A stretch of 64,000 nt of DNA from Paludibacteraceae bacterium (GTDB taxonomy: Bacteria; Bacteroidota; Bacteroidia; Bacteroidales; Paludibacteraceae), in the NCBI GenBank assembly GCA_036734385.1, contig DAIMYQ010000004.1:24375-88374 (forward strand). Direction: 5' to 3'. Shown piece after piece: positions 1-64,000 of the stretch (its first letter is position 1; each line of letters starts with the position of its first letter). The translations under genes were made by a program, and so were the position numbers. The notes beneath the pieces were generated by a model. That model saw only the letters and a list, made by a program, of their open reading frames with translations. It was not told where the DNA came from and ran no database searches.

Positions 1-2029
1 ACAAATCGAATGCCCACAAGGCTTGTGAAGTTGCTAAAGGTTCTGTAAGTCCGGCACGGAGCATTTCTGTCATTAAGAATGCCGTTTCGTAAGGAATGGC
101 TTGTTTTTGGCTTTGTTTGTATTTATAAATTGTTTTGCCTTCGTTGTTTTCAATACGTGTTACCATTACGGGGTCGTGTGTCATACCATCATTGATGACT
201 GTACAATAAGCATTTACCAATTCCATCAGGGAAACATCCGAAGAACCCAGACAGACAGACGGAATATGATTCAAAGGAGTTTTAATTCCCATGGCATGTG
301 CCGTTTTGATGATGTTCTCAATGCCTACTTCTTGGGCGATTCGAACGGCAATACTGTTGATAGAACGAGCAAAGCCGTATTTGAGAGAAAAATATTCTCC
401 TGTATAATTTCCATCTACATTATGAGGAATCCAGCATTTTGGTTCGCCTTTTTCCACGTAATTCCAAGCAATGTATTCGTCGCGACGCTTATCGCAAGGA
501 CTTAAGCCTTTGTTGAATGCTGTAGTGTAGACAAAAAGTTTGAAAGTGGAACCCGGTTGACGTTGAGAGGTAACTTTGTCATATTTCCAAAAACCGAAAT
601 TGACATCGCCTACCCAAGCTTTTATAAATCCGGTATTTGGTTCCATAGCAATAAAACCGGCGTGCATGAATTTTTCCATGTAGCGGATAGAATCCAATGT
701 GCTTAGCATGGTATCACGTTGCCCGTTTTTGTATTCAAACACTCTCATTTTGTGCTTTCTGTTGAGAATAGCCCAAATGGAATCAGGGGTGTCAGCATAT
801 TGTTTTTCTAAACTTTTATATTGACTGGTCTTTTTAGCTAAATCTTCGATGAAATTCGGAATTATTTGTTGATTTTCATCACGCCAAGGTTCCTGACCTC
901 TCCAATGATTATCAAAATTTCGTTGTACGATACGCATTTGTTTATCCACGGCTTCTTCGGCGTATTTTTGCATACGCGTATCAATCGTGGTATATATTTT
1001 TAAACCGTCAGAGTATAGGTCAATGTCGTTTTCTTTTGCCCATGACTTTAGTGAGGCAGCTACAGCTTCTCTAAAGTACAAAGCATTTCCATCATAACTT
1101 TGTTCCACTTTATAGTCAAGTTTGATCGGAATTTTTCTTAGTGAATCACATTCTGCTTGAGTAATCAAGTTGTGAGAAACCAAATTTTCCAATACCACAT
1201 TACGACGTTTTGTGCTATTCTTTGGATTGATACGAGGATTGTAGGTTGTTGTGGCTTTTAGCATTCCTACCAAAGTTGCAGCCTGTTCCACCGTTAAGTC
1301 TTTAGGCTCATTATTAAAGTAAGTTTTACACGCCGTTTTAATACCAAAAGCATTACTGCCGAAATCAACGGTATTAAAATACATTGTCAGAATTTCTTTT
1401 TTGGAGTAGAAAAGTTCAATCTTAAACGCGGTAATCCATTCCTTTGTTTTCATGATGATCAATTTCACACCGGGAATGTAACCCAAAAGACCTTTGGAAT
1501 ATTGTGAACGTGTCTTGAACATGTTTTTCACCAACTGTTGTGAGATAGTGCTGGCTCCACGAGGATTCCCTTTGGTCATATCCTTCATTGCCGCAAAAAC
1601 GCCCTGAAAATCAATCCCCATATGCTGATAAAAACGCTCATCTTCAGTTGCTATCAAGGTTTTTATTATGATTGGAGCAATTTCGTCGTATTTTACGGGG
1701 GTTCTGTTTTCGCGGAAGTATTTTCCTATGAGTTTGCCATCGGCACTATAAATTTCGGAAGCTGTACTTTGTTGTGGTTCGCTGATGCTCAACATACTGG
1801 GAGACTTTCCAAATAGCCACAAGAAATTGATATCTACACAAAACAAGAAGAGAAAGAATAAGATAATGAGACTCAAGATTATTCGGAAAATTTTACCGTA
1901 CCAATGGGCTGCTTTATACCCGGCTTTTTGCTTTTTACACCACTTTTTGAGTTGTTCATATTTCTTTAAAAGCCACGATATTACCTTTTCTTTGAGGATA
2001 TGTACGCGTTGATTTTTTTCTAGTAGCAT
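1..2029 (-). CDS. mrcA: Class A penicillin-binding protein (PBP1A-type transglycosylase/transpeptidase); C-terminus cut by the window edge
   Basis: Absent from the ORF track because it runs off the left edge. Hand translation of the minus strand from the ATG at 2029-2027 gives MLLEKNQRVHILKEK... It has a TM anchor (IILSLIILFFLFLFCV), GT51 motifs (IATEDERFYQHMGIDF, RGASTISQQLVKN) and transpeptidase SxxK/SxN motifs (QPGSTFKLF, ARSINS). There is no stop down to base 1. Confidence 0.9.
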   Translation of the reverse strand, partial: MLLEKNQRVHILKEKVISWLLKKYEQLKKWCKKQKAGYKAAHWYGKIFRIILSLIILFFLFLFCVDINFLWLFGKSPSMLSISEPQQSTASEIYSADGKLIGKYFRENRTPVKYDEIAPIIIKTLIATEDERFYQHMGIDFQGVFAAMKDMTKGNPRGASTISQQLVKNMFKTRSQYSKGLLGYIPGVKLIIMKTKEWITAFKIELFYSKKEILTMYFNTVDFGSNAFGIKTACKTYFNNEPKDLTVEQAATLVGMLKATTTYNPRINPKNSTKRRNVVLENLVSHNLITQAECDSLRKIPIKLDYKVEQSYDGNALYFREAVAASLKSWAKENDIDLYSDGLKIYTTIDTRMQKYAEEAVDKQMRIVQRNFDNHWRGQEPWRDENQQIIPNFIEDLAKKTSQYKSLEKQYADTPDSIWAILNRKHKMRVFEYKNGQRDTMLSTLDSIRYMEKFMHAGFIAMEPNTGFIKAWVGDVNFGFWKYDKVTSQRQPGSTFKLFVYTTAFNKGLSPCDKRRDEYIAWNYVEKGEPKCWIPHNVDGNYTGEYFSLKYGFARSINSIAVRIAQEVGIENIIKTAHAMGIKTPLNHIPSVCLGSSDVSLMELVNAYCTVINDGMTHDPVMVTRIENNEGKTIYKYKQSQKQAIPYETAFLMTEMLRAGLTEPLATSQALWAFDL

Positions 2030-2060
2030 TGAAATTCAGATTAGATTTTAATTGTCTTTG

Positions 2061-2068
2061 CAAAAGTA
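2061..2068 (-). promoter_or_regulatory. Candidate Bacteroidota sigma-A -7 box (TACTTTTG) for the PBP1A gene
   Basis: Plus strand CAAAAGTA is minus-strand TACTTTTG, matching TAnnTTTG. It lies ~32 nt upstream of the ATG at 2029. Confidence 0.55.
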
Positions 2069-2169
2069 CTTAAAAACGCTATTTATTGCGAGAAAAAAAA
2101 TGAAAATAATAACGATTAATGTTAAAAACTTGAATTTCAATTGTGTCTTTATCTCATTCTCTTTTTTTG

Positions 2170-2177
2170 TATCTTTG
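2170..2177 (+). promoter_or_regulatory. Candidate -7 box (TATCTTTG) for the Dabb-family gene
   Basis: Exact TAnnTTTG match 37 nt upstream of the ATG at 2215. Confidence 0.55.
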
Positions 2178-2214
2178 CATTGTGGTATAAATAATTAACT
2201 AAAAACAATAAAAT

Positions 2215-2514
2215 ATGATTCGTCACATTGTGCTTTTTAAGTTTAAATCATTTGAGAGTGAAGCTCTTAAATCAGCAAAAATGCAAGAAATAAAATTAGG
2301 GTTAGAGGCATTACCGGCTATTATTCCCGAAGTAAAATTGCTAACGGTAGGGTTAAATGTTAATACAGCAGAGCAGTTTGACTTAAGTTTACTAACTGAA
2401 TTTTCTTCTATGGAAGATTTACATACTTATGCTGTACATCCTGACCACTTAGCAGTAGGTAAAATTATTCGCGAAGTGTTGGAAGCACGTTCTTGTGTTG
2501 ATTCGATATTTTGA
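2215..2514 (+). CDS. Dabb (stress-responsive alpha/beta-barrel) family protein
   Basis: 99-aa ORF starting MIRHIVLFKFK with ...HPDHLAV..., typical of Dabb dimeric alpha-beta barrel proteins. It is convergent with the cluster's last gene. Confidence 0.7.
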   Translation: MIRHIVLFKFKSFESEALKSAKMQEIKLGLEALPAIIPEVKLLTVGLNVNTAEQFDLSLLTEFSSMEDLHTYAVHPDHLAVGKIIREVLEARSCVDSIF

Positions 2515-2529
2515 TAGAGAAAGGAAAAA

Positions 2530-3681
2530 CTAGAGCAATAGATTCTTCCTGTATTTTTTTTCGTTGATAACGGGATTAGCATAAATACCTAAGTATATTT
2601 GCTGAAGTTCGTTTATGTTGCCATCAAGTAGTGCAAGTTCTTTATGCATAGTAGAAACAAACGAATTCAGGTCTTCTTTTGAGTAGTTAATATTCAAATA
2701 ATCCTGGGTCGAGTTGAGCACATCATATCCCATATAGTTGGTGTCGAAAAGTTTATAGTTTGATTGAATACGCTCGTCAATCATTTTCAATATGGAAGTG
2801 TAAATATCTGTTTTGGGTAGCTTTGCGAGTGGGAGTAAATCTGATTTTTCGATTGGTTTGGTAACGCTCAAGTGTACTTTCCCCTTAAATTGCGTAATGC
2901 CCAACAAAATACTTTGTAAATCTTCGCCCGGGGCTTTTACATATTTCTTATGTTTTGAAATGGATATCTCTTTTACTTTTTGTATGATACAAGGTTCATA
3001 TTGATATGAAATGGATAATGGCGTGATAGCAAGTTCGGCAAAATTTTCCACTAAGTCGGTAGTTCCACTCATTGAAAACATTTTCAGAATTCCTTGATCT
3101 GTCATATCATTGCCGTCTTTTGTTCTTCCATTACGCTGGGCAATCCAGATAGATTCATCTTTCCGTGTAATTGTAAATCGTATGTAATCAGACAAATGGG
3201 AAGAATTCTTATAAAAATCGCGAGAAGCTCCTCCTCGTTCCACTCGAAACATTTTATTTGATTTACCGATATCCACGACAAATTCCGGATTCATCAGATT
3301 GCTGCCAAAGGTAATTTCGGATGTTTTGTATCCATAGTTATTGAGCAACATTTCATGAATGGCAGCATCGAGCAAAATATCTCTGTGGTTAGAAATGAAT
3401 AAATATCTTTTTGATTTGTCTAGTTGGGAAATTCCGTTACACGTTAATCCGGATGTTGTTTTATCAATAATTTTTTGAATGGCAAAATGCATTATCTGCG
3501 TTTGGAATTCGTAAGCAGAATGAATTTTTCGAAACATTTCTTTTACTGTTTCCAAATCTACACCAGGGTAAATAAAGTCGGCTATGTGCTTAATCAGGGG
3601 GTTGTCTGCAATACGGCACATGGCAGCATTTATTTCTCTGTCATAATAGGGGCGGATATCATCAAAACTTGTTTCGTCCAT
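2530..3681 (-). CDS. PlsC/LPLAT-superfamily acyltransferase (383 aa)
   Basis: Contains the FISNHRDILLDAAI acyltransferase block I-like motif and RNGRTKDG (block III-like). It is the last gene on the cluster strand. Confidence 0.7.
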   Translation of the reverse strand: MDETSFDDIRPYYDREINAAMCRIADNPLIKHIADFIYPGVDLETVKEMFRKIHSAYEFQTQIMHFAIQKIIDKTTSGLTCNGISQLDKSKRYLFISNHRDILLDAAIHEMLLNNYGYKTSEITFGSNLMNPEFVVDIGKSNKMFRVERGGASRDFYKNSSHLSDYIRFTITRKDESIWIAQRNGRTKDGNDMTDQGILKMFSMSGTTDLVENFAELAITPLSISYQYEPCIIQKVKEISISKHKKYVKAPGEDLQSILLGITQFKGKVHLSVTKPIEKSDLLPLAKLPKTDIYTSILKMIDERIQSNYKLFDTNYMGYDVLNSTQDYLNINYSKEDLNSFVSTMHKELALLDGNINELQQIYLGIYANPVINEKKYRKNLLL

Positions 3682-3734
3682 TTATTTGTTAGTTGTTTTT
3701 ATAACGAATGTCTTCATTTGTGCGAAAGTACGCA

Positions 3735-4748
3735 TTATTTTGCTTTAACCCATTGTCTTAAGTCCGTAAATAGCTTTTCCTCCATTTCGGCAATGGAATA
3801 AGCAATATCTGCTAAAAAATTCATATTTTTCCCCTGGTTATTTTTGTAATACCTACGAGTTTCAAGTGCAAATTCCTGCCATTTATCAGCGATATTTCTC
3901 ATATAAACGGACAAAGCAAGAAGATCCTCATCCTTTAGATATTCGGCAGATTCTTTTAAAAAACCGGCATACATATATCTATAACCGGATCCTCCTGTCC
4001 CTGCTTCTTCGGATAATTGCAATTGCCATTTAAGGTTATCTAAAGCCCTTCTTTTCCCATATTTTTTTTCATAAATGCGTACTCTTTTAGAGAAGAAATA
4101 GATTCCCTTTACTCCAAAAAATGGAATAGGAATGTCAAGCATTTTATGGCACGTCTCTTTGATTCCTTGAATAATACCTTTCTCTATGTCCATTTTTTCG
4201 GGTACGGATCTTATGTACATCATTTTACCTTTCGGTGAAAAAGCGACTTTGGGGTAGCGGGCTTTTTTAAGGTCGTCTGCTTTGATTTTATGAAGAGAGG
4301 CGTCCGGGAAATGCCAATCGACATCACTTACTATATATTCATCCTCTTCCTTACCGATTATAACAAGAGTATGAGCTGGGAAGCTCCGATCATGTAAAGG
4401 GAAAAACGGTAATAGTTGGATTTCTGCCACAATTCCTGCCGGAATATTTTGATTTAAAAGAGTATCTAATGCTTCCATTGATTTGTCGGGGTTTGCAAAT
4501 TTGCGGATTTCGTAATCGATATGCATCCTTTTTGCAAATTGTTTGAAAACTTTTCCCGGCGTATTTCTGAACAAAGGTGTTTCACATCCATTAAACAGGG
4601 GAAAGGGGAAATGAATGAAATCATAACCGCTGCCTATGCCGAATATCATGAACTCACTCGTTTCATAATGGTAAAATTCCAGCATGTTTTTTATACTTCC
4701 TGTTTCACAGTGAATTCCAAGTTTGTGAGGATAATTTTCTATAATCAT
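3735..4748 (-). CDS. BtrH N-terminal domain-like protein (papain-fold putative acyl-carrier-dependent transferase) with a C-terminal helical domain
   Basis: 337 aa. The N-terminus has GIHCETGSIKNML with a conserved Cys, as in BtrH_N-type domains. It is in operon context with the ABC-2 exporter and the ligase. Confidence 0.55.
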   Translation of the reverse strand: MIIENYPHKLGIHCETGSIKNMLEFYHYETSEFMIFGIGSGYDFIHFPFPLFNGCETPLFRNTPGKVFKQFAKRMHIDYEIRKFANPDKSMEALDTLLNQNIPAGIVAEIQLLPFFPLHDRSFPAHTLVIIGKEEDEYIVSDVDWHFPDASLHKIKADDLKKARYPKVAFSPKGKMMYIRSVPEKMDIEKGIIQGIKETCHKMLDIPIPFFGVKGIYFFSKRVRIYEKKYGKRRALDNLKWQLQLSEEAGTGGSGYRYMYAGFLKESAEYLKDEDLLALSVYMRNIADKWQEFALETRRYYKNNQGKNMNFLADIAYSIAEMEEKLFTDLRQWVKAK

Positions 4749-4930
4749 TTATTTCAGTTGTTTTGTTTTCTATGATGCAAATTCTTTTTTCTTCCATGAA
4801 ATTTTTCTGTACTTCTCTATTTTTCCATTGAATGAGGCTCATTAGAGAGAAATCCAATTATTTGTTATAGTTTGAAGTTGTGGTAAATATGCTACAATGT
4901 GAGCATTTTAATACTATCACTTTATTTTTG

Positions 4931-6208
4931 TCAGCGGTACTTCAAATTTTTATAAAAAATAGCAATGCTGAAACAGATTATTCCGAATGATAATAAATAG
5001 AAACATTCGGGAAGAACATCTATAACAGATGATTTTCTGAGAATGACACTGTAAGAGGCATCTAATGCCCAGTTGAGTGGAGAAATATTGCTTAATATCT
5101 TCAGAAAGTTTGGCATAGCAAAAGTGGGCACCCAAATACCTCCAATGGCAGCTAAAATAACAACAGAGACTGCTCCAAAAACAGAGGCTTGTTGTTGTGA
5201 GGTAGCAATGGCACTGATGGCTGTACCAAAACCAATGGCAGCAAATGCTGCAAAAATAATTACGAAAAGCAATCCATAGAAACTCCCTTGTATTACAAAT
5301 GGGTCTAAGTTAATAAGAGGAAAGAACCACATTCCCATTCCCAAAATAACCAAAAATTGAAGTATGCACACAAAAAGATACAGAAGGACTTTGCTTAAAA
5401 GATAATGAGCAAAAGTGCAGGGCATTGTCATTATTCGATTGAAACTGCCATCTTCTCTTTCTTTGATGATATTGCCGGAAAGAGAGATGACGATGAAAAA
5501 AATAGCAAACAACGTCCATGCCGGTACATTATGTTGTACTGCATTGGGACATAAGTTTTTCGTATTATTTTTACCTACATTGTATTCTTCAATTGTAAGT
5601 CCCTGACAATCTGTTAAGTTTAAATTTTGAATTCTGTTTCCTGAAAATTTTTCGAGTGTTCTGGAAATAATAGCCAAAGAGTATTTGTTTTGTATTTTCA
5701 TACAAAACTCGTTGATGTTACTTTTCAATGTGGCTTGAACAGATGGTTTTACCGTTGGGTCGATAAAGACTTTAATAAAAATACTGTCACTTACAGAAGA
5801 ATCGTTATTTTTTCCGGTAAAAGAATCTCTTAGTTCGTTCGTAAAATTATCAGTAAATTTTTTCGTGGTATTTTGGGGAATATAAATACCAACCAGATAT
5901 TTGCCTTTTGCCACCAAATCTTTTATTTTTTGTTCTGTCATCTCCTTCCCAATATTTTTTGCCAAATGAGTAGAAAAAACGTCCGATTCTTTCAATTCTT
6001 TTTCCATTGTGTTACCGATGCTATCGCAATCTTCATTTAATACTAAAAGAGAAATATCGGTGTTTTTGTCGGCACTCATTACACCGTCTTGCATTGAAGT
6101 CATAATCAGGACAAGAGCCATTGGCATAACGAAGAGTAATATTAATCCGGCTTTGTCGCGAATTAAGAGTAAAAAATCTTTGTATAATAGGGTTAAAAGG
6201 ACTCTCAT
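4931..6208 (-). CDS. ABC-2 type transporter permease
   Basis: 425 aa with an N-terminal TM, a large extracytoplasmic loop and a C-terminal cluster of about 5 TM helices. It sits 1 nt from the upstream ATPase gene. Confidence 0.75.
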   Translation of the reverse strand: MRVLLTLLYKDFLLLIRDKAGLILLFVMPMALVLIMTSMQDGVMSADKNTDISLLVLNEDCDSIGNTMEKELKESDVFSTHLAKNIGKEMTEQKIKDLVAKGKYLVGIYIPQNTTKKFTDNFTNELRDSFTGKNNDSSVSDSIFIKVFIDPTVKPSVQATLKSNINEFCMKIQNKYSLAIISRTLEKFSGNRIQNLNLTDCQGLTIEEYNVGKNNTKNLCPNAVQHNVPAWTLFAIFFIVISLSGNIIKEREDGSFNRIMTMPCTFAHYLLSKVLLYLFVCILQFLVILGMGMWFFPLINLDPFVIQGSFYGLLFVIIFAAFAAIGFGTAISAIATSQQQASVFGAVSVVILAAIGGIWVPTFAMPNFLKILSNISPLNWALDASYSVILRKSSVIDVLPECFYLLSFGIICFSIAIFYKNLKYR

Positions 6209-6209
6209 T

Positions 6210-6956
6210 TTAATCTCGTAATTTTTTACCGGTTAATTTCAGATATACTAGTTCTAAATTGTCACAGTCAGCTGTTTTGCCTATTAATTCGTCAGGAGTT
6301 CCTTCTGCAATTATTTTACCCTCGTCAATGATTCCTACTTTGGTACAAAATTGTTGTGCTTCTTCCATATTATGAGAAGTGTACAAAATCGTTGTTCCGT
6401 AACTGTTAAGCAGTTGTAAATTCTCGATAATTACATTTTTGGATTGAACATCGATTCCTACCGTCGGTTCATCCAAAAGCAATAGATTCGGTTCGTGTAA
6501 TATGCCTACAATCAGATTGATACGTCTTTTCATTCCTCCCGAATAATAATCTACTTTTTTGTTTTTATGGTCTTCTAAACCAAAAAGGTTCAATAGGTAA
6601 GCTATTCTTTTGTTGAGTATTCTATTTTCTATACCGTATATTCCACCAAATATTTTCAGATTTTCTGTTGCGGTAAGCGTTGGAAAAAGAGCAATGTCTT
6701 GTGGTACGATGCCAATGTGTTTGTTTAATTCTTTGCGGTGGTCGGTGAGATTTTTCCCCATGATGGAAATGTTTCCTTGGTCGTAAGAAATTAGCCCTGA
6801 TAATATTTTAACAGTAGTACTTTTCCCGGCACCATTAGGTCCTAAAAAACCATATATTTCTCCGGAATTTACAGAAAAACTGAGTCCGTTCAGGACAGGG
6901 TGTCCTGCGTGTTTGTAGCGTTTCGTTAAGTTTTCAATGCAAAGAAGTGGTGCCAT
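6210..6956 (-). CDS. ABC transporter ATP-binding protein
   Basis: Walker A GPNGAGKST, signature YSGGMKRR, Walker B LLLLDEPT. Confidence 0.92.
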   Translation of the reverse strand: MAPLLCIENLTKRYKHAGHPVLNGLSFSVNSGEIYGFLGPNGAGKSTTVKILSGLISYDQGNISIMGKNLTDHRKELNKHIGIVPQDIALFPTLTATENLKIFGGIYGIENRILNKRIAYLLNLFGLEDHKNKKVDYYSGGMKRRINLIVGILHEPNLLLLDEPTVGIDVQSKNVIIENLQLLNSYGTTILYTSHNMEEAQQFCTKVGIIDEGKIIAEGTPDELIGKTADCDNLELVYLKLTGKKLRD

Positions 6957-6967
6957 AAATTTGCTCT

Positions 6968-8263
6968 TTATTTTCTCTTATCAATGAATTTAGTTGGCTT
7001 GCGGTTAATTTCGGGGAGTTGAATTTTTCTGATTATATCAATACTTTCAAACTTGATACTCGGAGCGACACGTATTTTTGCACGGAATCGATTTTTTAAG
7101 TCTTTCACTATCTCTTCATTTGGGTTTTGGCATCCGACAATGACGAGTACATCATCCATTCCTATATCATTGATGGAAACCTCTACCAAATAATTTTCTA
7201 CGTAATCGACATTGTCAAGTACATCGAAAATGGCAGCAGGGTAAAGAGTTGTTCCTTTGTATTTAATCATCTGATTTTTACGTCCGACGATCGGGCTAAT
7301 TCTCATTGTTGTTCTTCCGCAGCTGCAAGGTTCGTAGTGAAAACGGCACATATCGCCTGTTTTAAAACGAATTAAAGGCATGCCTTCTACGCCTAAGGTC
7401 GTGATGGTTAATTCTCCGCATTCTCCCTCCGAAACCGGATTGTCGAGGTCATCTACCAATTCGCAAATGATTAACTCCGGGTGATGGTGTCCTCCTTGAC
7501 CTGCTTTGCATTCGCAGAAAGAAGTGCTCATTTCTGTTGAGGCATAGGTAGAGTAAAGATCAATATTCCATTTTTCTTTAATTTTTTTCCCCAATAGGTT
7601 AAGAGAAAAATCTTCCTCGCGAAGGTTCTCTCCGATGCACACTGCTTTTTTGATACTTGATTTTTTATAGTCAATATTATGCTCTTCCGCGTATTTGATA
7701 ATTCGTAAGATAAATGAAGGTACACAAATGATCGTGTCAGGCGAAATACGATTAATTGTATCCCATTGTAATTCGGGAATACCGTTTCCAACGCGAATGA
7801 CGCTTGCGTGCATCATTCTTATTCCCAAGAAATAGGCGAAACCTGCCATAAAACGTTTGTCGAGGGTTGTCATCAACTGAAAAATATCTCCCTGTTTTCC
7901 GTCGGCACAGGTAAAGGAAATGGCTTCATTATACGCCAATCTGTCCAAGTCTTTATCTGTCAGGGCAAATGTAGTGGGAGTACTCAATGTACCGGAAGTA
8001 GTAATGTAGTCTACAATTTTTGATTTCTCAACGCAAATAAAATCTTGATTATTCAGTTGCAAATCTTCTTTTCTTGTAAAAGGAATGTAGCGTAAATCTT
8101 CTAGCGTTTTAATTTTTTTTACATTAATCTTCTCTTTTTGGAATATGGATTGGTAATATTTTGATTTTTCGTTCGCATATTCAAGTGCTTGTCTTAACTT
8201 TTCTTCTTGAAATTTTTTAATAATTTCCAAGGGTTGTTTTTCAATTTCAGGTACAAAATTCAT
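6968..8263 (-). CDS. Phenylacetate-CoA ligase (PaaK)/F390-synthetase-like adenylate-forming enzyme
   Basis: 431 aa with ITTSGTLSTPTTF (adenylation P-loop-like motif) and YASTEMS (YGxTE-like). Size and architecture are typical of the PaaK family. Confidence 0.75.
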   Translation of the reverse strand: MNFVPEIEKQPLEIIKKFQEEKLRQALEYANEKSKYYQSIFQKEKINVKKIKTLEDLRYIPFTRKEDLQLNNQDFICVEKSKIVDYITTSGTLSTPTTFALTDKDLDRLAYNEAISFTCADGKQGDIFQLMTTLDKRFMAGFAYFLGIRMMHASVIRVGNGIPELQWDTINRISPDTIICVPSFILRIIKYAEEHNIDYKKSSIKKAVCIGENLREEDFSLNLLGKKIKEKWNIDLYSTYASTEMSTSFCECKAGQGGHHHPELIICELVDDLDNPVSEGECGELTITTLGVEGMPLIRFKTGDMCRFHYEPCSCGRTTMRISPIVGRKNQMIKYKGTTLYPAAIFDVLDNVDYVENYLVEVSINDIGMDDVLVIVGCQNPNEEIVKDLKNRFRAKIRVAPSIKFESIDIIRKIQLPEINRKPTKFIDKRK

Positions 8264-8270
8264 AGCTATT

Positions 8271-9128
8271 TTATTTGGTAAAATTCTTATTCAACCATTC
8301 TTTAAATGTTATTTTCCAATTGGCGGCTTCCCCTCCACGTTTTTCACTTAAACCGTAGCCGTGTCCACCTGTTTCGTATAGTAAAAAATGGTGTTTAATA
8401 TTTTTATTTGTCAATGCTTTATCTAATTCCACACTGTTTTGGTATTTTACCACCGGGTCATTTTTAGCGGTTACTAAAAATACGGGTGGCATATCATTGG
8501 GTATTTGTAACTCCATAGAGAATGTATCCATCATTGCTTTGGTGTAATTTTTCCCTAGCAAATTTTTTCGTGAGCGTATATGTGCTAAACTGTCTTGCAT
8601 AGATACAACGGGATATATAGGTACAATAAAGTCGGGACGTAAACTTATGTCGGTATTGATGCCTACTTTTTTCAAATAACTTGTTTGATGAAATACTCCT
8701 GCCATAATAACTAGGTGTCCACCGGCAGAAAATCCCATTACTCCCAGCTTGTTTACGTTAATGCCATAGGAATGTGCATTTTCTCGTACAAATTGAATAG
8801 TTCGTTGCAAATCCTCGATCATCGCGGGATGGTGATAGCCTCGCATGCCAACGCGATAGCGTAAAACAAAGGCAGTGATCCCTTGACTGGTTAGCCATTT
8901 GGCAACATCGTAGCCTTCGTGTTGTAGCCCTAAATGATGATAACTTCCTCCCGGACAAATAATTACACTTATGCCGTTGCGTAGTGAGTCGGGAGTTTCG
9001 TACACGTACAATCTTGTTTTTTCTTTTTCCATTCCCTTTATGCCTTCCCAAAGGTAAATGGGTTTGCTTGCAAAGGCAATATTAGTGGTTGTCACTATTG
9101 CTATTACAAATAGAATAATTTTTTTCAT
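8271..9128 (-). CDS. Secreted alpha/beta-hydrolase (esterase/lipase-like)
   Basis: Signal peptide MKKIILFVIAIVTTTNIAFA, oxyanion-like CPGGSYHH, nucleophile elbow GFSAGGH, and a C-terminal GGHGY. Confidence 0.75.
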   Translation of the reverse strand: MKKIILFVIAIVTTTNIAFASKPIYLWEGIKGMEKEKTRLYVYETPDSLRNGISVIICPGGSYHHLGLQHEGYDVAKWLTSQGITAFVLRYRVGMRGYHHPAMIEDLQRTIQFVRENAHSYGINVNKLGVMGFSAGGHLVIMAGVFHQTSYLKKVGINTDISLRPDFIVPIYPVVSMQDSLAHIRSRKNLLGKNYTKAMMDTFSMELQIPNDMPPVFLVTAKNDPVVKYQNSVELDKALTNKNIKHHFLLYETGGHGYGLSEKRGGEAANWKITFKEWLNKNFTK

Positions 9129-9130
9129 TT

Positions 9131-9508
9131 TTATTGCTGAGAAATATAACGTTTCATTTCTTCACTTGTCAATTGTTTGTAGTGCGGATTAACAAATTCT
9201 CCATTTTCCAAATCAAAGTTAACTTGAAAAAATTCTTCGTCGTAGAAGGAAAGTTTCGAATTTGTATTTGGGTTGCATTCAATGTAGATGATGTCATGTT
9301 TATTAAATCCTTTTTTTTCACAAATTTGTTTGGCAAGTAATCCCCCTGCATATGTTACTGATGAACCCGGGTTTTCTTGGTATAGCTCGGTTACTATAAT
9401 TATTTTTTTGTCTTTCGTTTCTATTACTTTCAATCCACATTTTGAAGGCAAATTCCATTGACCTTCAAAATTGAATATTTCGTCGTAATATTTTTCTGGC
9501 ACTTTCAT
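9131..9508 (-). CDS. Hypothetical protein (125 aa); no recognisable motif
   Basis: Intact ORF 2 nt upstream of the hydrolase gene and 26 nt downstream of the radical SAM gene on the same strand. It is called coding from operon packing only. Confidence 0.5.
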   Translation of the reverse strand: MKVPEKYYDEIFNFEGQWNLPSKCGLKVIETKDKKIIIVTELYQENPGSSVTYAGGLLAKQICEKKGFNKHDIIYIECNPNTNSKLSFYDEEFFQVNFDLENGEFVNPHYKQLTSEEMKRYISQQ

Positions 9509-9534
9509 AATACAAGTTAAGTTAAATAGTTTTT

Positions 9535-10809
9535 TTATTTAATATTTCTTACAACGTCTTTGCCAAAACTCTTGCTAACCAATCTTCTGTCTCGAGGACG
9601 GTAAGTTCCGTCTTCCATTTCTCGAAGCATGACTTTGCTAAAGAGTTTAAACATTTTTTCTTCTTGACTTTCATCTTGGTAAAAAGCTTTCCAGGCATAG
9701 TCGTAAAGTTCTTGCAATCGTTGAGGAGTCATATGTTTTGGTTGATACACCACTTGACCGGCATTGTAATGATTCCAATCGTGGTCGAAGATTCTACCTT
9801 GACGCAATAAGTCATCATATGCTTTGGTATGAGGAAATGGTGCCAATACGGTAAATTCGGCTAAATCCAGATTTATCTCCAATAAGAAATCAATCAAACG
9901 CAAAATATCGTCTTCCGTTTGATTATCAAGACCTAATAAAATAGTTCCTTCTACCCCTATACCGTGGTCGTGATAACGTTTTACACGTTCTTTAATATAA
10001 TCGGAGGTGTCGTAAACGGCTTGATATACATACCAAGAACCTGCTTGTGCTGCTAAATCAAGCACTTGTGGATCATCTTCAATGGTGTGGCTTATGAATT
10101 TTTTCTTTAAGGGAATCATATTTTTGAATAATTCCATTTCCCATTCTTTGCTTTGTGCGAGCGAATTATCTACAATAAATAGACGATTATTATCAATCGT
10201 TTCGAGTTCCTCTATTACTTTGTCTATAGGGCGAGGTCGGAAACAACGACCGCCTAAATACGAGACAGCACAAGGATAACAACTAAACTTACAGCCACGA
10301 GAAGCGTGCATCAGATCAACCATTTGAACGCCTTTGTGATTGTATAGTTCGTGCTTTAATATGTCACGTCTGGCAGGACCAACCAATTCTATTGCCGGAT
10401 GCTGGTTCATGAAATTGTATAGTGATTTTAGGTCATTTTTCAAAAAATCTCCAAAAACTTGTTCCATTCTACCTTCACATTCTCCTAAAAATACAGAATC
10501 GGCATGTTGTAATGTTTCTTCAGCGTGAAGCATAGTGGCAATGCCACCAAAGATTACTTTTTTACCTCTTTTTCTAAATTTTTCTGAAATTTCCCAACCG
10601 CGTTTTGCCTGAACGGTAAGCATCATCGAAATTCCTACAAAATCACACTCTTCATCAAAATTGATTTCTTCTACATTTTCATCAGTAAATGAAACCGTAA
10701 CATAATCAGGTAAGGCTGCTGCCATAACTACCGGTCCGTGAGGCGGCAAATTAAATGTGGTTTGCCCTTTCAGTTTCGTCCATTTTGGATAAATTAATTT
10801 AAAAATCAT
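9535..10809 (-). CDS. B12-binding-domain radical SAM enzyme
   Basis: CxxxCxxC cluster motif in ASRGCKFSCYPCAV. The N-terminal ~130 aa are Rossmann-like and cobalamin-domain-like (FVGISMMLT...VIFGGIATMLH). Confidence 0.85.
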   Translation of the reverse strand: MIFKLIYPKWTKLKGQTTFNLPPHGPVVMAAALPDYVTVSFTDENVEEINFDEECDFVGISMMLTVQAKRGWEISEKFRKRGKKVIFGGIATMLHAEETLQHADSVFLGECEGRMEQVFGDFLKNDLKSLYNFMNQHPAIELVGPARRDILKHELYNHKGVQMVDLMHASRGCKFSCYPCAVSYLGGRCFRPRPIDKVIEELETIDNNRLFIVDNSLAQSKEWEMELFKNMIPLKKKFISHTIEDDPQVLDLAAQAGSWYVYQAVYDTSDYIKERVKRYHDHGIGVEGTILLGLDNQTEDDILRLIDFLLEINLDLAEFTVLAPFPHTKAYDDLLRQGRIFDHDWNHYNAGQVVYQPKHMTPQRLQELYDYAWKAFYQDESQEEKMFKLFSKVMLREMEDGTYRPRDRRLVSKSFGKDVVRNIK

Positions 10810-10832
10810 AATTTTATTGTATTAATTGTTAT

Positions 10833-11084
10833 TTATTTTTTGAAGTATGGTCTCAACACTTTGTTCCATGCTAATACATATTGTAACTGTTTGTCTTGTA
10901 TATGGGTTTCAATAAATTTACTTATGTAAGAAAATATTTTCCTTACCATACCGTTTTCTTGCAATTCGCCATCAATTTTGTAATTTCGTTCAAGAATAGT
11001 TGTGGTAAATTCTTCCTTGCAAAGTAAACAAGCCGTTACCAAACCGCCAATTCCACCTTTTATTATGACAACATTTTTGCTCAT
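10833..11084 (-). pseudogene. 83-codon stub of a CrtI/phytoene-desaturase-family FAD oxidoreductase paralogue (dinucleotide-binding N-terminus only)
   Basis: NVVIIKGGIGGLVTACLLCKEEFTTTILERNYKIDGELQ aligns by eye with DVAIIGSGLGGLVCGYILSKFGYKVIVLEKHYQIGGCLQ of the neighbouring 500-aa enzyme. The first Gly of GxGxxG is Lys, and the ORF stops after 83 codons. Its start overlaps the upstream stop (TAATG). Confidence 0.5.
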
Positions 11085-12577
11085 TAATGATTATTGATAT
11101 CTTTTATAATTGTATTAATACCCAAAAATTCCGAACAAGTAATAATGGAACCTATAATTACACCAAGAATTCCATGAGAATTGATATTTTGTCCCGTCAT
11201 AAATAAATTGGGTATTCGTGTTCGTTGCGAAACCAATGTTTGTACAGGTGAATTTTTATCACGGATTATTCCGTACATAGAACCTTCTTTTGTTCCTGTA
11301 TAATTGATGTATGTTAATGGAGATGAACTTGAATAGGATTCAATGTTGGCAAGGATGCCTGGGAATGATTTTTCAAGTGTCTCTAGTAATCGGTGGGCTT
11401 TTTTTTCTTTAAATTCTAAATAGTCATTACCTCGTTTTTCCACCTCAGTTCCATCCCATTTGGCTACTTCGCTGTATTTCATGTAACCAATGAGCAAAGC
11501 TCCTTCGGAAAAATTGCCACCATTTTCGGGAGCTTGGTGCATATACAAGAAATTCAAGGGCCAGTTTTTTTCTGTATAATTTTCGGATTCCCAAGTGTTT
11601 TTGATTGCGTAATAGTAAAAATTAGAATTTAAATAGGGAACAGTATTTTTTTTAAATTTGATATACACAGTAAAATTAGAAATGGTATTTTCCAAATTGG
11701 TAACTCTTTCTCGGTAAGCTTTACGAATAAGCGGAGTATTTAGTTTTTCTAATGTCAACTGTGGATGCATATTCGAAATGAAGCTTTTTGCTTCAATTGT
11801 TTCGCCGTTTTTCAGTTCCACAGAGATAGCTCTTTCGTCATTGCAATTAATCTTTTCTACTTCCGAGTTGGTGAGAATTTCCCCTCCAAATTTGTTGATA
11901 GAATTGGCTAATGATTTAGCAATACTATCACTACCTCCCACTATTCTGTAAGCACTTTGAATATAAAAATTATGAATCAAGGCATGGATATACATCGGTG
12001 TTTTGTCCTTTTTCCCTGCATACAAAGGTAGATTCCCGGTAAGCACATTTTGCAAAACCTCGTCTTTGGTAATGGAATTGAGAAATTCATTTACGCTCCA
12101 TTTCACCGTGTGTGGACTCAAAAAAACACTGTCATTAATTTCATTGATGTTGTACAATGGAGATTCTTTTGCCACATCTACAATGGAATGAACATAATTT
12201 TCAAGCGATTGTTTTTCTTTGGGAAATCGCTGAGATAGGCTTTCAATGAAATGATCATAACCCATTGGAATTTTAAAAATTTCACCATTTGTTGCAATCG
12301 TGTCAAATCCTGATTCATCCAATTTTCGTAACCTAACCGTATCCAATAAATTTAGGTAACTGAAATATCGGTGTAGCACTTGACCTTCGTCCATGCTCCC
12401 AATGTAGTGCATTCCGGTATCGTAGGTAACTCCGTTGCGACGAAATGTTTGCAAACAACCGCCTATCTGATAATGTTTCTCAAGGACGATGACTTTATAC
12501 CCGAATTTGCTTAGTATATATCCGCATACCAAGCCTCCCAGTCCACTCCCTATTATAGCTACATCGTATTTCTTCAT
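11084..12577 (-). CDS. NAD(P)/FAD-dependent oxidoreductase, phytoene desaturase (CrtI) family
   Basis: Contains YDVAIIGSGLGGLVCG (GxGxxG) followed by VLEKH...GG. Length is ~497 aa. I prefer the ATG at 12577 (MKKYD) over the track's TTG at 12586. Confidence 0.8.
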   Translation of the reverse strand: MKKYDVAIIGSGLGGLVCGYILSKFGYKVIVLEKHYQIGGCLQTFRRNGVTYDTGMHYIGSMDEGQVLHRYFSYLNLLDTVRLRKLDESGFDTIATNGEIFKIPMGYDHFIESLSQRFPKEKQSLENYVHSIVDVAKESPLYNINEINDSVFLSPHTVKWSVNEFLNSITKDEVLQNVLTGNLPLYAGKKDKTPMYIHALIHNFYIQSAYRIVGGSDSIAKSLANSINKFGGEILTNSEVEKINCNDERAISVELKNGETIEAKSFISNMHPQLTLEKLNTPLIRKAYRERVTNLENTISNFTVYIKFKKNTVPYLNSNFYYYAIKNTWESENYTEKNWPLNFLYMHQAPENGGNFSEGALLIGYMKYSEVAKWDGTEVEKRGNDYLEFKEKKAHRLLETLEKSFPGILANIESYSSSSPLTYINYTGTKEGSMYGIIRDKNSPVQTLVSQRTRIPNLFMTGQNINSHGILGVIIGSIITCSEFLGINTIIKDINNH

Positions 12578-12582
12578 TATTG

Positions 12583-15500
12583 TCAATTTGCAAGTATAGT
12601 ATAATTGTCAGAATTTGTCTTTAGGCACAAATTCTCCATGCTCATAAACATCTCGTAATTTTTATTCTTTTTATCGACTAATATAAACATTGGTCTATCT
12701 TTTTTTATAAAAGGCTCAATCATTTCAATATTATCAGGGTTGATTATTGTAATAAAATCAAATGCTATGTTTTTCGGTTGTGTATTAAATTGTACTCGAT
12801 TTGGCAAAGAAGCACAATTGGATGCGAGAGCAATTTTATCTTCATCAACGTCAAAAGCAATTATTTGCAGGTCTTTTTTTACCAAAGAACACATAAGTAC
12901 AAAAACTCCATATGCACAAAAGGGGTTGAGCATGGTGCCGTTATTGGGCAATAAATTAATTAGTTTTTCGAAATTTTCATACTGTTTCAATTGGTGTTTG
13001 GCATATTTTTCTATGCCGGCTCCCTTGTAAATATAGTTGTGATACACCAAACTGTGGTAATAAGCCGGTGTTTCGCATTGTTGTTGCAAAATTGAGTATT
13101 CTCGTTTATATAGCTGGCGAATTTGTTTGGTGCGGTGTGTATAATTTTCGCCGAATTGTTTGTTTTCAGGCGATATTCGTTCTAGAATTTCCATCGTTAT
13201 TTTACCTCTGCGGAGTAACAATTCAGATTTTGGTAATGCGTGTCCAATGCCATGAACGATAAGGGGAATAATATCTACGTTTAACTGTTCGGCAAGAAAA
13301 AATGCCCCACGATGGAAACGTAAAATGGAACAATCTTCAGAGCGTGTTCCTTCCGGAAAGATAGCGACAGAATAACCCTTATTGATGATAGAGGCTAATT
13401 TTTCAATACTATTTTCAATGCCATTCATTACGGGGTAAAAATCGGCATATCTTATCAGTTTGCCATAAAAAGGAGAGTTCCATACCCATTCGTTAGTCAG
13501 TACCACTATTTTAGGAGAGAGCATCAATACAAACATTAAATCTAAGTGGGATTGATGGTTACAAATAATGATTCCGGGTTTTTCAAAGGTTTCCTTGTAT
13601 TTATTCTCAATTTTTGTTTGTACCAACGGAAGATGCTTTACAACAAAACGAGATGTTTTAAATAATGCTTTGTGATACTTCAATCTGCGTTTTTCTGTTT
13701 TTTTCCTGAATCCAAACAGGGTAAAGCCATAAACGGTAAGGCAGAAACTTCCTGCCAAAAAGAACAAAAACGAATAAATGGTTGCGAAAGAATGTGTAAA
13801 GGTTACCGGAATTAGTCGTTTTTTGCCTTTTTTGGTGGTAATATAGCTATAGAGCAATGGGGGAATTACGTACGAAATAATCACAACCGAAATCATCCCA
13901 ATAATAGTAACATTCGCCAATGATCGCATCGCCGGGTGTTTCGCAAAAACCAAGGTTCCAATACCAATAAACATGGTAATGGCGGATAAAGCAACGGCTT
14001 GCTTGTAAGAGGCAAGTAGTTTTCGCTTATATCCGTACTCATTCATCATTCCGTCCATCATAAATATGGTGTAGTCGTCACCTAAACCGAAAATAAATGT
14101 GGCAAGAATGATGTTTACAATATTGAATCGAATGTCAAACATTGACATGATTCCCAAAATCCAAATCCAGCTTATTGCCATTGGAAGAAATGAAATCAAA
14201 CTGAGTTCTAACCTTCCAAATGAAATGGTTAAAAACGCTAAGACAAGGAAGCTACACAAATACAATACTGTGTTAAAGTCAGTGGAAAGTACACTTAATA
14301 GTGATTTTGAGAAACTTTCTGAATCGAACACAAATGAGTTCCCTTTGGTAAGAGTTTTAGAAACATCTCCGCTTTTTTCGGGAGTTGTATAAAGGACGGT
14401 AATTACTGCTGCTCTATTGTTTTTTTGGATAAGATAGTCTTTTACGAAATTATTCGTAATAATTGAAAAAAACGATGTGGGCTGAACGGTGTACGTTTGA
14501 TCTAATTGATTGAAGAACAAATCAAAACTTTGTTCTTTGAAACCGACTGCATGACCTTGTTCGAGTAAGTTCTTTTTCAGAGATTCTTTGCGAGTAGCCC
14601 AAAAAGAATTCCAACGTTCAATTTTGATTTTTTGCAAGGAATCAGAGGGCAAAAAAGCTCCGACTCCGGCGGTTTGTAGTATTTCTCCCGAAGCATGCAG
14701 CGAATCTATGACTGGTCGTTGCTTTTCATACTCTCTCAGAGCGGTTTCTATTGTTTTTCCTTCGGCAACATAATACACGTTTTTTTTGCCCAAGGTGGTA
14801 AAATCGCTTATTTCATTGAAGGCTTTGCGTTGTTCAGATTTCATGAAATTTATTTTGTTCATGTCCGATTCGAATGAAACGCCAAACGAAAAAACGAAAA
14901 ATAAGGCAGTTAAGACTAATATACCAAGAAGAATATATTGATTCTTTTCGTAACGGTATCCTGTTATTTTATCAAAGAAATTCTGTTTGGTATGTTCCGG
15001 TTCTATTTTCGTTTTTTGTATCAAATGGGGCATAAAAATAAGGACAAAAAACAAGGTGCCAATCAAAGAAAATGCTGCAAACAAACCGAAGTCTCGCATA
15101 GAATCGGCACTAATGAACAGTAAACTTAGGAAAGCTCCAATGGTTGTGATACTACCCGTTACCATTGGTGAAGCTAAATCTTTTATAACTTTCGAAACAT
15201 CTTGCTCGTGCTTGGCATGAATTAAAAAGTGTAAAGAATAACTTATTGCAATCCCGAAAATAACGGAACCGGCTCCTATCGCAATCGCCGATATTGTTCC
15301 TTTAACGAAATATAGTGCAGCTAATGACAGTAATGCTCCAAAAACTACAGGAACGGCAATCAATATAATGGATTTGAAACTTCGGAAAAACCAAAATAGT
15401 AATGATAAAATCAGAATAACTGCTATAATGATTGATATATACGAATCTTTTTTAATTTGCTCTGCATTCGTCACTGCAATTGGAGCCGAACCAAAATAGG

Positions 15501-16263
15501 TGATATTTACAGAATGATTAAATTGTTTACTTACTCGCTGAACTCCGGAATCTATGATGGCAACTAAATCTTTGTTTTTTGCTGTTTCACTTGCAGAATG
15601 AGCCGATGTGATGAAAAACATCAAATGATTTCCTTTCTTTGAAAAAATATAATCGTTATAATCTTCATATTGATCACTTACTTGGAAATTTTTCAATCGC
15701 AGGAGGGTAGAACCTGATAAATGCAACGGGTCGGCAATCGTGTTCTTTTTTAATATCATGCCTGCAGGAGAGACAAGAATTTTTTTGTTATTTTCCAGTA
15801 ATTTATAAATTTTATCAGGCTGTAATATTGAATCAATATGTTGATAATCTGATTCTTCCAAAAAATAAGGGATGTTTTGAGTGATGAAATTGGAAACTTC
15901 AAATATTTGTTCTTGATTTACTTTGTAAAACATCTCTTTTACCAAAGATTTGTTTTCGGTTGCAGAATCAATGTAACCGGCGAAAACTTCTGCAGCTTCT
16001 GCTAGTTTTTCTTTTCCCTCATCGGTGTCAGCATTTTTTGTTGAGAAACGAATGATTATTTTATCAGCAATTTGAATGTTCTTGTATACAAAATTTATTT
16101 TTTCGCTGTTTTTATCATTCGGCATAAAGCCCGAAATATCTTCTTCCAAAGAAATTTTAGAAGCACATATTCCCATTACTCCCAATAAAATAACAAGAAG
16201 TGAGATGCGAAACCATTTATGATTCCGCAAAAAAGAATATATATGTAAAAAGAATTCAGTCAT
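12583..16263 (-). CDS. Fusion protein: MMPL/RND-type transporter + LPLAT acyltransferase + class I methyltransferase-like C-terminal domain
   Basis: 1226 aa. There are two multi-TM bundles (around residues 270-420 and 680-830) with large loops, which is MMPL-like. The acyltransferase motifs are CNHQSHLD (nt 13540-13560) and FPEGTRS (nt 13339-13359). The C-terminal ~140 aa have the beta-2 acidic motif IIAFDVDEDKI but a degenerate glycine loop (LNPFCAYGVF). Confidence 0.85.
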   Translation of the reverse strand: MTEFFLHIYSFLRNHKWFRISLLVILLGVMGICASKISLEEDISGFMPNDKNSEKINFVYKNIQIADKIIIRFSTKNADTDEGKEKLAEAAEVFAGYIDSATENKSLVKEMFYKVNQEQIFEVSNFITQNIPYFLEESDYQHIDSILQPDKIYKLLENNKKILVSPAGMILKKNTIADPLHLSGSTLLRLKNFQVSDQYEDYNDYIFSKKGNHLMFFITSAHSASETAKNKDLVAIIDSGVQRVSKQFNHSVNITYFGSAPIAVTNAEQIKKDSYISIIIAVILILSLLFWFFRSFKSIILIAVPVVFGALLSLAALYFVKGTISAIAIGAGSVIFGIAISYSLHFLIHAKHEQDVSKVIKDLASPMVTGSITTIGAFLSLLFISADSMRDFGLFAAFSLIGTLFFVLIFMPHLIQKTKIEPEHTKQNFFDKITGYRYEKNQYILLGILVLTALFFVFSFGVSFESDMNKINFMKSEQRKAFNEISDFTTLGKKNVYYVAEGKTIETALREYEKQRPVIDSLHASGEILQTAGVGAFLPSDSLQKIKIERWNSFWATRKESLKKNLLEQGHAVGFKEQSFDLFFNQLDQTYTVQPTSFFSIITNNFVKDYLIQKNNRAAVITVLYTTPEKSGDVSKTLTKGNSFVFDSESFSKSLLSVLSTDFNTVLYLCSFLVLAFLTISFGRLELSLISFLPMAISWIWILGIMSMFDIRFNIVNIILATFIFGLGDDYTIFMMDGMMNEYGYKRKLLASYKQAVALSAITMFIGIGTLVFAKHPAMRSLANVTIIGMISVVIISYVIPPLLYSYITTKKGKKRLIPVTFTHSFATIYSFLFFLAGSFCLTVYGFTLFGFRKKTEKRRLKYHKALFKTSRFVVKHLPLVQTKIENKYKETFEKPGIIICNHQSHLDLMFVLMLSPKIVVLTNEWVWNSPFYGKLIRYADFYPVMNGIENSIEKLASIINKGYSVAIFPEGTRSEDCSILRFHRGAFFLAEQLNVDIIPLIVHGIGHALPKSELLLRRGKITMEILERISPENKQFGENYTHRTKQIRQLYKREYSILQQQCETPAYYHSLVYHNYIYKGAGIEKYAKHQLKQYENFEKLINLLPNNGTMLNPFCAYGVFVLMCSLVKKDLQIIAFDVDEDKIALASNCASLPNRVQFNTQPKNIAFDFITIINPDNIEMIEPFIKKDRPMFILVDKKNKNYEMFMSMENLCLKTNSDNYTILAN

Positions 16264-16264
16264 T

Positions 16265-17029
16265 CTACTTTTTAGTTAACTTATGAATGAACATAGATGG
16301 ATATCCGTACAAAATTGCCAAAATAACGAGTACGGTGTTTAATAAACTGATTCTAAAAAAATCCTGAAACGGACGAAAATGTGATACTTTTTCGTCTTTT
16401 GGTGGGTAATATACTGAAATTTTTATTGGTCGCATATCAATTCCACGCCAAGCGGAAAAAACCAGCATTTCTAATTCTGCTTCGTATCGATTTGTCCAAA
16501 CTTTCATGTTTCCCATTCTTTCTAAAGGGTAAAGTCTATAACCTGATTGTGTATCGGGCAAATTAATTCCTGTTTGTAAACGATACCAAAAATTGGAAAA
16601 TTTATTGGCAAAGGAGCTTCCCCCATCCATATTTGCTTGTTGTAATAACCGACTGCCTACTACAAAAGAATCAGGGTGCTGTTCTATTTCAGTTACAAAA
16701 TTTACAATGTCTTTGGCATAATGTTGTCCATCCGAATCAATTGTTAAGGCATAGTGGAATCCTGATGATAATGCCTTTTTGAATCCCGTAGTTAGTGCAC
16801 TTCCTTTTCCCTTATTCGAAGCATATTCTATAATTTCAATTCTATTGGCATAGGTTTTTAGTAATTCACTTGTAGAATCGGTTGAACCATCGTTTACCAC
16901 AATAATATCGGCAGTAAATTCAAGAATAGAATTTATTACTTGTCCAATCGTTTTTTCATTATTGTATGTCGGAACGACTACTACTATTTTTAAATCACGT
17001 AATCGTTCTGCTATAGATTTTTCGCTCAT
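16265..17029 (-). CDS. Family 2 glycosyltransferase with a C-terminal TM helix
   Basis: VVVPTYNNEKTI, VNDGSTDST, DSDGQH (DxD) and a C-terminal hydrophobic helix. I prefer the start at MSEKSIAERL (ATG 17029), which gives an ATGA overlap with the upstream gene. Confidence 0.8.
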   Translation of the reverse strand: MSEKSIAERLRDLKIVVVVPTYNNEKTIGQVINSILEFTADIIVVNDGSTDSTSELLKTYANRIEIIEYASNKGKGSALTTGFKKALSSGFHYALTIDSDGQHYAKDIVNFVTEIEQHPDSFVVGSRLLQQANMDGGSSFANKFSNFWYRLQTGINLPDTQSGYRLYPLERMGNMKVWTNRYEAELEMLVFSAWRGIDMRPIKISVYYPPKDEKVSHFRPFQDFFRISLLNTVLVILAILYGYPSMFIHKLTKK

Positions 17030-17400
17030 AAAATAGTATAAATGGCACTCATTTTTGTAAAACAAGTATCGGCGTTTTCTACGATTAGGTTAGCTGAAAT
17101 AGTTCCGTCTTCATTTTTCTTTGAAGTTATTTTGAAGCTTATTATTGTTGTCGAATCTGGAATGATAACTTGCAGAAATTTAACGTTTCGCATTGTTTTC
17201 ATAAACAGTTTTAAGTCGTAGTGAGATTCGATCAATTGTTTTAATATCTCAATGATACAAACTCCTGGTGTAATGGGGTTTCCAGGGAAATGAGCATTGT
17301 AAATAGGGTGTTTTTCATTGAAGGAAACATCAACATCAAAACCTGTTGCTGTATTGCGTTTTCCCTTTATCATATATAAGTTATCTAGCATCATAATCAT
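17026..17400 (-). CDS. FabA/FabZ-like hotdog-fold 3-hydroxyacyl-ACP dehydratase
   Basis: Contains the HFPGNPITPGV catalytic-His motif. 124 aa. ATGA overlaps at both ends. Confidence 0.7.
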   Translation of the reverse strand: MIMMLDNLYMIKGKRNTATGFDVDVSFNEKHPIYNAHFPGNPITPGVCIIEILKQLIESHYDLKLFMKTMRNVKFLQVIIPDSTTIISFKITSKKNEDGTISANLIVENADTCFTKMSAIYTIL

Positions 17401-17999
17401 TTAATAGGCGTAAATGTGTATGTGATATTATGTTTACTGTTTCTAAATATGATTGTATCATTTGAGTTTCTCAAAATTCCTGTTTCTTCCTTCTCTTTTG
17501 CACGGCTGGCAAGCGGAATTCGTTTTGCCCATGCAATTCTTCCGGAATTATTCAATTCATATTGAAATTTGGTAGAATTGTAAATAATAAATTGCCTGTT
17601 TTCGGGCACATTGGCTTCCATAAAAATAAAAGCCAAATCAGAGGCAAGCATTCGCTTAATATACCACTTATCCAATTTTGATAGAATGGATAAAATTTTG
17701 CAATTGCCTTCACTTGTTTGAAATGAGAAGCTTTTGATTCCAAATTCGTTCATAAACATTCCTGTAACCGTATCTTGTTTCAGTTTTGCAATTGTGATTC
17801 CCGAAATTTGTGCATCTTTAATAGAAATAGTTGTTCTTAGTCGAAGGTTGGACGAATCGGGGAAAATAAAACAGGATATTTCATTTGCAGAGGTCGAAGA
17901 ATTAGCTCCATTCGAACTGATTTTTTGTGCACATGATGACCCGAAAAGAACTATGTTAATTGATACGAAACAAATCGTCAGAAATCGCTTTGTTGACAT
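17397..17999 (-). CDS. Putative lipoprotein of unknown function
   Basis: Signal peptide with a lipobox-like LFGSSC. It sits in the position occupied by small lipoproteins in aryl-polyene clusters. It overlaps the upstream gene by 44 nt. Confidence 0.55.
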   Translation of the reverse strand: MSTKRFLTICFVSINIVLFGSSCAQKISSNGANSSTSANEISCFIFPDSSNLRLRTTISIKDAQISGITIAKLKQDTVTGMFMNEFGIKSFSFQTSEGNCKILSILSKLDKWYIKRMLASDLAFIFMEANVPENRQFIIYNSTKFQYELNNSGRIAWAKRIPLASRAKEKEETGILRNSNDTIIFRNSKHNITYTFTPIK

Positions 18000-18600
18000 G
18001 CTTGGTTGTAAAATTTATAATTGTTTTATCTCCGCCCTGTTCCATCATTTCTATGGTTTGTACTAACCAATCTTTTTTAGAAAATGTAAGAGAAACGGTT
18101 GTCATCATTTTCTTCAATTCTTTGTCTTTGGGTGTCATTTTCACCACTACCGTATTTTGCCCCACATAATATTGTGATGAAAATTTGTTTTCATTGGTAA
18201 GCATTGTTCCGTTTACGCAACCAATCATTATTTCACTTATTCCTCTGAATAGTTTATTCGTGTTTGCATCAAATTTATCCGTTCTGCTTTCGTTTTTGAT
18301 TAAAACTTTTCCACCACTCAAAATAAAAAGATATTTATAGGGAGTGTCATATTGCCAACGCAAACTGTTTTGTTTTTTGAAGTACATGATTCCTTCAGAA
18401 ACAAATTTTTCTGCCAAAACGGATATCTCTTTTTTTTGAGTAAAGTTGCATTGCAAAGAACTAGTTGTTGACGATATCTTTGAAATATTTGATTTAATCT
18501 CTTGTTTTTGAGTTTCTGTTGCTGATTTTAAATTTTCGGCATTTGCTATGCCCGTTGAAAGCAAACAAATCAAGCAAACAATACATTTCACAAATTTCAT
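17956..18600 (-). CDS. LolA-like outer-membrane lipoprotein-carrier-fold protein
   Basis: Signal peptide MKFVKCIVCLICLLSTGIANA. The predicted beta-rich ~190-aa body (FTQKKEISVLAEKFVSEGIMYFKKQNSLRWQY) resembles LolA-like proteins of APE clusters. I prefer the start at 18600 over the track's 18633. Confidence 0.6.
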   Translation of the reverse strand: MKFVKCIVCLICLLSTGIANAENLKSATETQKQEIKSNISKISSTTSSLQCNFTQKKEISVLAEKFVSEGIMYFKKQNSLRWQYDTPYKYLFILSGGKVLIKNESRTDKFDANTNKLFRGISEIMIGCVNGTMLTNENKFSSQYYVGQNTVVVKMTPKDKELKKMMTTVSLTFSKKDWLVQTIEMMEQGGDKTIINFTTKHVNKAISDDLFRIN

Positions 18601-18616
18601 AATATAACATTTAAAA

Positions 18617-18973
18617 TTACTGTTTTGCCACAAAAATTACACCAATCATAATGAGGACAACACCTATCCAACGTGTAGAGGGAATGCTTTCATTAAAAAC
18701 GACTATGGAAGCAACCATTCCAAAAATATAACTGATACTTATCATCGGATAAGCCATACTGAAGTCAAAATGTTTAAGAATATACATCCACAAAATGGTT
18801 GCAATGATTACGCTGACTCCCGAACAAGCTAACTGCCAATTTACCAATAATCTCTTGAAAAAATCAACAGAGAAATGAAAAGCTCCCATCTGAACAACGG
18901 CCAGTTTTAAAAAAATCTGAGTTATTACTAGAAAAAAACATTGTATGGTTGAAAGCAACAATAATCTTAACAT
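18617..18973 (-). CDS. Small 4-TM EamA/SMR-like membrane protein (ArnE/ArnF-like)
   Basis: 118 aa with four hydrophobic helices. The AYPMISISYIF...W.G..LI..GV pattern resembles ArnE-type lipid-linked sugar flippase subunits. Confidence 0.55.
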   Translation of the reverse strand: MLRLLLLSTIQCFFLVITQIFLKLAVVQMGAFHFSVDFFKRLLVNWQLACSGVSVIIATILWMYILKHFDFSMAYPMISISYIFGMVASIVVFNESIPSTRWIGVVLIMIGVIFVAKQ

Positions 18974-20034
18974 GCTGATAATAGTACTAGTGAATGATCC
19001 TTGTTTTGAAAATGATTATATAACAAAATGTGTTTTATTTCTTTTTTTGTTTTGCCGGAAAGTATCATATGTGCCGGCATTTCTCCCTTTTGTATACAGC
19101 AGGCAGCGGATAGTAAACCATACGATGATGCCGTATAATATTGACCGCATAATTGCTTGTAGTATCCAATGGAATCAGCACTAAATAAACTTCCAAGCAC
19201 CTGTGAATATATTGTATCATTTTCTTTGTCGCCATTCATACCCGTGAGACATACATCTATATCCGAAAGTTGTAGTTGACATTCGTTCAAGAAGTTTTTG
19301 ATTTTTTCTTCTACAGATATAGTGGGTTTATAAAACAAATCGAAACCTACTAATTTGGCGTAAGATTTTTCCGATTTTTTGTCCGAAAACAATAAACTAA
19401 CACTCCCTTCTCCCGCAAATGAACCTGTAGAATTATTTTGTTTTAGAATTTCCAGGGTGTTTTTTACCTCTTTTTTCCAATAGTCGATACGTCCCAAAAT
19501 AATAAAATAATTGGGTGTCATTTCGTCATTTCCAGTCACAAGAGCCGAATGTATCTCTTTTTTTTTGAACAATAAAAGAGCGTCCATTAAGGCATTTTCA
19601 AAAGAAACCCCTCGATGTATATATGTGTTATTGTAACCGTTACAACTTAAATTGATAGCTATTTGTGAGCTGATGGTGTTATGTGTTGATTGAATAAAAT
19701 AGGTCGGTTGCAAGAATTTTTCTTCGTTGCGAATTAGTGCGTCGAGAAATTTTTCGGTGTCTTCCACACAACCCAAGCCTGTCCCTGTAATAATGGCGTC
19801 AGGTTTTTTAATTCCTGATTCTGCAATGGCTTGTTTTGCCGATACGATAGCCCTTTTTATGATTTTACTCATTCTTCGAGATACAATCGGATCGAAATAT
19901 TCTTTATAATTTGGTTCAATACAACGGATATGGGGTTGGCTATATGCAATGGGAAAAAAGATGCCATTCTTGGAAAGTGGTTCCTGAATAGAAATATTTC
20001 CTGTTCCATTTATGTAAATATCTTCTAATCTCAT
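18967..20034 (-). CDS. Ketosynthase-fold partner lacking the catalytic triad (chain-length-factor-like)
   Basis: Thiolase-fold length (355 aa). The Cys position reads QSTHNTISSQ, and the His motifs are replaced (TGMNGDKEND, CGQYYTASSYG). Confidence 0.7.
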   Translation of the reverse strand: MRLEDIYINGTGNISIQEPLSKNGIFFPIAYSQPHIRCIEPNYKEYFDPIVSRRMSKIIKRAIVSAKQAIAESGIKKPDAIITGTGLGCVEDTEKFLDALIRNEEKFLQPTYFIQSTHNTISSQIAINLSCNGYNNTYIHRGVSFENALMDALLLFKKKEIHSALVTGNDEMTPNYFIILGRIDYWKKEVKNTLEILKQNNSTGSFAGEGSVSLLFSDKKSEKSYAKLVGFDLFYKPTISVEEKIKNFLNECQLQLSDIDVCLTGMNGDKENDTIYSQVLGSLFSADSIGYYKQLCGQYYTASSYGLLSAACCIQKGEMPAHMILSGKTKKEIKHILLYNHFQNKDHSLVLLSAC

Positions 20035-20038
20035 TACT

Positions 20039-21232
20039 TTATATTTTTGAAAAAACTAATGATGTGTTATTCCCTCCGAATCCAAATGAGTTGGAAAGAA
20101 TATGTTGTAAATTTATATTTTCAATTACATCTAACACAGGAGTAAAAGGAATATTTTCCATTTGGTGTTTGAAATTTAGGTTAGCCGGAATGAAATTTTG
20201 TTGCATGGCAATGATTGAAATCACGGCTTCTATACTACCCGAAGCACTTGTGGTATGTCCGGTATATGCCTTTGTCGAACTTACTTTTGGCGGATTATTT
20301 CCAAATACTCGCAAAATAGCCTGACTTTCAGACTCATCGTTATTTGGAGTTCCTGTTCCGTGTGCATTAATGTAGTCGATATCAACAGGTTGTAATTCGC
20401 TCATTTTAATGGCAGCATTCATTGCCAAATAGGCTCCTTGTCCATCCGGAGAAGATGCTGTTTGGTGAAATGCATCGCATGCATTTCCATATCCTGATAA
20501 TTTACACAATGGTTTTGCTTTTCGTTCGTTCATTACTTTTTTTGATTCCAAAACCAGAAAAGCAGCTCCTTCACCTAAATTTAAACCCGCACGTGTTTGG
20601 TCGAATGGACGACAAGGCTCACTATCTAAAATTAGTAAGGTTTTGAACCCATTTAAGTGAAACTTGGTAATACATTCACTACCTCCAACAATAGCAATGT
20701 CAACAATGCCCGTCTCTATTAAATTTGCTCCCAAGATAAAAGCGTTTGCTGCTGATGAACAAGCTGTAGAAGGTGTTGACACATAGCTAAACCCGCCGAA
20801 GAAATCGGCAATTTTTTCGGTACAAGCACCACAGTCATGACCTTCAATATATTCGTTGCGAGTGTCATTGGCAAGAAAATCAAAATAATATAGCTCACTT
20901 TTTTCCATACCACCAACAGTCGTTCCGTTTATAAAAGCGAGTTTATATGTTCCGTCAAGAGGTAGTTTTGCCTGAGCAATAGCTTCACGTGTTGCGAGCA
21001 TAGCCATAAGAGCTGTTCGGTTTACATTTTCACACTCTTTTATGCCCAACATTTGCTTCATTTGTGTTTCGGATAAATTTACCTCGGCACAAGGAAGGTC
21101 ATGAATGGTATTCAGATACTTAATTTTACCGATTCCTGATTTTTTATGTCGTAATGATGTAGCTGTTTCTTCAATACCGACTCCGATACCGGAAACAATA
21201 CCCAACCCTGTAATAAATATATCTAGAGCCAT
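20039..21232 (-). CDS. Beta-ketoacyl-ACP synthase (FabF/FabB-like), catalytically complete
   Basis: Active-site Cys in PSTACSSAANA. His motifs are INAHGTGTPNND and YTGHTTSASG. Confidence 0.9.
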   Translation of the reverse strand: MALDIFITGLGIVSGIGVGIEETATSLRHKKSGIGKIKYLNTIHDLPCAEVNLSETQMKQMLGIKECENVNRTALMAMLATREAIAQAKLPLDGTYKLAFINGTTVGGMEKSELYYFDFLANDTRNEYIEGHDCGACTEKIADFFGGFSYVSTPSTACSSAANAFILGANLIETGIVDIAIVGGSECITKFHLNGFKTLLILDSEPCRPFDQTRAGLNLGEGAAFLVLESKKVMNERKAKPLCKLSGYGNACDAFHQTASSPDGQGAYLAMNAAIKMSELQPVDIDYINAHGTGTPNNDESESQAILRVFGNNPPKVSSTKAYTGHTTSASGSIEAVISIIAMQQNFIPANLNFKHQMENIPFTPVLDVIENINLQHILSNSFGFGGNNTSLVFSKI

Positions 21233-21250
21233 AATTTTTTAAGGCTCAAA

Positions 21251-21508
21251 TTAAATAGTACGATGTTTACTGATGTAGTCAGCCATACAATTGATTGACT
21301 TAAATATTTCTTTTCCCTGATTGGCATCTTGCAATTTTATTCCATAATTTTTTTCCATTAATACGATTAGTTCAAGTGCATCAATAGAATCTAACCCTAA
21401 ACCTTCTCCAAATAAAGGGGCATCGTTATCAATATCATCAGGGGTAATTTCTTCTAAGTTCAATACTTCGATAATTTCGCGTTTTAATTGTGCAATTAGT
21501 TGTTCCAT
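21251..21508 (-). CDS. Acyl carrier protein
   Basis: 85 aa with the LGLDSIDALELI phosphopantetheine Ser motif. Confidence 0.9.
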   Translation of the reverse strand: MEQLIAQLKREIIEVLNLEEITPDDIDNDAPLFGEGLGLDSIDALELIVLMEKNYGIKLQDANQGKEIFKSINCMADYISKHRTI

Positions 21509-21514
21509 AGTTAT

Positions 21515-22126
21515 TTATGATTTATATAATTTATGAATTATTTCTTGTGTGAAATTTATTGTTCCTTTTTTCTTTTCTACTAACATTAAAAAAGCTTCAC
21601 AATGTTGGTCAAAAAGTTCAACCCAGCCCACGATTGCACTTTCCATGTCTTTTTCGACAAATACTTGATTAACATAGTCACGTACAAATCTATCATTAAA
21701 TTCTTGACTTACAAAAAAAGTATTTTCTCCGAATATTTTATGCTTGATGGCAATTTCTCCCATCACAATATTCGGAAGTGTATAAACAAAAACCGATGGA
21801 CTGGGAAAATATTCTTTGCCGATTGTTTTCTGAAAGGCAATGTCAGTATCAAGAGAAGAGGAATTGTTAGATAAAAAGATGCCCATAGTTTGTTTTAGAC
21901 TATCTCCATAAAAGGCGGTGCCTTTTAAAAGCAAGTCAGCAGCTAAAAATCCTGTTTTAGCCAAATAATCCATTTTGAAAAATTTGGGGTATCCGATTTG
22001 TTCATGGCGGTACAATGCTGTTAAAAATTCCGTAGCCGAAAGTTCAGAATTAGCAAAAACAACCTCCCCATTTACTGAGAAACAGTTGTTTTTTATACTA
22101 CAATATTTGCTGATGCACAAATTCAT
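21515..22126 (-). CDS. Small ketosynthase-N-terminal-like partner protein (203 aa, no active-site Cys)
   Basis: Its size, and its position directly downstream of and abutting a complete KS, match the short KS-partner proteins of aryl-polyene clusters. No Cys-His-His motifs were seen. Confidence 0.5.
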   Translation of the reverse strand: MNLCISKYCSIKNNCFSVNGEVVFANSELSATEFLTALYRHEQIGYPKFFKMDYLAKTGFLAADLLLKGTAFYGDSLKQTMGIFLSNNSSSLDTDIAFQKTIGKEYFPSPSVFVYTLPNIVMGEIAIKHKIFGENTFFVSQEFNDRFVRDYVNQVFVEKDMESAIVGWVELFDQHCEAFLMLVEKKKGTINFTQEIIHKLYKS

Positions 22127-23269
22127 TTAACTTATTTTTTTAAGCATACATACTGCATTGCAACCACCAAATCCGGAGACCATTTTAATACAACGGGTTA
22201 TCTCTTTTGTTTTTGTTTCTGTAATTATATGTAATGGATGACTAACGCCGCATGTTTCGTATCCTAAACTTTTGATGATTGTGTTTTGCCTTAAAGATTC
22301 TGCAGAGATGATTAATTCCAATAATCCTGCAGCACCAAGTGTGTGTCCAAAATATCCTTTTAAGCTTTGTACCGGAATTTCCGTCATGCCCATTCTCCAA
22401 AGGGCTATTGATTCCATTTCGTCGTTATAAGGAGTGGCTGTTCCATGAGCATTTACAAATCCTATTTCCTCCGCTTTTCTACCTTTCATTACAGATTGCA
22501 ACGCTAAAAATAACCCTTCTCCTGTTCGCGATGGACCTGAAATATGGTTGGCATCATTGGAAATAGCTTCATTTTCAATAGTAATGGTTCCTTTGGGGAG
22601 ACAGTTTCCTTTATCATTGATTTTCAATATTATAGTAGCAGCTCCCTCACCTAGATTTAGACCTACACGGTTTGCGTCAAAGGGTTTACACGCTTTTTGC
22701 GATAACGCTTTAAAGGATTGAAATCCTGATATAATAAATTTCGAAATAATGTCTGCTCCTACCACAATAACAGTATCGTAATTGCCTGATGTCAGCATTC
22801 TTTTAGCAACAATTGTCGCAGAAATACCTGAAATACATGCATTAGAAACAATAATAGGAGTATTAGGGTTTTTAAAATAGTTCGCAATAACTTGAGCTGA
22901 ATGCCATAAATAGGCTTGTTCATTGTTTGTGTCTTGTTCCAAGAAAGCAATATTTCCCTTTGTCGTAGAAAGAATGAAAAGTGTTCTAGAATCAGTTGTG
23001 TTTACGAGTGAGTTTTTTATTGCATTATGAACCGAAAGAATAGCCAGTTTTTCAAATCGAGAACATTCCAAATTTGATATAAGTGCAAATTGTGCATTCA
23101 ATTTTTCGGCGTCTATTCGTGAAGCATAAAAGCCTTCGGGAACATCTAATGTATTTTCTTTATAATAATGTAAGCCTGACTTTCCGGATACAACGGCACA
23201 CATATTTTCCTCAGTAGTAAAACCAAGAGAAGAAATAATATTGTTTGATTGTATATAAACTGTCGACAT
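22127..23269 (-). CDS. Beta-ketoacyl-ACP synthase, catalytically complete
   Basis: VSNACISGISA (Cys), VNAHGTATPYND and YFGHTLGAAG (His, His). Confidence 0.87.
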   Translation of the reverse strand: MSTVYIQSNNIISSLGFTTEENMCAVVSGKSGLHYYKENTLDVPEGFYASRIDAEKLNAQFALISNLECSRFEKLAILSVHNAIKNSLVNTTDSRTLFILSTTKGNIAFLEQDTNNEQAYLWHSAQVIANYFKNPNTPIIVSNACISGISATIVAKRMLTSGNYDTVIVVGADIISKFIISGFQSFKALSQKACKPFDANRVGLNLGEGAATIILKINDKGNCLPKGTITIENEAISNDANHISGPSRTGEGLFLALQSVMKGRKAEEIGFVNAHGTATPYNDEMESIALWRMGMTEIPVQSLKGYFGHTLGAAGLLELIISAESLRQNTIIKSLGYETCGVSHPLHIITETKTKEITRCIKMVSGFGGCNAVCMLKKIS

Positions 23270-23275
23270 GGGTAA

Positions 23276-23695
23276 TTATAAAAGTCCGTTATCCTTTTTC
23301 CAATTTTCGTAAAATTCGGGATTATTCCATACCAAGACATAATCTTTGTCTAGAAAAACTTGAATGCTTTTTCCTGTTGCAATTAATGATTTATCTTTTG
23401 AATTGAAGATTTTATACTCAAAACAAAGTTTGGCGGCTTTGGTTTCTTTATAATGAATTTCAACAATAGCTTTGTCGCCATAGACGAGAGGCTTTTTGTA
23501 GCTAAAATCCAGATTGACAAGTGGGGCATAATAGCCCTCTCCAAAAATTTTTAGATAGCCGAGATTGTATTTCTTGCCAAATTCCTCGCGTGCGTCTTCA
23601 AAATATTTTGCATAAGAACCATGCCATACAATTCCCATGGAATCCACTTCGCTAAAACGTACTTCTATTTCTTTACTTGCAAAAAGATTTTTCAT
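23276..23695 (-). CDS. 4HBT/YbgC-type hotdog acyl thioesterase
   Basis: 139 aa with RFSEVDSMGIVWHGSYAKYFEDAREEF, typical of 4-hydroxybenzoyl-CoA-thioesterase-fold enzymes. Confidence 0.75.
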   Translation of the reverse strand: MKNLFASKEIEVRFSEVDSMGIVWHGSYAKYFEDAREEFGKKYNLGYLKIFGEGYYAPLVNLDFSYKKPLVYGDKAIVEIHYKETKAAKLCFEYKIFNSKDKSLIATGKSIQVFLDKDYVLVWNNPEFYENWKKDNGLL

Positions 23696-24111
23696 TGTAA
23701 CGATATTTTCATTTCACATTCGGCAACTTTTTCTTCGTCAATGGTAACCGCCGCATTAATCAATGTAATATTAAAAACTTCACTTTGTATATTTATCTGA
23801 GTGACCATTTTTTCTCCTATTTTTGGCAAGCGATAAATGCTCAGGTTTTTGATAGATCCTATAAATCCGATTCGTACTTTGCCGGAATTGGCTACCTTGT
23901 TGATGTATCCCATTCGGGCGGCACAAGTTTGTGCTATGTTCTCGATTATTCCCGATTCAATTAGTTGCCCGTCTTTCGAAAATATATTGTCTGCCAACAC
24001 TTTAAAATCTGTTTTTGTCATTGTATCGTCACATTCTAATAATCTGTCAATCATTACAAAAGGACGTTGTTGAGGTAAAAGTGTTTGTATGTCTATCTTT
24101 GAAATCTCCAT
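23692..24111 (-). CDS. Hotdog-fold dehydratase-like protein (FabZ/ApeI-like)
   Basis: 139 aa with LLPQQRPFVMIDRL, resembling the LPHRxPFLLVD motif of FabZ-type proteins. ATGA overlap with the thioesterase gene. Confidence 0.65.
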   Translation of the reverse strand: MEISKIDIQTLLPQQRPFVMIDRLLECDDTMTKTDFKVLADNIFSKDGQLIESGIIENIAQTCAARMGYINKVANSGKVRIGFIGSIKNLSIYRLPKIGEKMVTQINIQSEVFNITLINAAVTIDEEKVAECEMKISLQ

Positions 24112-24117
24112 GCAATA

Positions 24118-25185
24118 TTATTTAGGCACACACTTCAATACAGTATGACTTACGCCAATTTTATCATAGGTTTGTTCTACTTTTAATCCTGCTTTTTCAA
24201 TCAGATTGAGCATGTCTTGCGTGTGATACATCTGACTACAACCGTTGGCAATACAAGTAAAATATAAACTTGTTGCTACTAAGCTATAGCGTCCGGCATC
24301 GGTTCGTTGATTGTCCCAAAATGTTTCCATGATGTACACCGCACCATTTTTATTAATCGCAGACTTTGCTTTTTTCAATAATTCAATAATATCTTCTTGT
24401 GAAAAACAGTCAAGAAACTGACTCATCCATACAATATCATATCCTGTTGGGTAAGCCTTTGAGTGGTCAAGTAAATTAATAGGATAGCCATCTATTCTAT
24501 CCATAAATCCGTGAGCTTCAATATTTTTGTAGGCATCTGCCAATTGACCGGGTAGGTCAAGAATAGTAACCTTAACATCTTTGTTAAATTCAGCACATTT
24601 GATAGAAAATTTGCCGGTGTTACCCCCTACATCCATAATTCTTTTAGGATTTGACTCGAACAAAATGGGTAAGACAATGGGGAATGATTCGTCAGAATAA
24701 TAATGGTCAAAGCCAAACCAGCTTTTGCGTACCTGTTCAGGCAGTTCTGATAGGGCTTCGTATACCGTACTCCAATTTCCAAATACTTTTAAGCCTTCAG
24801 GTTTGCCTGTCTTGACAGCTTCTTCCAGTTTAAAGAACCCAAGGTAATTAACGTCTTGTGTAAAGTCCATATTTACCTTTGTAAGATCGTCGGTTAATAC
24901 AAACCAACCTGTTTTAGTAATAAAAAATTTATGTTCTTTTGCATAAACCATTTCAAGGCTTAATCCTGCCTCTAGGAGAACTTTAACGCCATATACAGAA
25001 AGATTTAATTCTTTCGCAACTTCTTCAATAGTTATCCCTTCTTTATGGTCTTTTAGACATTCTAAAATACCTAAATCTCTCAACGACCGTGCGGCTTGAA
25101 ACATAATGGGGGCAAATGCAATTTTTTGAGCATCGAACTGTGCTTGAAAGGCTGATTTTTTATCATCACCAAAATTGTATGGCAT
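24118..25185 (-). CDS. SAM-dependent methyltransferase (O-methyltransferase family 2-like, with an N-terminal winged-helix/dimerisation domain)
   Basis: RIMDVGGNTGKFS (motif I) followed by VTILDLPGQL. Confidence 0.8.
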   Translation of the reverse strand: MPYNFGDDKKSAFQAQFDAQKIAFAPIMFQAARSLRDLGILECLKDHKEGITIEEVAKELNLSVYGVKVLLEAGLSLEMVYAKEHKFFITKTGWFVLTDDLTKVNMDFTQDVNYLGFFKLEEAVKTGKPEGLKVFGNWSTVYEALSELPEQVRKSWFGFDHYYSDESFPIVLPILFESNPKRIMDVGGNTGKFSIKCAEFNKDVKVTILDLPGQLADAYKNIEAHGFMDRIDGYPINLLDHSKAYPTGYDIVWMSQFLDCFSQEDIIELLKKAKSAINKNGAVYIMETFWDNQRTDAGRYSLVATSLYFTCIANGCSQMYHTQDMLNLIEKAGLKVEQTYDKIGVSHTVLKCVPK

Positions 25186-25212
25186 ATACTTTATAGTTAC
25201 TAATGATTAATC

Positions 25213-26133
25213 TTATATGGTTGTTTTTGGAGTATCCGTTTGCCAAAAGTCGTAAAAGTTATACCATTGTAAAGGGTACAATTGTAAAATGCCTTCGAGT
25301 TTGGAAGTGTATTCTCGCATAAGCAATTCTACTTGTTGTTGTTTAGAATGGGTTTCCAAATTTTCTACTTCTAAGGGACGTACATAGCATTTGTATTTCT
25401 TAAATCCGTTTTGCATCACAAACATTGAAATCATAGGGACTTGTAATTTGACAGCCAATTGGAATGCACTGGTAGGAAAGTTTGCAGGAGCACCGAAAAA
25501 TGTCATGGATAAATTTTTAGAACCTTCGTACACTCTGTCTCCTGCCATGCTGACCAAATCAGCGTTTTTTAAGGCATTGTTTATTGCAAAAATGTGTGAG
25601 AATGAGTCAATTACGGGAATCATGCACACGTTATTTTTTGCTAAAATTCGAGCTCTTTGTTTTTGCATTTCTGCTGATTCTCCACCAAAAACAATTACAT
25701 ATAATTGTTTTATTTTCTGGGTAAGAAAATATCCCACAATCTCAGCACTCCCAATATGCGAATTTAGAATAATTGCCCCTTTTTCAGCATTGGCAACAAT
25801 TTTGTCATAATATTCTTGTCCGTCTACTTCAACTGTATATTCATTCTTTCTTCCGGCAAAAAGGGCGAATTTATCAATAAGAGTTTTACCAAATAAAAAA
25901 TGATTTTTGTAAGTGCTTATAATAGCTTTGCTTTTAGAATATTGTTGTCTTTTTCTAAAATATTGATAAATAGTATTAGTTGCTTTGTAATTAATTGCCA
26001 GGTAAAACAATATTACGACACTTACAATTGCGTAACTTAACCTAATACTCCCATATTTGAAATAAAGGAAGAGGCATTTCTGACCAAAATTTCCTCCATC
26101 GGTTTTTCCTTGCCATTCTTTATTTCTTGCCAC
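25213..26133 (-). CDS. LpxL/HtrB-like lysophospholipid (lipid A-type) acyltransferase family protein
   Basis: N-terminal TM (AIVSVVILFYLAI) and an NSHIGSAEI HX4E-type motif. 306 aa. Confidence 0.65.
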   Translation of the reverse strand: MARNKEWQGKTDGGNFGQKCLFLYFKYGSIRLSYAIVSVVILFYLAINYKATNTIYQYFRKRQQYSKSKAIISTYKNHFLFGKTLIDKFALFAGRKNEYTVEVDGQEYYDKIVANAEKGAIILNSHIGSAEIVGYFLTQKIKQLYVIVFGGESAEMQKQRARILAKNNVCMIPVIDSFSHIFAINNALKNADLVSMAGDRVYEGSKNLSMTFFGAPANFPTSAFQLAVKLQVPMISMFVMQNGFKKYKCYVRPLEVENLETHSKQQQVELLMREYTSKLEGILQLYPLQWYNFYDFWQTDTPKTTI

Positions 26134-26384
26134 TATGCGTTTACCTTTTTTTCTATATAATCATAGAAAGCACCAAGCGTGGTTACCCCCGCCATTTCTT
26201 CGGCCTTAATTTTAAATCCGAAATTCTTTTCTACAATTACAACGATGTCGACGAAGTCAAGACTGTCAATGCCTAAGTCTTCTTTTAGTTTTGCGTTACT
26301 ACAAATGACCGCAGGATCAACTTCAATTTCTTCTACTAAAAAACCGTTGGTAATCCGTTCAATTTCTTCTCTTGTCATTGCCAT
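26133..26384 (-). CDS. Acyl carrier protein
   Basis: 83 aa with the LGIDSLDFVDIV Ser motif. Confidence 0.9.
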   Translation of the reverse strand: MAMTREEIERITNGFLVEEIEVDPAVICSNAKLKEDLGIDSLDFVDIVVIVEKNFGFKIKAEEMAGVTTLGAFYDYIEKKVNA

Positions 26385-26407
26385 ATTTGTCTGTTATTTT
26401 TAATGAT

Positions 26408-27628
26408 TTATTTAATTTTCTTGACGATTAGGGCACTATTAGTTCCTCCAAATCCGAATGAATTTGATAGAAAAACATCCATGTTTTTAGCAATCGTTTG
26501 AGGAATAATATTCAGTTTTGCAGAGTTTTCATCTGGCGTTTCAAAATTAATATTTGGTGCAATAAATGAGTTTTGCATCATTAAAGTAGAATAAATAATT
26601 TCGCTTGCACCTGCCATCCAGCATTCATGTCCAGTCATTGATTTGGTCGAGCTTACAGGTGTTTTATATTCTCCAAATAAAGAATTAATCGCGATAGCTT
26701 CATACATATCTCCCAACGGCGTAGAAGTGGCATGAGCATTAATATAATCAATTTCTTTTGCAGCTAATCCGGCATCTTTCAGTGCTCTCGACATGGCAAT
26801 ATATGACCCCTCGTTGCTTGGTTGTGAAATATGTCCACCATTAGAAGAAAATCCGTATCCACATACTTCTGCAATTATGTTTGCTCCACGTTTTATTGCG
26901 TGATCGTAATCTTCCAATATCAAACTAGCAGCACCACCACTGGGAACTAAACCATCTCTGTTTGCATCGAATGGGCGAGAAGCTTTTGTGGGGTCATCGG
27001 TTTTAATGGAAAACGCACTCAAAGCATCAAAACTGCCCATGGATAGGTAGTTCGTTTCCTGAGCTCCTCCACATAAAATCATATCCTGCAAGCCGTTTTT
27101 TATAAAGAAGTAACCCAAACCTATTGAATGTGAACCACTTGCACAAGCAGCACTAATGGTCATATTTATCCCCTTTAGCTTGAATATAACCGATAAATTC
27201 ATGGTTACAGTGGAATTCATAGATTGAAAAATAGCTCCTGACCCCATCAATGTAGTGTCTTTTTTCTCAAGAACGATAGAGTGTGCTTCAATTACCGCTT
27301 TTGCTGAAGAATCGTTACCATAAAAAATCCCCACTTCATTATTCTCTAAATAATCCATGTCGATTTTGGCTTGTTCCATAGCTTCTCTTGTCGCGATATA
27401 GGCGTATTCTCCTTCTTCTGCCAATCCTATACGCATACGCCTGTCTAGTAATCCTTTTAAATTTGGGCGTTCTACTATTCCTGTAAGCGGAGAACGGTAG
27501 CCATATTCTGTTCGTATGGAATCAATACCAATACCGGATTTTCCCTTATATAACGAATCTTTAACTTCTTCTAAATTTTTACCGATACATGAATAAATTC
27601 CCATGCCTGTAATTACAACTCTTCCCAT
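26408..27628 (-). CDS. Beta-ketoacyl-ACP synthase (FabF-like), catalytically complete
   Basis: ISAACASGSHS (Cys), INAHATSTPLGD and MTGHECWMAGA (His, His). Confidence 0.9.
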   Translation of the reverse strand: MGRVVITGMGIYSCIGKNLEEVKDSLYKGKSGIGIDSIRTEYGYRSPLTGIVERPNLKGLLDRRMRIGLAEEGEYAYIATREAMEQAKIDMDYLENNEVGIFYGNDSSAKAVIEAHSIVLEKKDTTLMGSGAIFQSMNSTVTMNLSVIFKLKGINMTISAACASGSHSIGLGYFFIKNGLQDMILCGGAQETNYLSMGSFDALSAFSIKTDDPTKASRPFDANRDGLVPSGGAASLILEDYDHAIKRGANIIAEVCGYGFSSNGGHISQPSNEGSYIAMSRALKDAGLAAKEIDYINAHATSTPLGDMYEAIAINSLFGEYKTPVSSTKSMTGHECWMAGASEIIYSTLMMQNSFIAPNINFETPDENSAKLNIIPQTIAKNMDVFLSNSFGFGGTNSALIVKKIK

Positions 27629-27637
27629 AACATTAAA

Positions 27638-28366
27638 TTAAGTATACAATCCTCCATTAATAGAAATTACTTCACCTGTAATGTATGCTGAATTATCAGA
27701 TGCTAAAAAGGAAACCAATTTTGCCACTTCTTCCGCAGTACCAAAACGATTTACAGGAATCATTTCTTTCAGAGCTTTTTCGTCCAAATCTTGTGTCATG
27801 TCAGTAGCAATAAAACCGGGAGCAACGGCATTTACAGTAACTCCACGTTTGCCAACTTCTTGAGCTAATGACTTGGTAGCACCAATTAGTCCCGCTTTTG
27901 CAGCTGAGTAATTAGTTTGTCCGGGCAATCCTTTTATTCCTGATAAAGACGTTACGGTAATGATACGACCAAATCGTTTGGTCAACATATCTTTTAATAC
28001 TCTTCGAGTTACATAGAAAAATCCGTTCAAATGAGTTTTGAGGAGATCTTCCCATTGGTTATCTTTCATGAAAACCATCACGGCATCGTCTCGATAACCG
28101 GCATTATTCACTAAAACAGCCATGTAATCTTCAGTATGTTTTTCTTGCCATGTAACCATTGCATTATCAACATCTTCTACATTAGCAACGTCAAATCTCA
28201 ATATTTCGGCAGTTCCTCCAATTTTTTCAACTTCCGCTTTTGTTTCCAAAGCAGCATCTTCATTGGATAAATAATTAATAATAACGGGATAGCCCAAACG
28301 TGCCATTTCAATACAAATAGCTCGTCCAATTCCTCTTGAACCTCCCGTAACTAAAGCATATTTCAT
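27638..28366 (-). CDS. 3-oxoacyl-ACP reductase (FabG-type SDR)
   Basis: TGGSRGIGRAI, NNAG and YSAAKAG motifs. 242 aa. Confidence 0.92.
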   Translation of the reverse strand: MKYALVTGGSRGIGRAICIEMARLGYPVIINYLSNEDAALETKAEVEKIGGTAEILRFDVANVEDVDNAMVTWQEKHTEDYMAVLVNNAGYRDDAVMVFMKDNQWEDLLKTHLNGFFYVTRRVLKDMLTKRFGRIITVTSLSGIKGLPGQTNYSAAKAGLIGATKSLAQEVGKRGVTVNAVAPGFIATDMTQDLDEKALKEMIPVNRFGTAEEVAKLVSFLASDNSAYITGEVISINGGLYT

Positions 28367-28367
28367 T

Positions 28368-29906
28368 TTATAATGCTATTTGATTACTCATTAAGTATGT
28401 TTTGATTCTCTCAATGTCTTTGTACTTAGGAGTGTCTTCGACAAAAACCGGCACCAACGCACGCAATTTTTCGTACACCGTTTTTGTTTGTGAAGCCATC
28501 TTCTTTTGTACGGAAATATTGTCAATTCCTTGAATTAGTGCAATATAATAAATAGAAAGCACTTCATATGAATTCTCAATTATTTTACGAGTGATAAGGG
28601 CCGAATTGGTTCCCATGCTCACAATATCCTGGTTCTCATTGTTGTTCGGAATGCTATGAACATAATTTGGAAACGATAACGTTTGGCATTCTGCCGTGGT
28701 AGACGTTGCGGTAAACTGAACACCTTGCATACCAAGATTTAATCCTAAAACACCAAGATTGACAAATGGAGCAAATTTTTCGTTTAGTTGAGCATTTAAT
28801 ACAAAATTCAATTGACGCTCAATAAGCATTGTCATTTTGGTAACAACAATTTTTAACTTGTCCATTTCCAATGAAATATAATCACCATGAAAATTTCCAC
28901 CATGGTATACATTTTGCGTCTCGACATCCACAATAGGATTGTCATTGGCAGAATTAACTTCTTCTATTACAATTTGTTCAGTGTTTTTGATAGTATCATA
29001 GATTGGACCAAGCACTTGAGGAACACATCGTAAAGAATAATACTCTTGAACTTTTTCTTTAATTACCTTTTCCGTTACTTTTCGGGTATATAAATAGTCT
29101 TTACGCTTCTTGATTAATGAACTGTCTTTAAGAATTGCACGCATTTTGTCAGCCACTTTATTTTGACCTTCGTGGGCTTTTACTGAATTTAACTCTTTAG
29201 AAAATCCATCGTCGTAAGAATCAACTAATTCATTGATGATAGACGATGCCATTAACGACCAATTAAAAAGGTTTTTTGCATATAAAAGATTCACAATGGC
29301 AATTCCTGTCATCATAGAGGTTCCGTTTATTAACGAAAGACCTTCTCGGATGTAAATAGTAATGGGTTTTAAGTTACAGGCTTTCATTGCTACTTCTGTC
29401 GGAACAACTTCTCCTTTGAAGTATACTTCTCCTTCGCCGATTAAAGATAACGCTAAATGAGAAAGTTGAACCAAATCGCCACTGGCTCCTACGCCACCAT
29501 GTTCATAGATTACAGGGGTTATATTATTATTAATAAAGTCTTTTAATAAAATGGCACTTTCAGAATGAATTCCTGATTTCGCTTGTAAGATATTAATTAA
29601 TCGGCAAATCATTGCCGCCTTGACATATAATGGAGGAATGTGGTTTCCAACGCCGGAGCTATGACTTCTTATCAGATTATATTGTAATTGTTTTCTGTCT
29701 TTATCAGAGATTCTGTGTTGGGCCATTGGACCGAAACCGGTAGTTATTCCGTAGATTACTTTTCCTTCGGCAAATTCTTCTAAGAAATTAAAACATTGTT
29801 GAACTTTGTCTATACTTTCCCGTGTTAATGATATTTTTTCATCGTTAAATAAAACATCATAAAAAAAATCTAATGAAAGATTTTCATTCCCAATTTCTCG
29901 TTCCAT
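28368..29906 (-). CDS. MIO-dependent aromatic amino acid ammonia-lyase (HAL/PAL/TAL family); context suggests tyrosine ammonia-lyase
   Basis: GGVGASGDLVQLSH carries the Ala-Ser-Gly MIO triad (nt 29478-29486). 512 aa. It is the first gene of the polyene operon, as in flexirubin clusters. Confidence 0.9.
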   Translation of the reverse strand: MEREIGNENLSLDFFYDVLFNDEKISLTRESIDKVQQCFNFLEEFAEGKVIYGITTGFGPMAQHRISDKDRKQLQYNLIRSHSSGVGNHIPPLYVKAAMICRLINILQAKSGIHSESAILLKDFINNNITPVIYEHGGVGASGDLVQLSHLALSLIGEGEVYFKGEVVPTEVAMKACNLKPITIYIREGLSLINGTSMMTGIAIVNLLYAKNLFNWSLMASSIINELVDSYDDGFSKELNSVKAHEGQNKVADKMRAILKDSSLIKKRKDYLYTRKVTEKVIKEKVQEYYSLRCVPQVLGPIYDTIKNTEQIVIEEVNSANDNPIVDVETQNVYHGGNFHGDYISLEMDKLKIVVTKMTMLIERQLNFVLNAQLNEKFAPFVNLGVLGLNLGMQGVQFTATSTTAECQTLSFPNYVHSIPNNNENQDIVSMGTNSALITRKIIENSYEVLSIYYIALIQGIDNISVQKKMASQTKTVYEKLRALVPVFVEDTPKYKDIERIKTYLMSNQIAL

Positions 29907-30180
29907 AATTATTAAATCTTTATAGAGTACGCTTTCGCATATATGTTGGTCGATAGTGTTTTCACTATCTCTTTTTCAGCAAGTTTAGATATTTTTTAAA
30001 TTTTATTAACTTTCCTCTTTTAATTAGAAGGGAATAAACTAATATTTCTCAATCAATAAAAATTAAATTGCAGATAACTAATAAGTTATGTACAATTCTC
30101 ATTGACAATACACGAATCTCTATCATTTTTGACGAAATAGCCGGTAGAATCTTGGTAACAAAATTTCCGCATATAGCACG

Positions 30181-30188
30181 CAAAAGTA
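30181..30188 (-). promoter_or_regulatory. Candidate -7 box (TACTTTTG) for the polyene operon
   Basis: This is the only TAnnTTTG match on the minus strand between the ammonia-lyase ATG (29906) and tRNA-Leu. It lies 275 nt upstream of the ATG, which implies a long leader. Confidence 0.4.
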
Positions 30189-30340
30189 GTCATTTAATCT
30201 GAATTTTAGTTAATTTTTATTAGAAAAAGCACCCAACCATTCGAGTAGGACTTGCTATTTATGTGATAAAATGTGGAAGACTTTTTGTCAAAATTGATCC
30301 GAATAAATATTTTGGAATTGATGGAAGGGAAGTGCCATAT

Positions 30341-30388
30341 GGTATAAAAATAAAAGGCTAAAAACCTGTTATAGTTTCTAGCCTTTTT
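30341..30388 (-). terminator. Rho-independent terminator downstream of the tRNA pair
   Basis: 9-bp stem AAAAGGCTA (30352-30360) / TAGCCTTTT (30379-30387) with an 18-nt loop. On the minus strand it is followed by TTTTATTTTTAT. Confidence 0.5.
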
Positions 30389-30390
30389 AG

Positions 30391-30475
30391 TACTCCGGGC
30401 GGGACTTGAACCCGCACAATCGCAATGATTACAGGATTTTAAGTCCTGCGTGTCTACCAATTCCACCACCAGAGC
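30391..30475 (-). tRNA. tRNA-Leu (anticodon UAA)
   Basis: The reverse complement folds as GCTCTGG-TG-GTGGAATTGGTAGACAC-G-CAGGA-CTTAAAA-TCCTG-(long variable arm AATC/GATT)-GCGGG-TTCAAGT-CCCGC-CCGGAGT-A. No CCA is encoded. Confidence 0.9.
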
Positions 30476-30483
30476 AACAAAAG

Positions 30484-30556
30484 AGCGAAAAACGGGACTC
30501 GAACCCGCGACCCTAACCTTGGCAAGGTTATGCTCTACCAACTGAGCTATTTTCGC
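30484..30556 (-). tRNA. tRNA-Gly (anticodon GCC)
   Basis: The reverse complement is GCGAAAATAGCTCAGTTGGTAGAGCATAACCTTGCCAAGGTTAGGGTCGCGGGTTCGAGTCCCGTTTTTCGCT. It has a cloverleaf with anticodon loop TTGCCAA and a TTCGAGT T-loop. Confidence 0.9.
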
Positions 30557-30637
30557 AAAATGTTTTTGTTTTTCAAAGGAACTTCTTCCCATTGAAAGGC
30601 TTTGCAATGTCTTTTTACAAGACTTTCAAATAGGCTG

Positions 30638-30645
30638 CAAATATA
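30638..30645 (-). promoter_or_regulatory. Candidate -7 box (TATATTTG) for the tRNA-Gly/tRNA-Leu transcript
   Basis: Plus strand CAAATATA is minus-strand TATATTTG, 82 nt upstream of the tRNA-Gly 5' end. Confidence 0.45.
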
Positions 30646-30706
30646 CAGAGTTTTTTTTTTCTGTGCAATATGGAAGGCTAAAAATCAGTTTTTTGTCTTT
30701 CTATTT

Positions 30707-31291
30707 TTACCGTCTCCCTAAATCTGAGTGTTTCAATTGTTCCGCAATTTCTTCCAATTCAGCATACCATTCCTCCCCAAAACGTCGAATAAGAGGTTCT
30801 TTCAGAAATTTATAAACAGGAAGTTTTGCTTTTTTACCACAATAGCAAGCTTCTTTGCAAACATCCCATTTGTGGTAGCTTACTGCCGTAAAACGGTTGA
30901 ATTTTTGCAATCGGATAGGGTATAGATGACAAGAAATGGGTTTCTTGAAGTCGATTTTGCCTTCTCGATACGCTTTTTCAATGGCACATTTCCATATCCC
31001 TTCTTCTTCGTAGGTGAACACACACTCTTTATCATCCACAATGGATGTTACCATTTCTCCCTCTTCATCTTCGTATGCAACACCTTGTTGCTCAATTATT
31101 TTTTTAGATTTGTCCGACAAATCACCCCAAATAATCGGTAAAATTTTCTCTAAGAAAGAGACTTCTTCCGTCGTTAGAGGGGCTCCGCTGTCACCTTCCA
31201 CACAACAAATGCCTTTACATGAAGCTATATCACACAAGAAACATTCTTCTATAACATCAAAACTGACTATTTCATTTCCTATTTCAATCAT
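30707..31291 (-). CDS. Cys-rich DUF3109-like protein
   Basis: 194 aa with CFLCDIASCKGICCVEGD and further conserved Cys residues, a pattern I associate with Bacteroidota DUF3109 proteins. Confidence 0.5.
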   Translation of the reverse strand: MIEIGNEIVSFDVIEECFLCDIASCKGICCVEGDSGAPLTTEEVSFLEKILPIIWGDLSDKSKKIIEQQGVAYEDEEGEMVTSIVDDKECVFTYEEEGIWKCAIEKAYREGKIDFKKPISCHLYPIRLQKFNRFTAVSYHKWDVCKEACYCGKKAKLPVYKFLKEPLIRRFGEEWYAELEEIAEQLKHSDLGRR

Positions 31292-31315
31292 TAACTCATT
31301 GTTTCTTTTTCTTGA

Positions 31316-31852
31316 TTACCAATATTGATAGCTATCGTAGTCAATTTCCGGTGCTTTCTTTACAATCTTCTTTTTATTGAAACTCACAGGAGCTACATAA
31401 GCTATTTTTACTCGGTAACCATCGAGGGTCGCAGGTTTGAAAACAGGAAAATTTTCTATTATTCGTTTGGCTTCTGCATCTTGTTCTTCTGAGAGGGATT
31501 GAACTATTTCAATACGACCGACTCTTCCACATCTGTCCACCACAAACTGAACTTTTACTATACCCGTTACCAACAAGGATTCTCCTTTTTCGTCAACTTC
31601 TCCGCTATACACTTCCGGATATTCTATTGTTCGAGCAATGTATCGAGACATTTGTACATCACCTCCACCAGGGAAAATCGCGTCTTGTATTCCTGACGGA
31701 TATTCACCGTAAGAACCTCCATAAATCGTCGATTCTTCGTTATCTATGCAATCCGGATACAAATTAGCATATTCAAGTAAATAATCTCCTTGACCAAATA
31801 CAGTTGCAGTAGCAAGAAGAATTGTCCCCAACAGAATAATTATTTTTCTCAT
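31316..31852 (-). CDS. Secreted TonB C-terminal-domain-like protein
   Basis: Signal peptide, then a ~80-aa region (GIVKVQFVVDRCGRVGRIEIVQS...FKPATLDGYRV) resembling TonB_C. Confidence 0.5.
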   Translation of the reverse strand: MRKIIILLGTILLATATVFGQGDYLLEYANLYPDCIDNEESTIYGGSYGEYPSGIQDAIFPGGGDVQMSRYIARTIEYPEVYSGEVDEKGESLLVTGIVKVQFVVDRCGRVGRIEIVQSLSEEQDAEAKRIIENFPVFKPATLDGYRVKIAYVAPVSFNKKKIVKKAPEIDYDSYQYW

Positions 31853-33072
31853 ATTGTATCTTGTTTTGAAAGTGTTCGAGCAGGATAAATTGCCGCCAAG
31901 AATCCAAGGCTAAGAACTGTTATAGCTATAATTAGAATGTCAAACCATTCTATTTGAACAGGATAAGCATTGACGATATAAGCACCACTTTCACCTCCTA
32001 AAGAAATCAGTCCGAATTCCATTTGTAAATAGCATAGTATTAACCCTAAAATAATGCCTATTATTACCCCTATGATTGAAATCATCCAACCTTCAAATAG
32101 AAATATTTTAAAAATAAGATTACGGCTGGCTCCCATATTTTCCAAAATAATAATATCTTTTTTCTTTTCAATAATCAGCATGGATAATGAACCGATTACG
32201 TTAAAAATAGCAATTAACAAAATAAAGGAAAGGATGAGATATGTTATCCATTTTTCGACTTTTGTCATCCTAAAAAAATCCTCTTGTTGTTCATATTTAT
32301 TTTTTACAGAGAAATTTTTCCCCAGTATTTTTTGTATTTTTTGCTGAACGACTTTTCCATCAGTTCCTTTTGCTAATTTGAGCTCTATAGAAGTTACTTC
32401 ATTATTGTATTCAAATAGTTTTCTTGCCAATGAAAGTCGCACAAGAAGTAAATTAGAATCGTATTTAGCTTGTTGCACCATAAAAATACCCGATAAGAAA
32501 AGGTATTGCTTGTTAAATGCTTCATCGGGACGGATAATACTAATTGAACTATTTCTTTTGGGTGCGTATAATTGCAGGGGTTCTACAAATCTTACTCCAC
32601 AGCCTAACGTTTGTGCCAGCCCAATTCCTGCTACACCCATATCAAAAACTCCATCCGTCAGTTTGAAACTGCCATCCATCATAATCTTGTCAATATCGCT
32701 AATTTGTCCGTAGTTTTCCGAAACACCCTTTACGATAACGGGAGTTTGTTTGTCCGAAAACATAAGTAGGGCATTTTCTTGCAGTACTTCACCAAAAAAG
32801 GCTACTTCGGGCATTTTTTTTATTCTTTGTATTTCAGGTAGTTGCGTATCGAAAGTTTTCCCTTGATTGAGGGTTATTTTAATTGGGGGGTCAAAATTAC
32901 TAAACAAATTTTCGACCAATCCTTGAAATCCGTTAAAAACAGACAACACACACACCAATGCAATAGTCCCTACCGCAACTCCACACGCCGAAATAATAGA
33001 GACGATATTGATGGCATTGTGTGATTTTTTAGAAAACAAGTACCGTTTTGCTATGTATAAGGAAAGATTCAC
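31849..33072 (-). CDS. FtsX-like ABC transporter permease, LolC/LolE family
   Basis: 407 aa with one N-terminal TM, a large periplasmic loop and three C-terminal TM helices. The start MNLSLYIAKRYLFSKK is typical of LolE. Confidence 0.8.
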   Translation of the reverse strand: MNLSLYIAKRYLFSKKSHNAINIVSIISACGVAVGTIALVCVLSVFNGFQGLVENLFSNFDPPIKITLNQGKTFDTQLPEIQRIKKMPEVAFFGEVLQENALLMFSDKQTPVIVKGVSENYGQISDIDKIMMDGSFKLTDGVFDMGVAGIGLAQTLGCGVRFVEPLQLYAPKRNSSISIIRPDEAFNKQYLFLSGIFMVQQAKYDSNLLLVRLSLARKLFEYNNEVTSIELKLAKGTDGKVVQQKIQKILGKNFSVKNKYEQQEDFFRMTKVEKWITYLILSFILLIAIFNVIGSLSMLIIEKKKDIIILENMGASRNLIFKIFLFEGWMISIIGVIIGIILGLILCYLQMEFGLISLGGESGAYIVNAYPVQIEWFDILIIAITVLSLGFLAAIYPARTLSKQDTI

Positions 33073-33087
33073 GAGAATGTAGAAGTT

Positions 33088-33423
33088 TTATTCTAGTAAT
33101 TTGTCAATTTTTTCGATATAATCTAGAGAATCATCTATGTAGAAATTTAAATCAGGTACTGTTCTAAGCTGAAATCGGGTACGTGTTGCAATTCGATGTT
33201 TGATTGTTTGACTTCTGCTCTTGACAAATTCAAGCATCTCTGTGGTCTTTTCTGTCGGAAAGATACTCATATACACTCTTGCAATACTCAAATCAGGGCT
33301 AACACGTACAATAGTGGGTGTTAGTAAGATACCATTGTTCATTTCTCTTGTTATTTCAAGAAAGATTTCACTGATTTCTTTTTGAATTAAGCGAGCTATT
33401 TTATTTTGTCTTGTTGTTTCCAT
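33088..33423 (-). CDS. rbfA: Ribosome-binding factor A
   Basis: 111 aa with RQNKIARLIQKEISEIF and ...VRVSPDLSIARVY, typical of RbfA. Confidence 0.85.
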   Translation of the reverse strand: METTRQNKIARLIQKEISEIFLEITREMNNGILLTPTIVRVSPDLSIARVYMSIFPTEKTTEMLEFVKSRSQTIKHRIATRTRFQLRTVPDLNFYIDDSLDYIEKIDKLLE

Positions 33424-33445
33424 TAGAATTTTCTTATGTTTCGTG

Positions 33446-33453
33446 CAAATATA
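33446..33453 (-). promoter_or_regulatory. Candidate -7 box (TATATTTG) for the rbfA operon
   Basis: TAnnTTTG match on the minus strand 23 nt upstream of the rbfA ATG. Confidence 0.5.
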
Positions 33454-33454
33454 T

Positions 33455-34087
33455 CTATTTTTTCCGTATCAGGGTTAATCCGTCACGCAGGGGAAGTATT
33501 ATTTTTTCCACTCGTTCGTCTTGGCATACATAATCGTTAAAATGTAGTATGCCTTGAGTTTGTTTATCATTTGGTTGTACGGTTTCTACCACTTTGCCAT
33601 CCCATAAGGTATTATCTGCCAGAATAAAACCTCCTTTGTTGACTTTCTCGAAAATCGCATCATAATATGCTCTATAATCTCTCTTATCAGCATCAATAAA
33701 AACCAGATCGAATGTTTCGTTCAAAGTAGGCAGAACCTCCAACACATCTCCGATTATTTGATTTATTCTCTTAGCTAATGGCGATTTTGAAATAAAAGAT
33801 TGTGCGAAATCCTCCATTTCGTCATCTATTTCTATGGTATATAATAAACCTTCTTCATTTAGTCCTTCTGCTAAACAAATGGCTGAATATCCTGCAAATG
33901 TGCCGATTTCCAATATGCGTTTTGGGGCGATCATTTTCGAAATCATACTTAGCACTCGCCCTTGTATATGACCTGAAATCATCCGAGGGCGGAGGAGTTT
34001 TACATTGGCTTCACGAGCCAATTCTTTCAGCAAATCACTTTCAGGGTCAGAATGTTGTATAATATAATTTTCTAGTACTTGATTCAT
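33455..34087 (-). CDS. Class I SAM-dependent O-methyltransferase (family 3, caffeoyl-CoA OMT-like)
   Basis: ILEIGTFAGYSAI (motif I), FDLVFIDADK and DNTLW motifs. Confidence 0.8.
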   Translation of the reverse strand: MNQVLENYIIQHSDPESDLLKELAREANVKLLRPRMISGHIQGRVLSMISKMIAPKRILEIGTFAGYSAICLAEGLNEEGLLYTIEIDDEMEDFAQSFISKSPLAKRINQIIGDVLEVLPTLNETFDLVFIDADKRDYRAYYDAIFEKVNKGGFILADNTLWDGKVVETVQPNDKQTQGILHFNDYVCQDERVEKIILPLRDGLTLIRKK

Positions 34088-34091
34088 CCGA

Positions 34092-35312
34092 CTAAAAGAA
34101 ATGTAAGTGAGTAAATTTGTCCTCGCAAAAAACAGTGTTTGCTAAGGATAATATTTCATCGGAAGAAACAGACATAATTTTTTTTTCGATTTCTTCTTTC
34201 GTCTCTATGTCATTGAAAACAGAATAATTTTTTGCCGTATTAATAATCCAGCTTTCCTTGTTTTCTCCAGCAATAGTCATTTGGGAGAGTAATTGCCTTT
34301 TTGCTTGTACTAATTTCTTTTCGGAGAGTTTTGTGTCTTTTAATATGTTGAGTTCTTTGCTGATAAGTCGTAAAGCTTTTTTTACATCTTCATGGTCTGT
34401 CCCAAAATAAATATTCCATTCACCGGTATCAGAAAATGGGGAGAATTGCGATTCTATAGTATAAACCAAGCCATTACGTTCTCTCAAAGACATGTTTAGT
34501 CGGCTATTCATACCTTGTCCTCCCAAAATATTGTTTAGCAGATAAAATCCAAAGCGTTCTTTATCGTGGATACAAAAGGCTCTATTTCCCAAAACATAGT
34601 GAGTTTGCAACGTTTTCTTATTTTTTTCTATTATTCTTGGTGAATAGTTTATCGGAACTGTTCGTTCAAAATTCCTCTTGCTTTGGGGAATTTTCGATAA
34701 GTGCTTTTCAGCCAACCGAATTATTTTATCGAAAGGAAAATTGCCTAACGAAAAGAAAACAATCTGATCTGTTGTATAAGTTCTTTTTACGAAATCTTTT
34801 AGGTTTTCTGATGTAACTGTTTTTAATGTTTGTTCATTTCCTAAAATATTTCTTCCAATAGAATGATTATTAAATAATTCGTCTTCAAAATCATCAATAA
34901 TTAGTTCTGCAGGACTATCCAAATATGAGTGTATTTCGTCAATGACAACATCTATTTCTTTTTGCAGTTCATTGTCGTTAAATATAGAATCAAATAAAAT
35001 ATCGCTAATTAATTCAAAAACTCTTCCGATATATTTTTTTAGAAATACAGAATAAATTACTGTTTCCTCTTTTGCTGTATAGGCATTAAGATCTCCTCCT
35101 ACATCTTCTATTCTATTAATTATTTGAGTGCTATTTCTTTTGGAAGTTCCTTTGAATAGCATATGTTCTGTTAGATGAGCTAAACCGCTTTCATTGGTTA
35201 ACTCATCCCTTGTTCCGGTATTTATAATTGCACCTAAATAGGCAACATCAGATTTATCCGGAACATGTACTAATCGAATATTATTCGGAAGAGTATGTGT
35301 TTCTATTTTCAT
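34092..35312 (-). CDS. M16 (pitrilysin/insulinase) family peptidase
   Basis: Inverted zinc motif HLTEH in GLAHLTEHMLFKG. 406 aa. Confidence 0.85.
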   Translation of the reverse strand: MKIETHTLPNNIRLVHVPDKSDVAYLGAIINTGTRDELTNESGLAHLTEHMLFKGTSKRNSTQIINRIEDVGGDLNAYTAKEETVIYSVFLKKYIGRVFELISDILFDSIFNDNELQKEIDVVIDEIHSYLDSPAELIIDDFEDELFNNHSIGRNILGNEQTLKTVTSENLKDFVKRTYTTDQIVFFSLGNFPFDKIIRLAEKHLSKIPQSKRNFERTVPINYSPRIIEKNKKTLQTHYVLGNRAFCIHDKERFGFYLLNNILGGQGMNSRLNMSLRERNGLVYTIESQFSPFSDTGEWNIYFGTDHEDVKKALRLISKELNILKDTKLSEKKLVQAKRQLLSQMTIAGENKESWIINTAKNYSVFNDIETKEEIEKKIMSVSSDEILSLANTVFCEDKFTHLHFF

Positions 35313-35321
35313 ATTATAGCA

Positions 35322-35356
35322 AAAAAAGGATAGCCTTCTAAAAGCTATCCTTTTGT
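35322..35356 (-). terminator. Rho-independent terminator after the GldJ-like gene
   Basis: Stem AAAGGATAGC (35326-35335) / GCTATCCTTT (35345-35354). On the minus strand it is followed by a T7 run. Confidence 0.65.
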
Positions 35357-35376
35357 ATATTTAGTTTGAAGGTCTA

Positions 35377-36927
35377 TTACTTTTTTTGTGCATTACCTTT
35401 GTCTGAACCCACACGGCTCATAGCACATCGGAATCCTAAATCGCTACGGCTTTTTGTTTGTTCCAAAAAGCGTCTTGTTGCAGGATTCAACCAATAAGAC
35501 CTGTCTTTCCATCCACCGCCCTTGTAAACACGAGTGGTATTTGAAATATGGCTCGCCAACATACCTTCTGCGTCAGAATCAGGATCATACAAACGTTTTG
35601 TCGCAACATCAGGATCGACAGCATCTTTCCATTTATCCTTGTTAACGCCTGTCTTTGCGTCACCATCATTATAGTTTCTGACATCAAGTTTAACGTATTC
35701 AACTAAACTGTCCTTAGGAACAGGTATTTTGTACTCAACTCTACCCAAACTATCTAGGCGTGGAACTTTAAGTGTTAAATTATTGATAACCGTGTCCTTG
35801 AAAATTGGAGATACATACATATTACCACGGAAAGGATTGTATTCTTGAACATCTTCTGATGTCATTGGTCTATAAACATCCATAACCCATTCGTTAACAT
35901 TTCCCGCCATATTGTATAATCCGAAATCGTTTGGCCAGAAAGAATTTACAGGAGCCGTGATAGAAGCATTATCGTTTAGGTCACCTGAAACCCCCATCAT
36001 ATCACCTCGACCTCTGACAAAGTTTGCCATGATTTTTCCTCTATGTTTTTTTGTAGGGTTTCTTGTTTGAGATCCATCCCATGGGAAAATGCGTTTTTCG
36101 TCGTAGTTTTCCATCCCTTTTTTAGATTTGATAGCATAAGCAGCAAACTCCCATTCTGCTTCAGTTGGAAGACGATATTCAGGAAGTAATAATCCATCGG
36201 ACATATTGGTTTTTCTTGCATCACCAAAAGCTGTCTTCATAGTACTTTTTTCTTTATCCGGTTTGTATTCTGGATTTTTCAAATATTTATCTACGTTGAA
36301 AACTACTTTTTTTGCTAAACTGTCTTGTTTTTCTACTTTTGCGGAGTCTTTGTGGATTGTCGCGTAGTCAGGGAGATTGATAATGCCAGCCTTTGTCAAA
36401 ATGAGCTCATTTACACGATCTGTTCTCCAAATGCAATAGTCATTAGCTTGTTCCCAACTTATACCTACGACCGGATACATATTGTAAGCAACGTGTGAAT
36501 AGTAGTATTCAAGATAAGGCTCATTATATGCTAACTCGTCTCTCCAAACTAACGTATCAGGAAGGGCTTTTTCAATAATTTTAGGTGCTCCTGCGAACAT
36601 TAAACTAGTCCAATGCACATATTCTCTCCAATCTAAGTTAGAGATTTCATATTGATCCATGTAAAAAGAACTAACAGTCAAACGACGAGGATAATTATTC
36701 CATTCACTATATGTATCTTCCGTAACACGACCCATAGTGAAGGTACCACCTTCAATAAAGACCATTCCCGGAGGCGTGTCTTGTTCGTAATTATTGACAA
36801 CCTGAAAGCCTCCTTCTTTTTTGTCATTGTAGTTCCATCCTGTCGTATTGGATACTTGTTTTTTACAAGAACCAAAAGCAACAAGTGTGCACAAAAGAAG
36901 AACTGTTTTAAGATGATTGATTTTCAT
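35377..36927 (-). CDS. FGE/SUMF1-domain lipoprotein, GldJ-like (gliding/T9SS-associated; GldJ versus PorK/GldK not resolved)
   Basis: Lipoprotein signal (LVAFGSC), then GWNYNDKKEGGFQ and MVFIEGGTFTMGR, followed by a formylglycine-generating-enzyme-like fold with a long insertion (RVYKGGGWKD near the C-terminus). Confidence 0.6.
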   Translation of the reverse strand: MKINHLKTVLLLCTLVAFGSCKKQVSNTTGWNYNDKKEGGFQVVNNYEQDTPPGMVFIEGGTFTMGRVTEDTYSEWNNYPRRLTVSSFYMDQYEISNLDWREYVHWTSLMFAGAPKIIEKALPDTLVWRDELAYNEPYLEYYYSHVAYNMYPVVGISWEQANDYCIWRTDRVNELILTKAGIINLPDYATIHKDSAKVEKQDSLAKKVVFNVDKYLKNPEYKPDKEKSTMKTAFGDARKTNMSDGLLLPEYRLPTEAEWEFAAYAIKSKKGMENYDEKRIFPWDGSQTRNPTKKHRGKIMANFVRGRGDMMGVSGDLNDNASITAPVNSFWPNDFGLYNMAGNVNEWVMDVYRPMTSEDVQEYNPFRGNMYVSPIFKDTVINNLTLKVPRLDSLGRVEYKIPVPKDSLVEYVKLDVRNYNDGDAKTGVNKDKWKDAVDPDVATKRLYDPDSDAEGMLASHISNTTRVYKGGGWKDRSYWLNPATRRFLEQTKSRSDLGFRCAMSRVGSDKGNAQKK

Positions 36928-36954
36928 AATTTGGTTTGAAATTAAATTAGCTTA

Positions 36955-36962
36955 CAAAGATA
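36955..36962 (-). promoter_or_regulatory. Candidate -7 box (TATCTTTG) for the GldJ-like gene
   Basis: TAnnTTTG match on the minus strand 28 nt upstream of the ATG at 36927. Confidence 0.5.
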
Positions 36963-37045
36963 ACAGTTTTTCAGATTTCTTATTGTGTAATCGTTTGTTT
37001 TTTTTATTTTTTACTGAAAAACAGTGCAAAGATGAATATAATTTC

Positions 37046-37053
37046 TAATTTTG
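37046..37053 (+). promoter_or_regulatory. Candidate -7 box (TAATTTTG) for folP-cdaA
   Basis: TAnnTTTG match 60 nt upstream of the folP ATG. Confidence 0.45.
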
Positions 37054-37113
37054 CAATGAATCATTTATACTTTTTTAGAAAGTTTTTGCAAAATGTCTCA
37101 TCAAAGATAAAAA

Positions 37114-37980
37114 ATGATTATACCGACAGATAACCCTTTAAGTATAAACATAAAAGGGAAGCTACTCGATTTTTGTACTCCGAGAGTTATGGGTGTTATA
37201 AATATTACACCAGATTCTTTTTTTTTACAAAGTAGAAGTAACACTGAAAAAGATATCTTGGATAAAGTAGGTAAAGCTATAGAACAAGGAGCTTCTATTG
37301 TCGATGTGGGAGGTTATTCCTCTCGTCCTAATGCCGACAATATATCTGCAAAGGAAGAGCAGAAAAGGTTGGATTTTGCGTTGCAAATCATTTGTTCTCA
37401 CTTTCCTGACGTTATTATTTCTATTGATACGTTTCGTGCAGAAATAATTGATTTTTCTGTGAAAAATTATGGAATATCAATTATCAACGATATTTCTGGA
37501 GGAATGATGGACTCAAGGATGTTCGAAACTGCTGCTAAGTGGCAAATTCCATATGTGTTGAGTCACATTCAAGGAACTCCTCAAACGATGCAACAGAATC
37601 CTTCATATGAAAAATTTATACCAGAAGTTTTATTTTATTTTTCCGAAAAAATTAATCAGTTAAAACATTTAGGGGTTAAGGATATAATTATTGATCCGGG
37701 GTTTTGTTTTGGAAAAACATTGGAACAAAATTATACATTGATAAATAATCTTGATGTTTTTAAAGTATTTGAATTGCCCATTTTAGTTGGAATTTCCCGT
37801 AAATCAATGATTCAAAAGGTGTTGCAGACGACCGCTGAGCAGAGTTTGAATGGCACAACTATACTAAATACGTTGTTGATTCAAAAGGGTGCAAATATCC
37901 TTCGTGTACACGATGTTGCGGAAGCCATGGAAATTGTTCGAATAACTGAAAAATTAAAAGAAGTCCAATATGATTTTTGA
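37114..37980 (+). CDS. folP: Dihydropteroate synthase
   Basis: VMGVINITPDSFF, GASIVDVGG and ILRVHDV motifs. Confidence 0.9.
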   Translation: MIIPTDNPLSINIKGKLLDFCTPRVMGVINITPDSFFLQSRSNTEKDILDKVGKAIEQGASIVDVGGYSSRPNADNISAKEEQKRLDFALQIICSHFPDVIISIDTFRAEIIDFSVKNYGISIINDISGGMMDSRMFETAAKWQIPYVLSHIQGTPQTMQQNPSYEKFIPEVLFYFSEKINQLKHLGVKDIIIDPGFCFGKTLEQNYTLINNLDVFKVFELPILVGISRKSMIQKVLQTTAEQSLNGTTILNTLLIQKGANILRVHDVAEAMEIVRITEKLKEVQYDF

Positions 37981-38761
37981 TTTTAGGATAAAGGATGTAA
38001 TAGATATTCTCATTGTAGCAATATTGTTATACCAAACATACAGATTGTTGCGGGGAACCTCAGGAATGAACGTTTTTATTGGCGTTTTGTCTTTTATAGT
38101 GGTTTGGTTTTTTGTTTCTTTTGTTTTTCAAATGGAGCTTTTGGGTTCTATTATGAATAAGTTTGTGAGTGTTGGAGCAATTGCTTTGATTGTCCTTTTT
38201 CAAGAGGAAATAAGGCGTTTCATGGCCGCACTTGGCGGAAGAAAAAAAGCAAAAGGGTTTGTCGGGCGAATTAAGAAGATCCTTTTGGGGGCGAGAGAGG
38301 GTTCTTCTTTTGATTATACGTCCGAAATAGTTCAGGCGTGTGAGATTCTTTCTAAAACCAAAACAGGGGCACTTATCGTAATCCAAAACGATGCTGATTT
38401 ATCGAAATATTGGGGTACTGGAGAAAGAATAGAATCTTATATTAAGGCTCGTCTCATCGAAAATATATTTTTTAAAAACAGTCCATTGCACGATGGAGCT
38501 CTCATCATTGTTAATAACAGAATTAAAGCTGTTGGTTGTATTTTGCCCATTGCTCATAATCAAGATCTCCCCAAGCATTTGGGTTTAAGACATAGAGCCG
38601 CATTAGGTATTTCGCAAAAGACTGATGCAACAACGATTGTTGTTTCGGAAGAAACCGGTCGAATTTCCTTGTCTGAAGTGGGAGAACTTCACTTAAATTT
38701 AACTCCTGAAAAATTGGAATTATTTTTGACAAAGGGCGTGCGAGATGAAGATAAAAAATAG
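37970..38761 (+). CDS. cdaA: Diadenylate cyclase CdaA (membrane-anchored DAC domain)
   Basis: Three N-terminal TM helices, then DAC motifs KTGALIVIQ, LHDGALII, RHRAALGIS and VVSEETG. It overlaps folP by 11 nt. Confidence 0.9.
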   Translation: MIFDFRIKDVIDILIVAILLYQTYRLLRGTSGMNVFIGVLSFIVVWFFVSFVFQMELLGSIMNKFVSVGAIALIVLFQEEIRRFMAALGGRKKAKGFVGRIKKILLGAREGSSFDYTSEIVQACEILSKTKTGALIVIQNDADLSKYWGTGERIESYIKARLIENIFFKNSPLHDGALIIVNNRIKAVGCILPIAHNQDLPKHLGLRHRAALGISQKTDATTIVVSEETGRISLSEVGELHLNLTPEKLELFLTKGVRDEDKK

Positions 38762-38769
38762 TACCTTTG
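38762..38769 (+). promoter_or_regulatory. Candidate -7 box (TACCTTTG) for the CoA-transferase gene
   Basis: TAnnTTTG match 33 nt upstream of the ATG at 38803. It argues against the track's upstream TTG start at 38767. Confidence 0.5.
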
Positions 38770-38802
38770 TCTCCCGAAAAAACTTATCGAAAAATTATTG
38801 TC

Positions 38803-40305
38803 ATGCAAATAAATTTTAAAATAGTTTCAGCTCAGGAAGCGGCAAACTATGTTAATGATGGAGATGTTGTGGGTTTTAGTGGTTTTACTCCGGCTGGAGC
38901 TCCCAAAGTAGTAGCTGGTGCGATTGCTGCGAAAGCAGAGTCTTTTCACGCAGAAGGGAAACCGTTTAAAATTGGGGTTTATACCGGAGCATCTACCGGA
39001 GATTCTCTCGATGGTGTTTTAGCACGTGCAAATGCTGTTGCTTTCAGAACTCCTTACCAATCCAACAAAGATCTTAGAAATTCCATCAATCAGCATAAGG
39101 CTAGCTATTTTGATATGCATCTTTCGATGTTGGCTCAAGAATTAAGATGTGGTTTTCTGCCTCGTCCAAATATTGCCATTATTGAAGCGTGTGATATTTC
39201 TGCAAATGGTGAAATTTTACTTACTTCGGGAGTCGGTATTACTCCAACTATTGCAGCTTTAGCAGATAAAATTATTATCGAGTTAAATAGTTTTCATCCG
39301 AAAACTTTAAAAGGATTACATGATATTTACGAACCTCTTGACCCTCCTTATCGAAGGGAAATTCCTATATATAAACCAAGTGATCGTATTGGGTCTCCTA
39401 TTCTGAAAGTAGATCCTAAAAAAATTATTTGCATTGTAGAAACAAACAAAGCGGATGAGGTAGGAGGCTTTGCTCCTGTTGATGATGTTACCGCAAAAAT
39501 TGGGGAGAATGTGTGCTCCTTTTTGGTATCTGAAATCAAAAGAGGAACTATTCCCGCATCGTTCTTACCAATACAATCGGGAGTAGGAAATATTGCCAAT
39601 GCAGTAATGGCTTCTTTGGGAGCTAATCCTGATATTCCTAATTTTGAGATGTATACGGAAGTAATTCAAGATGCTGTTATTGGTTTGATGAAAGAAGGAC
39701 GTGTGAAATTTGCCAGTGGATGCTCTTTGACCGTTACCACTCCGTTGTTACAAGATATATATTCAAATTTGAATTTTTTTGGGAACAAATTAGTTCTTCG
39801 CCCTCAAGAGATTTCGAATAATCCGGAAATTGTTCGTCGTTTGGGACTCATTACCATTAATACCGCATTAGAAGCTGATATCTTTGGTAACATCAATAGT
39901 ACACATGTTATGGGAACGAAAATAATGAACGGAATTGGTGGCTCAGGAGATTTTACGCGTAGTGCTTACATTTCAATTTACACCACCCCTGCTACTGCTA
40001 AAAATGGTAATATCAGTGCCATTGTTCCGATGGTTTCACACGTTGATCATAGCGAACACTCTGTAAAAGTATTGGTAACAGAATATGGCATTGCCGATTT
40101 GCGAGGCACAAATCCTATTGAACGTGCAAACCTTATTATTAACAATTGCGTAGCTCCCGAATATAGAGAAATTTTGAAAAAATACCTTGCCATATATGGA
40201 AAGGACCAAACTCCACAAAGTTTATGTGCTTCTTTTGGTATGCACAGAGAATTTATGCAATCGGGAAATATGCTCAATGTAAATTGGAATGATTGTTTAA
40301 AATAA
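38803..40305 (+). CDS. Acetyl-CoA hydrolase/transferase family protein (succinate/acetate CoA-transferase type)
   Basis: ~500 aa with GDVVGFSGFTPAGAPK near the N-terminus, and SGVGNIANAV and NGIGGSGDF typical of the Ach1/Cat1/ScpC family. Confidence 0.85.
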   Translation: MQINFKIVSAQEAANYVNDGDVVGFSGFTPAGAPKVVAGAIAAKAESFHAEGKPFKIGVYTGASTGDSLDGVLARANAVAFRTPYQSNKDLRNSINQHKASYFDMHLSMLAQELRCGFLPRPNIAIIEACDISANGEILLTSGVGITPTIAALADKIIIELNSFHPKTLKGLHDIYEPLDPPYRREIPIYKPSDRIGSPILKVDPKKIICIVETNKADEVGGFAPVDDVTAKIGENVCSFLVSEIKRGTIPASFLPIQSGVGNIANAVMASLGANPDIPNFEMYTEVIQDAVIGLMKEGRVKFASGCSLTVTTPLLQDIYSNLNFFGNKLVLRPQEISNNPEIVRRLGLITINTALEADIFGNINSTHVMGTKIMNGIGGSGDFTRSAYISIYTTPATAKNGNISAIVPMVSHVDHSEHSVKVLVTEYGIADLRGTNPIERANLIINNCVAPEYREILKKYLAIYGKDQTPQSLCASFGMHREFMQSGNMLNVNWNDCLK

Positions 40306-40366
40306 AATGCTTTACATTTTTTAAATTAATAAAACTGAGCAGTTGTAAAATGCTATATTTCAACCC

Positions 40367-40903
40367 ATGAATTCGTTAACAACAAAGAAGATACTTCGAC
40401 AAGAAATAAAAGAAAGAGTATCTTCTTTGTCTCCAAATGAACGTAAGGAAAGGGAGAAAAGAATTTTAGAACAGCTTGAAAACAACCTTTTTTTTCGGCA
40501 AGCAAAAAGTGTATTGCTTTTTTGGTCATTGCCCGATGAAATTGATACACATTCGTTTGTCAAAAAATGGGCAAGGCAGAAACAGCTTTTTTTACCCGTA
40601 ATCCAAGACGGAGAAATGTACATAAAGCCATATACGGATGAAAAAGATATGGCGGAAGGGTCATTTAAAATTTTAGAACCACAAACGCTTTTATTTGGGG
40701 ATATTAACCAAATTGATGTTTTTGTTATTCCTGCAGTTGCTTTTGATAAGCAAAACAATAGATTAGGAAGAGGAAAAGGTTTTTATGACAAGCTTTTGTG
40801 TTTGGTTTCTGCATACAAAATAGGAATAGCTTATCCGGAACAAATAGTAGATGTTATTCCTACCGAAAAACACGATATTAAGATGGATATTATTTTGTAT
40901 TAA
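40367..40903 (+). CDS. 5-formyltetrahydrofolate cyclo-ligase
   Basis: [26 protein letters not shown] (GxGxGYYD-type motif). 178 aa. Confidence 0.85.
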
Positions 40904-40914
40904 AGATTATAATT

Positions 40915-42549
40915 ATGGCGACACCGGCATTTTCCTATCAAAATCCATTTCCCCTTGGGAAAGACAAAACAGAATATGAATTGTTGACAAAAGAATTCGT
41001 ATCAGAAGTAGAATTTGAAGGTCAGAAAGTAGTAAAAGTTGCACCTGAGGGATTAACTCTTCTGGCAAACACTGCTATGAGAAACGTAGCTTTTATGCTT
41101 CGTCCTGCTCATCAACAACAAGTAGCAAAAATTCTAACAGATCCTGAAGCAAGTGAAAACGACAAATATGTTGCGTTGACTATGCTTCGTAATGCTGAAA
41201 TTGCAGCAAAAGGAATTCTTCCTTTTTGCCAAGATACCGGAACCGCAACTATTTTTGCAAAAAAAGGTCAACAAGTTTGGACAGGAGGAAATGATGAAGC
41301 ATCTCTTTCCAAAGGTGTGTATAAAACCTACACCGAAGAAAACTTGCGTTACTCACAAACCATTCCCTTAGACATGTACAAAGAAATCAATTCGGGGTGT
41401 AATTTGCCTGCTCAAATTGATATTATGAGTATAGATGGAGCAGAGTATAAATTCCTTTTTATTGCCAAAGGGGGAGGTTCTGCCAATAAAACATATTTAT
41501 TTCAAGAAACAAAAGCTTTGTTAAACCCTGAAAAGTTAGAAAAGTTTTTGGTGGAAAAAATGAGAACTTTAGGAACGGCAGCTTGCCCTCCATATCACAT
41601 TGCTTTTGTTATTGGTGGAACATCGGCCGATATGGCTCTTAAAACTGTTAAATTGGCTTCTGCTAAATATTATGATGAACTCCCAACTCAGGGGAACGAG
41701 GGTGGTCAAGCTTTCCGTGATGTAGAATTGGAAGCAAAAATATTAAAAGCAGCCCAACAATGTGGTTTTGGAGCACAATTTGGCGGTAAATATTATGCTC
41801 ATGATGTTCGTATTGTGCGTCTTCCTCGACATGGAGCTTCTTGCCCTGTCGCAATGGCTGTTTCTTGCTCTGCCGACAGAAATGTAAAAGCAAAAATAAA
41901 CAAGGACGGTATTTGGTTAGAAAAATTGGAAAATAATCCTGGGAAATACATCCCTGAATCAATGCGTCAGGCAGGAGAAGGAAATCCTGTTAAGATAAAT
42001 CTAAATCGTCCTATGAAGGAAGTCCTTGCCGATTTGACGAAATATCCTGTTTCAACAAGATTGTCCCTTACCGGAACTATTGTTGTTGGTCGTGATATTG
42101 CTCATGCTAAACTAAAAGAGCGTCTTGATAACGGAGAAGGTTTGCCGCAGTATGTAAAAGACCATCCTATTTATTATGCCGGTCCTGCAAAAACGCCGCA
42201 GGGTATGGCTTGTGGTTCTATGGGACCAACAACGGCCGGTCGTATGGACTCTTATGTTGACTTGTTTCAATCACAAGGTGCAAGTCTTATTATGTTAGCA
42301 AAGGGCAATCGTAGTCAGGAAGTAACAGATGCTTGTAAAAAATACGGCGGATTTTATCTTGGCTCTATTGGAGGTCCGGCTGCTATTCTTGCCCAGAACA
42401 ATATTAAGAAAATCGAATGTCTTGAATACCCTGAGTTGGGTATGGAGGCAATATGGAAAATAGAAGTGGAAGACTTCCCTGCATTTATTTTGGTCGATGA
42501 TAAAGGGAATGACTTTTTCAAACAACTTAAACCTTGCTGCATAAAGTAA
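40915..42549 (+). CDS. Class I (Fe-S) fumarate hydratase
   Basis: 544 aa with [10 protein letters not shown], the Cys ligand regions (AACPPYH, SCSADR) and a C-terminal beta-subunit-like domain ([18 protein letters not shown]). Confidence 0.9.
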
Positions 42550-42564
42550 GTTAAGAAATAACGT

Positions 42565-42606
42565 AAACAATAGCGGCTACTTTCATCAGAGTAGCCGCTA
42601 TTGTTT
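42565..42606. terminator. Bidirectional rho-independent terminator between convergent genes
   Basis: Perfect 17-bp stem AAACAATAGCGGCTACT (42565-42581) / AGTAGCCGCTATTGTTT (42590-42606) with an 8-nt loop and A/T runs on both sides. Confidence 0.8.
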
Positions 42607-43742
42607 TAGATAGATATTGGTCTTACGTATGCTCTACGTCTTTTGTGTTGTTCCTTTTCGAAATAAATGTAATTCGAGTAACTTTTTAGGTTTGTTTCCA
42701 ATACGTAAGAAGTTTCAGTAAATTTCACTTGGTATTTTTGATACAAAGGAATTTGTTCTGCAAAAATTAGAGCGTTTACTCCTTTGTTTTGGTAATCAGG
42801 ACGAACAGCAATTAGAAGAAGGTCTATTACGTCTATTTTTTTCGATTTTAATGTTTTCAGAAGGGGAATAAAACCAAAAGGAAAAAGTCTTCCCTGATTT
42901 TTCTGTAAAGCTTTTGTGATATCCGGCATACCTCCACCAACACCAACCAACTCATCTTTTTCATTTACAATTAAAGAGACAAAATCAAAATTTAGCATAG
43001 GGAAGAACATATCCGCATAATATCTTTTTTGTCTATCCGTTAGCGGAGAATAGTTGTACAAAGGTTGATAGGCCGTGTCAATAAGGTCGAAGTAAGAGTA
43101 ACCAAAGCGTTTTACCAACTCTTTGTTTGATTTTACTTTTACAACTTTTAAATTATATTTTTCGGTTACCAAAGCTGCGATACGAGCCATTCGTTCAGGA
43201 ACAACATCGGGCGTTTTTATCCTCCACTCCAACCAGTCTGCTTCTTTTACAAAACCAAATTTTTCAAAATGTTCAACGTAGTAAGGATAATTATATAAAA
43301 CCGCCATAGATGATACTTTGTCATAACCTTCCAAGAGTAAGCCTGTATGGTCGAAATCGGTAAAACCTACCGGTCCGTTCATTACCTCCATTCCCTTGGA
43401 TTTTCCCCAAGCTTCTACGGCTTTAAAAAGGGCTGTTGAAACTTCCATATCATCAATGAAATCAATCCATCCAAAACGAACCTTTTTTACTTTCCAAACT
43501 TCATTCGCTCGATGGTTGACGATGCCAGCGACACGTCCCACAATTTTATTGTCTTTGTAAGCCAAAAAATAGATAGATTCACAAACCTCAAAGGCAGGAT
43601 TCTTTTTCCTATCAAGCGTGTTTCGCTCGTCAAAAAGCAAAGGGGGACAAAAATACGGATTCCCTTTATACAAATCGATTCCGAAGTGAATGAATTGTTT
43701 CATTTCTTTTTTCGAAACGGCTTCTTTGATTGTTACTGACAT
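42606..43742 (-). CDS. GNAT-like acyltransferase-fold protein of unknown function (~379 aa)
   Basis: C-terminal LLIAVRPDYQNKGVNALIF resembles the GNAT acyl-CoA-binding beta4-alpha3 motif. I prefer the start at MSVTIKEAV (ATG 43742), supported by a -7 box at 43769-43776. The track's 43913 start is unlikely. Confidence 0.5.
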   Translation of the reverse strand: MSVTIKEAVSKKEMKQFIHFGIDLYKGNPYFCPPLLFDERNTLDRKKNPAFEVCESIYFLAYKDNKIVGRVAGIVNHRANEVWKVKKVRFGWIDFIDDMEVSTALFKAVEAWGKSKGMEVMNGPVGFTDFDHTGLLLEGYDKVSSMAVLYNYPYYVEHFEKFGFVKEADWLEWRIKTPDVVPERMARIAALVTEKYNLKVVKVKSNKELVKRFGYSYFDLIDTAYQPLYNYSPLTDRQKRYYADMFFPMLNFDFVSLIVNEKDELVGVGGGMPDITKALQKNQGRLFPFGFIPLLKTLKSKKIDVIDLLLIAVRPDYQNKGVNALIFAEQIPLYQKYQVKFTETSYVLETNLKSYSNYIYFEKEQHKRRRAYVRPISI

Positions 43743-43768
43743 ATATGTATTTTTTATTTTTAAACCTG

Positions 43769-43776
43769 CAAATCTA
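43769..43776 (-). promoter_or_regulatory. Candidate -7 box (TAGATTTG) for the GNAT-like gene
   Basis: TAnnTTTG match on the minus strand 26 nt upstream of the ATG at 43742. Confidence 0.45.
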
Positions 43777-43838
43777 CAAAAACCATTTCTATCTACAATA
43801 TATTTAAATTTTATTTTTTTCTTGCACTCTCTTTTCGT

Positions 43839-43846
43839 TACTTTTG
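43839..43846 (+). promoter_or_regulatory. Candidate -7 box (TACTTTTG) for queG
   Basis: TAnnTTTG match that overlaps the track's TTG start at 43844, so the true start must lie downstream. Confidence 0.45.
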
Positions 43847-43891
43847 TTGCAAAATCTGCTCTCACAACAAAGTATTGAAATAAGGAAGCAA

Positions 43892-44812
43892 GTGGATAAA
43901 ATAACGTTGACATCTTTGGTGAAAAAGACAGCTCTTGAAGTTGGTTTTGATGCTGTAGGTATTGCAGAAGCCGGTTTTTTGGAAAAGGATAGCGAATTCC
44001 TGAAAAAATGGTTGTCGCAAGATTTTGCCGGAAACATGGGTTATATGCATCAAAACTTTGACAAGCGAGTGAACCCTCAATTGTTAATAGAAAAGGCTCG
44101 TTCTGTTATCGTGGTTCTTTTGAATTATTTTCCTTCTCAACAACAAAATCCTTCTGCTCCCAAAATAGCAAAGTACGCTTACGGAAAAGATTATCATTAT
44201 ATTGTTAAAGAAAAATTACGGAAAATTGTTGAAACTATTCCTGAAATTAAAATAGACATACAACAATGTTTTTGCGACTCTGCCCCTGTTTTGGAACGTC
44301 GTTGGGCTGAGCAAGCTGGCCTGGGTTGGATTGGTAAAAATACGTGTTTGATAAATAAAACATTGGGGTCTTATTTTTTTATCGGTGAAATCATTACCGA
44401 TGTCGAATTGTTATACGATAATCCAATTGTTCCCTCGCATTGTGGCACATGTTCTCGTTGTGTGGATGCTTGCCCAACTAAAGCCCTTGTATCCCCACAT
44501 GTTATAGATGCTCGAAAATGCATCTCCTACCAAACCATTGAAAATAAGGAAGATATTCCGCTAGAAATAGGAGAGGTATTATCCGGAAATGTTTTCGGCT
44601 GTGATATTTGCCAAGATGTTTGTCCGTGGAATAAAAAAGCAAAATTCCATTCTTGTCATGAATTTGTCCCCAGTGATTTTTTAGAGATGGAACTTAAAGA
44701 TTGGGTAAATATTGACAAAAATATATTCAATCAATTATTTAAAAATTCGCCTTTGCAGAGAGCCGGTTTTGAGAAAATTAAAAAAAGCATACAATTCTTT
44801 GTCCCCAAATAA
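43892..44812 (+). CDS. queG: Epoxyqueuosine reductase
   Basis: Two 4Fe-4S motifs (CGTCSRCVDACPT, CDICQDVCPWN) and the WAEQAGLGWIGKN motif. The start is uncertain: GTG 43892 is proposed, and the ORF is open from 43844. Confidence 0.85.
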   Translation: MDKITLTSLVKKTALEVGFDAVGIAEAGFLEKDSEFLKKWLSQDFAGNMGYMHQNFDKRVNPQLLIEKARSVIVVLLNYFPSQQQNPSAPKIAKYAYGKDYHYIVKEKLRKIVETIPEIKIDIQQCFCDSAPVLERRWAEQAGLGWIGKNTCLINKTLGSYFFIGEIITDVELLYDNPIVPSHCGTCSRCVDACPTKALVSPHVIDARKCISYQTIENKEDIPLEIGEVLSGNVFGCDICQDVCPWNKKAKFHSCHEFVPSDFLEMELKDWVNIDKNIFNQLFKNSPLQRAGFEKIKKSIQFFVPK

Positions 44813-44820
44813 AAACTCTA

Positions 44821-44828
44821 TATCTTTG
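44821..44828 (+). promoter_or_regulatory. Candidate -7 box (TATCTTTG) for metK
   Basis: TAnnTTTG match 140 nt upstream of the metK ATG, which implies a ~130-nt leader. Confidence 0.5.
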
Positions 44829-44968
44829 TTCTCAATTAGTGGACGGATTTGAATCGCTTGCAACCACAGAAAAAAATGCTAAAATGTCGTTTTTGTACTC
44901 TTTGTAAGCCTTTCGGAATTCCTTCCCCAATCAATTTCTATATTTAATTATCGTTAAATTTAAAATGT

Positions 44969-46249
44969 ATGGGATATTTTTTTTCATCCGAGTCTGTTTC
45001 GGAAGGTCATCCGGACAAAGTTGCCGATCAAATTTCTGATGCTATTCTTGACAATTTTTTGGCGTTGGACAGTTCTTCAAAAGTTGCTTGTGAAACCCTT
45101 GTAACTACGGGGCAAGTTGTGTTGGCAGGAGAGGTTAACTCAAATGCATATGTTGATGTTCAGTCAGTTGCACGGAGAGTAATTAATCGGATTGGCTACA
45201 CAAAAAGTGAGTATATGTTTGATGGCAATTCTTGTGGAATTTTCTCAGCCATTCATGAACAATCAGGGGATATCAATCGTGGTGTTGTCCGTCAAGACCC
45301 GATGAACCAAGGTGCTGGTGATCAAGGAATGATGTTTGGTTATGCAACAAATGAAACCAAAAATTTGATGCCCATAGCACTCGATTTGTCTCATGCTTTG
45401 GTAGAAGAATTGTCTGCTATTCGTCGTGAAGGAAAAGTAATGACATACCTTCGTCCCGATGCAAAATCGCAAGTTACCATTGAATATGGTGATGATAACA
45501 AACCCAAAAGAATTGATACTATTGTTGTTTCTACTCAACATGATGAGTTCGTTTTGCCTACGGCTAATAAAACAGAAACGGCTGCTGATACGGAAATGTT
45601 AGCAAAAATAGAAGAAGATGTCCGAGAAATCCTCATTCCTCGTGTTATTGCCAAGGATACCGAATATAAAGCTTTGTTTACCAACGACTACAAATTATTT
45701 GTTAATCCTACGGGAAAATTTGTGATCGGAGGTCCTCACGGAGATACCGGTTTGACTGGTCGTAAGATTATTGTAGATACCTATGGAGGAAAAGGAGCCC
45801 ATGGTGGTGGAGCTTTTTCCGGCAAGGATCCTTCCAAAGTTGACCGTTCAGCCGCTTATGCCGCTCGTCATATTGCTAAAAACATTGTTGCCGCAGGTTT
45901 GGCTAACGAAGTATTGGTGCAAGTTGCATATGCCATTGGTGTTGCTAAACCAATGAATTTGTATGTAAATACCTATGGTACTGCTAAAGTAAAATTAAGT
46001 GATGGTGAGATTGCCGAAAAGATTGAAAAACTGTTCGATATGCGTCCAAAAGCAATTGAAGAACGTTTGAAATTGCGTAATCCGATTTACGAAGAAACGG
46101 CATCTTACGGACATATGGGTCGTACTCCCATCGAAGTTGTCAAGAAATTTAAAGATGGAAATGGAAATGAAATTTCAAAAAAAGTGGAATTGTTTACTTG
46201 GGAAAAAGTAGATAAGGTTGCTGAAATCCAAAAAGTATTTGGGTTATAA
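44969..46249 (+). CDS. metK: S-adenosylmethionine synthase
   Basis: [32 protein letters not shown] and [16 protein letters not shown] motifs. Confidence 0.97.
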
Positions 46250-46267
46250 AATTTTGGACAAGCATTT

Positions 46268-47239
46268 ATGAAAATCGCACATATAGAATTTCCTGATAAA
46301 CCACTTTTTTTGGCACCGATGGAGGATGTTACCAATCCTAACTTCCGCCTGCTTTGCAAAAGATTTGGAGCAGATATGGTATATACCGAATTTATTTCTG
46401 CAGATGCCTTGATTCGTAATGTGCAACGTACAGAACAAAAATTGTGTATTTGTGATGAGGAACGACCGGTTGCTATCCAGCTTTACGGAAGAGAGCCTGA
46501 TGCAATGTCGGAAGCTGCTCGCATAGCCGAAACCGCACATCCTGAAATAATAGATTTAAATTTTGGTTGTCCTGTAAAAAAGGTAGCGGGCAAAGGTGCC
46601 GGTGCCGGTTTGTTGAAAGATGTTCCCAAAATGCTCAAAATAACTAAGGAAGTTGTAAATGCAGTAAAAACACCTGTTACCGTAAAAACTCGTTTAGGTT
46701 GGGACGATGATAATCGCATTATTGTCGATTTAGCGGAGCAATTACAGGATTGCGGCATCGCAGCCATCACCATTCATGGTCGTACAAGAAGCCAAATGTA
46801 CAGAGGGAACGCTGATTGGACACTTATTGGTAAAGTAAAAAACAATCCTCGAATGAATATTCCTGTTATTGGTAATGGCGACGTGACAACTCCCGAACGT
46901 GCACAAGAATGTTTTGATACCTATGGAGTGGATGCTGTTATGATAGGTAGGGCTTCTATTGGTAAGCCTTGGATTTTCAAAGAAATGAAATATTATTTGC
47001 AGACAGGAGAGCATATTATTCCATTTGCTTTTCAGGAACAAATGGAAATTATAAAAGAACAAGTATTACGTAGTGTGGAATGGTTGGATGAAAGACGAGG
47101 CATTTTGCACATTCGCAGACATTTGGCTGCTGCTCCTTTATTTAAAGGTATTCCTAATTTTAAGGAAACCCGTATAGCCATGCTGCGAGCTGCTACGGTG
47201 GAAGAGCTTTTTGCTATTTTTGATTCAATAGAACAATAA
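46268..47239 (+). CDS. dusB: tRNA-dihydrouridine synthase
   Basis: LAPMEDVTNPNFR, DLNFGCPVKKV and ITIHGRTR motifs. Confidence 0.9.
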   Translation: MKIAHIEFPDKPLFLAPMEDVTNPNFRLLCKRFGADMVYTEFISADALIRNVQRTEQKLCICDEERPVAIQLYGREPDAMSEAARIAETAHPEIIDLNFGCPVKKVAGKGAGAGLLKDVPKMLKITKEVVNAVKTPVTVKTRLGWDDDNRIIVDLAEQLQDCGIAAITIHGRTRSQMYRGNADWTLIGKVKNNPRMNIPVIGNGDVTTPERAQECFDTYGVDAVMIGRASIGKPWIFKEMKYYLQTGEHIIPFAFQEQMEIIKEQVLRSVEWLDERRGILHIRRHLAAAPLFKGIPNFKETRIAMLRAATVEELFAIFDSIEQ

Positions 47240-47263
47240 ATGAATTGGTTTACAACCGGCAAT

Positions 47264-47295
47264 AAAAAAGTCCGAATAACGATTCGGACTTTTTT
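47264..47295. terminator. Bidirectional rho-independent terminator (dusB / rpsO convergent)
   Basis: 14-bp stem AAAAAAGTCCGAAT (47264-47277) / ATTCGGACTTTTTT (47282-47295) with a 4-nt loop. Confidence 0.85.
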
Positions 47296-47318
47296 GTGTT
47301 TCATTAAAGCAAGCGGGA

Positions 47319-47588
47319 TTATTTTCTAATACCCAATTCTTTAATAATGGCACGATAACGATTGATGTCTATTGCTTTCAAATAGTCAAGCATACGACGA
47401 CGTTTTCCTACCAATGCTACTAAAGCACGCTCTGTGCTATGATCTTTGTGATTTGACTTTGTGTGTTCAGTCAAATGAGAGATACGGTATGAGAATAATG
47501 CTATCTGGCTTTCAGGTGAGCCGGTATCAGTATTGGACTTTCCGTATTTCCCGAAGATTTCTTCTTTTTTTTCTTTGTTTAAGTACAT
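47319..47588 (-). CDS. rpsO: 30S ribosomal protein S15
   Basis: 89 aa with GSPESQIALFSYRISHLTEH and ...LVGKRRRMLDYL. Confidence 0.97.
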   Translation of the reverse strand: MYLNKEKKEEIFGKYGKSNTDTGSPESQIALFSYRISHLTEHTKSNHKDHSTERALVALVGKRRRMLDYLKAIDINRYRAIIKELGIRK

Positions 47589-47625
47589 AACAAGTTTTTT
47601 CTGGGAAACGTTAATAAAATGTCGG

Positions 47626-47633
47626 CAAAGATA
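47626..47633 (-). promoter_or_regulatory. Candidate -7 box (TATCTTTG) for rpsO
   Basis: TAnnTTTG match on the minus strand 37 nt upstream of the ATG at 47588. Confidence 0.55.
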
Positions 47634-47717
47634 ACCATAACTTTTTTACAACCAATAATCTTTCTTAAAAAAGTTTCGCGAAAAAGCTGTTTTGCTTTCT
47701 TTTTTATTAAAAATGAT

Positions 47718-47725
47718 TACTTTTG
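47718..47725 (+). promoter_or_regulatory. Candidate -7 box (TACTTTTG) for the DUF2723-like gene
   Basis: TAnnTTTG match 35 nt upstream of the ATG at 47761. Confidence 0.5.
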
Positions 47726-47760
47726 TTCGCTTTAAAAAATTCAAAAAAAATAGCCTCTAA

Positions 47761-50700
47761 ATGAAACACTTTAAACTGATAAACAATCTTTTCGGTTGGC
47801 TTTGTTTTCTTGTTGCAGCCGTAGTCTATGGCTTAACTATTGAGCCTACTGCTAGTTTTTGGGATTGTGGGGAATTTATTTCTACCGCATTTAAGATGGA
47901 AGTAGGACATCCGCCCGGAGCACCCTTTTTCATGTTAGTCGGCAAATTTTTCACACTTTTTACTTCTGACCCCACCCATGTTGCTAGGATGGTTAATCTC
48001 ATGTCTGCGATGTTTAGTGGGCTTACCATTATGTTTTTGTTTTGGACAATTACACATTTGGCAAAAAAAATAATTGTTAAAGACGAAAAAGGTATAAGCT
48101 TTAGTCAGTCAATTGTTATCTTAGGTAGTGGCTTGGTTGGTGCCATGGCATATGCTTTTTCCGATACCTTTTGGTTTTCAGCAGTTGAAGGAGAAGTGTA
48201 TGCTTCTTCTTCCCTTTTCACCGCGGTCGTTTTTTGGCTTATCTTAAAGTGGGAAGATCAAGTAGATAAACCTCGTTCAGATAGGTATTTGATTCTTATT
48301 GCTTATTTAATGGGGCTTTCTATTGGTGTTCACTTACTAAATTTGCTTACAATTCCTGCCATTGTTTTGGTCTATTATTTCAGAAAAACATCTTCTCCAA
48401 ATTGGAAAGGCGGCGTTTTAGCTCTTCTTATTTCTTTTGCAATGTTGGCATTTGTGATGTATGGGCTGATTCCCGGAGTTGTTGGAAATGCAGGGTTGTT
48501 CGAACTCTTTTTTGTCAATACATTAGGTTTTTCATTCAATATAGGGGCATTCTTGTATGTCGTTTTGGCCATTGCAGTTCTTGTTTGGTCTATTGTAGAA
48601 CTCTATAGGGCTAAACCTTCAGCTTTGAGGATAAAAATATCATTTATTCTTTCGTTGGTTTTATTGGGAGTCCCATTTTTGGCTGGAAGTCTTTGGGTTG
48701 GCATTTTAATTATTGCCGCCATTGTTTGGTATTTTGTTAAAAAGAAGGAAAAAGTCAATATTCGTCTATTGAGTACTATTATTGTTTCTTTAACGGTTAT
48801 GCTTATTGGATATTCCAGTTATGCTATCGTTGTTATTCGTTCAGCGGCAAATCCTCCGATGGATCAAAATTCTCCGGATAATGTATTTGCATTGCAAAGC
48901 TATCTGAATAGAGAGCAATATGGTGATAGACCTTTGTTTTATGGAGAATATTATTCTGCAGAACCGAAATTAGTTGCAGAAGGAGGTTATTGTAAACCCG
49001 TTATTATAAAAGGTGCAAAAACTTGGGGAAAAAAGGAGAAAGATTCATCTGATGAGAAAGATGAATACGTTGTAACAGGAACCAAAGATAAGGTAGAATA
49101 TGACAGCCAGTTTCAGACTTTCTTTCCTCGTATGTACAGTTCCAATGAAGATCACATTGCTGCATACAAAGGATGGGTAAAGATAAAAGGTAAAACGGTA
49201 AAATACGATCGTTGTGGTCAGGAAGTTGATATTACTGTTCCTACATTTGGTGAAAATTTGAAGTTTTTCTTTACTTATCAGCTCAATTACATGTACTGGC
49301 GTTATTTCATGTGGAATTTTTCCGGACGTCAAAATGATATGCAGGGACATGGAGAAGTTACTTGTGGTAATTGGATTACAGGTTTTAATTTCATAGACAA
49401 AGGTATGGTAGGCGATCAAACTAATTTGCCTGCCGAATATGCTCAAAATAAAGGAAGAAATATTTATTATATGTTACCTCTGTTGTTGGGTTTAATTGGA
49501 ATTTGTTTTCATTTATTACTTTCCGGTAAAAAAGGTGTTCAAGGTTTTTGGGTGGTAGGTATGTTATTTTTTATGACAGGTATTGCCATTGTGCTTTACC
49601 TCAACCAAGGACCTTCAGAACCCAGGGAAAGAGATTATGCCTATGCAGGTTCGTTCTATGCGTTTGCTATTTGGATAGGTTTTGGAGTTGCAGGGATTGC
49701 CAAGTTTTTGGAGGATAAAAAAGTGCCAGCAATACTAGCTGCAGTAATAGCTTTCCTTTTCGCTGCTCCGGTGCCGGTTCTTATGGCTCAACAAAATTGG
49801 GATGACCATGATCGTTCAAATCGTTATGTAGTAAGAGATTTTGCTCAAAATTATTTCAATTCCTGTGCTCCTAATGCAATTCTTTTTACGAATGGAGATA
49901 ATGATACGTTCCCTTTATGGTACACTCAGGAAGTGGAAGGTGCAAATGTAGCGATGGACAAACGTGTTTGTAATTTGAGCTATTTTAATACCGATTGGTA
50001 TATTGATCAAATGAAACGCCCTGCTTATAAATCTAAAGCAATGCCTATTTCATGGGGACGAAAAACATATGCAGAAGGCAAGAGAAATTATGCTTACGTA
50101 CTAGATCGTATGCCTGTTTCTGCTAACTTGAAAGATGCATTGACTTTCTTGGCAAGTGATGATCCGAGGACAAAGATAGATCCTCAAACCGGTGAAACAC
50201 GTGACTTCATACCTGCAGTAAAACTTACTTGTCCTGTTAATGCGGATAATTTGGTAAAACAAGGAGCCATAAAAGAAGAAGAAAAAGCATCTATTTTGCC
50301 AAATATGACCTTGAAGTTTAAGGATAAACAGATGTTAACCAAAAGTGAATTAATGATTTTGGAAACGATAGCTCAAAATAATTTTGAGCGACCCATCTAC
50401 TATGCCGTTACAGTGGGTTCTGAAATGTATTTGGACTTGAAAAAATATTTTCAATTGGAAGGTTTTGCTTATCGGATTGTTCCAAGATCGGATAGTACTA
50501 TGCAGAATACCTATGTAAATACGGATTTGATGTATGACAATATGATGCACAAATTCAAATTTGGTGGCATTGAAAATCCACATGTTTACCTCGATGAAAA
50601 TATCCTTCGAATGACCCGTTTACACCGTCAAATGTTTGCGAGTCTGGCTGAAGCATTAATCTCTGAAAACAAGAAAGATAAAGCTTTGGGGGTTATTGAT

Positions 50701-51021
50701 TACTGTATGAAGGTAATACCGGGAAAAACAGTACCCCACGATTATTCTTCTTGCTCTTTAGTCGAATATTATTATGCGTTAGGTCAACCTAAAAAAGCTA
50801 AAGCTTTGGCTAACGAAATTGGAGACAGAGCAATTGAAAATCTAGCTTGGTTGTCGAAATTAACATCTGATCAGCAAGCTAGTGCAACCTATGATATTTA
50901 TCGTAACTTTGCGTCTATACGTAATATTGCCTACATTACTCGCCAGTATGATAAAGAATTATTCAAAAAATATTATGACGTTTTTGTATTATATGCAGAT
51001 AAATACGATAGCCTAAAATAA
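47761..51021 (+). CDS. Large polytopic membrane protein, DUF2723/TMEM260-like putative GT-C glycosyltransferase with a C-terminal helical-repeat domain
   Basis: 1086 aa. The N-terminus has ...TASFWDCGEFISTAFKMEVGHPPGAPFF, typical of DUF2723. It has more than 10 TM helices, a soluble middle region and a helical-repeat C-terminus. Confidence 0.65.
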   Translation: MKHFKLINNLFGWLCFLVAAVVYGLTIEPTASFWDCGEFISTAFKMEVGHPPGAPFFMLVGKFFTLFTSDPTHVARMVNLMSAMFSGLTIMFLFWTITHLAKKIIVKDEKGISFSQSIVILGSGLVGAMAYAFSDTFWFSAVEGEVYASSSLFTAVVFWLILKWEDQVDKPRSDRYLILIAYLMGLSIGVHLLNLLTIPAIVLVYYFRKTSSPNWKGGVLALLISFAMLAFVMYGLIPGVVGNAGLFELFFVNTLGFSFNIGAFLYVVLAIAVLVWSIVELYRAKPSALRIKISFILSLVLLGVPFLAGSLWVGILIIAAIVWYFVKKKEKVNIRLLSTIIVSLTVMLIGYSSYAIVVIRSAANPPMDQNSPDNVFALQSYLNREQYGDRPLFYGEYYSAEPKLVAEGGYCKPVIIKGAKTWGKKEKDSSDEKDEYVVTGTKDKVEYDSQFQTFFPRMYSSNEDHIAAYKGWVKIKGKTVKYDRCGQEVDITVPTFGENLKFFFTYQLNYMYWRYFMWNFSGRQNDMQGHGEVTCGNWITGFNFIDKGMVGDQTNLPAEYAQNKGRNIYYMLPLLLGLIGICFHLLLSGKKGVQGFWVVGMLFFMTGIAIVLYLNQGPSEPRERDYAYAGSFYAFAIWIGFGVAGIAKFLEDKKVPAILAAVIAFLFAAPVPVLMAQQNWDDHDRSNRYVVRDFAQNYFNSCAPNAILFTNGDNDTFPLWYTQEVEGANVAMDKRVCNLSYFNTDWYIDQMKRPAYKSKAMPISWGRKTYAEGKRNYAYVLDRMPVSANLKDALTFLASDDPRTKIDPQTGETRDFIPAVKLTCPVNADNLVKQGAIKEEEKASILPNMTLKFKDKQMLTKSELMILETIAQNNFERPIYYAVTVGSEMYLDLKKYFQLEGFAYRIVPRSDSTMQNTYVNTDLMYDNMMHKFKFGGIENPHVYLDENILRMTRLHRQMFASLAEALISENKKDKALGVIDYCMKVIPGKTVPHDYSSCSLVEYYYALGQPKKAKALANEIGDRAIENLAWLSKLTSDQQASATYDIYRNFASIRNIAYITRQYDKELFKKYYDVFVLYADKYDSLK

Positions 51022-51037
51022 AAAAGACAGAATTCGG

Positions 51038-51643
51038 ATGCTGATAGAACAAGTACCTGTCTTTTTTCGAGGATTCTTTCATCCTGTATTGTGGAGAGAA
51101 AGTAAGAAAGAAAAAAGTATTTACCTTACTTTTGATGATGGTCCGATACCTGAGGTAACCCCTTGGGTACTCGACCAACTTGATGCGTTAGGTATAAAAG
51201 CAACTTTCTTTTGCATTGGAAATAACGTGGAAAAGAATCCCGATATTTTCGAAGAAATAAAAAAAAGAGGACATCAAGTAGGGTCTCACGGATACTCTCA
51301 TATTCGTGGAATGTATAAAAATACCGAGTCTTTTTTTGCTGATATTGAAAAGGCTGACACACTAATTAAAAGTCATTTATTTCGACCTCCTCATGGACAT
51401 ATTACTCCTGTTCAAATTCGGGCACTGAAAAAGTATAAAATAGTTTTGTGGGATGTAATTACTCGTGATTATAATCCAAATTTAGCTCCCGAAAAAATTC
51501 TTGTTATTGCGAAAAAATATACTCGAAATGGGTCGATTATCGTTTTTCATGATTCTCTCAAAGCTCAAGAAAATATGCGTTATGCATTCCCTTTAGCGGT
51601 AAAATATTTTCAGGAGCAGGGCTTTGTATTCAAAACCCTATGA
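51038..51643 (+). CDS. Polysaccharide deacetylase (NodB-homology, CE4) family protein
   Basis: LTFDDGP, HGYSH and RPPHG motifs. Confidence 0.8.
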   Translation: MLIEQVPVFFRGFFHPVLWRESKKEKSIYLTFDDGPIPEVTPWVLDQLDALGIKATFFCIGNNVEKNPDIFEEIKKRGHQVGSHGYSHIRGMYKNTESFFADIEKADTLIKSHLFRPPHGHITPVQIRALKKYKIVLWDVITRDYNPNLAPEKILVIAKKYTRNGSIIVFHDSLKAQENMRYAFPLAVKYFQEQGFVFKTL

Positions 51644-51757
51644 GGTTAAGCTGAATTCTCTCTCCTATTTTTAATTAATTTTTTTTTAATCTATCCAAAC
51701 ATCCTTTTTCACAATATAGGATACCTTTTTCAGTTTTAATGACAAAACTAAACTAGT

Positions 51758-52309
51758 ATGATTATGAAACGATTAATTTTTATGTTTTCATTCGCTGTTG
51801 TCGGTTGCTTAGGAGCCTTTGCTCAACAGAATTCAAGTCCTCAAGGAGATTTTGACTTGAAATCAAGAGAAAAAGGATTCCCTCAGCAAAGTTTTGATGC
51901 TGAAACAGAGGCTGTTAAGAAATCAATGCTGCTTAAAAAAGAACTTCAATTGAGCGAGAAACAGCACAAAAAAGTATATGATGTTATTTATAAGGAAATG
52001 AAAAAACGTCAACCGGAAGCTGATAATTTTTCCGATGATAAAGGTTATCAAGGTAGTCATGGTGGTCCTACTGCAGGCATGCCTCTACAAGGTGCCGGTA
52101 GACCGGAAATTGATGATAGAAGTGACGATATGCACCCAAAATTCAACAGACCGCCGAAAGAACTTTCTCCGAAGGAAATCCAGACATCTCAGTTAAAAAC
52201 AAGAAAAAAGTTCAAGAAGATTTTGTCTTCCGAGCAGTATGACAAATGGCTTATTATGGAAAGCAACAAGCCAGAACCTTGTCCGGAGAGACCCATGATG
52301 AAACAATGA
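51758..52309 (+). CDS. Secreted low-complexity protein with LTxxQ-like repeats (Spy/CpxP- or DUF4890-like)
   Basis: Signal peptide, then LQLSEKQHKKV and LSSEQYDKW motifs. Charged and Pro/Gly-rich in the middle. Confidence 0.45.
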   Translation: MIMKRLIFMFSFAVVGCLGAFAQQNSSPQGDFDLKSREKGFPQQSFDAETEAVKKSMLLKKELQLSEKQHKKVYDVIYKEMKKRQPEADNFSDDKGYQGSHGGPTAGMPLQGAGRPEIDDRSDDMHPKFNRPPKELSPKEIQTSQLKTRKKFKKILSSEQYDKWLIMESNKPEPCPERPMMKQ

Positions 52310-52326
52310 TAAATAAAGCGACAAGT

Positions 52327-52372
52327 CCTTATAAACTAACTGGAAGCAAATTTATAAGGGCTTATTTTTTTT
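52327..52372 (+). terminator. Rho-independent terminator
   Basis: 9-bp stem CCTTATAAA (52327-52335) / TTTATAAGG (52351-52359), followed by GCTTATTTTTTTT. Confidence 0.6.
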
Positions 52373-52423
52373 ATAATAGACAAAACAGGAGACCAATGTC
52401 TGTGTAAATTTGCGATTTATGCT

Positions 52424-52431
52424 TAAATTTG
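52424..52431 (+). promoter_or_regulatory. Candidate -7 box (TAAATTTG) for purD; an identical copy lies at 52405-52412
   Basis: TAnnTTTG match 40 nt upstream of the ATG at 52472. It argues against the track's TTG start at 52451. Confidence 0.45.
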
Positions 52432-52471
52432 TCCGATTTTTAAATCTTTTTTGATAAAACGCAAGTTAAAT

Positions 52472-53746
52472 ATGAATCACAATATTCTTCTTTTAGGTTC
52501 AGGCGGTAGAGAGCATGCTTTAGCTTGGAAATTGGCTCAAAGTAGCAAATTAAATAAACTTTTCATTGCTCCTGGTAATGCAGGAACTTCCAATGTCGGC
52601 GAAAATGTTAATATTCAGCCTGAGGATTTTCCAGCTATTCAACAATTTGTGGAAAGCAATAACGTTACCATGGTTGTTGTGGGTTCTGAAGCTCCTTTGG
52701 TGGCAGGTATTTCCGATTTTTTTAGAAACACACCTTCATTGGCAAGTGTGCCTGTAATAGGTCCATCCAAATTTGGTGCACAACTGGAAGGTAGCAAAGA
52801 ATTTGCCAAAGAGTTTATGATTAGACATCATATTCCGACTGCTGGCTACAAATCCGTTAACAAAAATAATTTGGAAGAAGGTATTTCTTTTTTACAAAGC
52901 TTAAAAGCTCCTTATGTGCTCAAAGCAGACGGTTTAGCTGCCGGTAAGGGAGTCCTTATTTTAGATAATTTAGATGAAGCTATTGCTGAATTGACCAATA
53001 TGCTTGCCGGTAAGTTTGGTCAGGCGAGTAATACTGTTGTGATTGAAGAATTTTTGTCAGGTATTGAATGTTCTGTTTTTGCATTAACCGATGGAGAAAA
53101 ATATGTTGTTTTGCCGGAAGCTAAAGACTACAAACGTATTGGAGAAGGCGATAAAGGTCCAAATACAGGTGGCATGGGAGCTATTTCTCCTGTAAGTTTT
53201 GTTACTCCCGAATTTATGGAGAAGGTTCAAAATCGCATTATCAAACCGACAATAAAAGGCTTGCATGATGAAAAGATTGATTATAAAGGTTTTATCTTCT
53301 TTGGTTTAATAAAAGTAGGAGAAGAACCTTACGTGATTGAGTACAACGCTCGTATGGGCGACCCTGAAACGGAAGCTGTTATGTTACGTTTGAAGAATGA
53401 CCTAGTCGATTTGTTTGAATCAACTGTTTACGGAACTCTTAATAAACATCAAATTGAGATAGATTCTCGTTTTGCTGTTACGGTTATGCTTGTTTCAGGA
53501 GGTTATCCTGGAGACTATGAGAAAGGAAAAGAAATAACTGGTGTTGAGAATGTAACTGAAAGTATTGTTTTTCACGCCGGAACAAAATTGGTAAATGATA
53601 AACTTGTTACTAACGGAGGTCGTGTTATGGCTATCAGTTCTTATGGATCAACTAAAAATGATGCTTTGGCATGTTCTTTCCAAAATGCTCAAAAAATTAA
53701 TTATCAAGGAAAATATTTTCGTTCCGATATTGGGTTCGATTTATAA
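52472..53746 (+). CDS. purD: Phosphoribosylamine--glycine ligase
   Basis: MNHNILLLGSGGREHALAWKL, the ATP-grasp body and EYNARMGDPE motif. Confidence 0.95.
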   Translation: MNHNILLLGSGGREHALAWKLAQSSKLNKLFIAPGNAGTSNVGENVNIQPEDFPAIQQFVESNNVTMVVVGSEAPLVAGISDFFRNTPSLASVPVIGPSKFGAQLEGSKEFAKEFMIRHHIPTAGYKSVNKNNLEEGISFLQSLKAPYVLKADGLAAGKGVLILDNLDEAIAELTNMLAGKFGQASNTVVIEEFLSGIECSVFALTDGEKYVVLPEAKDYKRIGEGDKGPNTGGMGAISPVSFVTPEFMEKVQNRIIKPTIKGLHDEKIDYKGFIFFGLIKVGEEPYVIEYNARMGDPETEAVMLRLKNDLVDLFESTVYGTLNKHQIEIDSRFAVTVMLVSGGYPGDYEKGKEITGVENVTESIVFHAGTKLVNDKLVTNGGRVMAISSYGSTKNDALACSFQNAQKINYQGKYFRSDIGFDL

Positions 53747-53748
53747 CT

Positions 53749-54738
53749 ATGAGTAACAGAACAAATCAAATTCTTTTGCCTTGGGCAATTTTCTTGTTTA
53801 CAGCCGTTTTTGGCGTGTGTTTTTGGTTGAAAGCACTTCTAGTTTCGTATTCTGCAGCTTTTCCTGCAAAAGAAGATGTCTTGTTCTACTCTCTCAATCA
53901 AGTTCTTCCATATGACTCTTTCGAGGCAAAGATAACAGCCTTTGCAGCCGTTATTCTATTAGGTGTTTTTCTCTTTTTGGCAAATAGAAAATACCTTTTC
54001 TTAAGGGAAAAGTCTTCTTTTCTCATTTTCTTCTTAATTTTATTAATAGGGATTAATGAAGGCTCTCACAGTTTAAATCCAGGAGTTATAGGTCTAGTAT
54101 TTATGTTATTGGCATTTGTTCGTTTTTTGGGAATGTTTGAAAATCGGTATTCTGTTTGGAATTCTTTTGATATAGGCTTTTATTTGTCTTTGGGAAGTCT
54201 TTTCTTTTTTGAAATGATTTATTATGTTCCTATCTTTTGGATGGGATATTTTTTGTATCAACAATTCAATATTAAGACTTTGATAGCCTCTTTTATGGGC
54301 TGTTTAACTCCTTATGCTTTAGTTGCAGGCATTTTTTTCTTAACGGATAATCTTGATACCCTGATTTTCTCTATTGTGCAAAATTTTGATGTGAGTTTCT
54401 TAGGAATGACGTTTTATACTCCATGGAATATCGCTTCTTTTGCGTTGATTATTATCATAGCTCTCATTTCATTTGTTCACTTTATCGTTCAGTACAACAA
54501 CGACAAAATCAAGACAAGAGGTACGCTTTTGTTTGTGTATTTACTACTTGTTTTTTCTATCTTTTTAGGATTATTTTCCGAAGATATCTTTTTGTTTGAA
54601 ATGCCTCTTATTTGTCTCTTTTTGAGTATAATTTTTACACATTTCTTTTCCATTAATACCTCTCGTTTTTCACGTTTCGTCTTTTATGCCTTCTGGGTTC
54701 TGAGCATCATTGGGTATTCAATTCAAAATATTCTATAA
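53749..54738 (+). CDS. Polytopic membrane protein of unknown function
   Basis: 329 aa and highly hydrophobic, with about 9 predicted TM helices. No catalytic motif recognised. Confidence 0.5.
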   Translation: MSNRTNQILLPWAIFLFTAVFGVCFWLKALLVSYSAAFPAKEDVLFYSLNQVLPYDSFEAKITAFAAVILLGVFLFLANRKYLFLREKSSFLIFFLILLIGINEGSHSLNPGVIGLVFMLLAFVRFLGMFENRYSVWNSFDIGFYLSLGSLFFFEMIYYVPIFWMGYFLYQQFNIKTLIASFMGCLTPYALVAGIFFLTDNLDTLIFSIVQNFDVSFLGMTFYTPWNIASFALIIIIALISFVHFIVQYNNDKIKTRGTLLFVYLLLVFSIFLGLFSEDIFLFEMPLICLFLSIIFTHFFSINTSRFSRFVFYAFWVLSIIGYSIQNIL

Positions 54739-54740
54739 AG

Positions 54741-55199
54741 ATGCAAAATTTGCTTGTCGGTTTTGCCGATTATGGCTATTGGGGGCTTTTTTTAGCTTCT
54801 TTTTTAGCAGCAACAATTTTGCCTTTTAGCTCTGAAATTGTTTTTACAACACTGTTGTATACTATTAAATGTGATGCCTGGACGTGCATCTTCGCAGCAA
54901 CTATTGGCAATTGGTTGGGCGGAATGACTTGCTATTATTTAGGTAGATTGGGTAAGATGGAATGGATAGAAAAATACTTAAGAGTTAGTTCCCAAAAAGT
55001 CGATTTGTGGGGGAAAAAGTTGCAAGGGAAAGCTTCGTGGGCAGCTTTTTTTTCTTTTTTACCTGGTGTTGGCGATCTTATTGCATTGGCTGCAGGCTTT
55101 TTACGGGCAAACCCATATGTAACGGCTGTGTCGATGCTATTGGGTAAGTTTGTACGTTACGTAGTTTGGGTATATGTCTCCTATTGGGTGTGGATGTAG
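54741..55199 (+). CDS. YqaA/DedA-related small membrane protein
   Basis: 152 aa. GYWGLFLASFLAATILPFSSE is typical of YqaA-family proteins. Confidence 0.6.
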   Translation: MQNLLVGFADYGYWGLFLASFLAATILPFSSEIVFTTLLYTIKCDAWTCIFAATIGNWLGGMTCYYLGRLGKMEWIEKYLRVSSQKVDLWGKKLQGKASWAAFFSFLPGVGDLIALAAGFLRANPYVTAVSMLLGKFVRYVVWVYVSYWVWM

Positions 55200-55271
55200 G
55201 TAGTAAAAATAAAAACAGGAAATAGAAAAAATAAAATTGTTGAAAAGTTTTTCTGTTTCAATAAAATGCAG

Positions 55272-55279
55272 TATTTTTG
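55272..55279 (+). promoter_or_regulatory. Candidate -7 box (TATTTTTG) for rplM-rpsI
   Basis: TAnnTTTG match 119 nt upstream of the proposed GTG start at 55399. Confidence 0.5.
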
Positions 55280-55398
55280 CAGTCCGATTGTTTTTCCACA
55301 GACATTAAATGTTTAGTTTACAGCCGTTAAGATTTTTTTAGCCTGAAATCTTATCAGTGGGTAGACAAAGAAGTAGAAAAAATAAAAAAAATATTATT

Positions 55399-55854
55399 GT
55401 GAATACACTAAGTTATAGAACTATTTCTGCCAATAAGGCAACAGCTCAAAAAGAGTGGGTTGTTGTAGACGCAACAGACCAAGTATTGGGTCGTATGTGC
55501 TCTAAAGTGGCAAAGTTGTTAAGAGGAAAGTATAAACCAAGTTTTACTCCTCATGTGGATTGTGGAGATAATGTTATCATTATCAATGCGGACAAAGTAA
55601 GAATGACAGGAAATAAATGGGCGGATAAAATATATCTTCGCTATACCGGTTATCCTGGTGGACAAAGAGAAATGACCGCTAGGCGCTTACAAGAAAAAGG
55701 TTCAGACCGTCTTTTTAATAAAGTACTTAAAGGTATGTTGCCTAAAAACTCTCTTGGAGCTGTATTGCTTGGTAATGTGTATGTTTATGATGGTGCTGAA
55801 CATCCCCATCAGGCTCAGAATCCTAAAATAATTGATTTAAACGCTCTTAATTAA
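55399..55854 (+). CDS. rplM: 50S ribosomal protein L13
   Basis: The KEWVVVDATDQVLGR...LRGKYKPSFTPHVDCGDNVIIINA core. Proposed GTG start at 55399 (MNTLSYRTISANK); the track's longer N-terminus (55357) is basic junk. Confidence 0.95.
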   Translation: MNTLSYRTISANKATAQKEWVVVDATDQVLGRMCSKVAKLLRGKYKPSFTPHVDCGDNVIIINADKVRMTGNKWADKIYLRYTGYPGGQREMTARRLQEKGSDRLFNKVLKGMLPKNSLGAVLLGNVYVYDGAEHPHQAQNPKIIDLNALN

Positions 55855-55859
55855 TAAGT

Positions 55860-56246
55860 ATGGAAGTAATAAATGCATTAGGAAGAAGAAAAGCTGCTGT
55901 AGCTCGTGTGTATGTGAGTGAAGGTAAAGGCAATATAACTATCAATCGTAGAGAGCTTTCAACATACTTTCCATCAGGAATTTTGCAATTCATTGTAAAG
56001 CAACCCTTAACAAAACTAGATGTTGCTGAAAAATATGATGTTAAAGTAAACTTGAATGGTGGCGGATTTAAAGGTCAAGCAGAAGCTTTACGTTTAGCGA
56101 TCGCTCGTGCGTTGGTGAAAATTAATCCGGAAGATAAATCAGCGTTGAAGTCAGAAGGATTTATGACTCGTGACCCACGTGAAGTGGAACGTAAAAAGCC
56201 GGGTCGTCCAAAAGCTCGTAAAAGATTTCAATTTAGTAAGCGTTAA
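55860..56246 (+). CDS. rpsI: 30S ribosomal protein S9
   Basis: GRRKAAVARV and ...GGGFKGQAEALRLAIARAL...DPREVERKKPG..KARKRFQFSKR. Confidence 0.97.
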   Translation: MEVINALGRRKAAVARVYVSEGKGNITINRRELSTYFPSGILQFIVKQPLTKLDVAEKYDVKVNLNGGGFKGQAEALRLAIARALVKINPEDKSALKSEGFMTRDPREVERKKPGRPKARKRFQFSKR

Positions 56247-56397
56247 TATTTTAAGAATCAAATTCGACCATTTGTTTTGTCTTTTGTTCATTGCAAATAG
56301 GGTTGGACGAGGTTGTTTAGTATCTAAATTGTTGAGACTTTTATTAAATTACTCAACAGTTGTTTTCAAGAAGAATGTAAACAAATAATTTAAACAA

Positions 56398-57234
56398 ATG
56401 CCAAGAACTAATTTTCAAGATTTATTAGAAGCAGGTGCTCATTTTGGTCACTTGAAAAGAAAATGGAATCCAGCTATGGCTCCTTACATATTCATGGAGC
56501 ATAATGGTATTCATATCATAGATTTACACAAAACTGTTACAAAAATAGATGAAGCATCTGATGCTTTATTCCAAATAGCAAAACAAGGCAAAAAAGTTTT
56601 GTTCGTAGCTACTAAGAAACAAGCAAAAGATATTATTGCAGAAAAAGCAAGTGCGGTTAATATGCCTTATATCACAGAACGTTGGGCTGGTGGAATGCTT
56701 ACTAATTTTCCTACCATTCGTAAAGCTGTTAAGAAAATGTCTGTTATTGACAAAATGGCAACTGATGGAACTTTTGAAAATCTCTCAAAAAGAGAAAAAT
56801 TACAAATTTCTCGTCAAAGAGAAAAATTGGAAAAGAACCTTGGAAGTATTGCTGATTTAACTCGTCTTCCTGCTGCGTTGTTTGTTGTTGATGTAATGAA
56901 AGAACAGATTGCAGTAAGAGAAGCCAATCGTTTGGGTATTCCTGTATTTGCTATCGTTGATACAAACTCTAATCCAAACAATATTGATTACGTTATTCCT
57001 GCTAATGATGATGCTTCAAAATCAATTGAAATGATTTTGAAAGCAGTAACTGATGCTATTCAAGAAGGTTTGCAAGAGAGAAAGAATGATAAGATGGAGG
57101 CTGAAGCCGAAGCTGTTCCAACTGAAAAGAAAGAAAGAAAAACCCCTGCAAAAACAAGAGCGAGGAGAAATATAGATGAGTCTGCTTTGAATGCTAATGT
57201 TGCAGACAAATTTTTGAAGGAAGAAAAAGAATAG
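56398..57234 (+). CDS. rpsB: 30S ribosomal protein S2
   Basis: LLEAGAHFGHLKRKWNP, ERWAGGMLTN and EANRLGIPVFAIVDTN. Confidence 0.97.
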   Translation: MPRTNFQDLLEAGAHFGHLKRKWNPAMAPYIFMEHNGIHIIDLHKTVTKIDEASDALFQIAKQGKKVLFVATKKQAKDIIAEKASAVNMPYITERWAGGMLTNFPTIRKAVKKMSVIDKMATDGTFENLSKREKLQISRQREKLEKNLGSIADLTRLPAALFVVDVMKEQIAVREANRLGIPVFAIVDTNSNPNNIDYVIPANDDASKSIEMILKAVTDAIQEGLQERKNDKMEAEAEAVPTEKKERKTPAKTRARRNIDESALNANVADKFLKEEKE

Positions 57235-57266
57235 TTTTCCTGCTTTCAATCAAATAAAACAAATAT

Positions 57267-57316
57267 GTTACAACTGAAGCTCTTTTTTCAAAGTGGTGGC
57301 GGTTGTAACTTTTTTA
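57267..57316 (+). terminator. Hairpin plus T-run between rpsB and tsf (partial terminator/attenuator)
   Basis: 8-bp stem GTTACAAC (57267-57274) / GTTGTAAC (57302-57309) with a large loop, followed by TTTTTTA. Confidence 0.45.
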
Positions 57317-57348
57317 TGTAATAATCAATAATTTAAAAACAAGATATT

Positions 57349-58173
57349 ATGGCAGTAACGATGGCAGATATTTCCAAACTTCGCACAATGACCGGTGCGG
57401 GTATGATGGATTGTAAGAATGCGTTAACAGAATCAAATGGAGATTTTGATAAAGCAATAGAGATAATAAGAAAAAAAGGTCAAGCTGTAGCTGCAAAACG
57501 TAGTGATAGAGAAGCTTCAGAAGGTTGCGTATTGGCTGCTCATACCGGAAACTTTTCCGCATGTGTTGCTTTGAAGTGTGAAACTGACTTTGTGGCTAAA
57601 AATGCTGATTTTATCGCTTTAACTCAAAGTATTTTAGACGTAGCAATGGCCCAAAAGCCCGCCGATTTGGAAAGCTTATTAACTTTGCAGATTAACGGAG
57701 CTTCAATCGCAAGTTTGATTACAGATAGAAGTGGTATTACCGGGGAAAAAATGGAACTTGGTTTTTATGAATTTGTAAAAGGCGAAGCAACTGTTTCTTA
57801 TATTCATCCGGGAAATAAGTTGGCTACGATTGTTGCGTTTAACCAAGCAAGTGTTGATTTAAAAGCCGCAAGAGATATTGCTATGCAAGTAGCTGCCATG
57901 AGTCCTATTTCGTTGAATAGAGAATCAGTCCCTGCAAATATTGTAGCTACTGAATTAGAAATTGGTCGCGATAAAGCTCGTCAAGAAGGTAAACCTGAAG
58001 CCATGTTGGATAAAATTGCTCAAGGTCGTCTAAACAAATTTTATCAAGAATCAACCTTATTAGAGCAAGCTTTCATCAAAGATGCTAAAATTACTGTTCA
58101 ACAGTATTTACAACAACAAAATGCCGGTTTGACAGCAACTGATTTTAAACGTGTAACGTTAAATCAAGAGTAA
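57349..58173 (+). CDS. tsf: Translation elongation factor Ts
   Basis: ISKLRTMTGAGMMDCKNAL and the ETDFVAKN motif. Confidence 0.95.
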   Translation: MAVTMADISKLRTMTGAGMMDCKNALTESNGDFDKAIEIIRKKGQAVAAKRSDREASEGCVLAAHTGNFSACVALKCETDFVAKNADFIALTQSILDVAMAQKPADLESLLTLQINGASIASLITDRSGITGEKMELGFYEFVKGEATVSYIHPGNKLATIVAFNQASVDLKAARDIAMQVAAMSPISLNRESVPANIVATELEIGRDKARQEGKPEAMLDKIAQGRLNKFYQESTLLEQAFIKDAKITVQQYLQQQNAGLTATDFKRVTLNQE

Positions 58174-58200
58174 AAGTTTTTGGTTGTATCATATTTATGA

Positions 58201-58245
58201 ATGGACTGATTTTTGTGTTTTACAGGAGTCAGTCCATTTCATTTT
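58201..58245 (+). terminator. Rho-independent terminator after tsf
   Basis: 9-bp stem ATGGACTGA (58201-58209) / TCAGTCCAT (58229-58237), followed by TTCATTTT. Confidence 0.65.
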
Positions 58246-58325
58246 CACTATAATCGAACAATGAATCCAAAGAACAATTTATTATATTCAAATTCTTGTA
58301 ATAAAATGTTTCAAAATATGGGGAA

Positions 58326-58370
58326 ATTGAAAAAAGGAACGTCTGACTAAGATAAATTAGTCAGACGTTT
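58326..58370 (-). terminator. Rho-independent terminator after metG
   Basis: 13-bp stem AACGTCTGACTAA (58338-58350) / TTAGTCAGACGTT (58357-58369) with a 6-nt loop. On the minus strand it is followed by CCTTTTTTC. Confidence 0.8.
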
Positions 58371-58402
58371 GGTATAAATTTAAGTGAAAATTATTATTTT
58401 CT

Positions 58403-60460
58403 TTATCCTACGTTTACTCCGGTTTTCACTGTATCGTTTGGAGAAATAATGACCAGACGTCCGTCAGCGTCTTCTGCTGAAAGAATCATCCCCTCACTGA
58501 CTACTCCTTTGAGTTTACGTGGTTCGAAATTGGCCATGAAACAAACTTGTTTCCCGATAAGATCTTCCGGGTTATAATATTTAGCAATGCCTGATACAAT
58601 TGTTCTACCACCCATGCCGTCATCAATTTTAAATTGCAATAGCTTGTCGGCTTTGGGTACTCGTTGACAATCAAGGATAGTACCTACACGAATATCCATT
58701 TTCATGAAAGCATCAAAAGAGACTTGTTCTTTAACTTCATTGGGTTTGTAATTATCCAATTCGTTTATCTTTTTAGTATCTAACAATTTTTGAATTTGAG
58801 CTTCTACCACATCGTCTTCAATTTTTTCGAAAAGCAGTTCTGGAGCATTTAGTTTGTGTCCCTCCTCGATTAGTTGGGTGCTTCCTAATTCTTTCCAATT
58901 GAAAGAACTAAGTCCTAGTATCTTGCGTAATTTGTCGGCGGTAAATGGAAGAAATGGTTCAAAGGCTATTGCCAAATTGGCTGCAATTTGTAACGCTAAG
59001 TTTAAGATAGTTGCCGTGCGAGCCATATCTGTTTTAGCTGTTTTCCAAGGTTCGGTATCAGCTAAATATTTATTACCAATACGAGCCAAGTTCATTGCTT
59101 CTTTTTGTGCATCTCGGAAACGGAAAACATCAAGGTATTTCTCAACGTCAGCTTTTACATTGATAAATTCTGCTAAAGTTTGTCTATCGTAATCGGTTAA
59201 TTCTCCTATGGCCGGAACTTTTCCGTCAAAATATTTTTGAGTAAGAACCATGGCACGATTGATAAAATTACCAAAAATGGCCACTAACTCACTGTTATTG
59301 CGTGTTTGGAAGTCTTTCCACGTGAAGTCATTATCTTTTGTTTCCGGAGCGTTAGCGGTCAATACATAACGCAATACATCCTGTTTCCCGGGAAAGTCTA
59401 CAAGGTATTCGTTTAGCCATACAGCCCAATTTCGGGAAGTGGAAATTTTGTCTCCTTCAAGGTTTAGAAATTCGTTTGCAGGGACATTATCGGGGAGAAT
59501 ATAAGAGCCTTCTGCTTTTAACATAGCAGGAAATACGATGCAATGAAATACAATATTATCTTTGCCAATAAAATGTACCAAACGAGTTTCGGGGTCCTTC
59601 CACCATTTTTCCCATTTTCCGAATTTTTCGGGTTGATTGTCGCAAAGTTCTTTAGTATTTGATATGTAACCAATTGGTGCATCGAACCATACATAAAGAA
59701 CTTTACCTTCCGCATTTTTCAAAGGGACAGGAATTCCCCAGTTAAGGTCGCGACTAACTGCACGAGGCTGTAAGCCCATGTCAAGCCAACTTTTACATTG
59801 TCCATAGACGTTAGTTTTCCATTCCTTATGGTCTTCCAAAATCCATTTTCTCAACCATTCTTCATGTTGGTCAAGAGGCAAATACCAGTGTTTGGTTTCA
59901 CGCATTACGGGTGCGTTACCGGTAATAGCTGATTTTGGGTTGATTAAGTCTGTCGGATTAAGTGATGTTCCGCAAGCTTCGCATTGGTCTCCATATGCAT
60001 TTTCGTTACCACAATGGGGACATTTCCCCGTGATATAACGATCAGCCAAAAATTGTTGAGCCGTTTCGTCGTAATACTGTTCATTAGTTTGTTCTATAAA
60101 ACCTCCCTTTTCATAAATGGTTTTGAACATCCCGGAAGCTACTTCGTGATGAATTTTGGAAGAAGTACGGGAATAGATATCAAAAGAAATTCCAAATTCT
60201 TCAAATGACTTTTTGATAATTCCGTGGTACCGGTCTACAATATCTTGAGGTGTAACTCCTTCTTTTTTTGCTTTGATAGTAATAGGAACTCCATGTTCGT
60301 CGGAACCGCCAATGAACAAAACATCTTCACCTTTGAGGCGGAGGTAGCGTGCATAAATATCCGCTGGCACATAAACACCGGCTAAATGTCCAATATGGAC
60401 AGGACCGTTAGCGTAGGGAAGAGCTGAAGTGATAGTAGTCCTTTTGAATTTTTTCTCCAT
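58403..60460 (-). CDS. metG: Methionine--tRNA ligase with a C-terminal tRNA-binding (EMAP-like) domain
   Basis: [16 protein letters not shown] (HIGH), Zn knuckles [18 protein letters not shown], and KISTSRN (KMSKS-like). The start at MEKKFKR (ATG 60460) is supported by a -7 box at 60488-60495 inside the track's longer ORF. Confidence 0.96.
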
Positions 60461-60487
60461 ATTCCAATAAAATAAGAATTTAATTCG

Positions 60488-60495
60488 CAAAGTTA
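60488..60495 (-). promoter_or_regulatory. Candidate -7 box (TAACTTTG) for metG
   Basis: TAnnTTTG match on the minus strand 27 nt upstream of the ATG at 60460. Confidence 0.5.
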
Positions 60496-60589
60496 AGTAA
60501 TTTTTGGTGTTTATGAAAGGATGATTTTACGCTGATTATTTTATGAATTGATGCACAAACGCCGCATATTCTTTTTCCAATAAAAAGTG

Positions 60590-60597
60590 TATCTTTG
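60590..60597 (+). promoter_or_regulatory. Candidate -7 box (TATCTTTG) for the glycan locus
   Basis: TAnnTTTG match 26 nt upstream of the ATG at 60624. Confidence 0.55.
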
Positions 60598-60623
60598 TTT
60601 TTGACAAAGAAGCTAAAAAAATA

Positions 60624-61913
60624 ATGACATTGTTTCAAAAAATAGGCAATATTTTTCGTGCTGATTTTGTGAAAAATTCAGCTACTTTATTGTTTGCTAA
60701 TGTATTATCGCAGGCAATAACGTTGTTTTTTTATCCTCTTTTAACCCGTTTATACAGTCCTTCCGATTTCGGGTTATTTAATCTTTTTCTGAGTATTGGA
60801 GGAATAATAACCCTTTTTGGAACAGCTAATTATCACTATGCGATTGTATTACCTCCAAAAGAAAAAAAAGCCATTGATTGTTTTCATATTGGGCTTTTTA
60901 TCAATATTATAATTTTTATTGTTTGTCTTTTTGGCTTATTCTTTACCTCCTCAATAGCAAGTCTTTTTGATACTCCCATTTTGGCAAAATATTTATATCT
61001 GCTACCATTTTTTGTGTTTCTCTCGGCCTTTTGGAATTTGTTAAATTATTGGTTTACAAGGAAAAAACAGTTTAAAAATATCGGTTCCTACCAATTAATA
61101 CAAAGTGTCGGTACATCTTCTTTGAAATATGGATTTGGGTTGCTTGGATATTTGGGCGGAGGTTTAATCATAGGAACAGTTGTTGGCCAATTGCTTGCTG
61201 TTTGCAGTAGCATTGCTTTAGCTTGGCGTAAAGGTGTAAAGAAATTGTTTTCAGTTGACAAATATGGAATTAAGGTTGTAGCAAAAGAATATGCTAATTT
61301 TCCGAAATATTCGTTGCCTCATAGTGTGGTAAATACTTTAGGGGGTAGTATGCCTATATTGTTGCTTACACCGTTCTTTTTGATTGGAGATATTGGTTAT
61401 TTTGGGATGGCGTTAGCATTAGCATTTCGACCTATTAATATTATATCTAGCTCATTGAATCAGGTTTTTTATCAGACGACAGCAGTAAGAGTCAATCATG
61501 ATTTGGAAATCTTGCCTTTTTTTAAGAGGTTTATATCCCGAACTGCTCTCATTTTAGTCCCATCATTTATTTTGTTGTATTTTATTCTGCCTTGGTTGAC
61601 CGGGTTTTTATTGGGACATGGTTGGAGTGAAACGGGCGAATACATCAGACTTATGTTACCTTGGTTGTTAATGTCAGCAATGGTGGCTCCTATTTCTTAT
61701 TTGGCAGATATTTTTGAAAAGCAACGAATAGGTTTATTGTTTGAGGTTGCCTCCATTTTAATGCGTTTATCCGGTTTATTAGTGGGTATTTATTTCAAAA
61801 GTTTCTATTTGGCAATTGCGTTATATTGTGTGGCGAGTACATTGATTATAGCACTACAACTAGTTTGGTACTGGGGCATTATTACGTCATATGAAAATCG
61901 AATAAAGAGCTAA
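60624..61913 (+). CDS. Wzx-like oligosaccharide flippase (polysaccharide biosynthesis protein, MOP superfamily)
   Basis: 429 aa with about 12 TM helices. The N-terminal pattern ...NSATLLFANVLSQAITLFFYPLLTRLYSPSDFG is typical of Wzx-type flippases. Confidence 0.7.
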   Translation: MTLFQKIGNIFRADFVKNSATLLFANVLSQAITLFFYPLLTRLYSPSDFGLFNLFLSIGGIITLFGTANYHYAIVLPPKEKKAIDCFHIGLFINIIIFIVCLFGLFFTSSIASLFDTPILAKYLYLLPFFVFLSAFWNLLNYWFTRKKQFKNIGSYQLIQSVGTSSLKYGFGLLGYLGGGLIIGTVVGQLLAVCSSIALAWRKGVKKLFSVDKYGIKVVAKEYANFPKYSLPHSVVNTLGGSMPILLLTPFFLIGDIGYFGMALALAFRPINIISSSLNQVFYQTTAVRVNHDLEILPFFKRFISRTALILVPSFILLYFILPWLTGFLLGHGWSETGEYIRLMLPWLLMSAMVAPISYLADIFEKQRIGLLFEVASILMRLSGLLVGIYFKSFYLAIALYCVASTLIIALQLVWYWGIITSYENRIKS

Positions 61914-61914
61914 C

Positions 61915-63099
61915 ATGAGAGTATTACAATTACCATCATGGTATTTGCCTGAAGGCGGACATTTTTGTCTTCACCAAACTTTGGCACTACAAGAACAAGG
62001 AGTAGAAGTCCATATCTTGGCAAATGTAGTATTACCTTGGCGAAAATATAGATATAAAGTTTTCGGTTACCCTTTCAACTCCTTTTTTACAGAAGAAGAT
62101 GGAGTTACTTTGTTGAGGAACTATGCATGGAAAATACCTTTTGTTGATGAATGGAATATAAAAATATGGGTAGCCCGTACGGTTCAATTATTCGATAAGT
62201 ATGCCAAGAAATACGGATTGCCGGACATTATTCATGTACATAGTAGTATGTGGGGTGGATATGCAGCGGCCTTAATAAAGGAAAAGTATGGAGTTCCGTA
62301 TGTTATAACGGAACATAGAGGGAGGTTTTCTTCTCATTCCGAGAATATGGAAATTTTGTTCAAAAAAAGTTATACGAAATATTTGAATGCTGCATTTTCT
62401 AATGCCAGTGCTATTATAACTGTTTCTGACCAATTACAGGAAAAAGTAAAAACATTTACCAACGGGAATGTTCCTATTGTAACAATTTCTAATTGTTTGG
62501 ATACAGATTTCTTTTCGTATCAAGAACGATTAAGAATGGATGATAAGTTCGTTTTTATGAACGCTAATTCATATCATTTTGCCAAAGGCTACGATATTTT
62601 GTTACCTGCCTTTGACAGGGTTTGTTTGCAACATCCGAATGCTTCTCTTATTTTGTTGGGCGAAGGGTTTGATAATCATGCTTTTGTATCATTGTTGAAT
62701 AAAGTACGTTGTCGAAATATTATTGTGTTTGCAGGTTCGCATAACCGAGAAGGAGTAAGAGAATATTTACGAAAAAGTGATTGTTTCGTTTTGTCCAGTC
62801 GTATTGAATCACAGTCTGTTGCTTTGTTAGAAGCATTAAGTTGTGGTATTCCAGTTGTTTGTACACAAGCTGTGCCTGTAGAAATTGTTCCACCAACAGT
62901 TGCGATTCAGTGTGAAAGCAATTCGGTGGAAGCATTGACAATTGCGATGAATCAGATGATTGAGAAACAAAAAACTTTTGACCCGATAGAAATTAGTAAA
63001 TTTGCTCAATCTGTTTGTAGTAAACAGGTTGTTGCTTCAAAAATTATTCAGGTATATCAATCCATTCTTACAGAAAATGATTCAATTAGTACGAAATAA
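61915..63099 (+). CDS. Family 4 (GT-B) glycosyltransferase
   Basis: C-terminal E-x7-E region SRIESQSVALLEALSCGIPVV and the two-Rossmann length (394 aa). Confidence 0.78.
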   Translation: MRVLQLPSWYLPEGGHFCLHQTLALQEQGVEVHILANVVLPWRKYRYKVFGYPFNSFFTEEDGVTLLRNYAWKIPFVDEWNIKIWVARTVQLFDKYAKKYGLPDIIHVHSSMWGGYAAALIKEKYGVPYVITEHRGRFSSHSENMEILFKKSYTKYLNAAFSNASAIITVSDQLQEKVKTFTNGNVPIVTISNCLDTDFFSYQERLRMDDKFVFMNANSYHFAKGYDILLPAFDRVCLQHPNASLILLGEGFDNHAFVSLLNKVRCRNIIVFAGSHNREGVREYLRKSDCFVLSSRIESQSVALLEALSCGIPVVCTQAVPVEIVPPTVAIQCESNSVEALTIAMNQMIEKQKTFDPIEISKFAQSVCSKQVVASKIIQVYQSILTENDSISTK

Positions 63100-64000
63100 T
63101 GGTGCTTTATGGTATCAAAATGAATCCGTTTGGGTGAAAGGATATTGTTTTGATGAACAAAATAATTTTTTAGAGAAGGAAAAATTGTTGGATTTCTTTG
63201 CTGAAATTCTCACAGAACATGATTTAGAGAAAAAATTAAAGCAAATAAACGGTATTTTTTCAGTCATCATCAAAAGAGATAACAAGACCATGTTGGCGAG
63301 TGATAAAACGAGAGTGTATCCGTTATTTTATTCCGTTGCTCAAAATGAACTTTATATCTCGGATGATCCGTCCCTAATTTTGCCTCCGAATCCGGAGATA
63401 GACAAAGATGCTGAAGTTGATTTCCTTTTTTCTTCCGTAGTGTTAGATAGAAAAACGCTTATCAAACACGTTTACCAAGTAAATCCGTCAAGTTTTGTCG
63501 TTTTTCAAGAGGGCTGTGTTACGCAAAAGACCTACTATTCTTATGGTGTAACTGAAAAAGAGATTAAAGCATATAATCATCCACAGGAGGTTTTTAGCAA
63601 TACTTTGAGGTCTTGTTGTAATCGATTGATAGAATCCACCAGAGGGCGTCAGTTAGTTATTCCATTAAGTGGCGGATACGATTCAAGGTTGATAGTTGCG
63701 ATGCTCAAAAAATTTCATTATAATAACGTAATTTGTTATACCGTTGGTCGACCTGATAATCCTGAATATAATATTGCAAAGAAAGTAGCAGAAACTTTGG
63801 ACTATCCGTATTATTTTATTGATAATAGCAGTCCTGAAATTATTGGGGGATATTTTGATGATGAATGTTTTAAAAAATATTATGCTTTTTCCGGAGCATT
63901 TAGTAATCTGTTTTGGATGTACGAATATTTTGGAGTGAAAGAATTAGTCGAAAAAAATATTATTCAAAAAGACGCTGTTTTTATTCCTGGTCATTCAGGT
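63077..64000 (+). CDS. Asparagine synthase (AsnB)-family PP-loop amidotransferase-like protein; runs off the right edge
   Basis: Not in the ORF track because it is open-ended. Hand translation from the ATG at 63077 gives MIQLVRNNGALWYQNES... with 308 codons and no stop. It contains the PP-loop VIPLSGGYDSRLIV. The N-terminus lacks the Cys2 nucleophile of class II glutamine amidotransferases. It overlaps the GT4 gene by 23 nt. Confidence 0.75.
   Translation, partial: MIQLVRNNGALWYQNESVWVKGYCFDEQNNFLEKEKLLDFFAEILTEHDLEKKLKQINGIFSVIIKRDNKTMLASDKTRVYPLFYSVAQNELYISDDPSLILPPNPEIDKDAEVDFLFSSVVLDRKTLIKHVYQVNPSSFVVFQEGCVTQKTYYSYGVTEKEIKAYNHPQEVFSNTLRSCCNRLIESTRGRQLVIPLSGGYDSRLIVAMLKKFHYNNVICYTVGRPDNPEYNIAKKVAETLDYPYYFIDNSSPEIIGGYFDDECFKKYYAFSGAFSNLFWMYEYFGVKELVEKNIIQKDAVFIPGHSG

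Follow-up and report, generated by a model that had tools for sequence, protein, structure and literature searches.

The window analyzed here is a 64-kb stretch of DNA from a wastewater Paludibacteraceae (Bacteroidales), a host whose lineage is anaerobic. Positions 2530-29906 of the window hold exactly 29 ORFs, which all lie on the minus strand and are tightly packed, as the initial annotation had described (a single-strand block of ~29 genes and 27 kb). Neighboring ORFs are separated by -44 to +27 nt, apart from two gaps of 53 nt (3682-3734) and 182 nt (4749-4930). The tight junctions and overlaps reported earlier were also read on the reverse complement, with ATGA at 23692-23695, 17397-17400, and 17026-17029 and TAATG at 11082-11086. 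Minus-strand tRNA-Leu(taa) and tRNA-Gly(gcc) at 30390-30556 (ARAGORN, Rfam) mark the upstream boundary. Gene content was assigned by Pfam and NCBIfam HMM scans. Twenty-eight of the 29 ORFs are intact and keep their catalytic motifs, and the remaining one is an 83-aa pseudogene remnant. The earlier gene inventory agreed with the HMM matches but lacked a BD-FAE esterase (8271-9128) and a 125-aa protein (9131-9508). Judged from its genes, the block is a genuine 27-kb operon-like cluster for an aryl-polyene membrane pigment of the flexirubin type. Intact copies occur in dozens of assemblies, from wastewater and elsewhere, and in a Paludibacteraceae MAG.

The first gene (28368-29906) encodes FlxA, a tyrosine ammonia-lyase (TAL) of the MIO enzymes predicted to supply the 4-coumarate starter. 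It matched PF00221 (1.9e-155) and scored 826 bits with the FlxA_rubin_TAL equivalog NF053541 (cut-off 700). FlxB (27638-28366) is an SDR ketoreductase (NF053542, 393 bits, cut-off 340), and FlxY (6968-8263) is a PaaK-like 4-coumarate-CoA ligase (NF053551 equivalog, 708 bits, cut-off 520), an enzyme that was characterized by Schoener et al. 2014 (PMC3992019). Together with the periplasmic carrier LolA2 (17956-18633; NF053544, 195 bits, cut-off 125), these are the four proteins that pass flexirubin-specific NCBIfam equivalog cut-offs, which bears out the earlier assignment to flexirubin-type aryl-polyene clusters.

Three complete Cys-His-His ketosynthases had been predicted, and the motifs were located in the proteins at the FlxC position (26408-27628; PF00109 and PF02801; Cys162/His299/His334), the FlxI position (22127-23269; Cys in an SNACISG motif, His275/His309), and the FlxN position (20039-21232; Cys158/His291/His326). 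Of the two Cys-less partners proposed with them, one is a 355-aa CLF-like protein at the FlxO position (18967-20034; weak PF13723 and PF00109 matches), in which motif inspection found no active-site Cys. The second is a 203-aa protein at the FlxL position (21515-22126) that lacks the Cys motif and gave no match in Pfam and NCBIfam scans. Its assignment as a putative "condensing enzyme"-like protein comes from position and conservation, as all related loci have it at this position, with 36-47% identity; FlxL is a "condensing enzyme" in Schoener's annotation table (PMC3992019). Two ACPs matched PF00550, one at the FlxD position (26133-26384, DSL serine) and one at the FlxM position (21251-21508, DSI serine; NF006617, 87.7 bits, cut-off 70). 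An ApeP-like hotdog dehydratase at the FlxF position (23692-24111) matched FabZ weakly, and the identical copy of its gene in locus L001 matched the ApeP-like family PF22817. The second hotdog dehydratase, FabA/ApeI-like and at the FlxS position (17026-17400), matched PF07977, and its homologues match the ApeI-like family PF22818. A 4HBT thioesterase (23276-23695; PF13279 and PF03061) lies at the FlxH position. The FlxJ-like SAM methyltransferase (24118-25185) scored 531 bits with NF053543, slightly below the cut-off of 560, and comparison with locus L013 places it in the slot that DarA-DarB occupy in classical single clusters.

Genes for lipid handling, envelope functions, and export are interspersed with the polyene genes. 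They encode an LpxL-like lipid acyltransferase (25213-26133; FlxE/ApeD-like; PF03279, 5e-13), a LolB2-like lipoprotein (17397-17999; 47 bits with NF053540, short of the cut-off of 60; lipobox LFGSSC), and an EamA/ArnE-F-like small membrane protein (18617-18973; PF00892, ArnE/ArnF matches), which is a marker of the subtype described below and takes the place that the polysaccharide deacetylase FlxP has in classical clusters. The GT2 glycosyltransferase at the FlxT position (PF00535, 4e-27) was listed as 16265-17065; since an ATGA overlap lies at 17026-17029, its start is probably ATG at 17029 rather than TTG at 17065. The FlxU position holds a fusion of an MMPL/RND exporter and a PlsC-type acyltransferase (12583-16263; PF03176 and PF01553; HAE3 and HpnN matches), followed by a CrtI/RetSat-like FAD oxidoreductase at the FlxV position (11084-12586; PF01593). 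The 83-aa remnant (10833-11084) aligned to a second CrtI-like paralogue in locus L010, with 53% identity to the N-terminus of that intact 501-aa protein and internal deletions. A B12-binding/radical-SAM enzyme specific to the subtype (9535-10809; CX3CX2C at 173-180; PF02310 and PF04055 matches below cut-off) shows the highest conservation within the cluster, the best 120 of its >6000 homologues being at least 81% identical. The 125-aa protein (9131-9508) has no Pfam or NCBIfam family match; it always lies directly after the radical-SAM gene and is syntenic in L010, L015, L016, L017, and L075 with 56-69% identity. The BD-FAE-family alpha/beta-hydrolase (8271-9128; PF20434, 7.7e-27) is feruloyl/acetyl-esterase-like, carries a signal peptide and a GFSAG motif, and occupies the FlxW position of classical clusters. 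Beyond FlxY lie a DarI-like ABC ATPase (6210-6956; PF00005, darI annotation) and a DarJ-like ABC-2 permease (4931-6208; PF12698 and PF01061, darJ annotation). The terminal gene of the subtype (2530-3681) encodes a 383-aa PlsC-superfamily protein, which had been proposed as a third LPLAT domain; this holds, given the HX4D motif NHRDILLD and the PF01553 match of 23/23 aligned homologues. A homologue lies directly 3' of FlxY in L016, L019, and L025.

The DarH-like protein (3735-4748) is a predicted Cys-His-Asp transacylase of the BtrH/CcbD/CtaG type (PF14399 and PF16169; 281 bits with NF053550, short of its cut-off of 300). C14 and H126 are invariant and D142 is near-invariant. Its AF2 model (pLDDT 92.6) matched AziU3/U2, CtaG, and CcbD in Foldseek with TM 0.63-0.72, and with the triad conserved the model matches carrier-protein-dependent transacylases. 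The whole-protein fold and an N-terminal Cys with the His/Asp triad are shared with these enzymes, whereas sequence identity is only 11-17%. To our knowledge, the characterized transacylases of this type form amides, with amines as acceptors.

HMM scans of essentially all ORFs found no DarA or DarB in the 64-kb window, and a tblastn search of all six frames with authentic DarA, DarB, and DarG queries found none of the three, which agrees with the initial annotation. With the left flank included, none of the three was found from about -6.3 kb to +64 kb. FlxW/C45 and KAS III were likewise absent among the window ORFs in HMM scans. FlxW has been proposed as the enzyme that links the polyene to the resorcinol.

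The closest parallel in gene order is flxA-flxY of Chitinophaga pinensis (Cpin_1853-1877; Schoener et al. 2014, PMC3992019), a member of the Chitinophagales, whereas the window comes from an anaerobe lineage of Bacteroidales. Both begin with the TAL gene, have the FlxY ligase near the end, contain a FlxJ-type methyltransferase, and lack darAB within the cluster; the window is collinear through A-E and then F, H, I, L-O, Q-V, and Y. It lacks flxG, flxK (halogenase), flxP (polysaccharide deacetylase), flxW (a C45 Ntn acyltransferase), and flxX (PPTase), and adds the EamA-like, B12/radical-SAM, 125-aa, BD-FAE esterase, and 383-aa LPLAT genes and the DarI/J/H-like cassette. The cluster of Flavobacterium johnsoniae (Fjoh_1075-1110; McBride 2009; table in PMC3992019) shares the TAL, the ligase, the KS/ACP/DH set, and LpxL-like acyltransferase, GT2, MMPL-AT, RetSat-like, LolA, ABC/ABC-2, and BtrH-like genes. 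However, its LpxL-like acyltransferase and thioesterase genes flank DarA, DarB, and DarG, where the window has the methyltransferase, and unlike the window it carries a C45 acyltransferase, halogenase, and deacetylase. The ape clusters of Xenorhabdus doucetiae and E. coli (Grammbitter et al., bioRxiv 10.1101/2020.12.19.423268) share a type II KS/CLF pair, ApeI/ApeP-like dehydratases, two ACPs, an LpxL-like acyltransferase, a glycosyl/acyl-transferase, LolA/LolB-like proteins, and an RND exporter. They occur in Proteobacteria, differ in starter chemistry from the TAL and 4-coumarate ligase of the window, and lack radical-SAM, BD-FAE esterase, DarH, and ABC-2 genes. In that system, ApeD, ApeJ, LolA-LolB-like, and RND proteins act in lipid anchoring of aryl polyenes, and the acyltransferase, GT2, LolA, and MMPL homologues of Xenorhabdus build and export a GalNAc-phosphoglycerolipid anchor (bioRxiv 10.1101/2020.12.19.423268). 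This likeness supports lipid anchoring and outer-membrane export for the window cluster.

The same architecture recurs in many metagenome contigs of Bacteroidales and Lentimicrobiaceae, and no dar genes lie within reach on these contigs. Its order is methyltransferase in the DarAB slot, EamA after CLF, FlxV, radical SAM, the 125-aa protein, BD-FAE, FlxY, and LPLAT, and its typical additions are the EamA-like protein, B12/radical-SAM enzyme, 125-aa protein, secreted esterase, 383-aa LPLAT, and DarH-like transacylase. It is present in independent organisms (e.g., L010, L015, L016, L017, L019, L036, L047, and L075), between which most proteins are only 40-57% identical. Dar genes were found in 0/7 subtype loci in which the relevant slot was covered, against 7/14 classical-type loci (Fisher p = 0.047, with low counts and loci reaching no further than 10 kb). 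The classical-type metagenome loci L043, L080, and L097 likewise lack DarAB beside the polyene genes. By its gene order, the window cluster belongs to a widespread, distinct architectural variant of flexirubin-type clusters without nearby dialkylresorcinol (DAR) genes. It probably makes a flexirubin-family aryl-polyene (APE) pigment, and its subtype occurs in anaerobic Bacteroidales.

By family assignment, FlxA deaminates tyrosine to 4-coumarate, which FlxY converts to 4-coumaroyl-CoA. Homology and collinearity with flxA-flxY and ape suggest that this starter is loaded onto an ACP. Iterative type II extension by the three ketosynthases with the CLF-like and FlxL-like partners, FlxB, and the ApeP/ApeI-like pair would yield aryl-polyenoyl-ACP, with ring decoration by the FlxJ-like methyltransferase predicted on similar grounds. 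ACP 2 probably carries a second acyl chain, like ApeF. Release of the polyenoyl chain from the ACP and its transfer to an envelope anchor would follow, with the DarH-like transacylase, LpxL-like acyltransferase, PlsC-like domain, 383-aa LPLAT, and GT2 as candidate enzymes. The MMPL exporter, ABC-2 pump, EamA-like protein, and LolA2/LolB2 may transport the product to the outer membrane.

The KS, ACP, ketoreductase, and hotdog proteins have the folds of FabF/B, AcpP, FabG, and FabZ, so that a set of housekeeping fatty-acid/lipid A synthesis genes rather than a specialized cluster could be imagined. This reading, which the initial annotation had named as a possible refutation, is refuted by the HMM scores and has practically no probability left: every ketosynthase falls far below the FabB/FabF equivalog cut-offs (e.g., 376 bits vs 630 and 353 vs 494), whereas FlxA, FlxB, LolA2, and FlxY exceed flexirubin-specific ones. 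It is also very improbable that the cluster is silent or decaying, having lost its DAR arm, with other genes becoming pseudogenes and no defined product. The 83-aa remnant would fit such decay, but the remaining 28 ORFs are intact and retain their catalytic motifs, 68 contigs carry an identical TAL (index: 118 collection blocks), and the architecture is conserved despite the low identity between organisms. The conservation of the radical-SAM enzyme implies strong purifying selection, which also argues against decay.

A DAR-free product had been argued from the absence of DarA and DarB in the window. This is weak evidence and such a product remains unproven, as C. pinensis has its flxA-flxY polyene cluster and its darAB cluster at separate loci (PMC3992019), and one 4.84-Mb complete genome carries DarG-H-I-J without DarAB within 10 kb and DarB on the same contig. 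The earlier view that the acyltransferases and GT2 substitute for the DAR arm does not stand, because flxE, flxT, flxU, flxQ, and flxR homologues are present in classical flexirubin clusters making DAR esters (PMC3992019). The window may thus be the polyene (flx) arm alone of a classical flexirubin pathway, with an unlinked darAB(G) supplying DAR and DarH or another acyltransferase esterifying it. This alternative, to which we give about one chance in three, is favored by these split and scattered loci, by L043, L080, and L097, and by DarB in MAGs labelled Bacteroidales (among the matches listed, the best 120 of >8000 in the DarB family search). The dar-associated DarH/DarI/DarJ cassette kept inside the window could also mean that DAR is still handled. 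However, in C. pinensis and every classical locus DarH/I/J accompany DarG, and usually DarAB too, which is not the case in the window. We lean only slightly toward a final product other than a classical DAR ester. A non-DAR product is still plausible because FlxW and DarG are missing as well, because the recurrent subtype differs from classical loci in dar gene content, and because DarH is uncoupled from DarG. In such a product, the partner of the aryl polyene could be a lipid or glycolipid, like that of APELs, or else an amine or alcohol that serves as the DarH acceptor. DarH adjoins DarG in 13/13 other loci, in contrast to 0/4 loci of the window's subtype.

The cluster consists of 29 consecutive minus-strand ORFs that span positions 2530-29906, and the ORF listing contains no plausible plus-strand gene that interrupts them. 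Junctions between ORFs range from -44 to +27 nt, with two exceptions of 53 nt (3682-3734) and 182 nt (4749-4930). The initial annotation had placed ATGA and TAATG overlaps at several junctions, and each was found at its stated position. At 182 nt, the space that separates the ABC-2 permease and DarH-like genes is wider than any other in the cluster and may be the location of an internal promoter; one assembly calls a 45-aa ORF in it (4032-4169 of locus L007). A scan of the 3′ end of the cluster for sigma-70 promoters and terminators gave results that at best equaled those of shuffled sequence, with a consensus that is inapplicable to Bacteroidota. The upstream boundary is a pair of minus-strand tRNA genes, tRNA-Leu(taa) and tRNA-Gly(gcc), at 30390-30556, about 480 nt upstream of the tyrosine ammonia-lyase (TAL) gene. 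A mechanically called ORF at 30206-30607 is spurious, because it overlaps these tRNA genes. The position of these tRNA genes at the border of the cluster could point to an old insertion site, although the G+C content of the cluster (about 0.33-0.38 throughout) is the same as that of its flanks. On its downstream side, the cluster is bounded by a divergent Dabb-domain gene, which is followed by the gene for PBP1A.

Pfam and NCBIfam scans covered every ORF of the cluster. Four proteins exceed the cut-offs of curated flexirubin-specific equivalog families, namely the FlxA-type TAL (NF053541, 826 bits against a cut-off of 700), the FlxB reductase (NF053542, 393 against 340), LolA2 (NCBIfam, 195 against 125), and the FlxY-type 4-coumarate-CoA ligase (NF053551, 708 against 520). 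Three others narrowly miss theirs: the FlxJ-family methyltransferase (531 against 560 bits), DarH (NF053550, 281 against 300), and LolB2 (47 against 60). The polyene arm is present as a type II set of ketosynthases (KS), KS partner (CLF), acyl carrier proteins (ACP), and dehydratases together with FlxB, collinear with flxC-flxO. The Cys-His-His triad is kept in all three full ketosynthases, and a 355-aa CLF-like protein has no active-site Cys. The export module comprises LolA2 and the sub-cut-off LolB2, with a GT2 and an MMPL+PlsC protein recognized by Pfam. Judged sensu Cimermancic/Grammbitter, the cluster also belongs to the ape family, as it encodes a KS-CLF pair, an ApeI/ApeP-type dehydratase pair, ACPs, an LpxL-like protein, glycosyl- and acyltransferases, LolA/LolB-like proteins, and an RND exporter; the ApeP-like Pfam match lies on 23692-24111, and the ApeI-like match was obtained on homologues of 17026-17400. 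The gene vocabulary listed in the initial annotation was thus confirmed and sharpened. That annotation had named housekeeping fatty acid synthesis as one finding that would overturn its reading. The best KS scores are 376 bits against the FabB cut-off of 630 and 353 bits against the FabF cut-off of 494, and no FabB, FabF, or FabH equivalog was recognized; the KS proteins are therefore not those of a housekeeping type II system. An 83-aa ORF at 10833-11084 (minus strand) begins with a GxGxxG motif and is a decayed remnant of the N-terminal part of a second CrtI-like paralogue. The intact 501-aa gene is found in a related Paludibacteraceae MAG (L010, 1469-2974); identity to it is 53%, with internal deletions in the ORF.

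The comparison with CHARACTERISED clusters rests on the supplementary gene tables of Schoener et al. 2014, which describe flxA-flxY and the separately located dar cluster of C. pinensis as well as the one cluster of F. johnsoniae (PMC3992019). The window is collinear with C. pinensis flxA-flxY. Its order is TAL, SDR, KS, ACP, LpxL-like acyltransferase, methyltransferase, dehydratase, thioesterase, KS, FlxL-like protein, and ACP, and continues with KS, CLF, an EamA-like gene, LolA, LolB-like, dehydratase, GT2, MMPL-acyltransferase, and a RetSat/CrtI-like gene, ending after further genes with FlxY. Several components of the classical clusters are missing from the window: FlxG, the FlxK halogenase, the FlxP deacetylase, the FlxX PPTase, FlxW, DarA, DarB, and DarG. 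FlxW is a C45/Ntn acyltransferase proposed by Schoener et al. to join the polyene to the dialkylresorcinol (DAR; PMC3992019). In turn, the window adds the EamA-like gene, a B12/radical-SAM enzyme, a conserved 125-aa protein, a secreted BD-FAE esterase, and a 383-aa LPLAT acyltransferase. It also adds a cassette of ABC, ABC-2, and DarH-like genes, whose C. pinensis equivalents, darI, darJ, and darH, are located in the dar cluster (PMC3992019).

The absence of the DAR arm was examined with DarA, DarB, and DarG queries from two classical loci, L012 and L013, which were located through DarH homologues. The L013 DarB scores 599 bits against the NF053539 cut-off of 550, and the DarG queries match NF053545/NF053536. 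Six-frame tblastn with these proteins found no match in the window, in the Paludibacteraceae MAG locus L008, which extends about 6.3 kb to the left of the window, or in L010. HMM scans found no KAS III domain in any ORF of the window, and the remaining ORFs are only housekeeping genes or unknowns. The earlier statement that the window has neither DarA nor DarB is therefore correct. No PF03417-type match to FlxW occurs in any ORF of the window, and the FlxW position is occupied by the radical-SAM enzyme, the 125-aa protein, and the BD-FAE esterase.

The radical-SAM enzyme (9535-10809, minus strand), a putative member of class B (cobalamin-dependent), carries the canonical CX3CX2C motif as CKFSCYPC at residues 173-180, and both of its domains score below the Pfam cut-offs (B12-binding PF02310, 27.7 against 32.1 bits; PF04055, 25.6 against 29.5). 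A sequence search of the PDB gave only marginal matches, to AprD4 and a radical SAM core protein. The enzyme has more than 6000 homologues; the 120 best of them show identities of 81% or more and include MAGs labelled Lentimicrobiaceae, Bacteroidales, and Paludibacteraceae. Between organisms, its sequence identity is 81-85%, compared with mostly 40-60% for other cluster proteins and 65-83% for one ketosynthase (KS_C) and FlxY. Judged by these identities, the constraint on this protein is unusually strong for an enzyme of secondary metabolism. The 125-aa protein shows no BLASTP similarity to DarG, and its single-sequence AlphaFold2 model (pLDDT 51.6) is unusable. The BD-FAE esterase (8271-9128, minus strand) has a GFSAG motif and a clear N-terminal signal peptide; it is therefore predicted to act in the periplasm or envelope and is not a like-for-like cytoplasmic stand-in for FlxW. 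The 383-aa terminal protein matched no Pfam or NCBIfam family at default thresholds. It contains an HX4D motif (NHRDILLD), and PF01553 was matched by all 23 sampled members of its family, which comprises 1540 representatives at 50% identity; it is thus an LPLAT, the third one counted in the initial annotation. BLASTP found no similarity that would make it a divergent DarA or a DarH paralogue, and the PDB search gave nothing significant for it or for the DarH-like protein.

The DarH-like protein is so named, and not called a DarH equivalog, on its score below the NF053550 cut-off. It has the papain-like fold and the Cys-His-Asp triad of BtrH/CcbD/CtaG-type enzymes. In an alignment of 28 homologues, His13-Cys14-Glu15 and His126 are invariant and Asp142 is near-invariant, and the deposited CtaG variants C11A, H128A, and D144N are counterparts of these conserved residues. 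The AlphaFold2 model (pLDDT 92.6) matches AziU3/U2, CtaG, and CcbD over its whole length with TM scores of 0.63-0.72, and a crystal structure of CcbD together with a PCP domain exists. The model supports a carrier-protein-dependent transacylase that would work through a Cys acyl-enzyme, and a role in unloading an acyl chain from an ACP would fit.

The architecture of the window recurs in other genomes. The closest species-representative genome is a Paludibacteraceae MAG (CAXXCL010000003.1), in which the gene order is the same and the DarH-like protein is 98% identical. When genome contigs were scanned with the DarH-like protein, the only locus obtained was that of the Paludibacteraceae MAG. 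An identical TAL is present on 68 contigs (118 collection blocks in the index), many of them from wastewater. The contexts of radical-SAM homologues repeat a module of MMPL-acyltransferase, CrtI-like protein, radical SAM, a protein of about 120 aa, BD-FAE, and FlxY. In L016, L019, and L025, a homologue of the 383-aa LPLAT lies directly 3′ of the FlxY of this module, and the LPLAT is therefore a gene of the cluster; in the lineage of the window, the ABC/ABC-2/DarH cassette sits between FlxY and LPLAT. Loci of the subtype differ in where DarH lies and in how many copies they have. In L015 and L017, DarH is found elsewhere in the cluster. The related MAG locus L010 (GCA_016938015.1) has three tandem DarH-like paralogues after the ABC-2 permease (9013-12057); in the window, a single DarH-like gene and the LPLAT occupy this place.

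A CLF alignment, used to scan JGI metagenomes, gave 80 loci, and a tblastn panel sorted the typable ones into two types, the readable context being the window and 10-kb loci. The EamA-type has an EamA-like gene after CLF, a methyltransferase between the LpxL-like acyltransferase and the dehydratase, and the radical-SAM module, and includes the window, L036, L047, and L075. The deacetylase-type has the classical architecture. When the count is limited to loci in which the relevant slot is covered, a dar gene was found in none of seven EamA-type loci and in 7 of 14 classical-type loci (Fisher p = 0.047). DarH adjoins DarG in all 13 other loci, whereas it does so in none of four independent subtype loci. 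Three classical-type JGI loci (L040, L048, and L078) have a duplicated KS-CLF pair and, downstream, a trio of a KAS III-like protein (22-24% identical to DarB), a different radical-SAM protein (29-30%), and a KS, which may be another variant of a resorcinol or alkyl arm.

The starter steps, from TAL to the 4-coumarate ligase, can be regarded as good as shown, given equivalog membership and the published enzymology of FlxA and FlxY (PMC3992019). Homology and collinearity suggest that type II iterative elongation would then yield an aryl-polyenoyl-ACP. The initial annotation had proposed that the multiple acyltransferases and the GT2 attach the polyene to a lipid or glycolipid anchor in place of the DAR. 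In ape clusters, acyltransferase, GT2, LolA/LolB, and RND genes build and export an APE-bearing GalNAc-phosphoglycerolipid (bioRxiv 10.1101/2020.12.19.423268), and classical flexirubin clusters have these genes as well (PMC3992019). Since they are common to both kinds of cluster, they indicate envelope anchoring but provide no evidence that the DAR has been replaced.

A final product without DAR is favoured at slightly better than even chances, because DarA, DarB, DarG, and FlxW are jointly absent, because this absence is systematic across the subtype, and because subtype-specific genes fill the exact position of FlxW. A split classical flexirubin pathway, with its DAR genes elsewhere in the genome, is a serious competitor whose probability falls somewhat short of even. 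The dar genes of C. pinensis form a separate cluster (PMC3992019), and the window keeps the DarH/I/J cassette. A DarB profile search gave more than 8000 matches, and the best 120 of these include MAGs labelled Bacteroidales; among these 120, no match lies on a contig as long as that of the Paludibacteraceae MAG or of the window. In the 4.84-Mb genome of L009 (ERZ22147072), an ApeP-like dehydratase, DarG, DarH, ABC, and ABC-2 occur with no DarA or DarB within 10 kb, and the DarB cluster P0217 includes the same 4,837,155-nt contig; dar genes can therefore be dispersed in one genome. A more far-reaching form of the DAR-free reading is tentative and rather unlikely. It holds that anaerobic Bacteroidota (Bacteroidales and Lentimicrobiaceae of gut, rumen, and wastewater) share an undescribed flexirubin-like pathway whose product would be a new class of DAR-free aryl-polyene envelope lipids. 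DarAB, DarG, and FlxW would then have been replaced by the very highly conserved B12/radical-SAM enzyme, its 125-aa partner, a periplasmic feruloyl-esterase-like hydrolase, and a dedicated LPLAT, and a DarH-type transacylase would have been added in some lineages.

We know of no product described for flexirubin-like clusters of anaerobe lineages, and literature searches found neither such a product nor a description of the architecture of the window. To our knowledge, flexirubin-like clusters in Bacteroidales are already known and the architecture documented here is undescribed. Few biosynthetic gene clusters of bacteria are considered as widespread as the aryl-polyene clusters (bioRxiv 10.1101/2020.12.19.423268), genome mining routinely flags flexirubin-like clusters in gut Bacteroides such as Bacteroides xylanisolvens (PMC12940132), and much of the diversity of flexirubin clusters is acknowledged to be still undescribed (PMC10734526). 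A coherent subtype that is marked by the radical-SAM, 125-aa, BD-FAE, EamA-like, and 383-aa LPLAT genes, with no dar genes in reach, is a concrete target for elucidating the structure of its product and for testing what the BtrH-like DarH enzyme acylates. If darAB lies elsewhere in the genome, the cluster becomes just one more split flexirubin cluster.

The genes past the tRNAs are housekeeping genes and encode DUF3109, TonB-like, and FtsX-type permease proteins, rbfA, an M16 peptidase, DHPS, cdaA, fumA, and metK. The flanks fit an anaerobic fermenter, with a butyryl-CoA:acetate CoA-transferase, a class I fumarase, and QueG. In a plus-strand region at 47761-51643, the gene for a TMEM260-like protein O-mannosyltransferase of 1086 aa precedes that for a polysaccharide deacetylase (51038-51643). 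The latter was considered as a displaced FlxP; housekeeping genes surround it, 21 kb separate it from the cluster, and its identity to the FlxP-like deacetylase of classical clusters is only 31%, so that it is probably unrelated to the cluster. Directly 5′ of metK (44969-46249), a SAM-II (long-loop) riboswitch is present at 44833-44892 on the plus strand, with 58.7 bits against a gathering score of 44.
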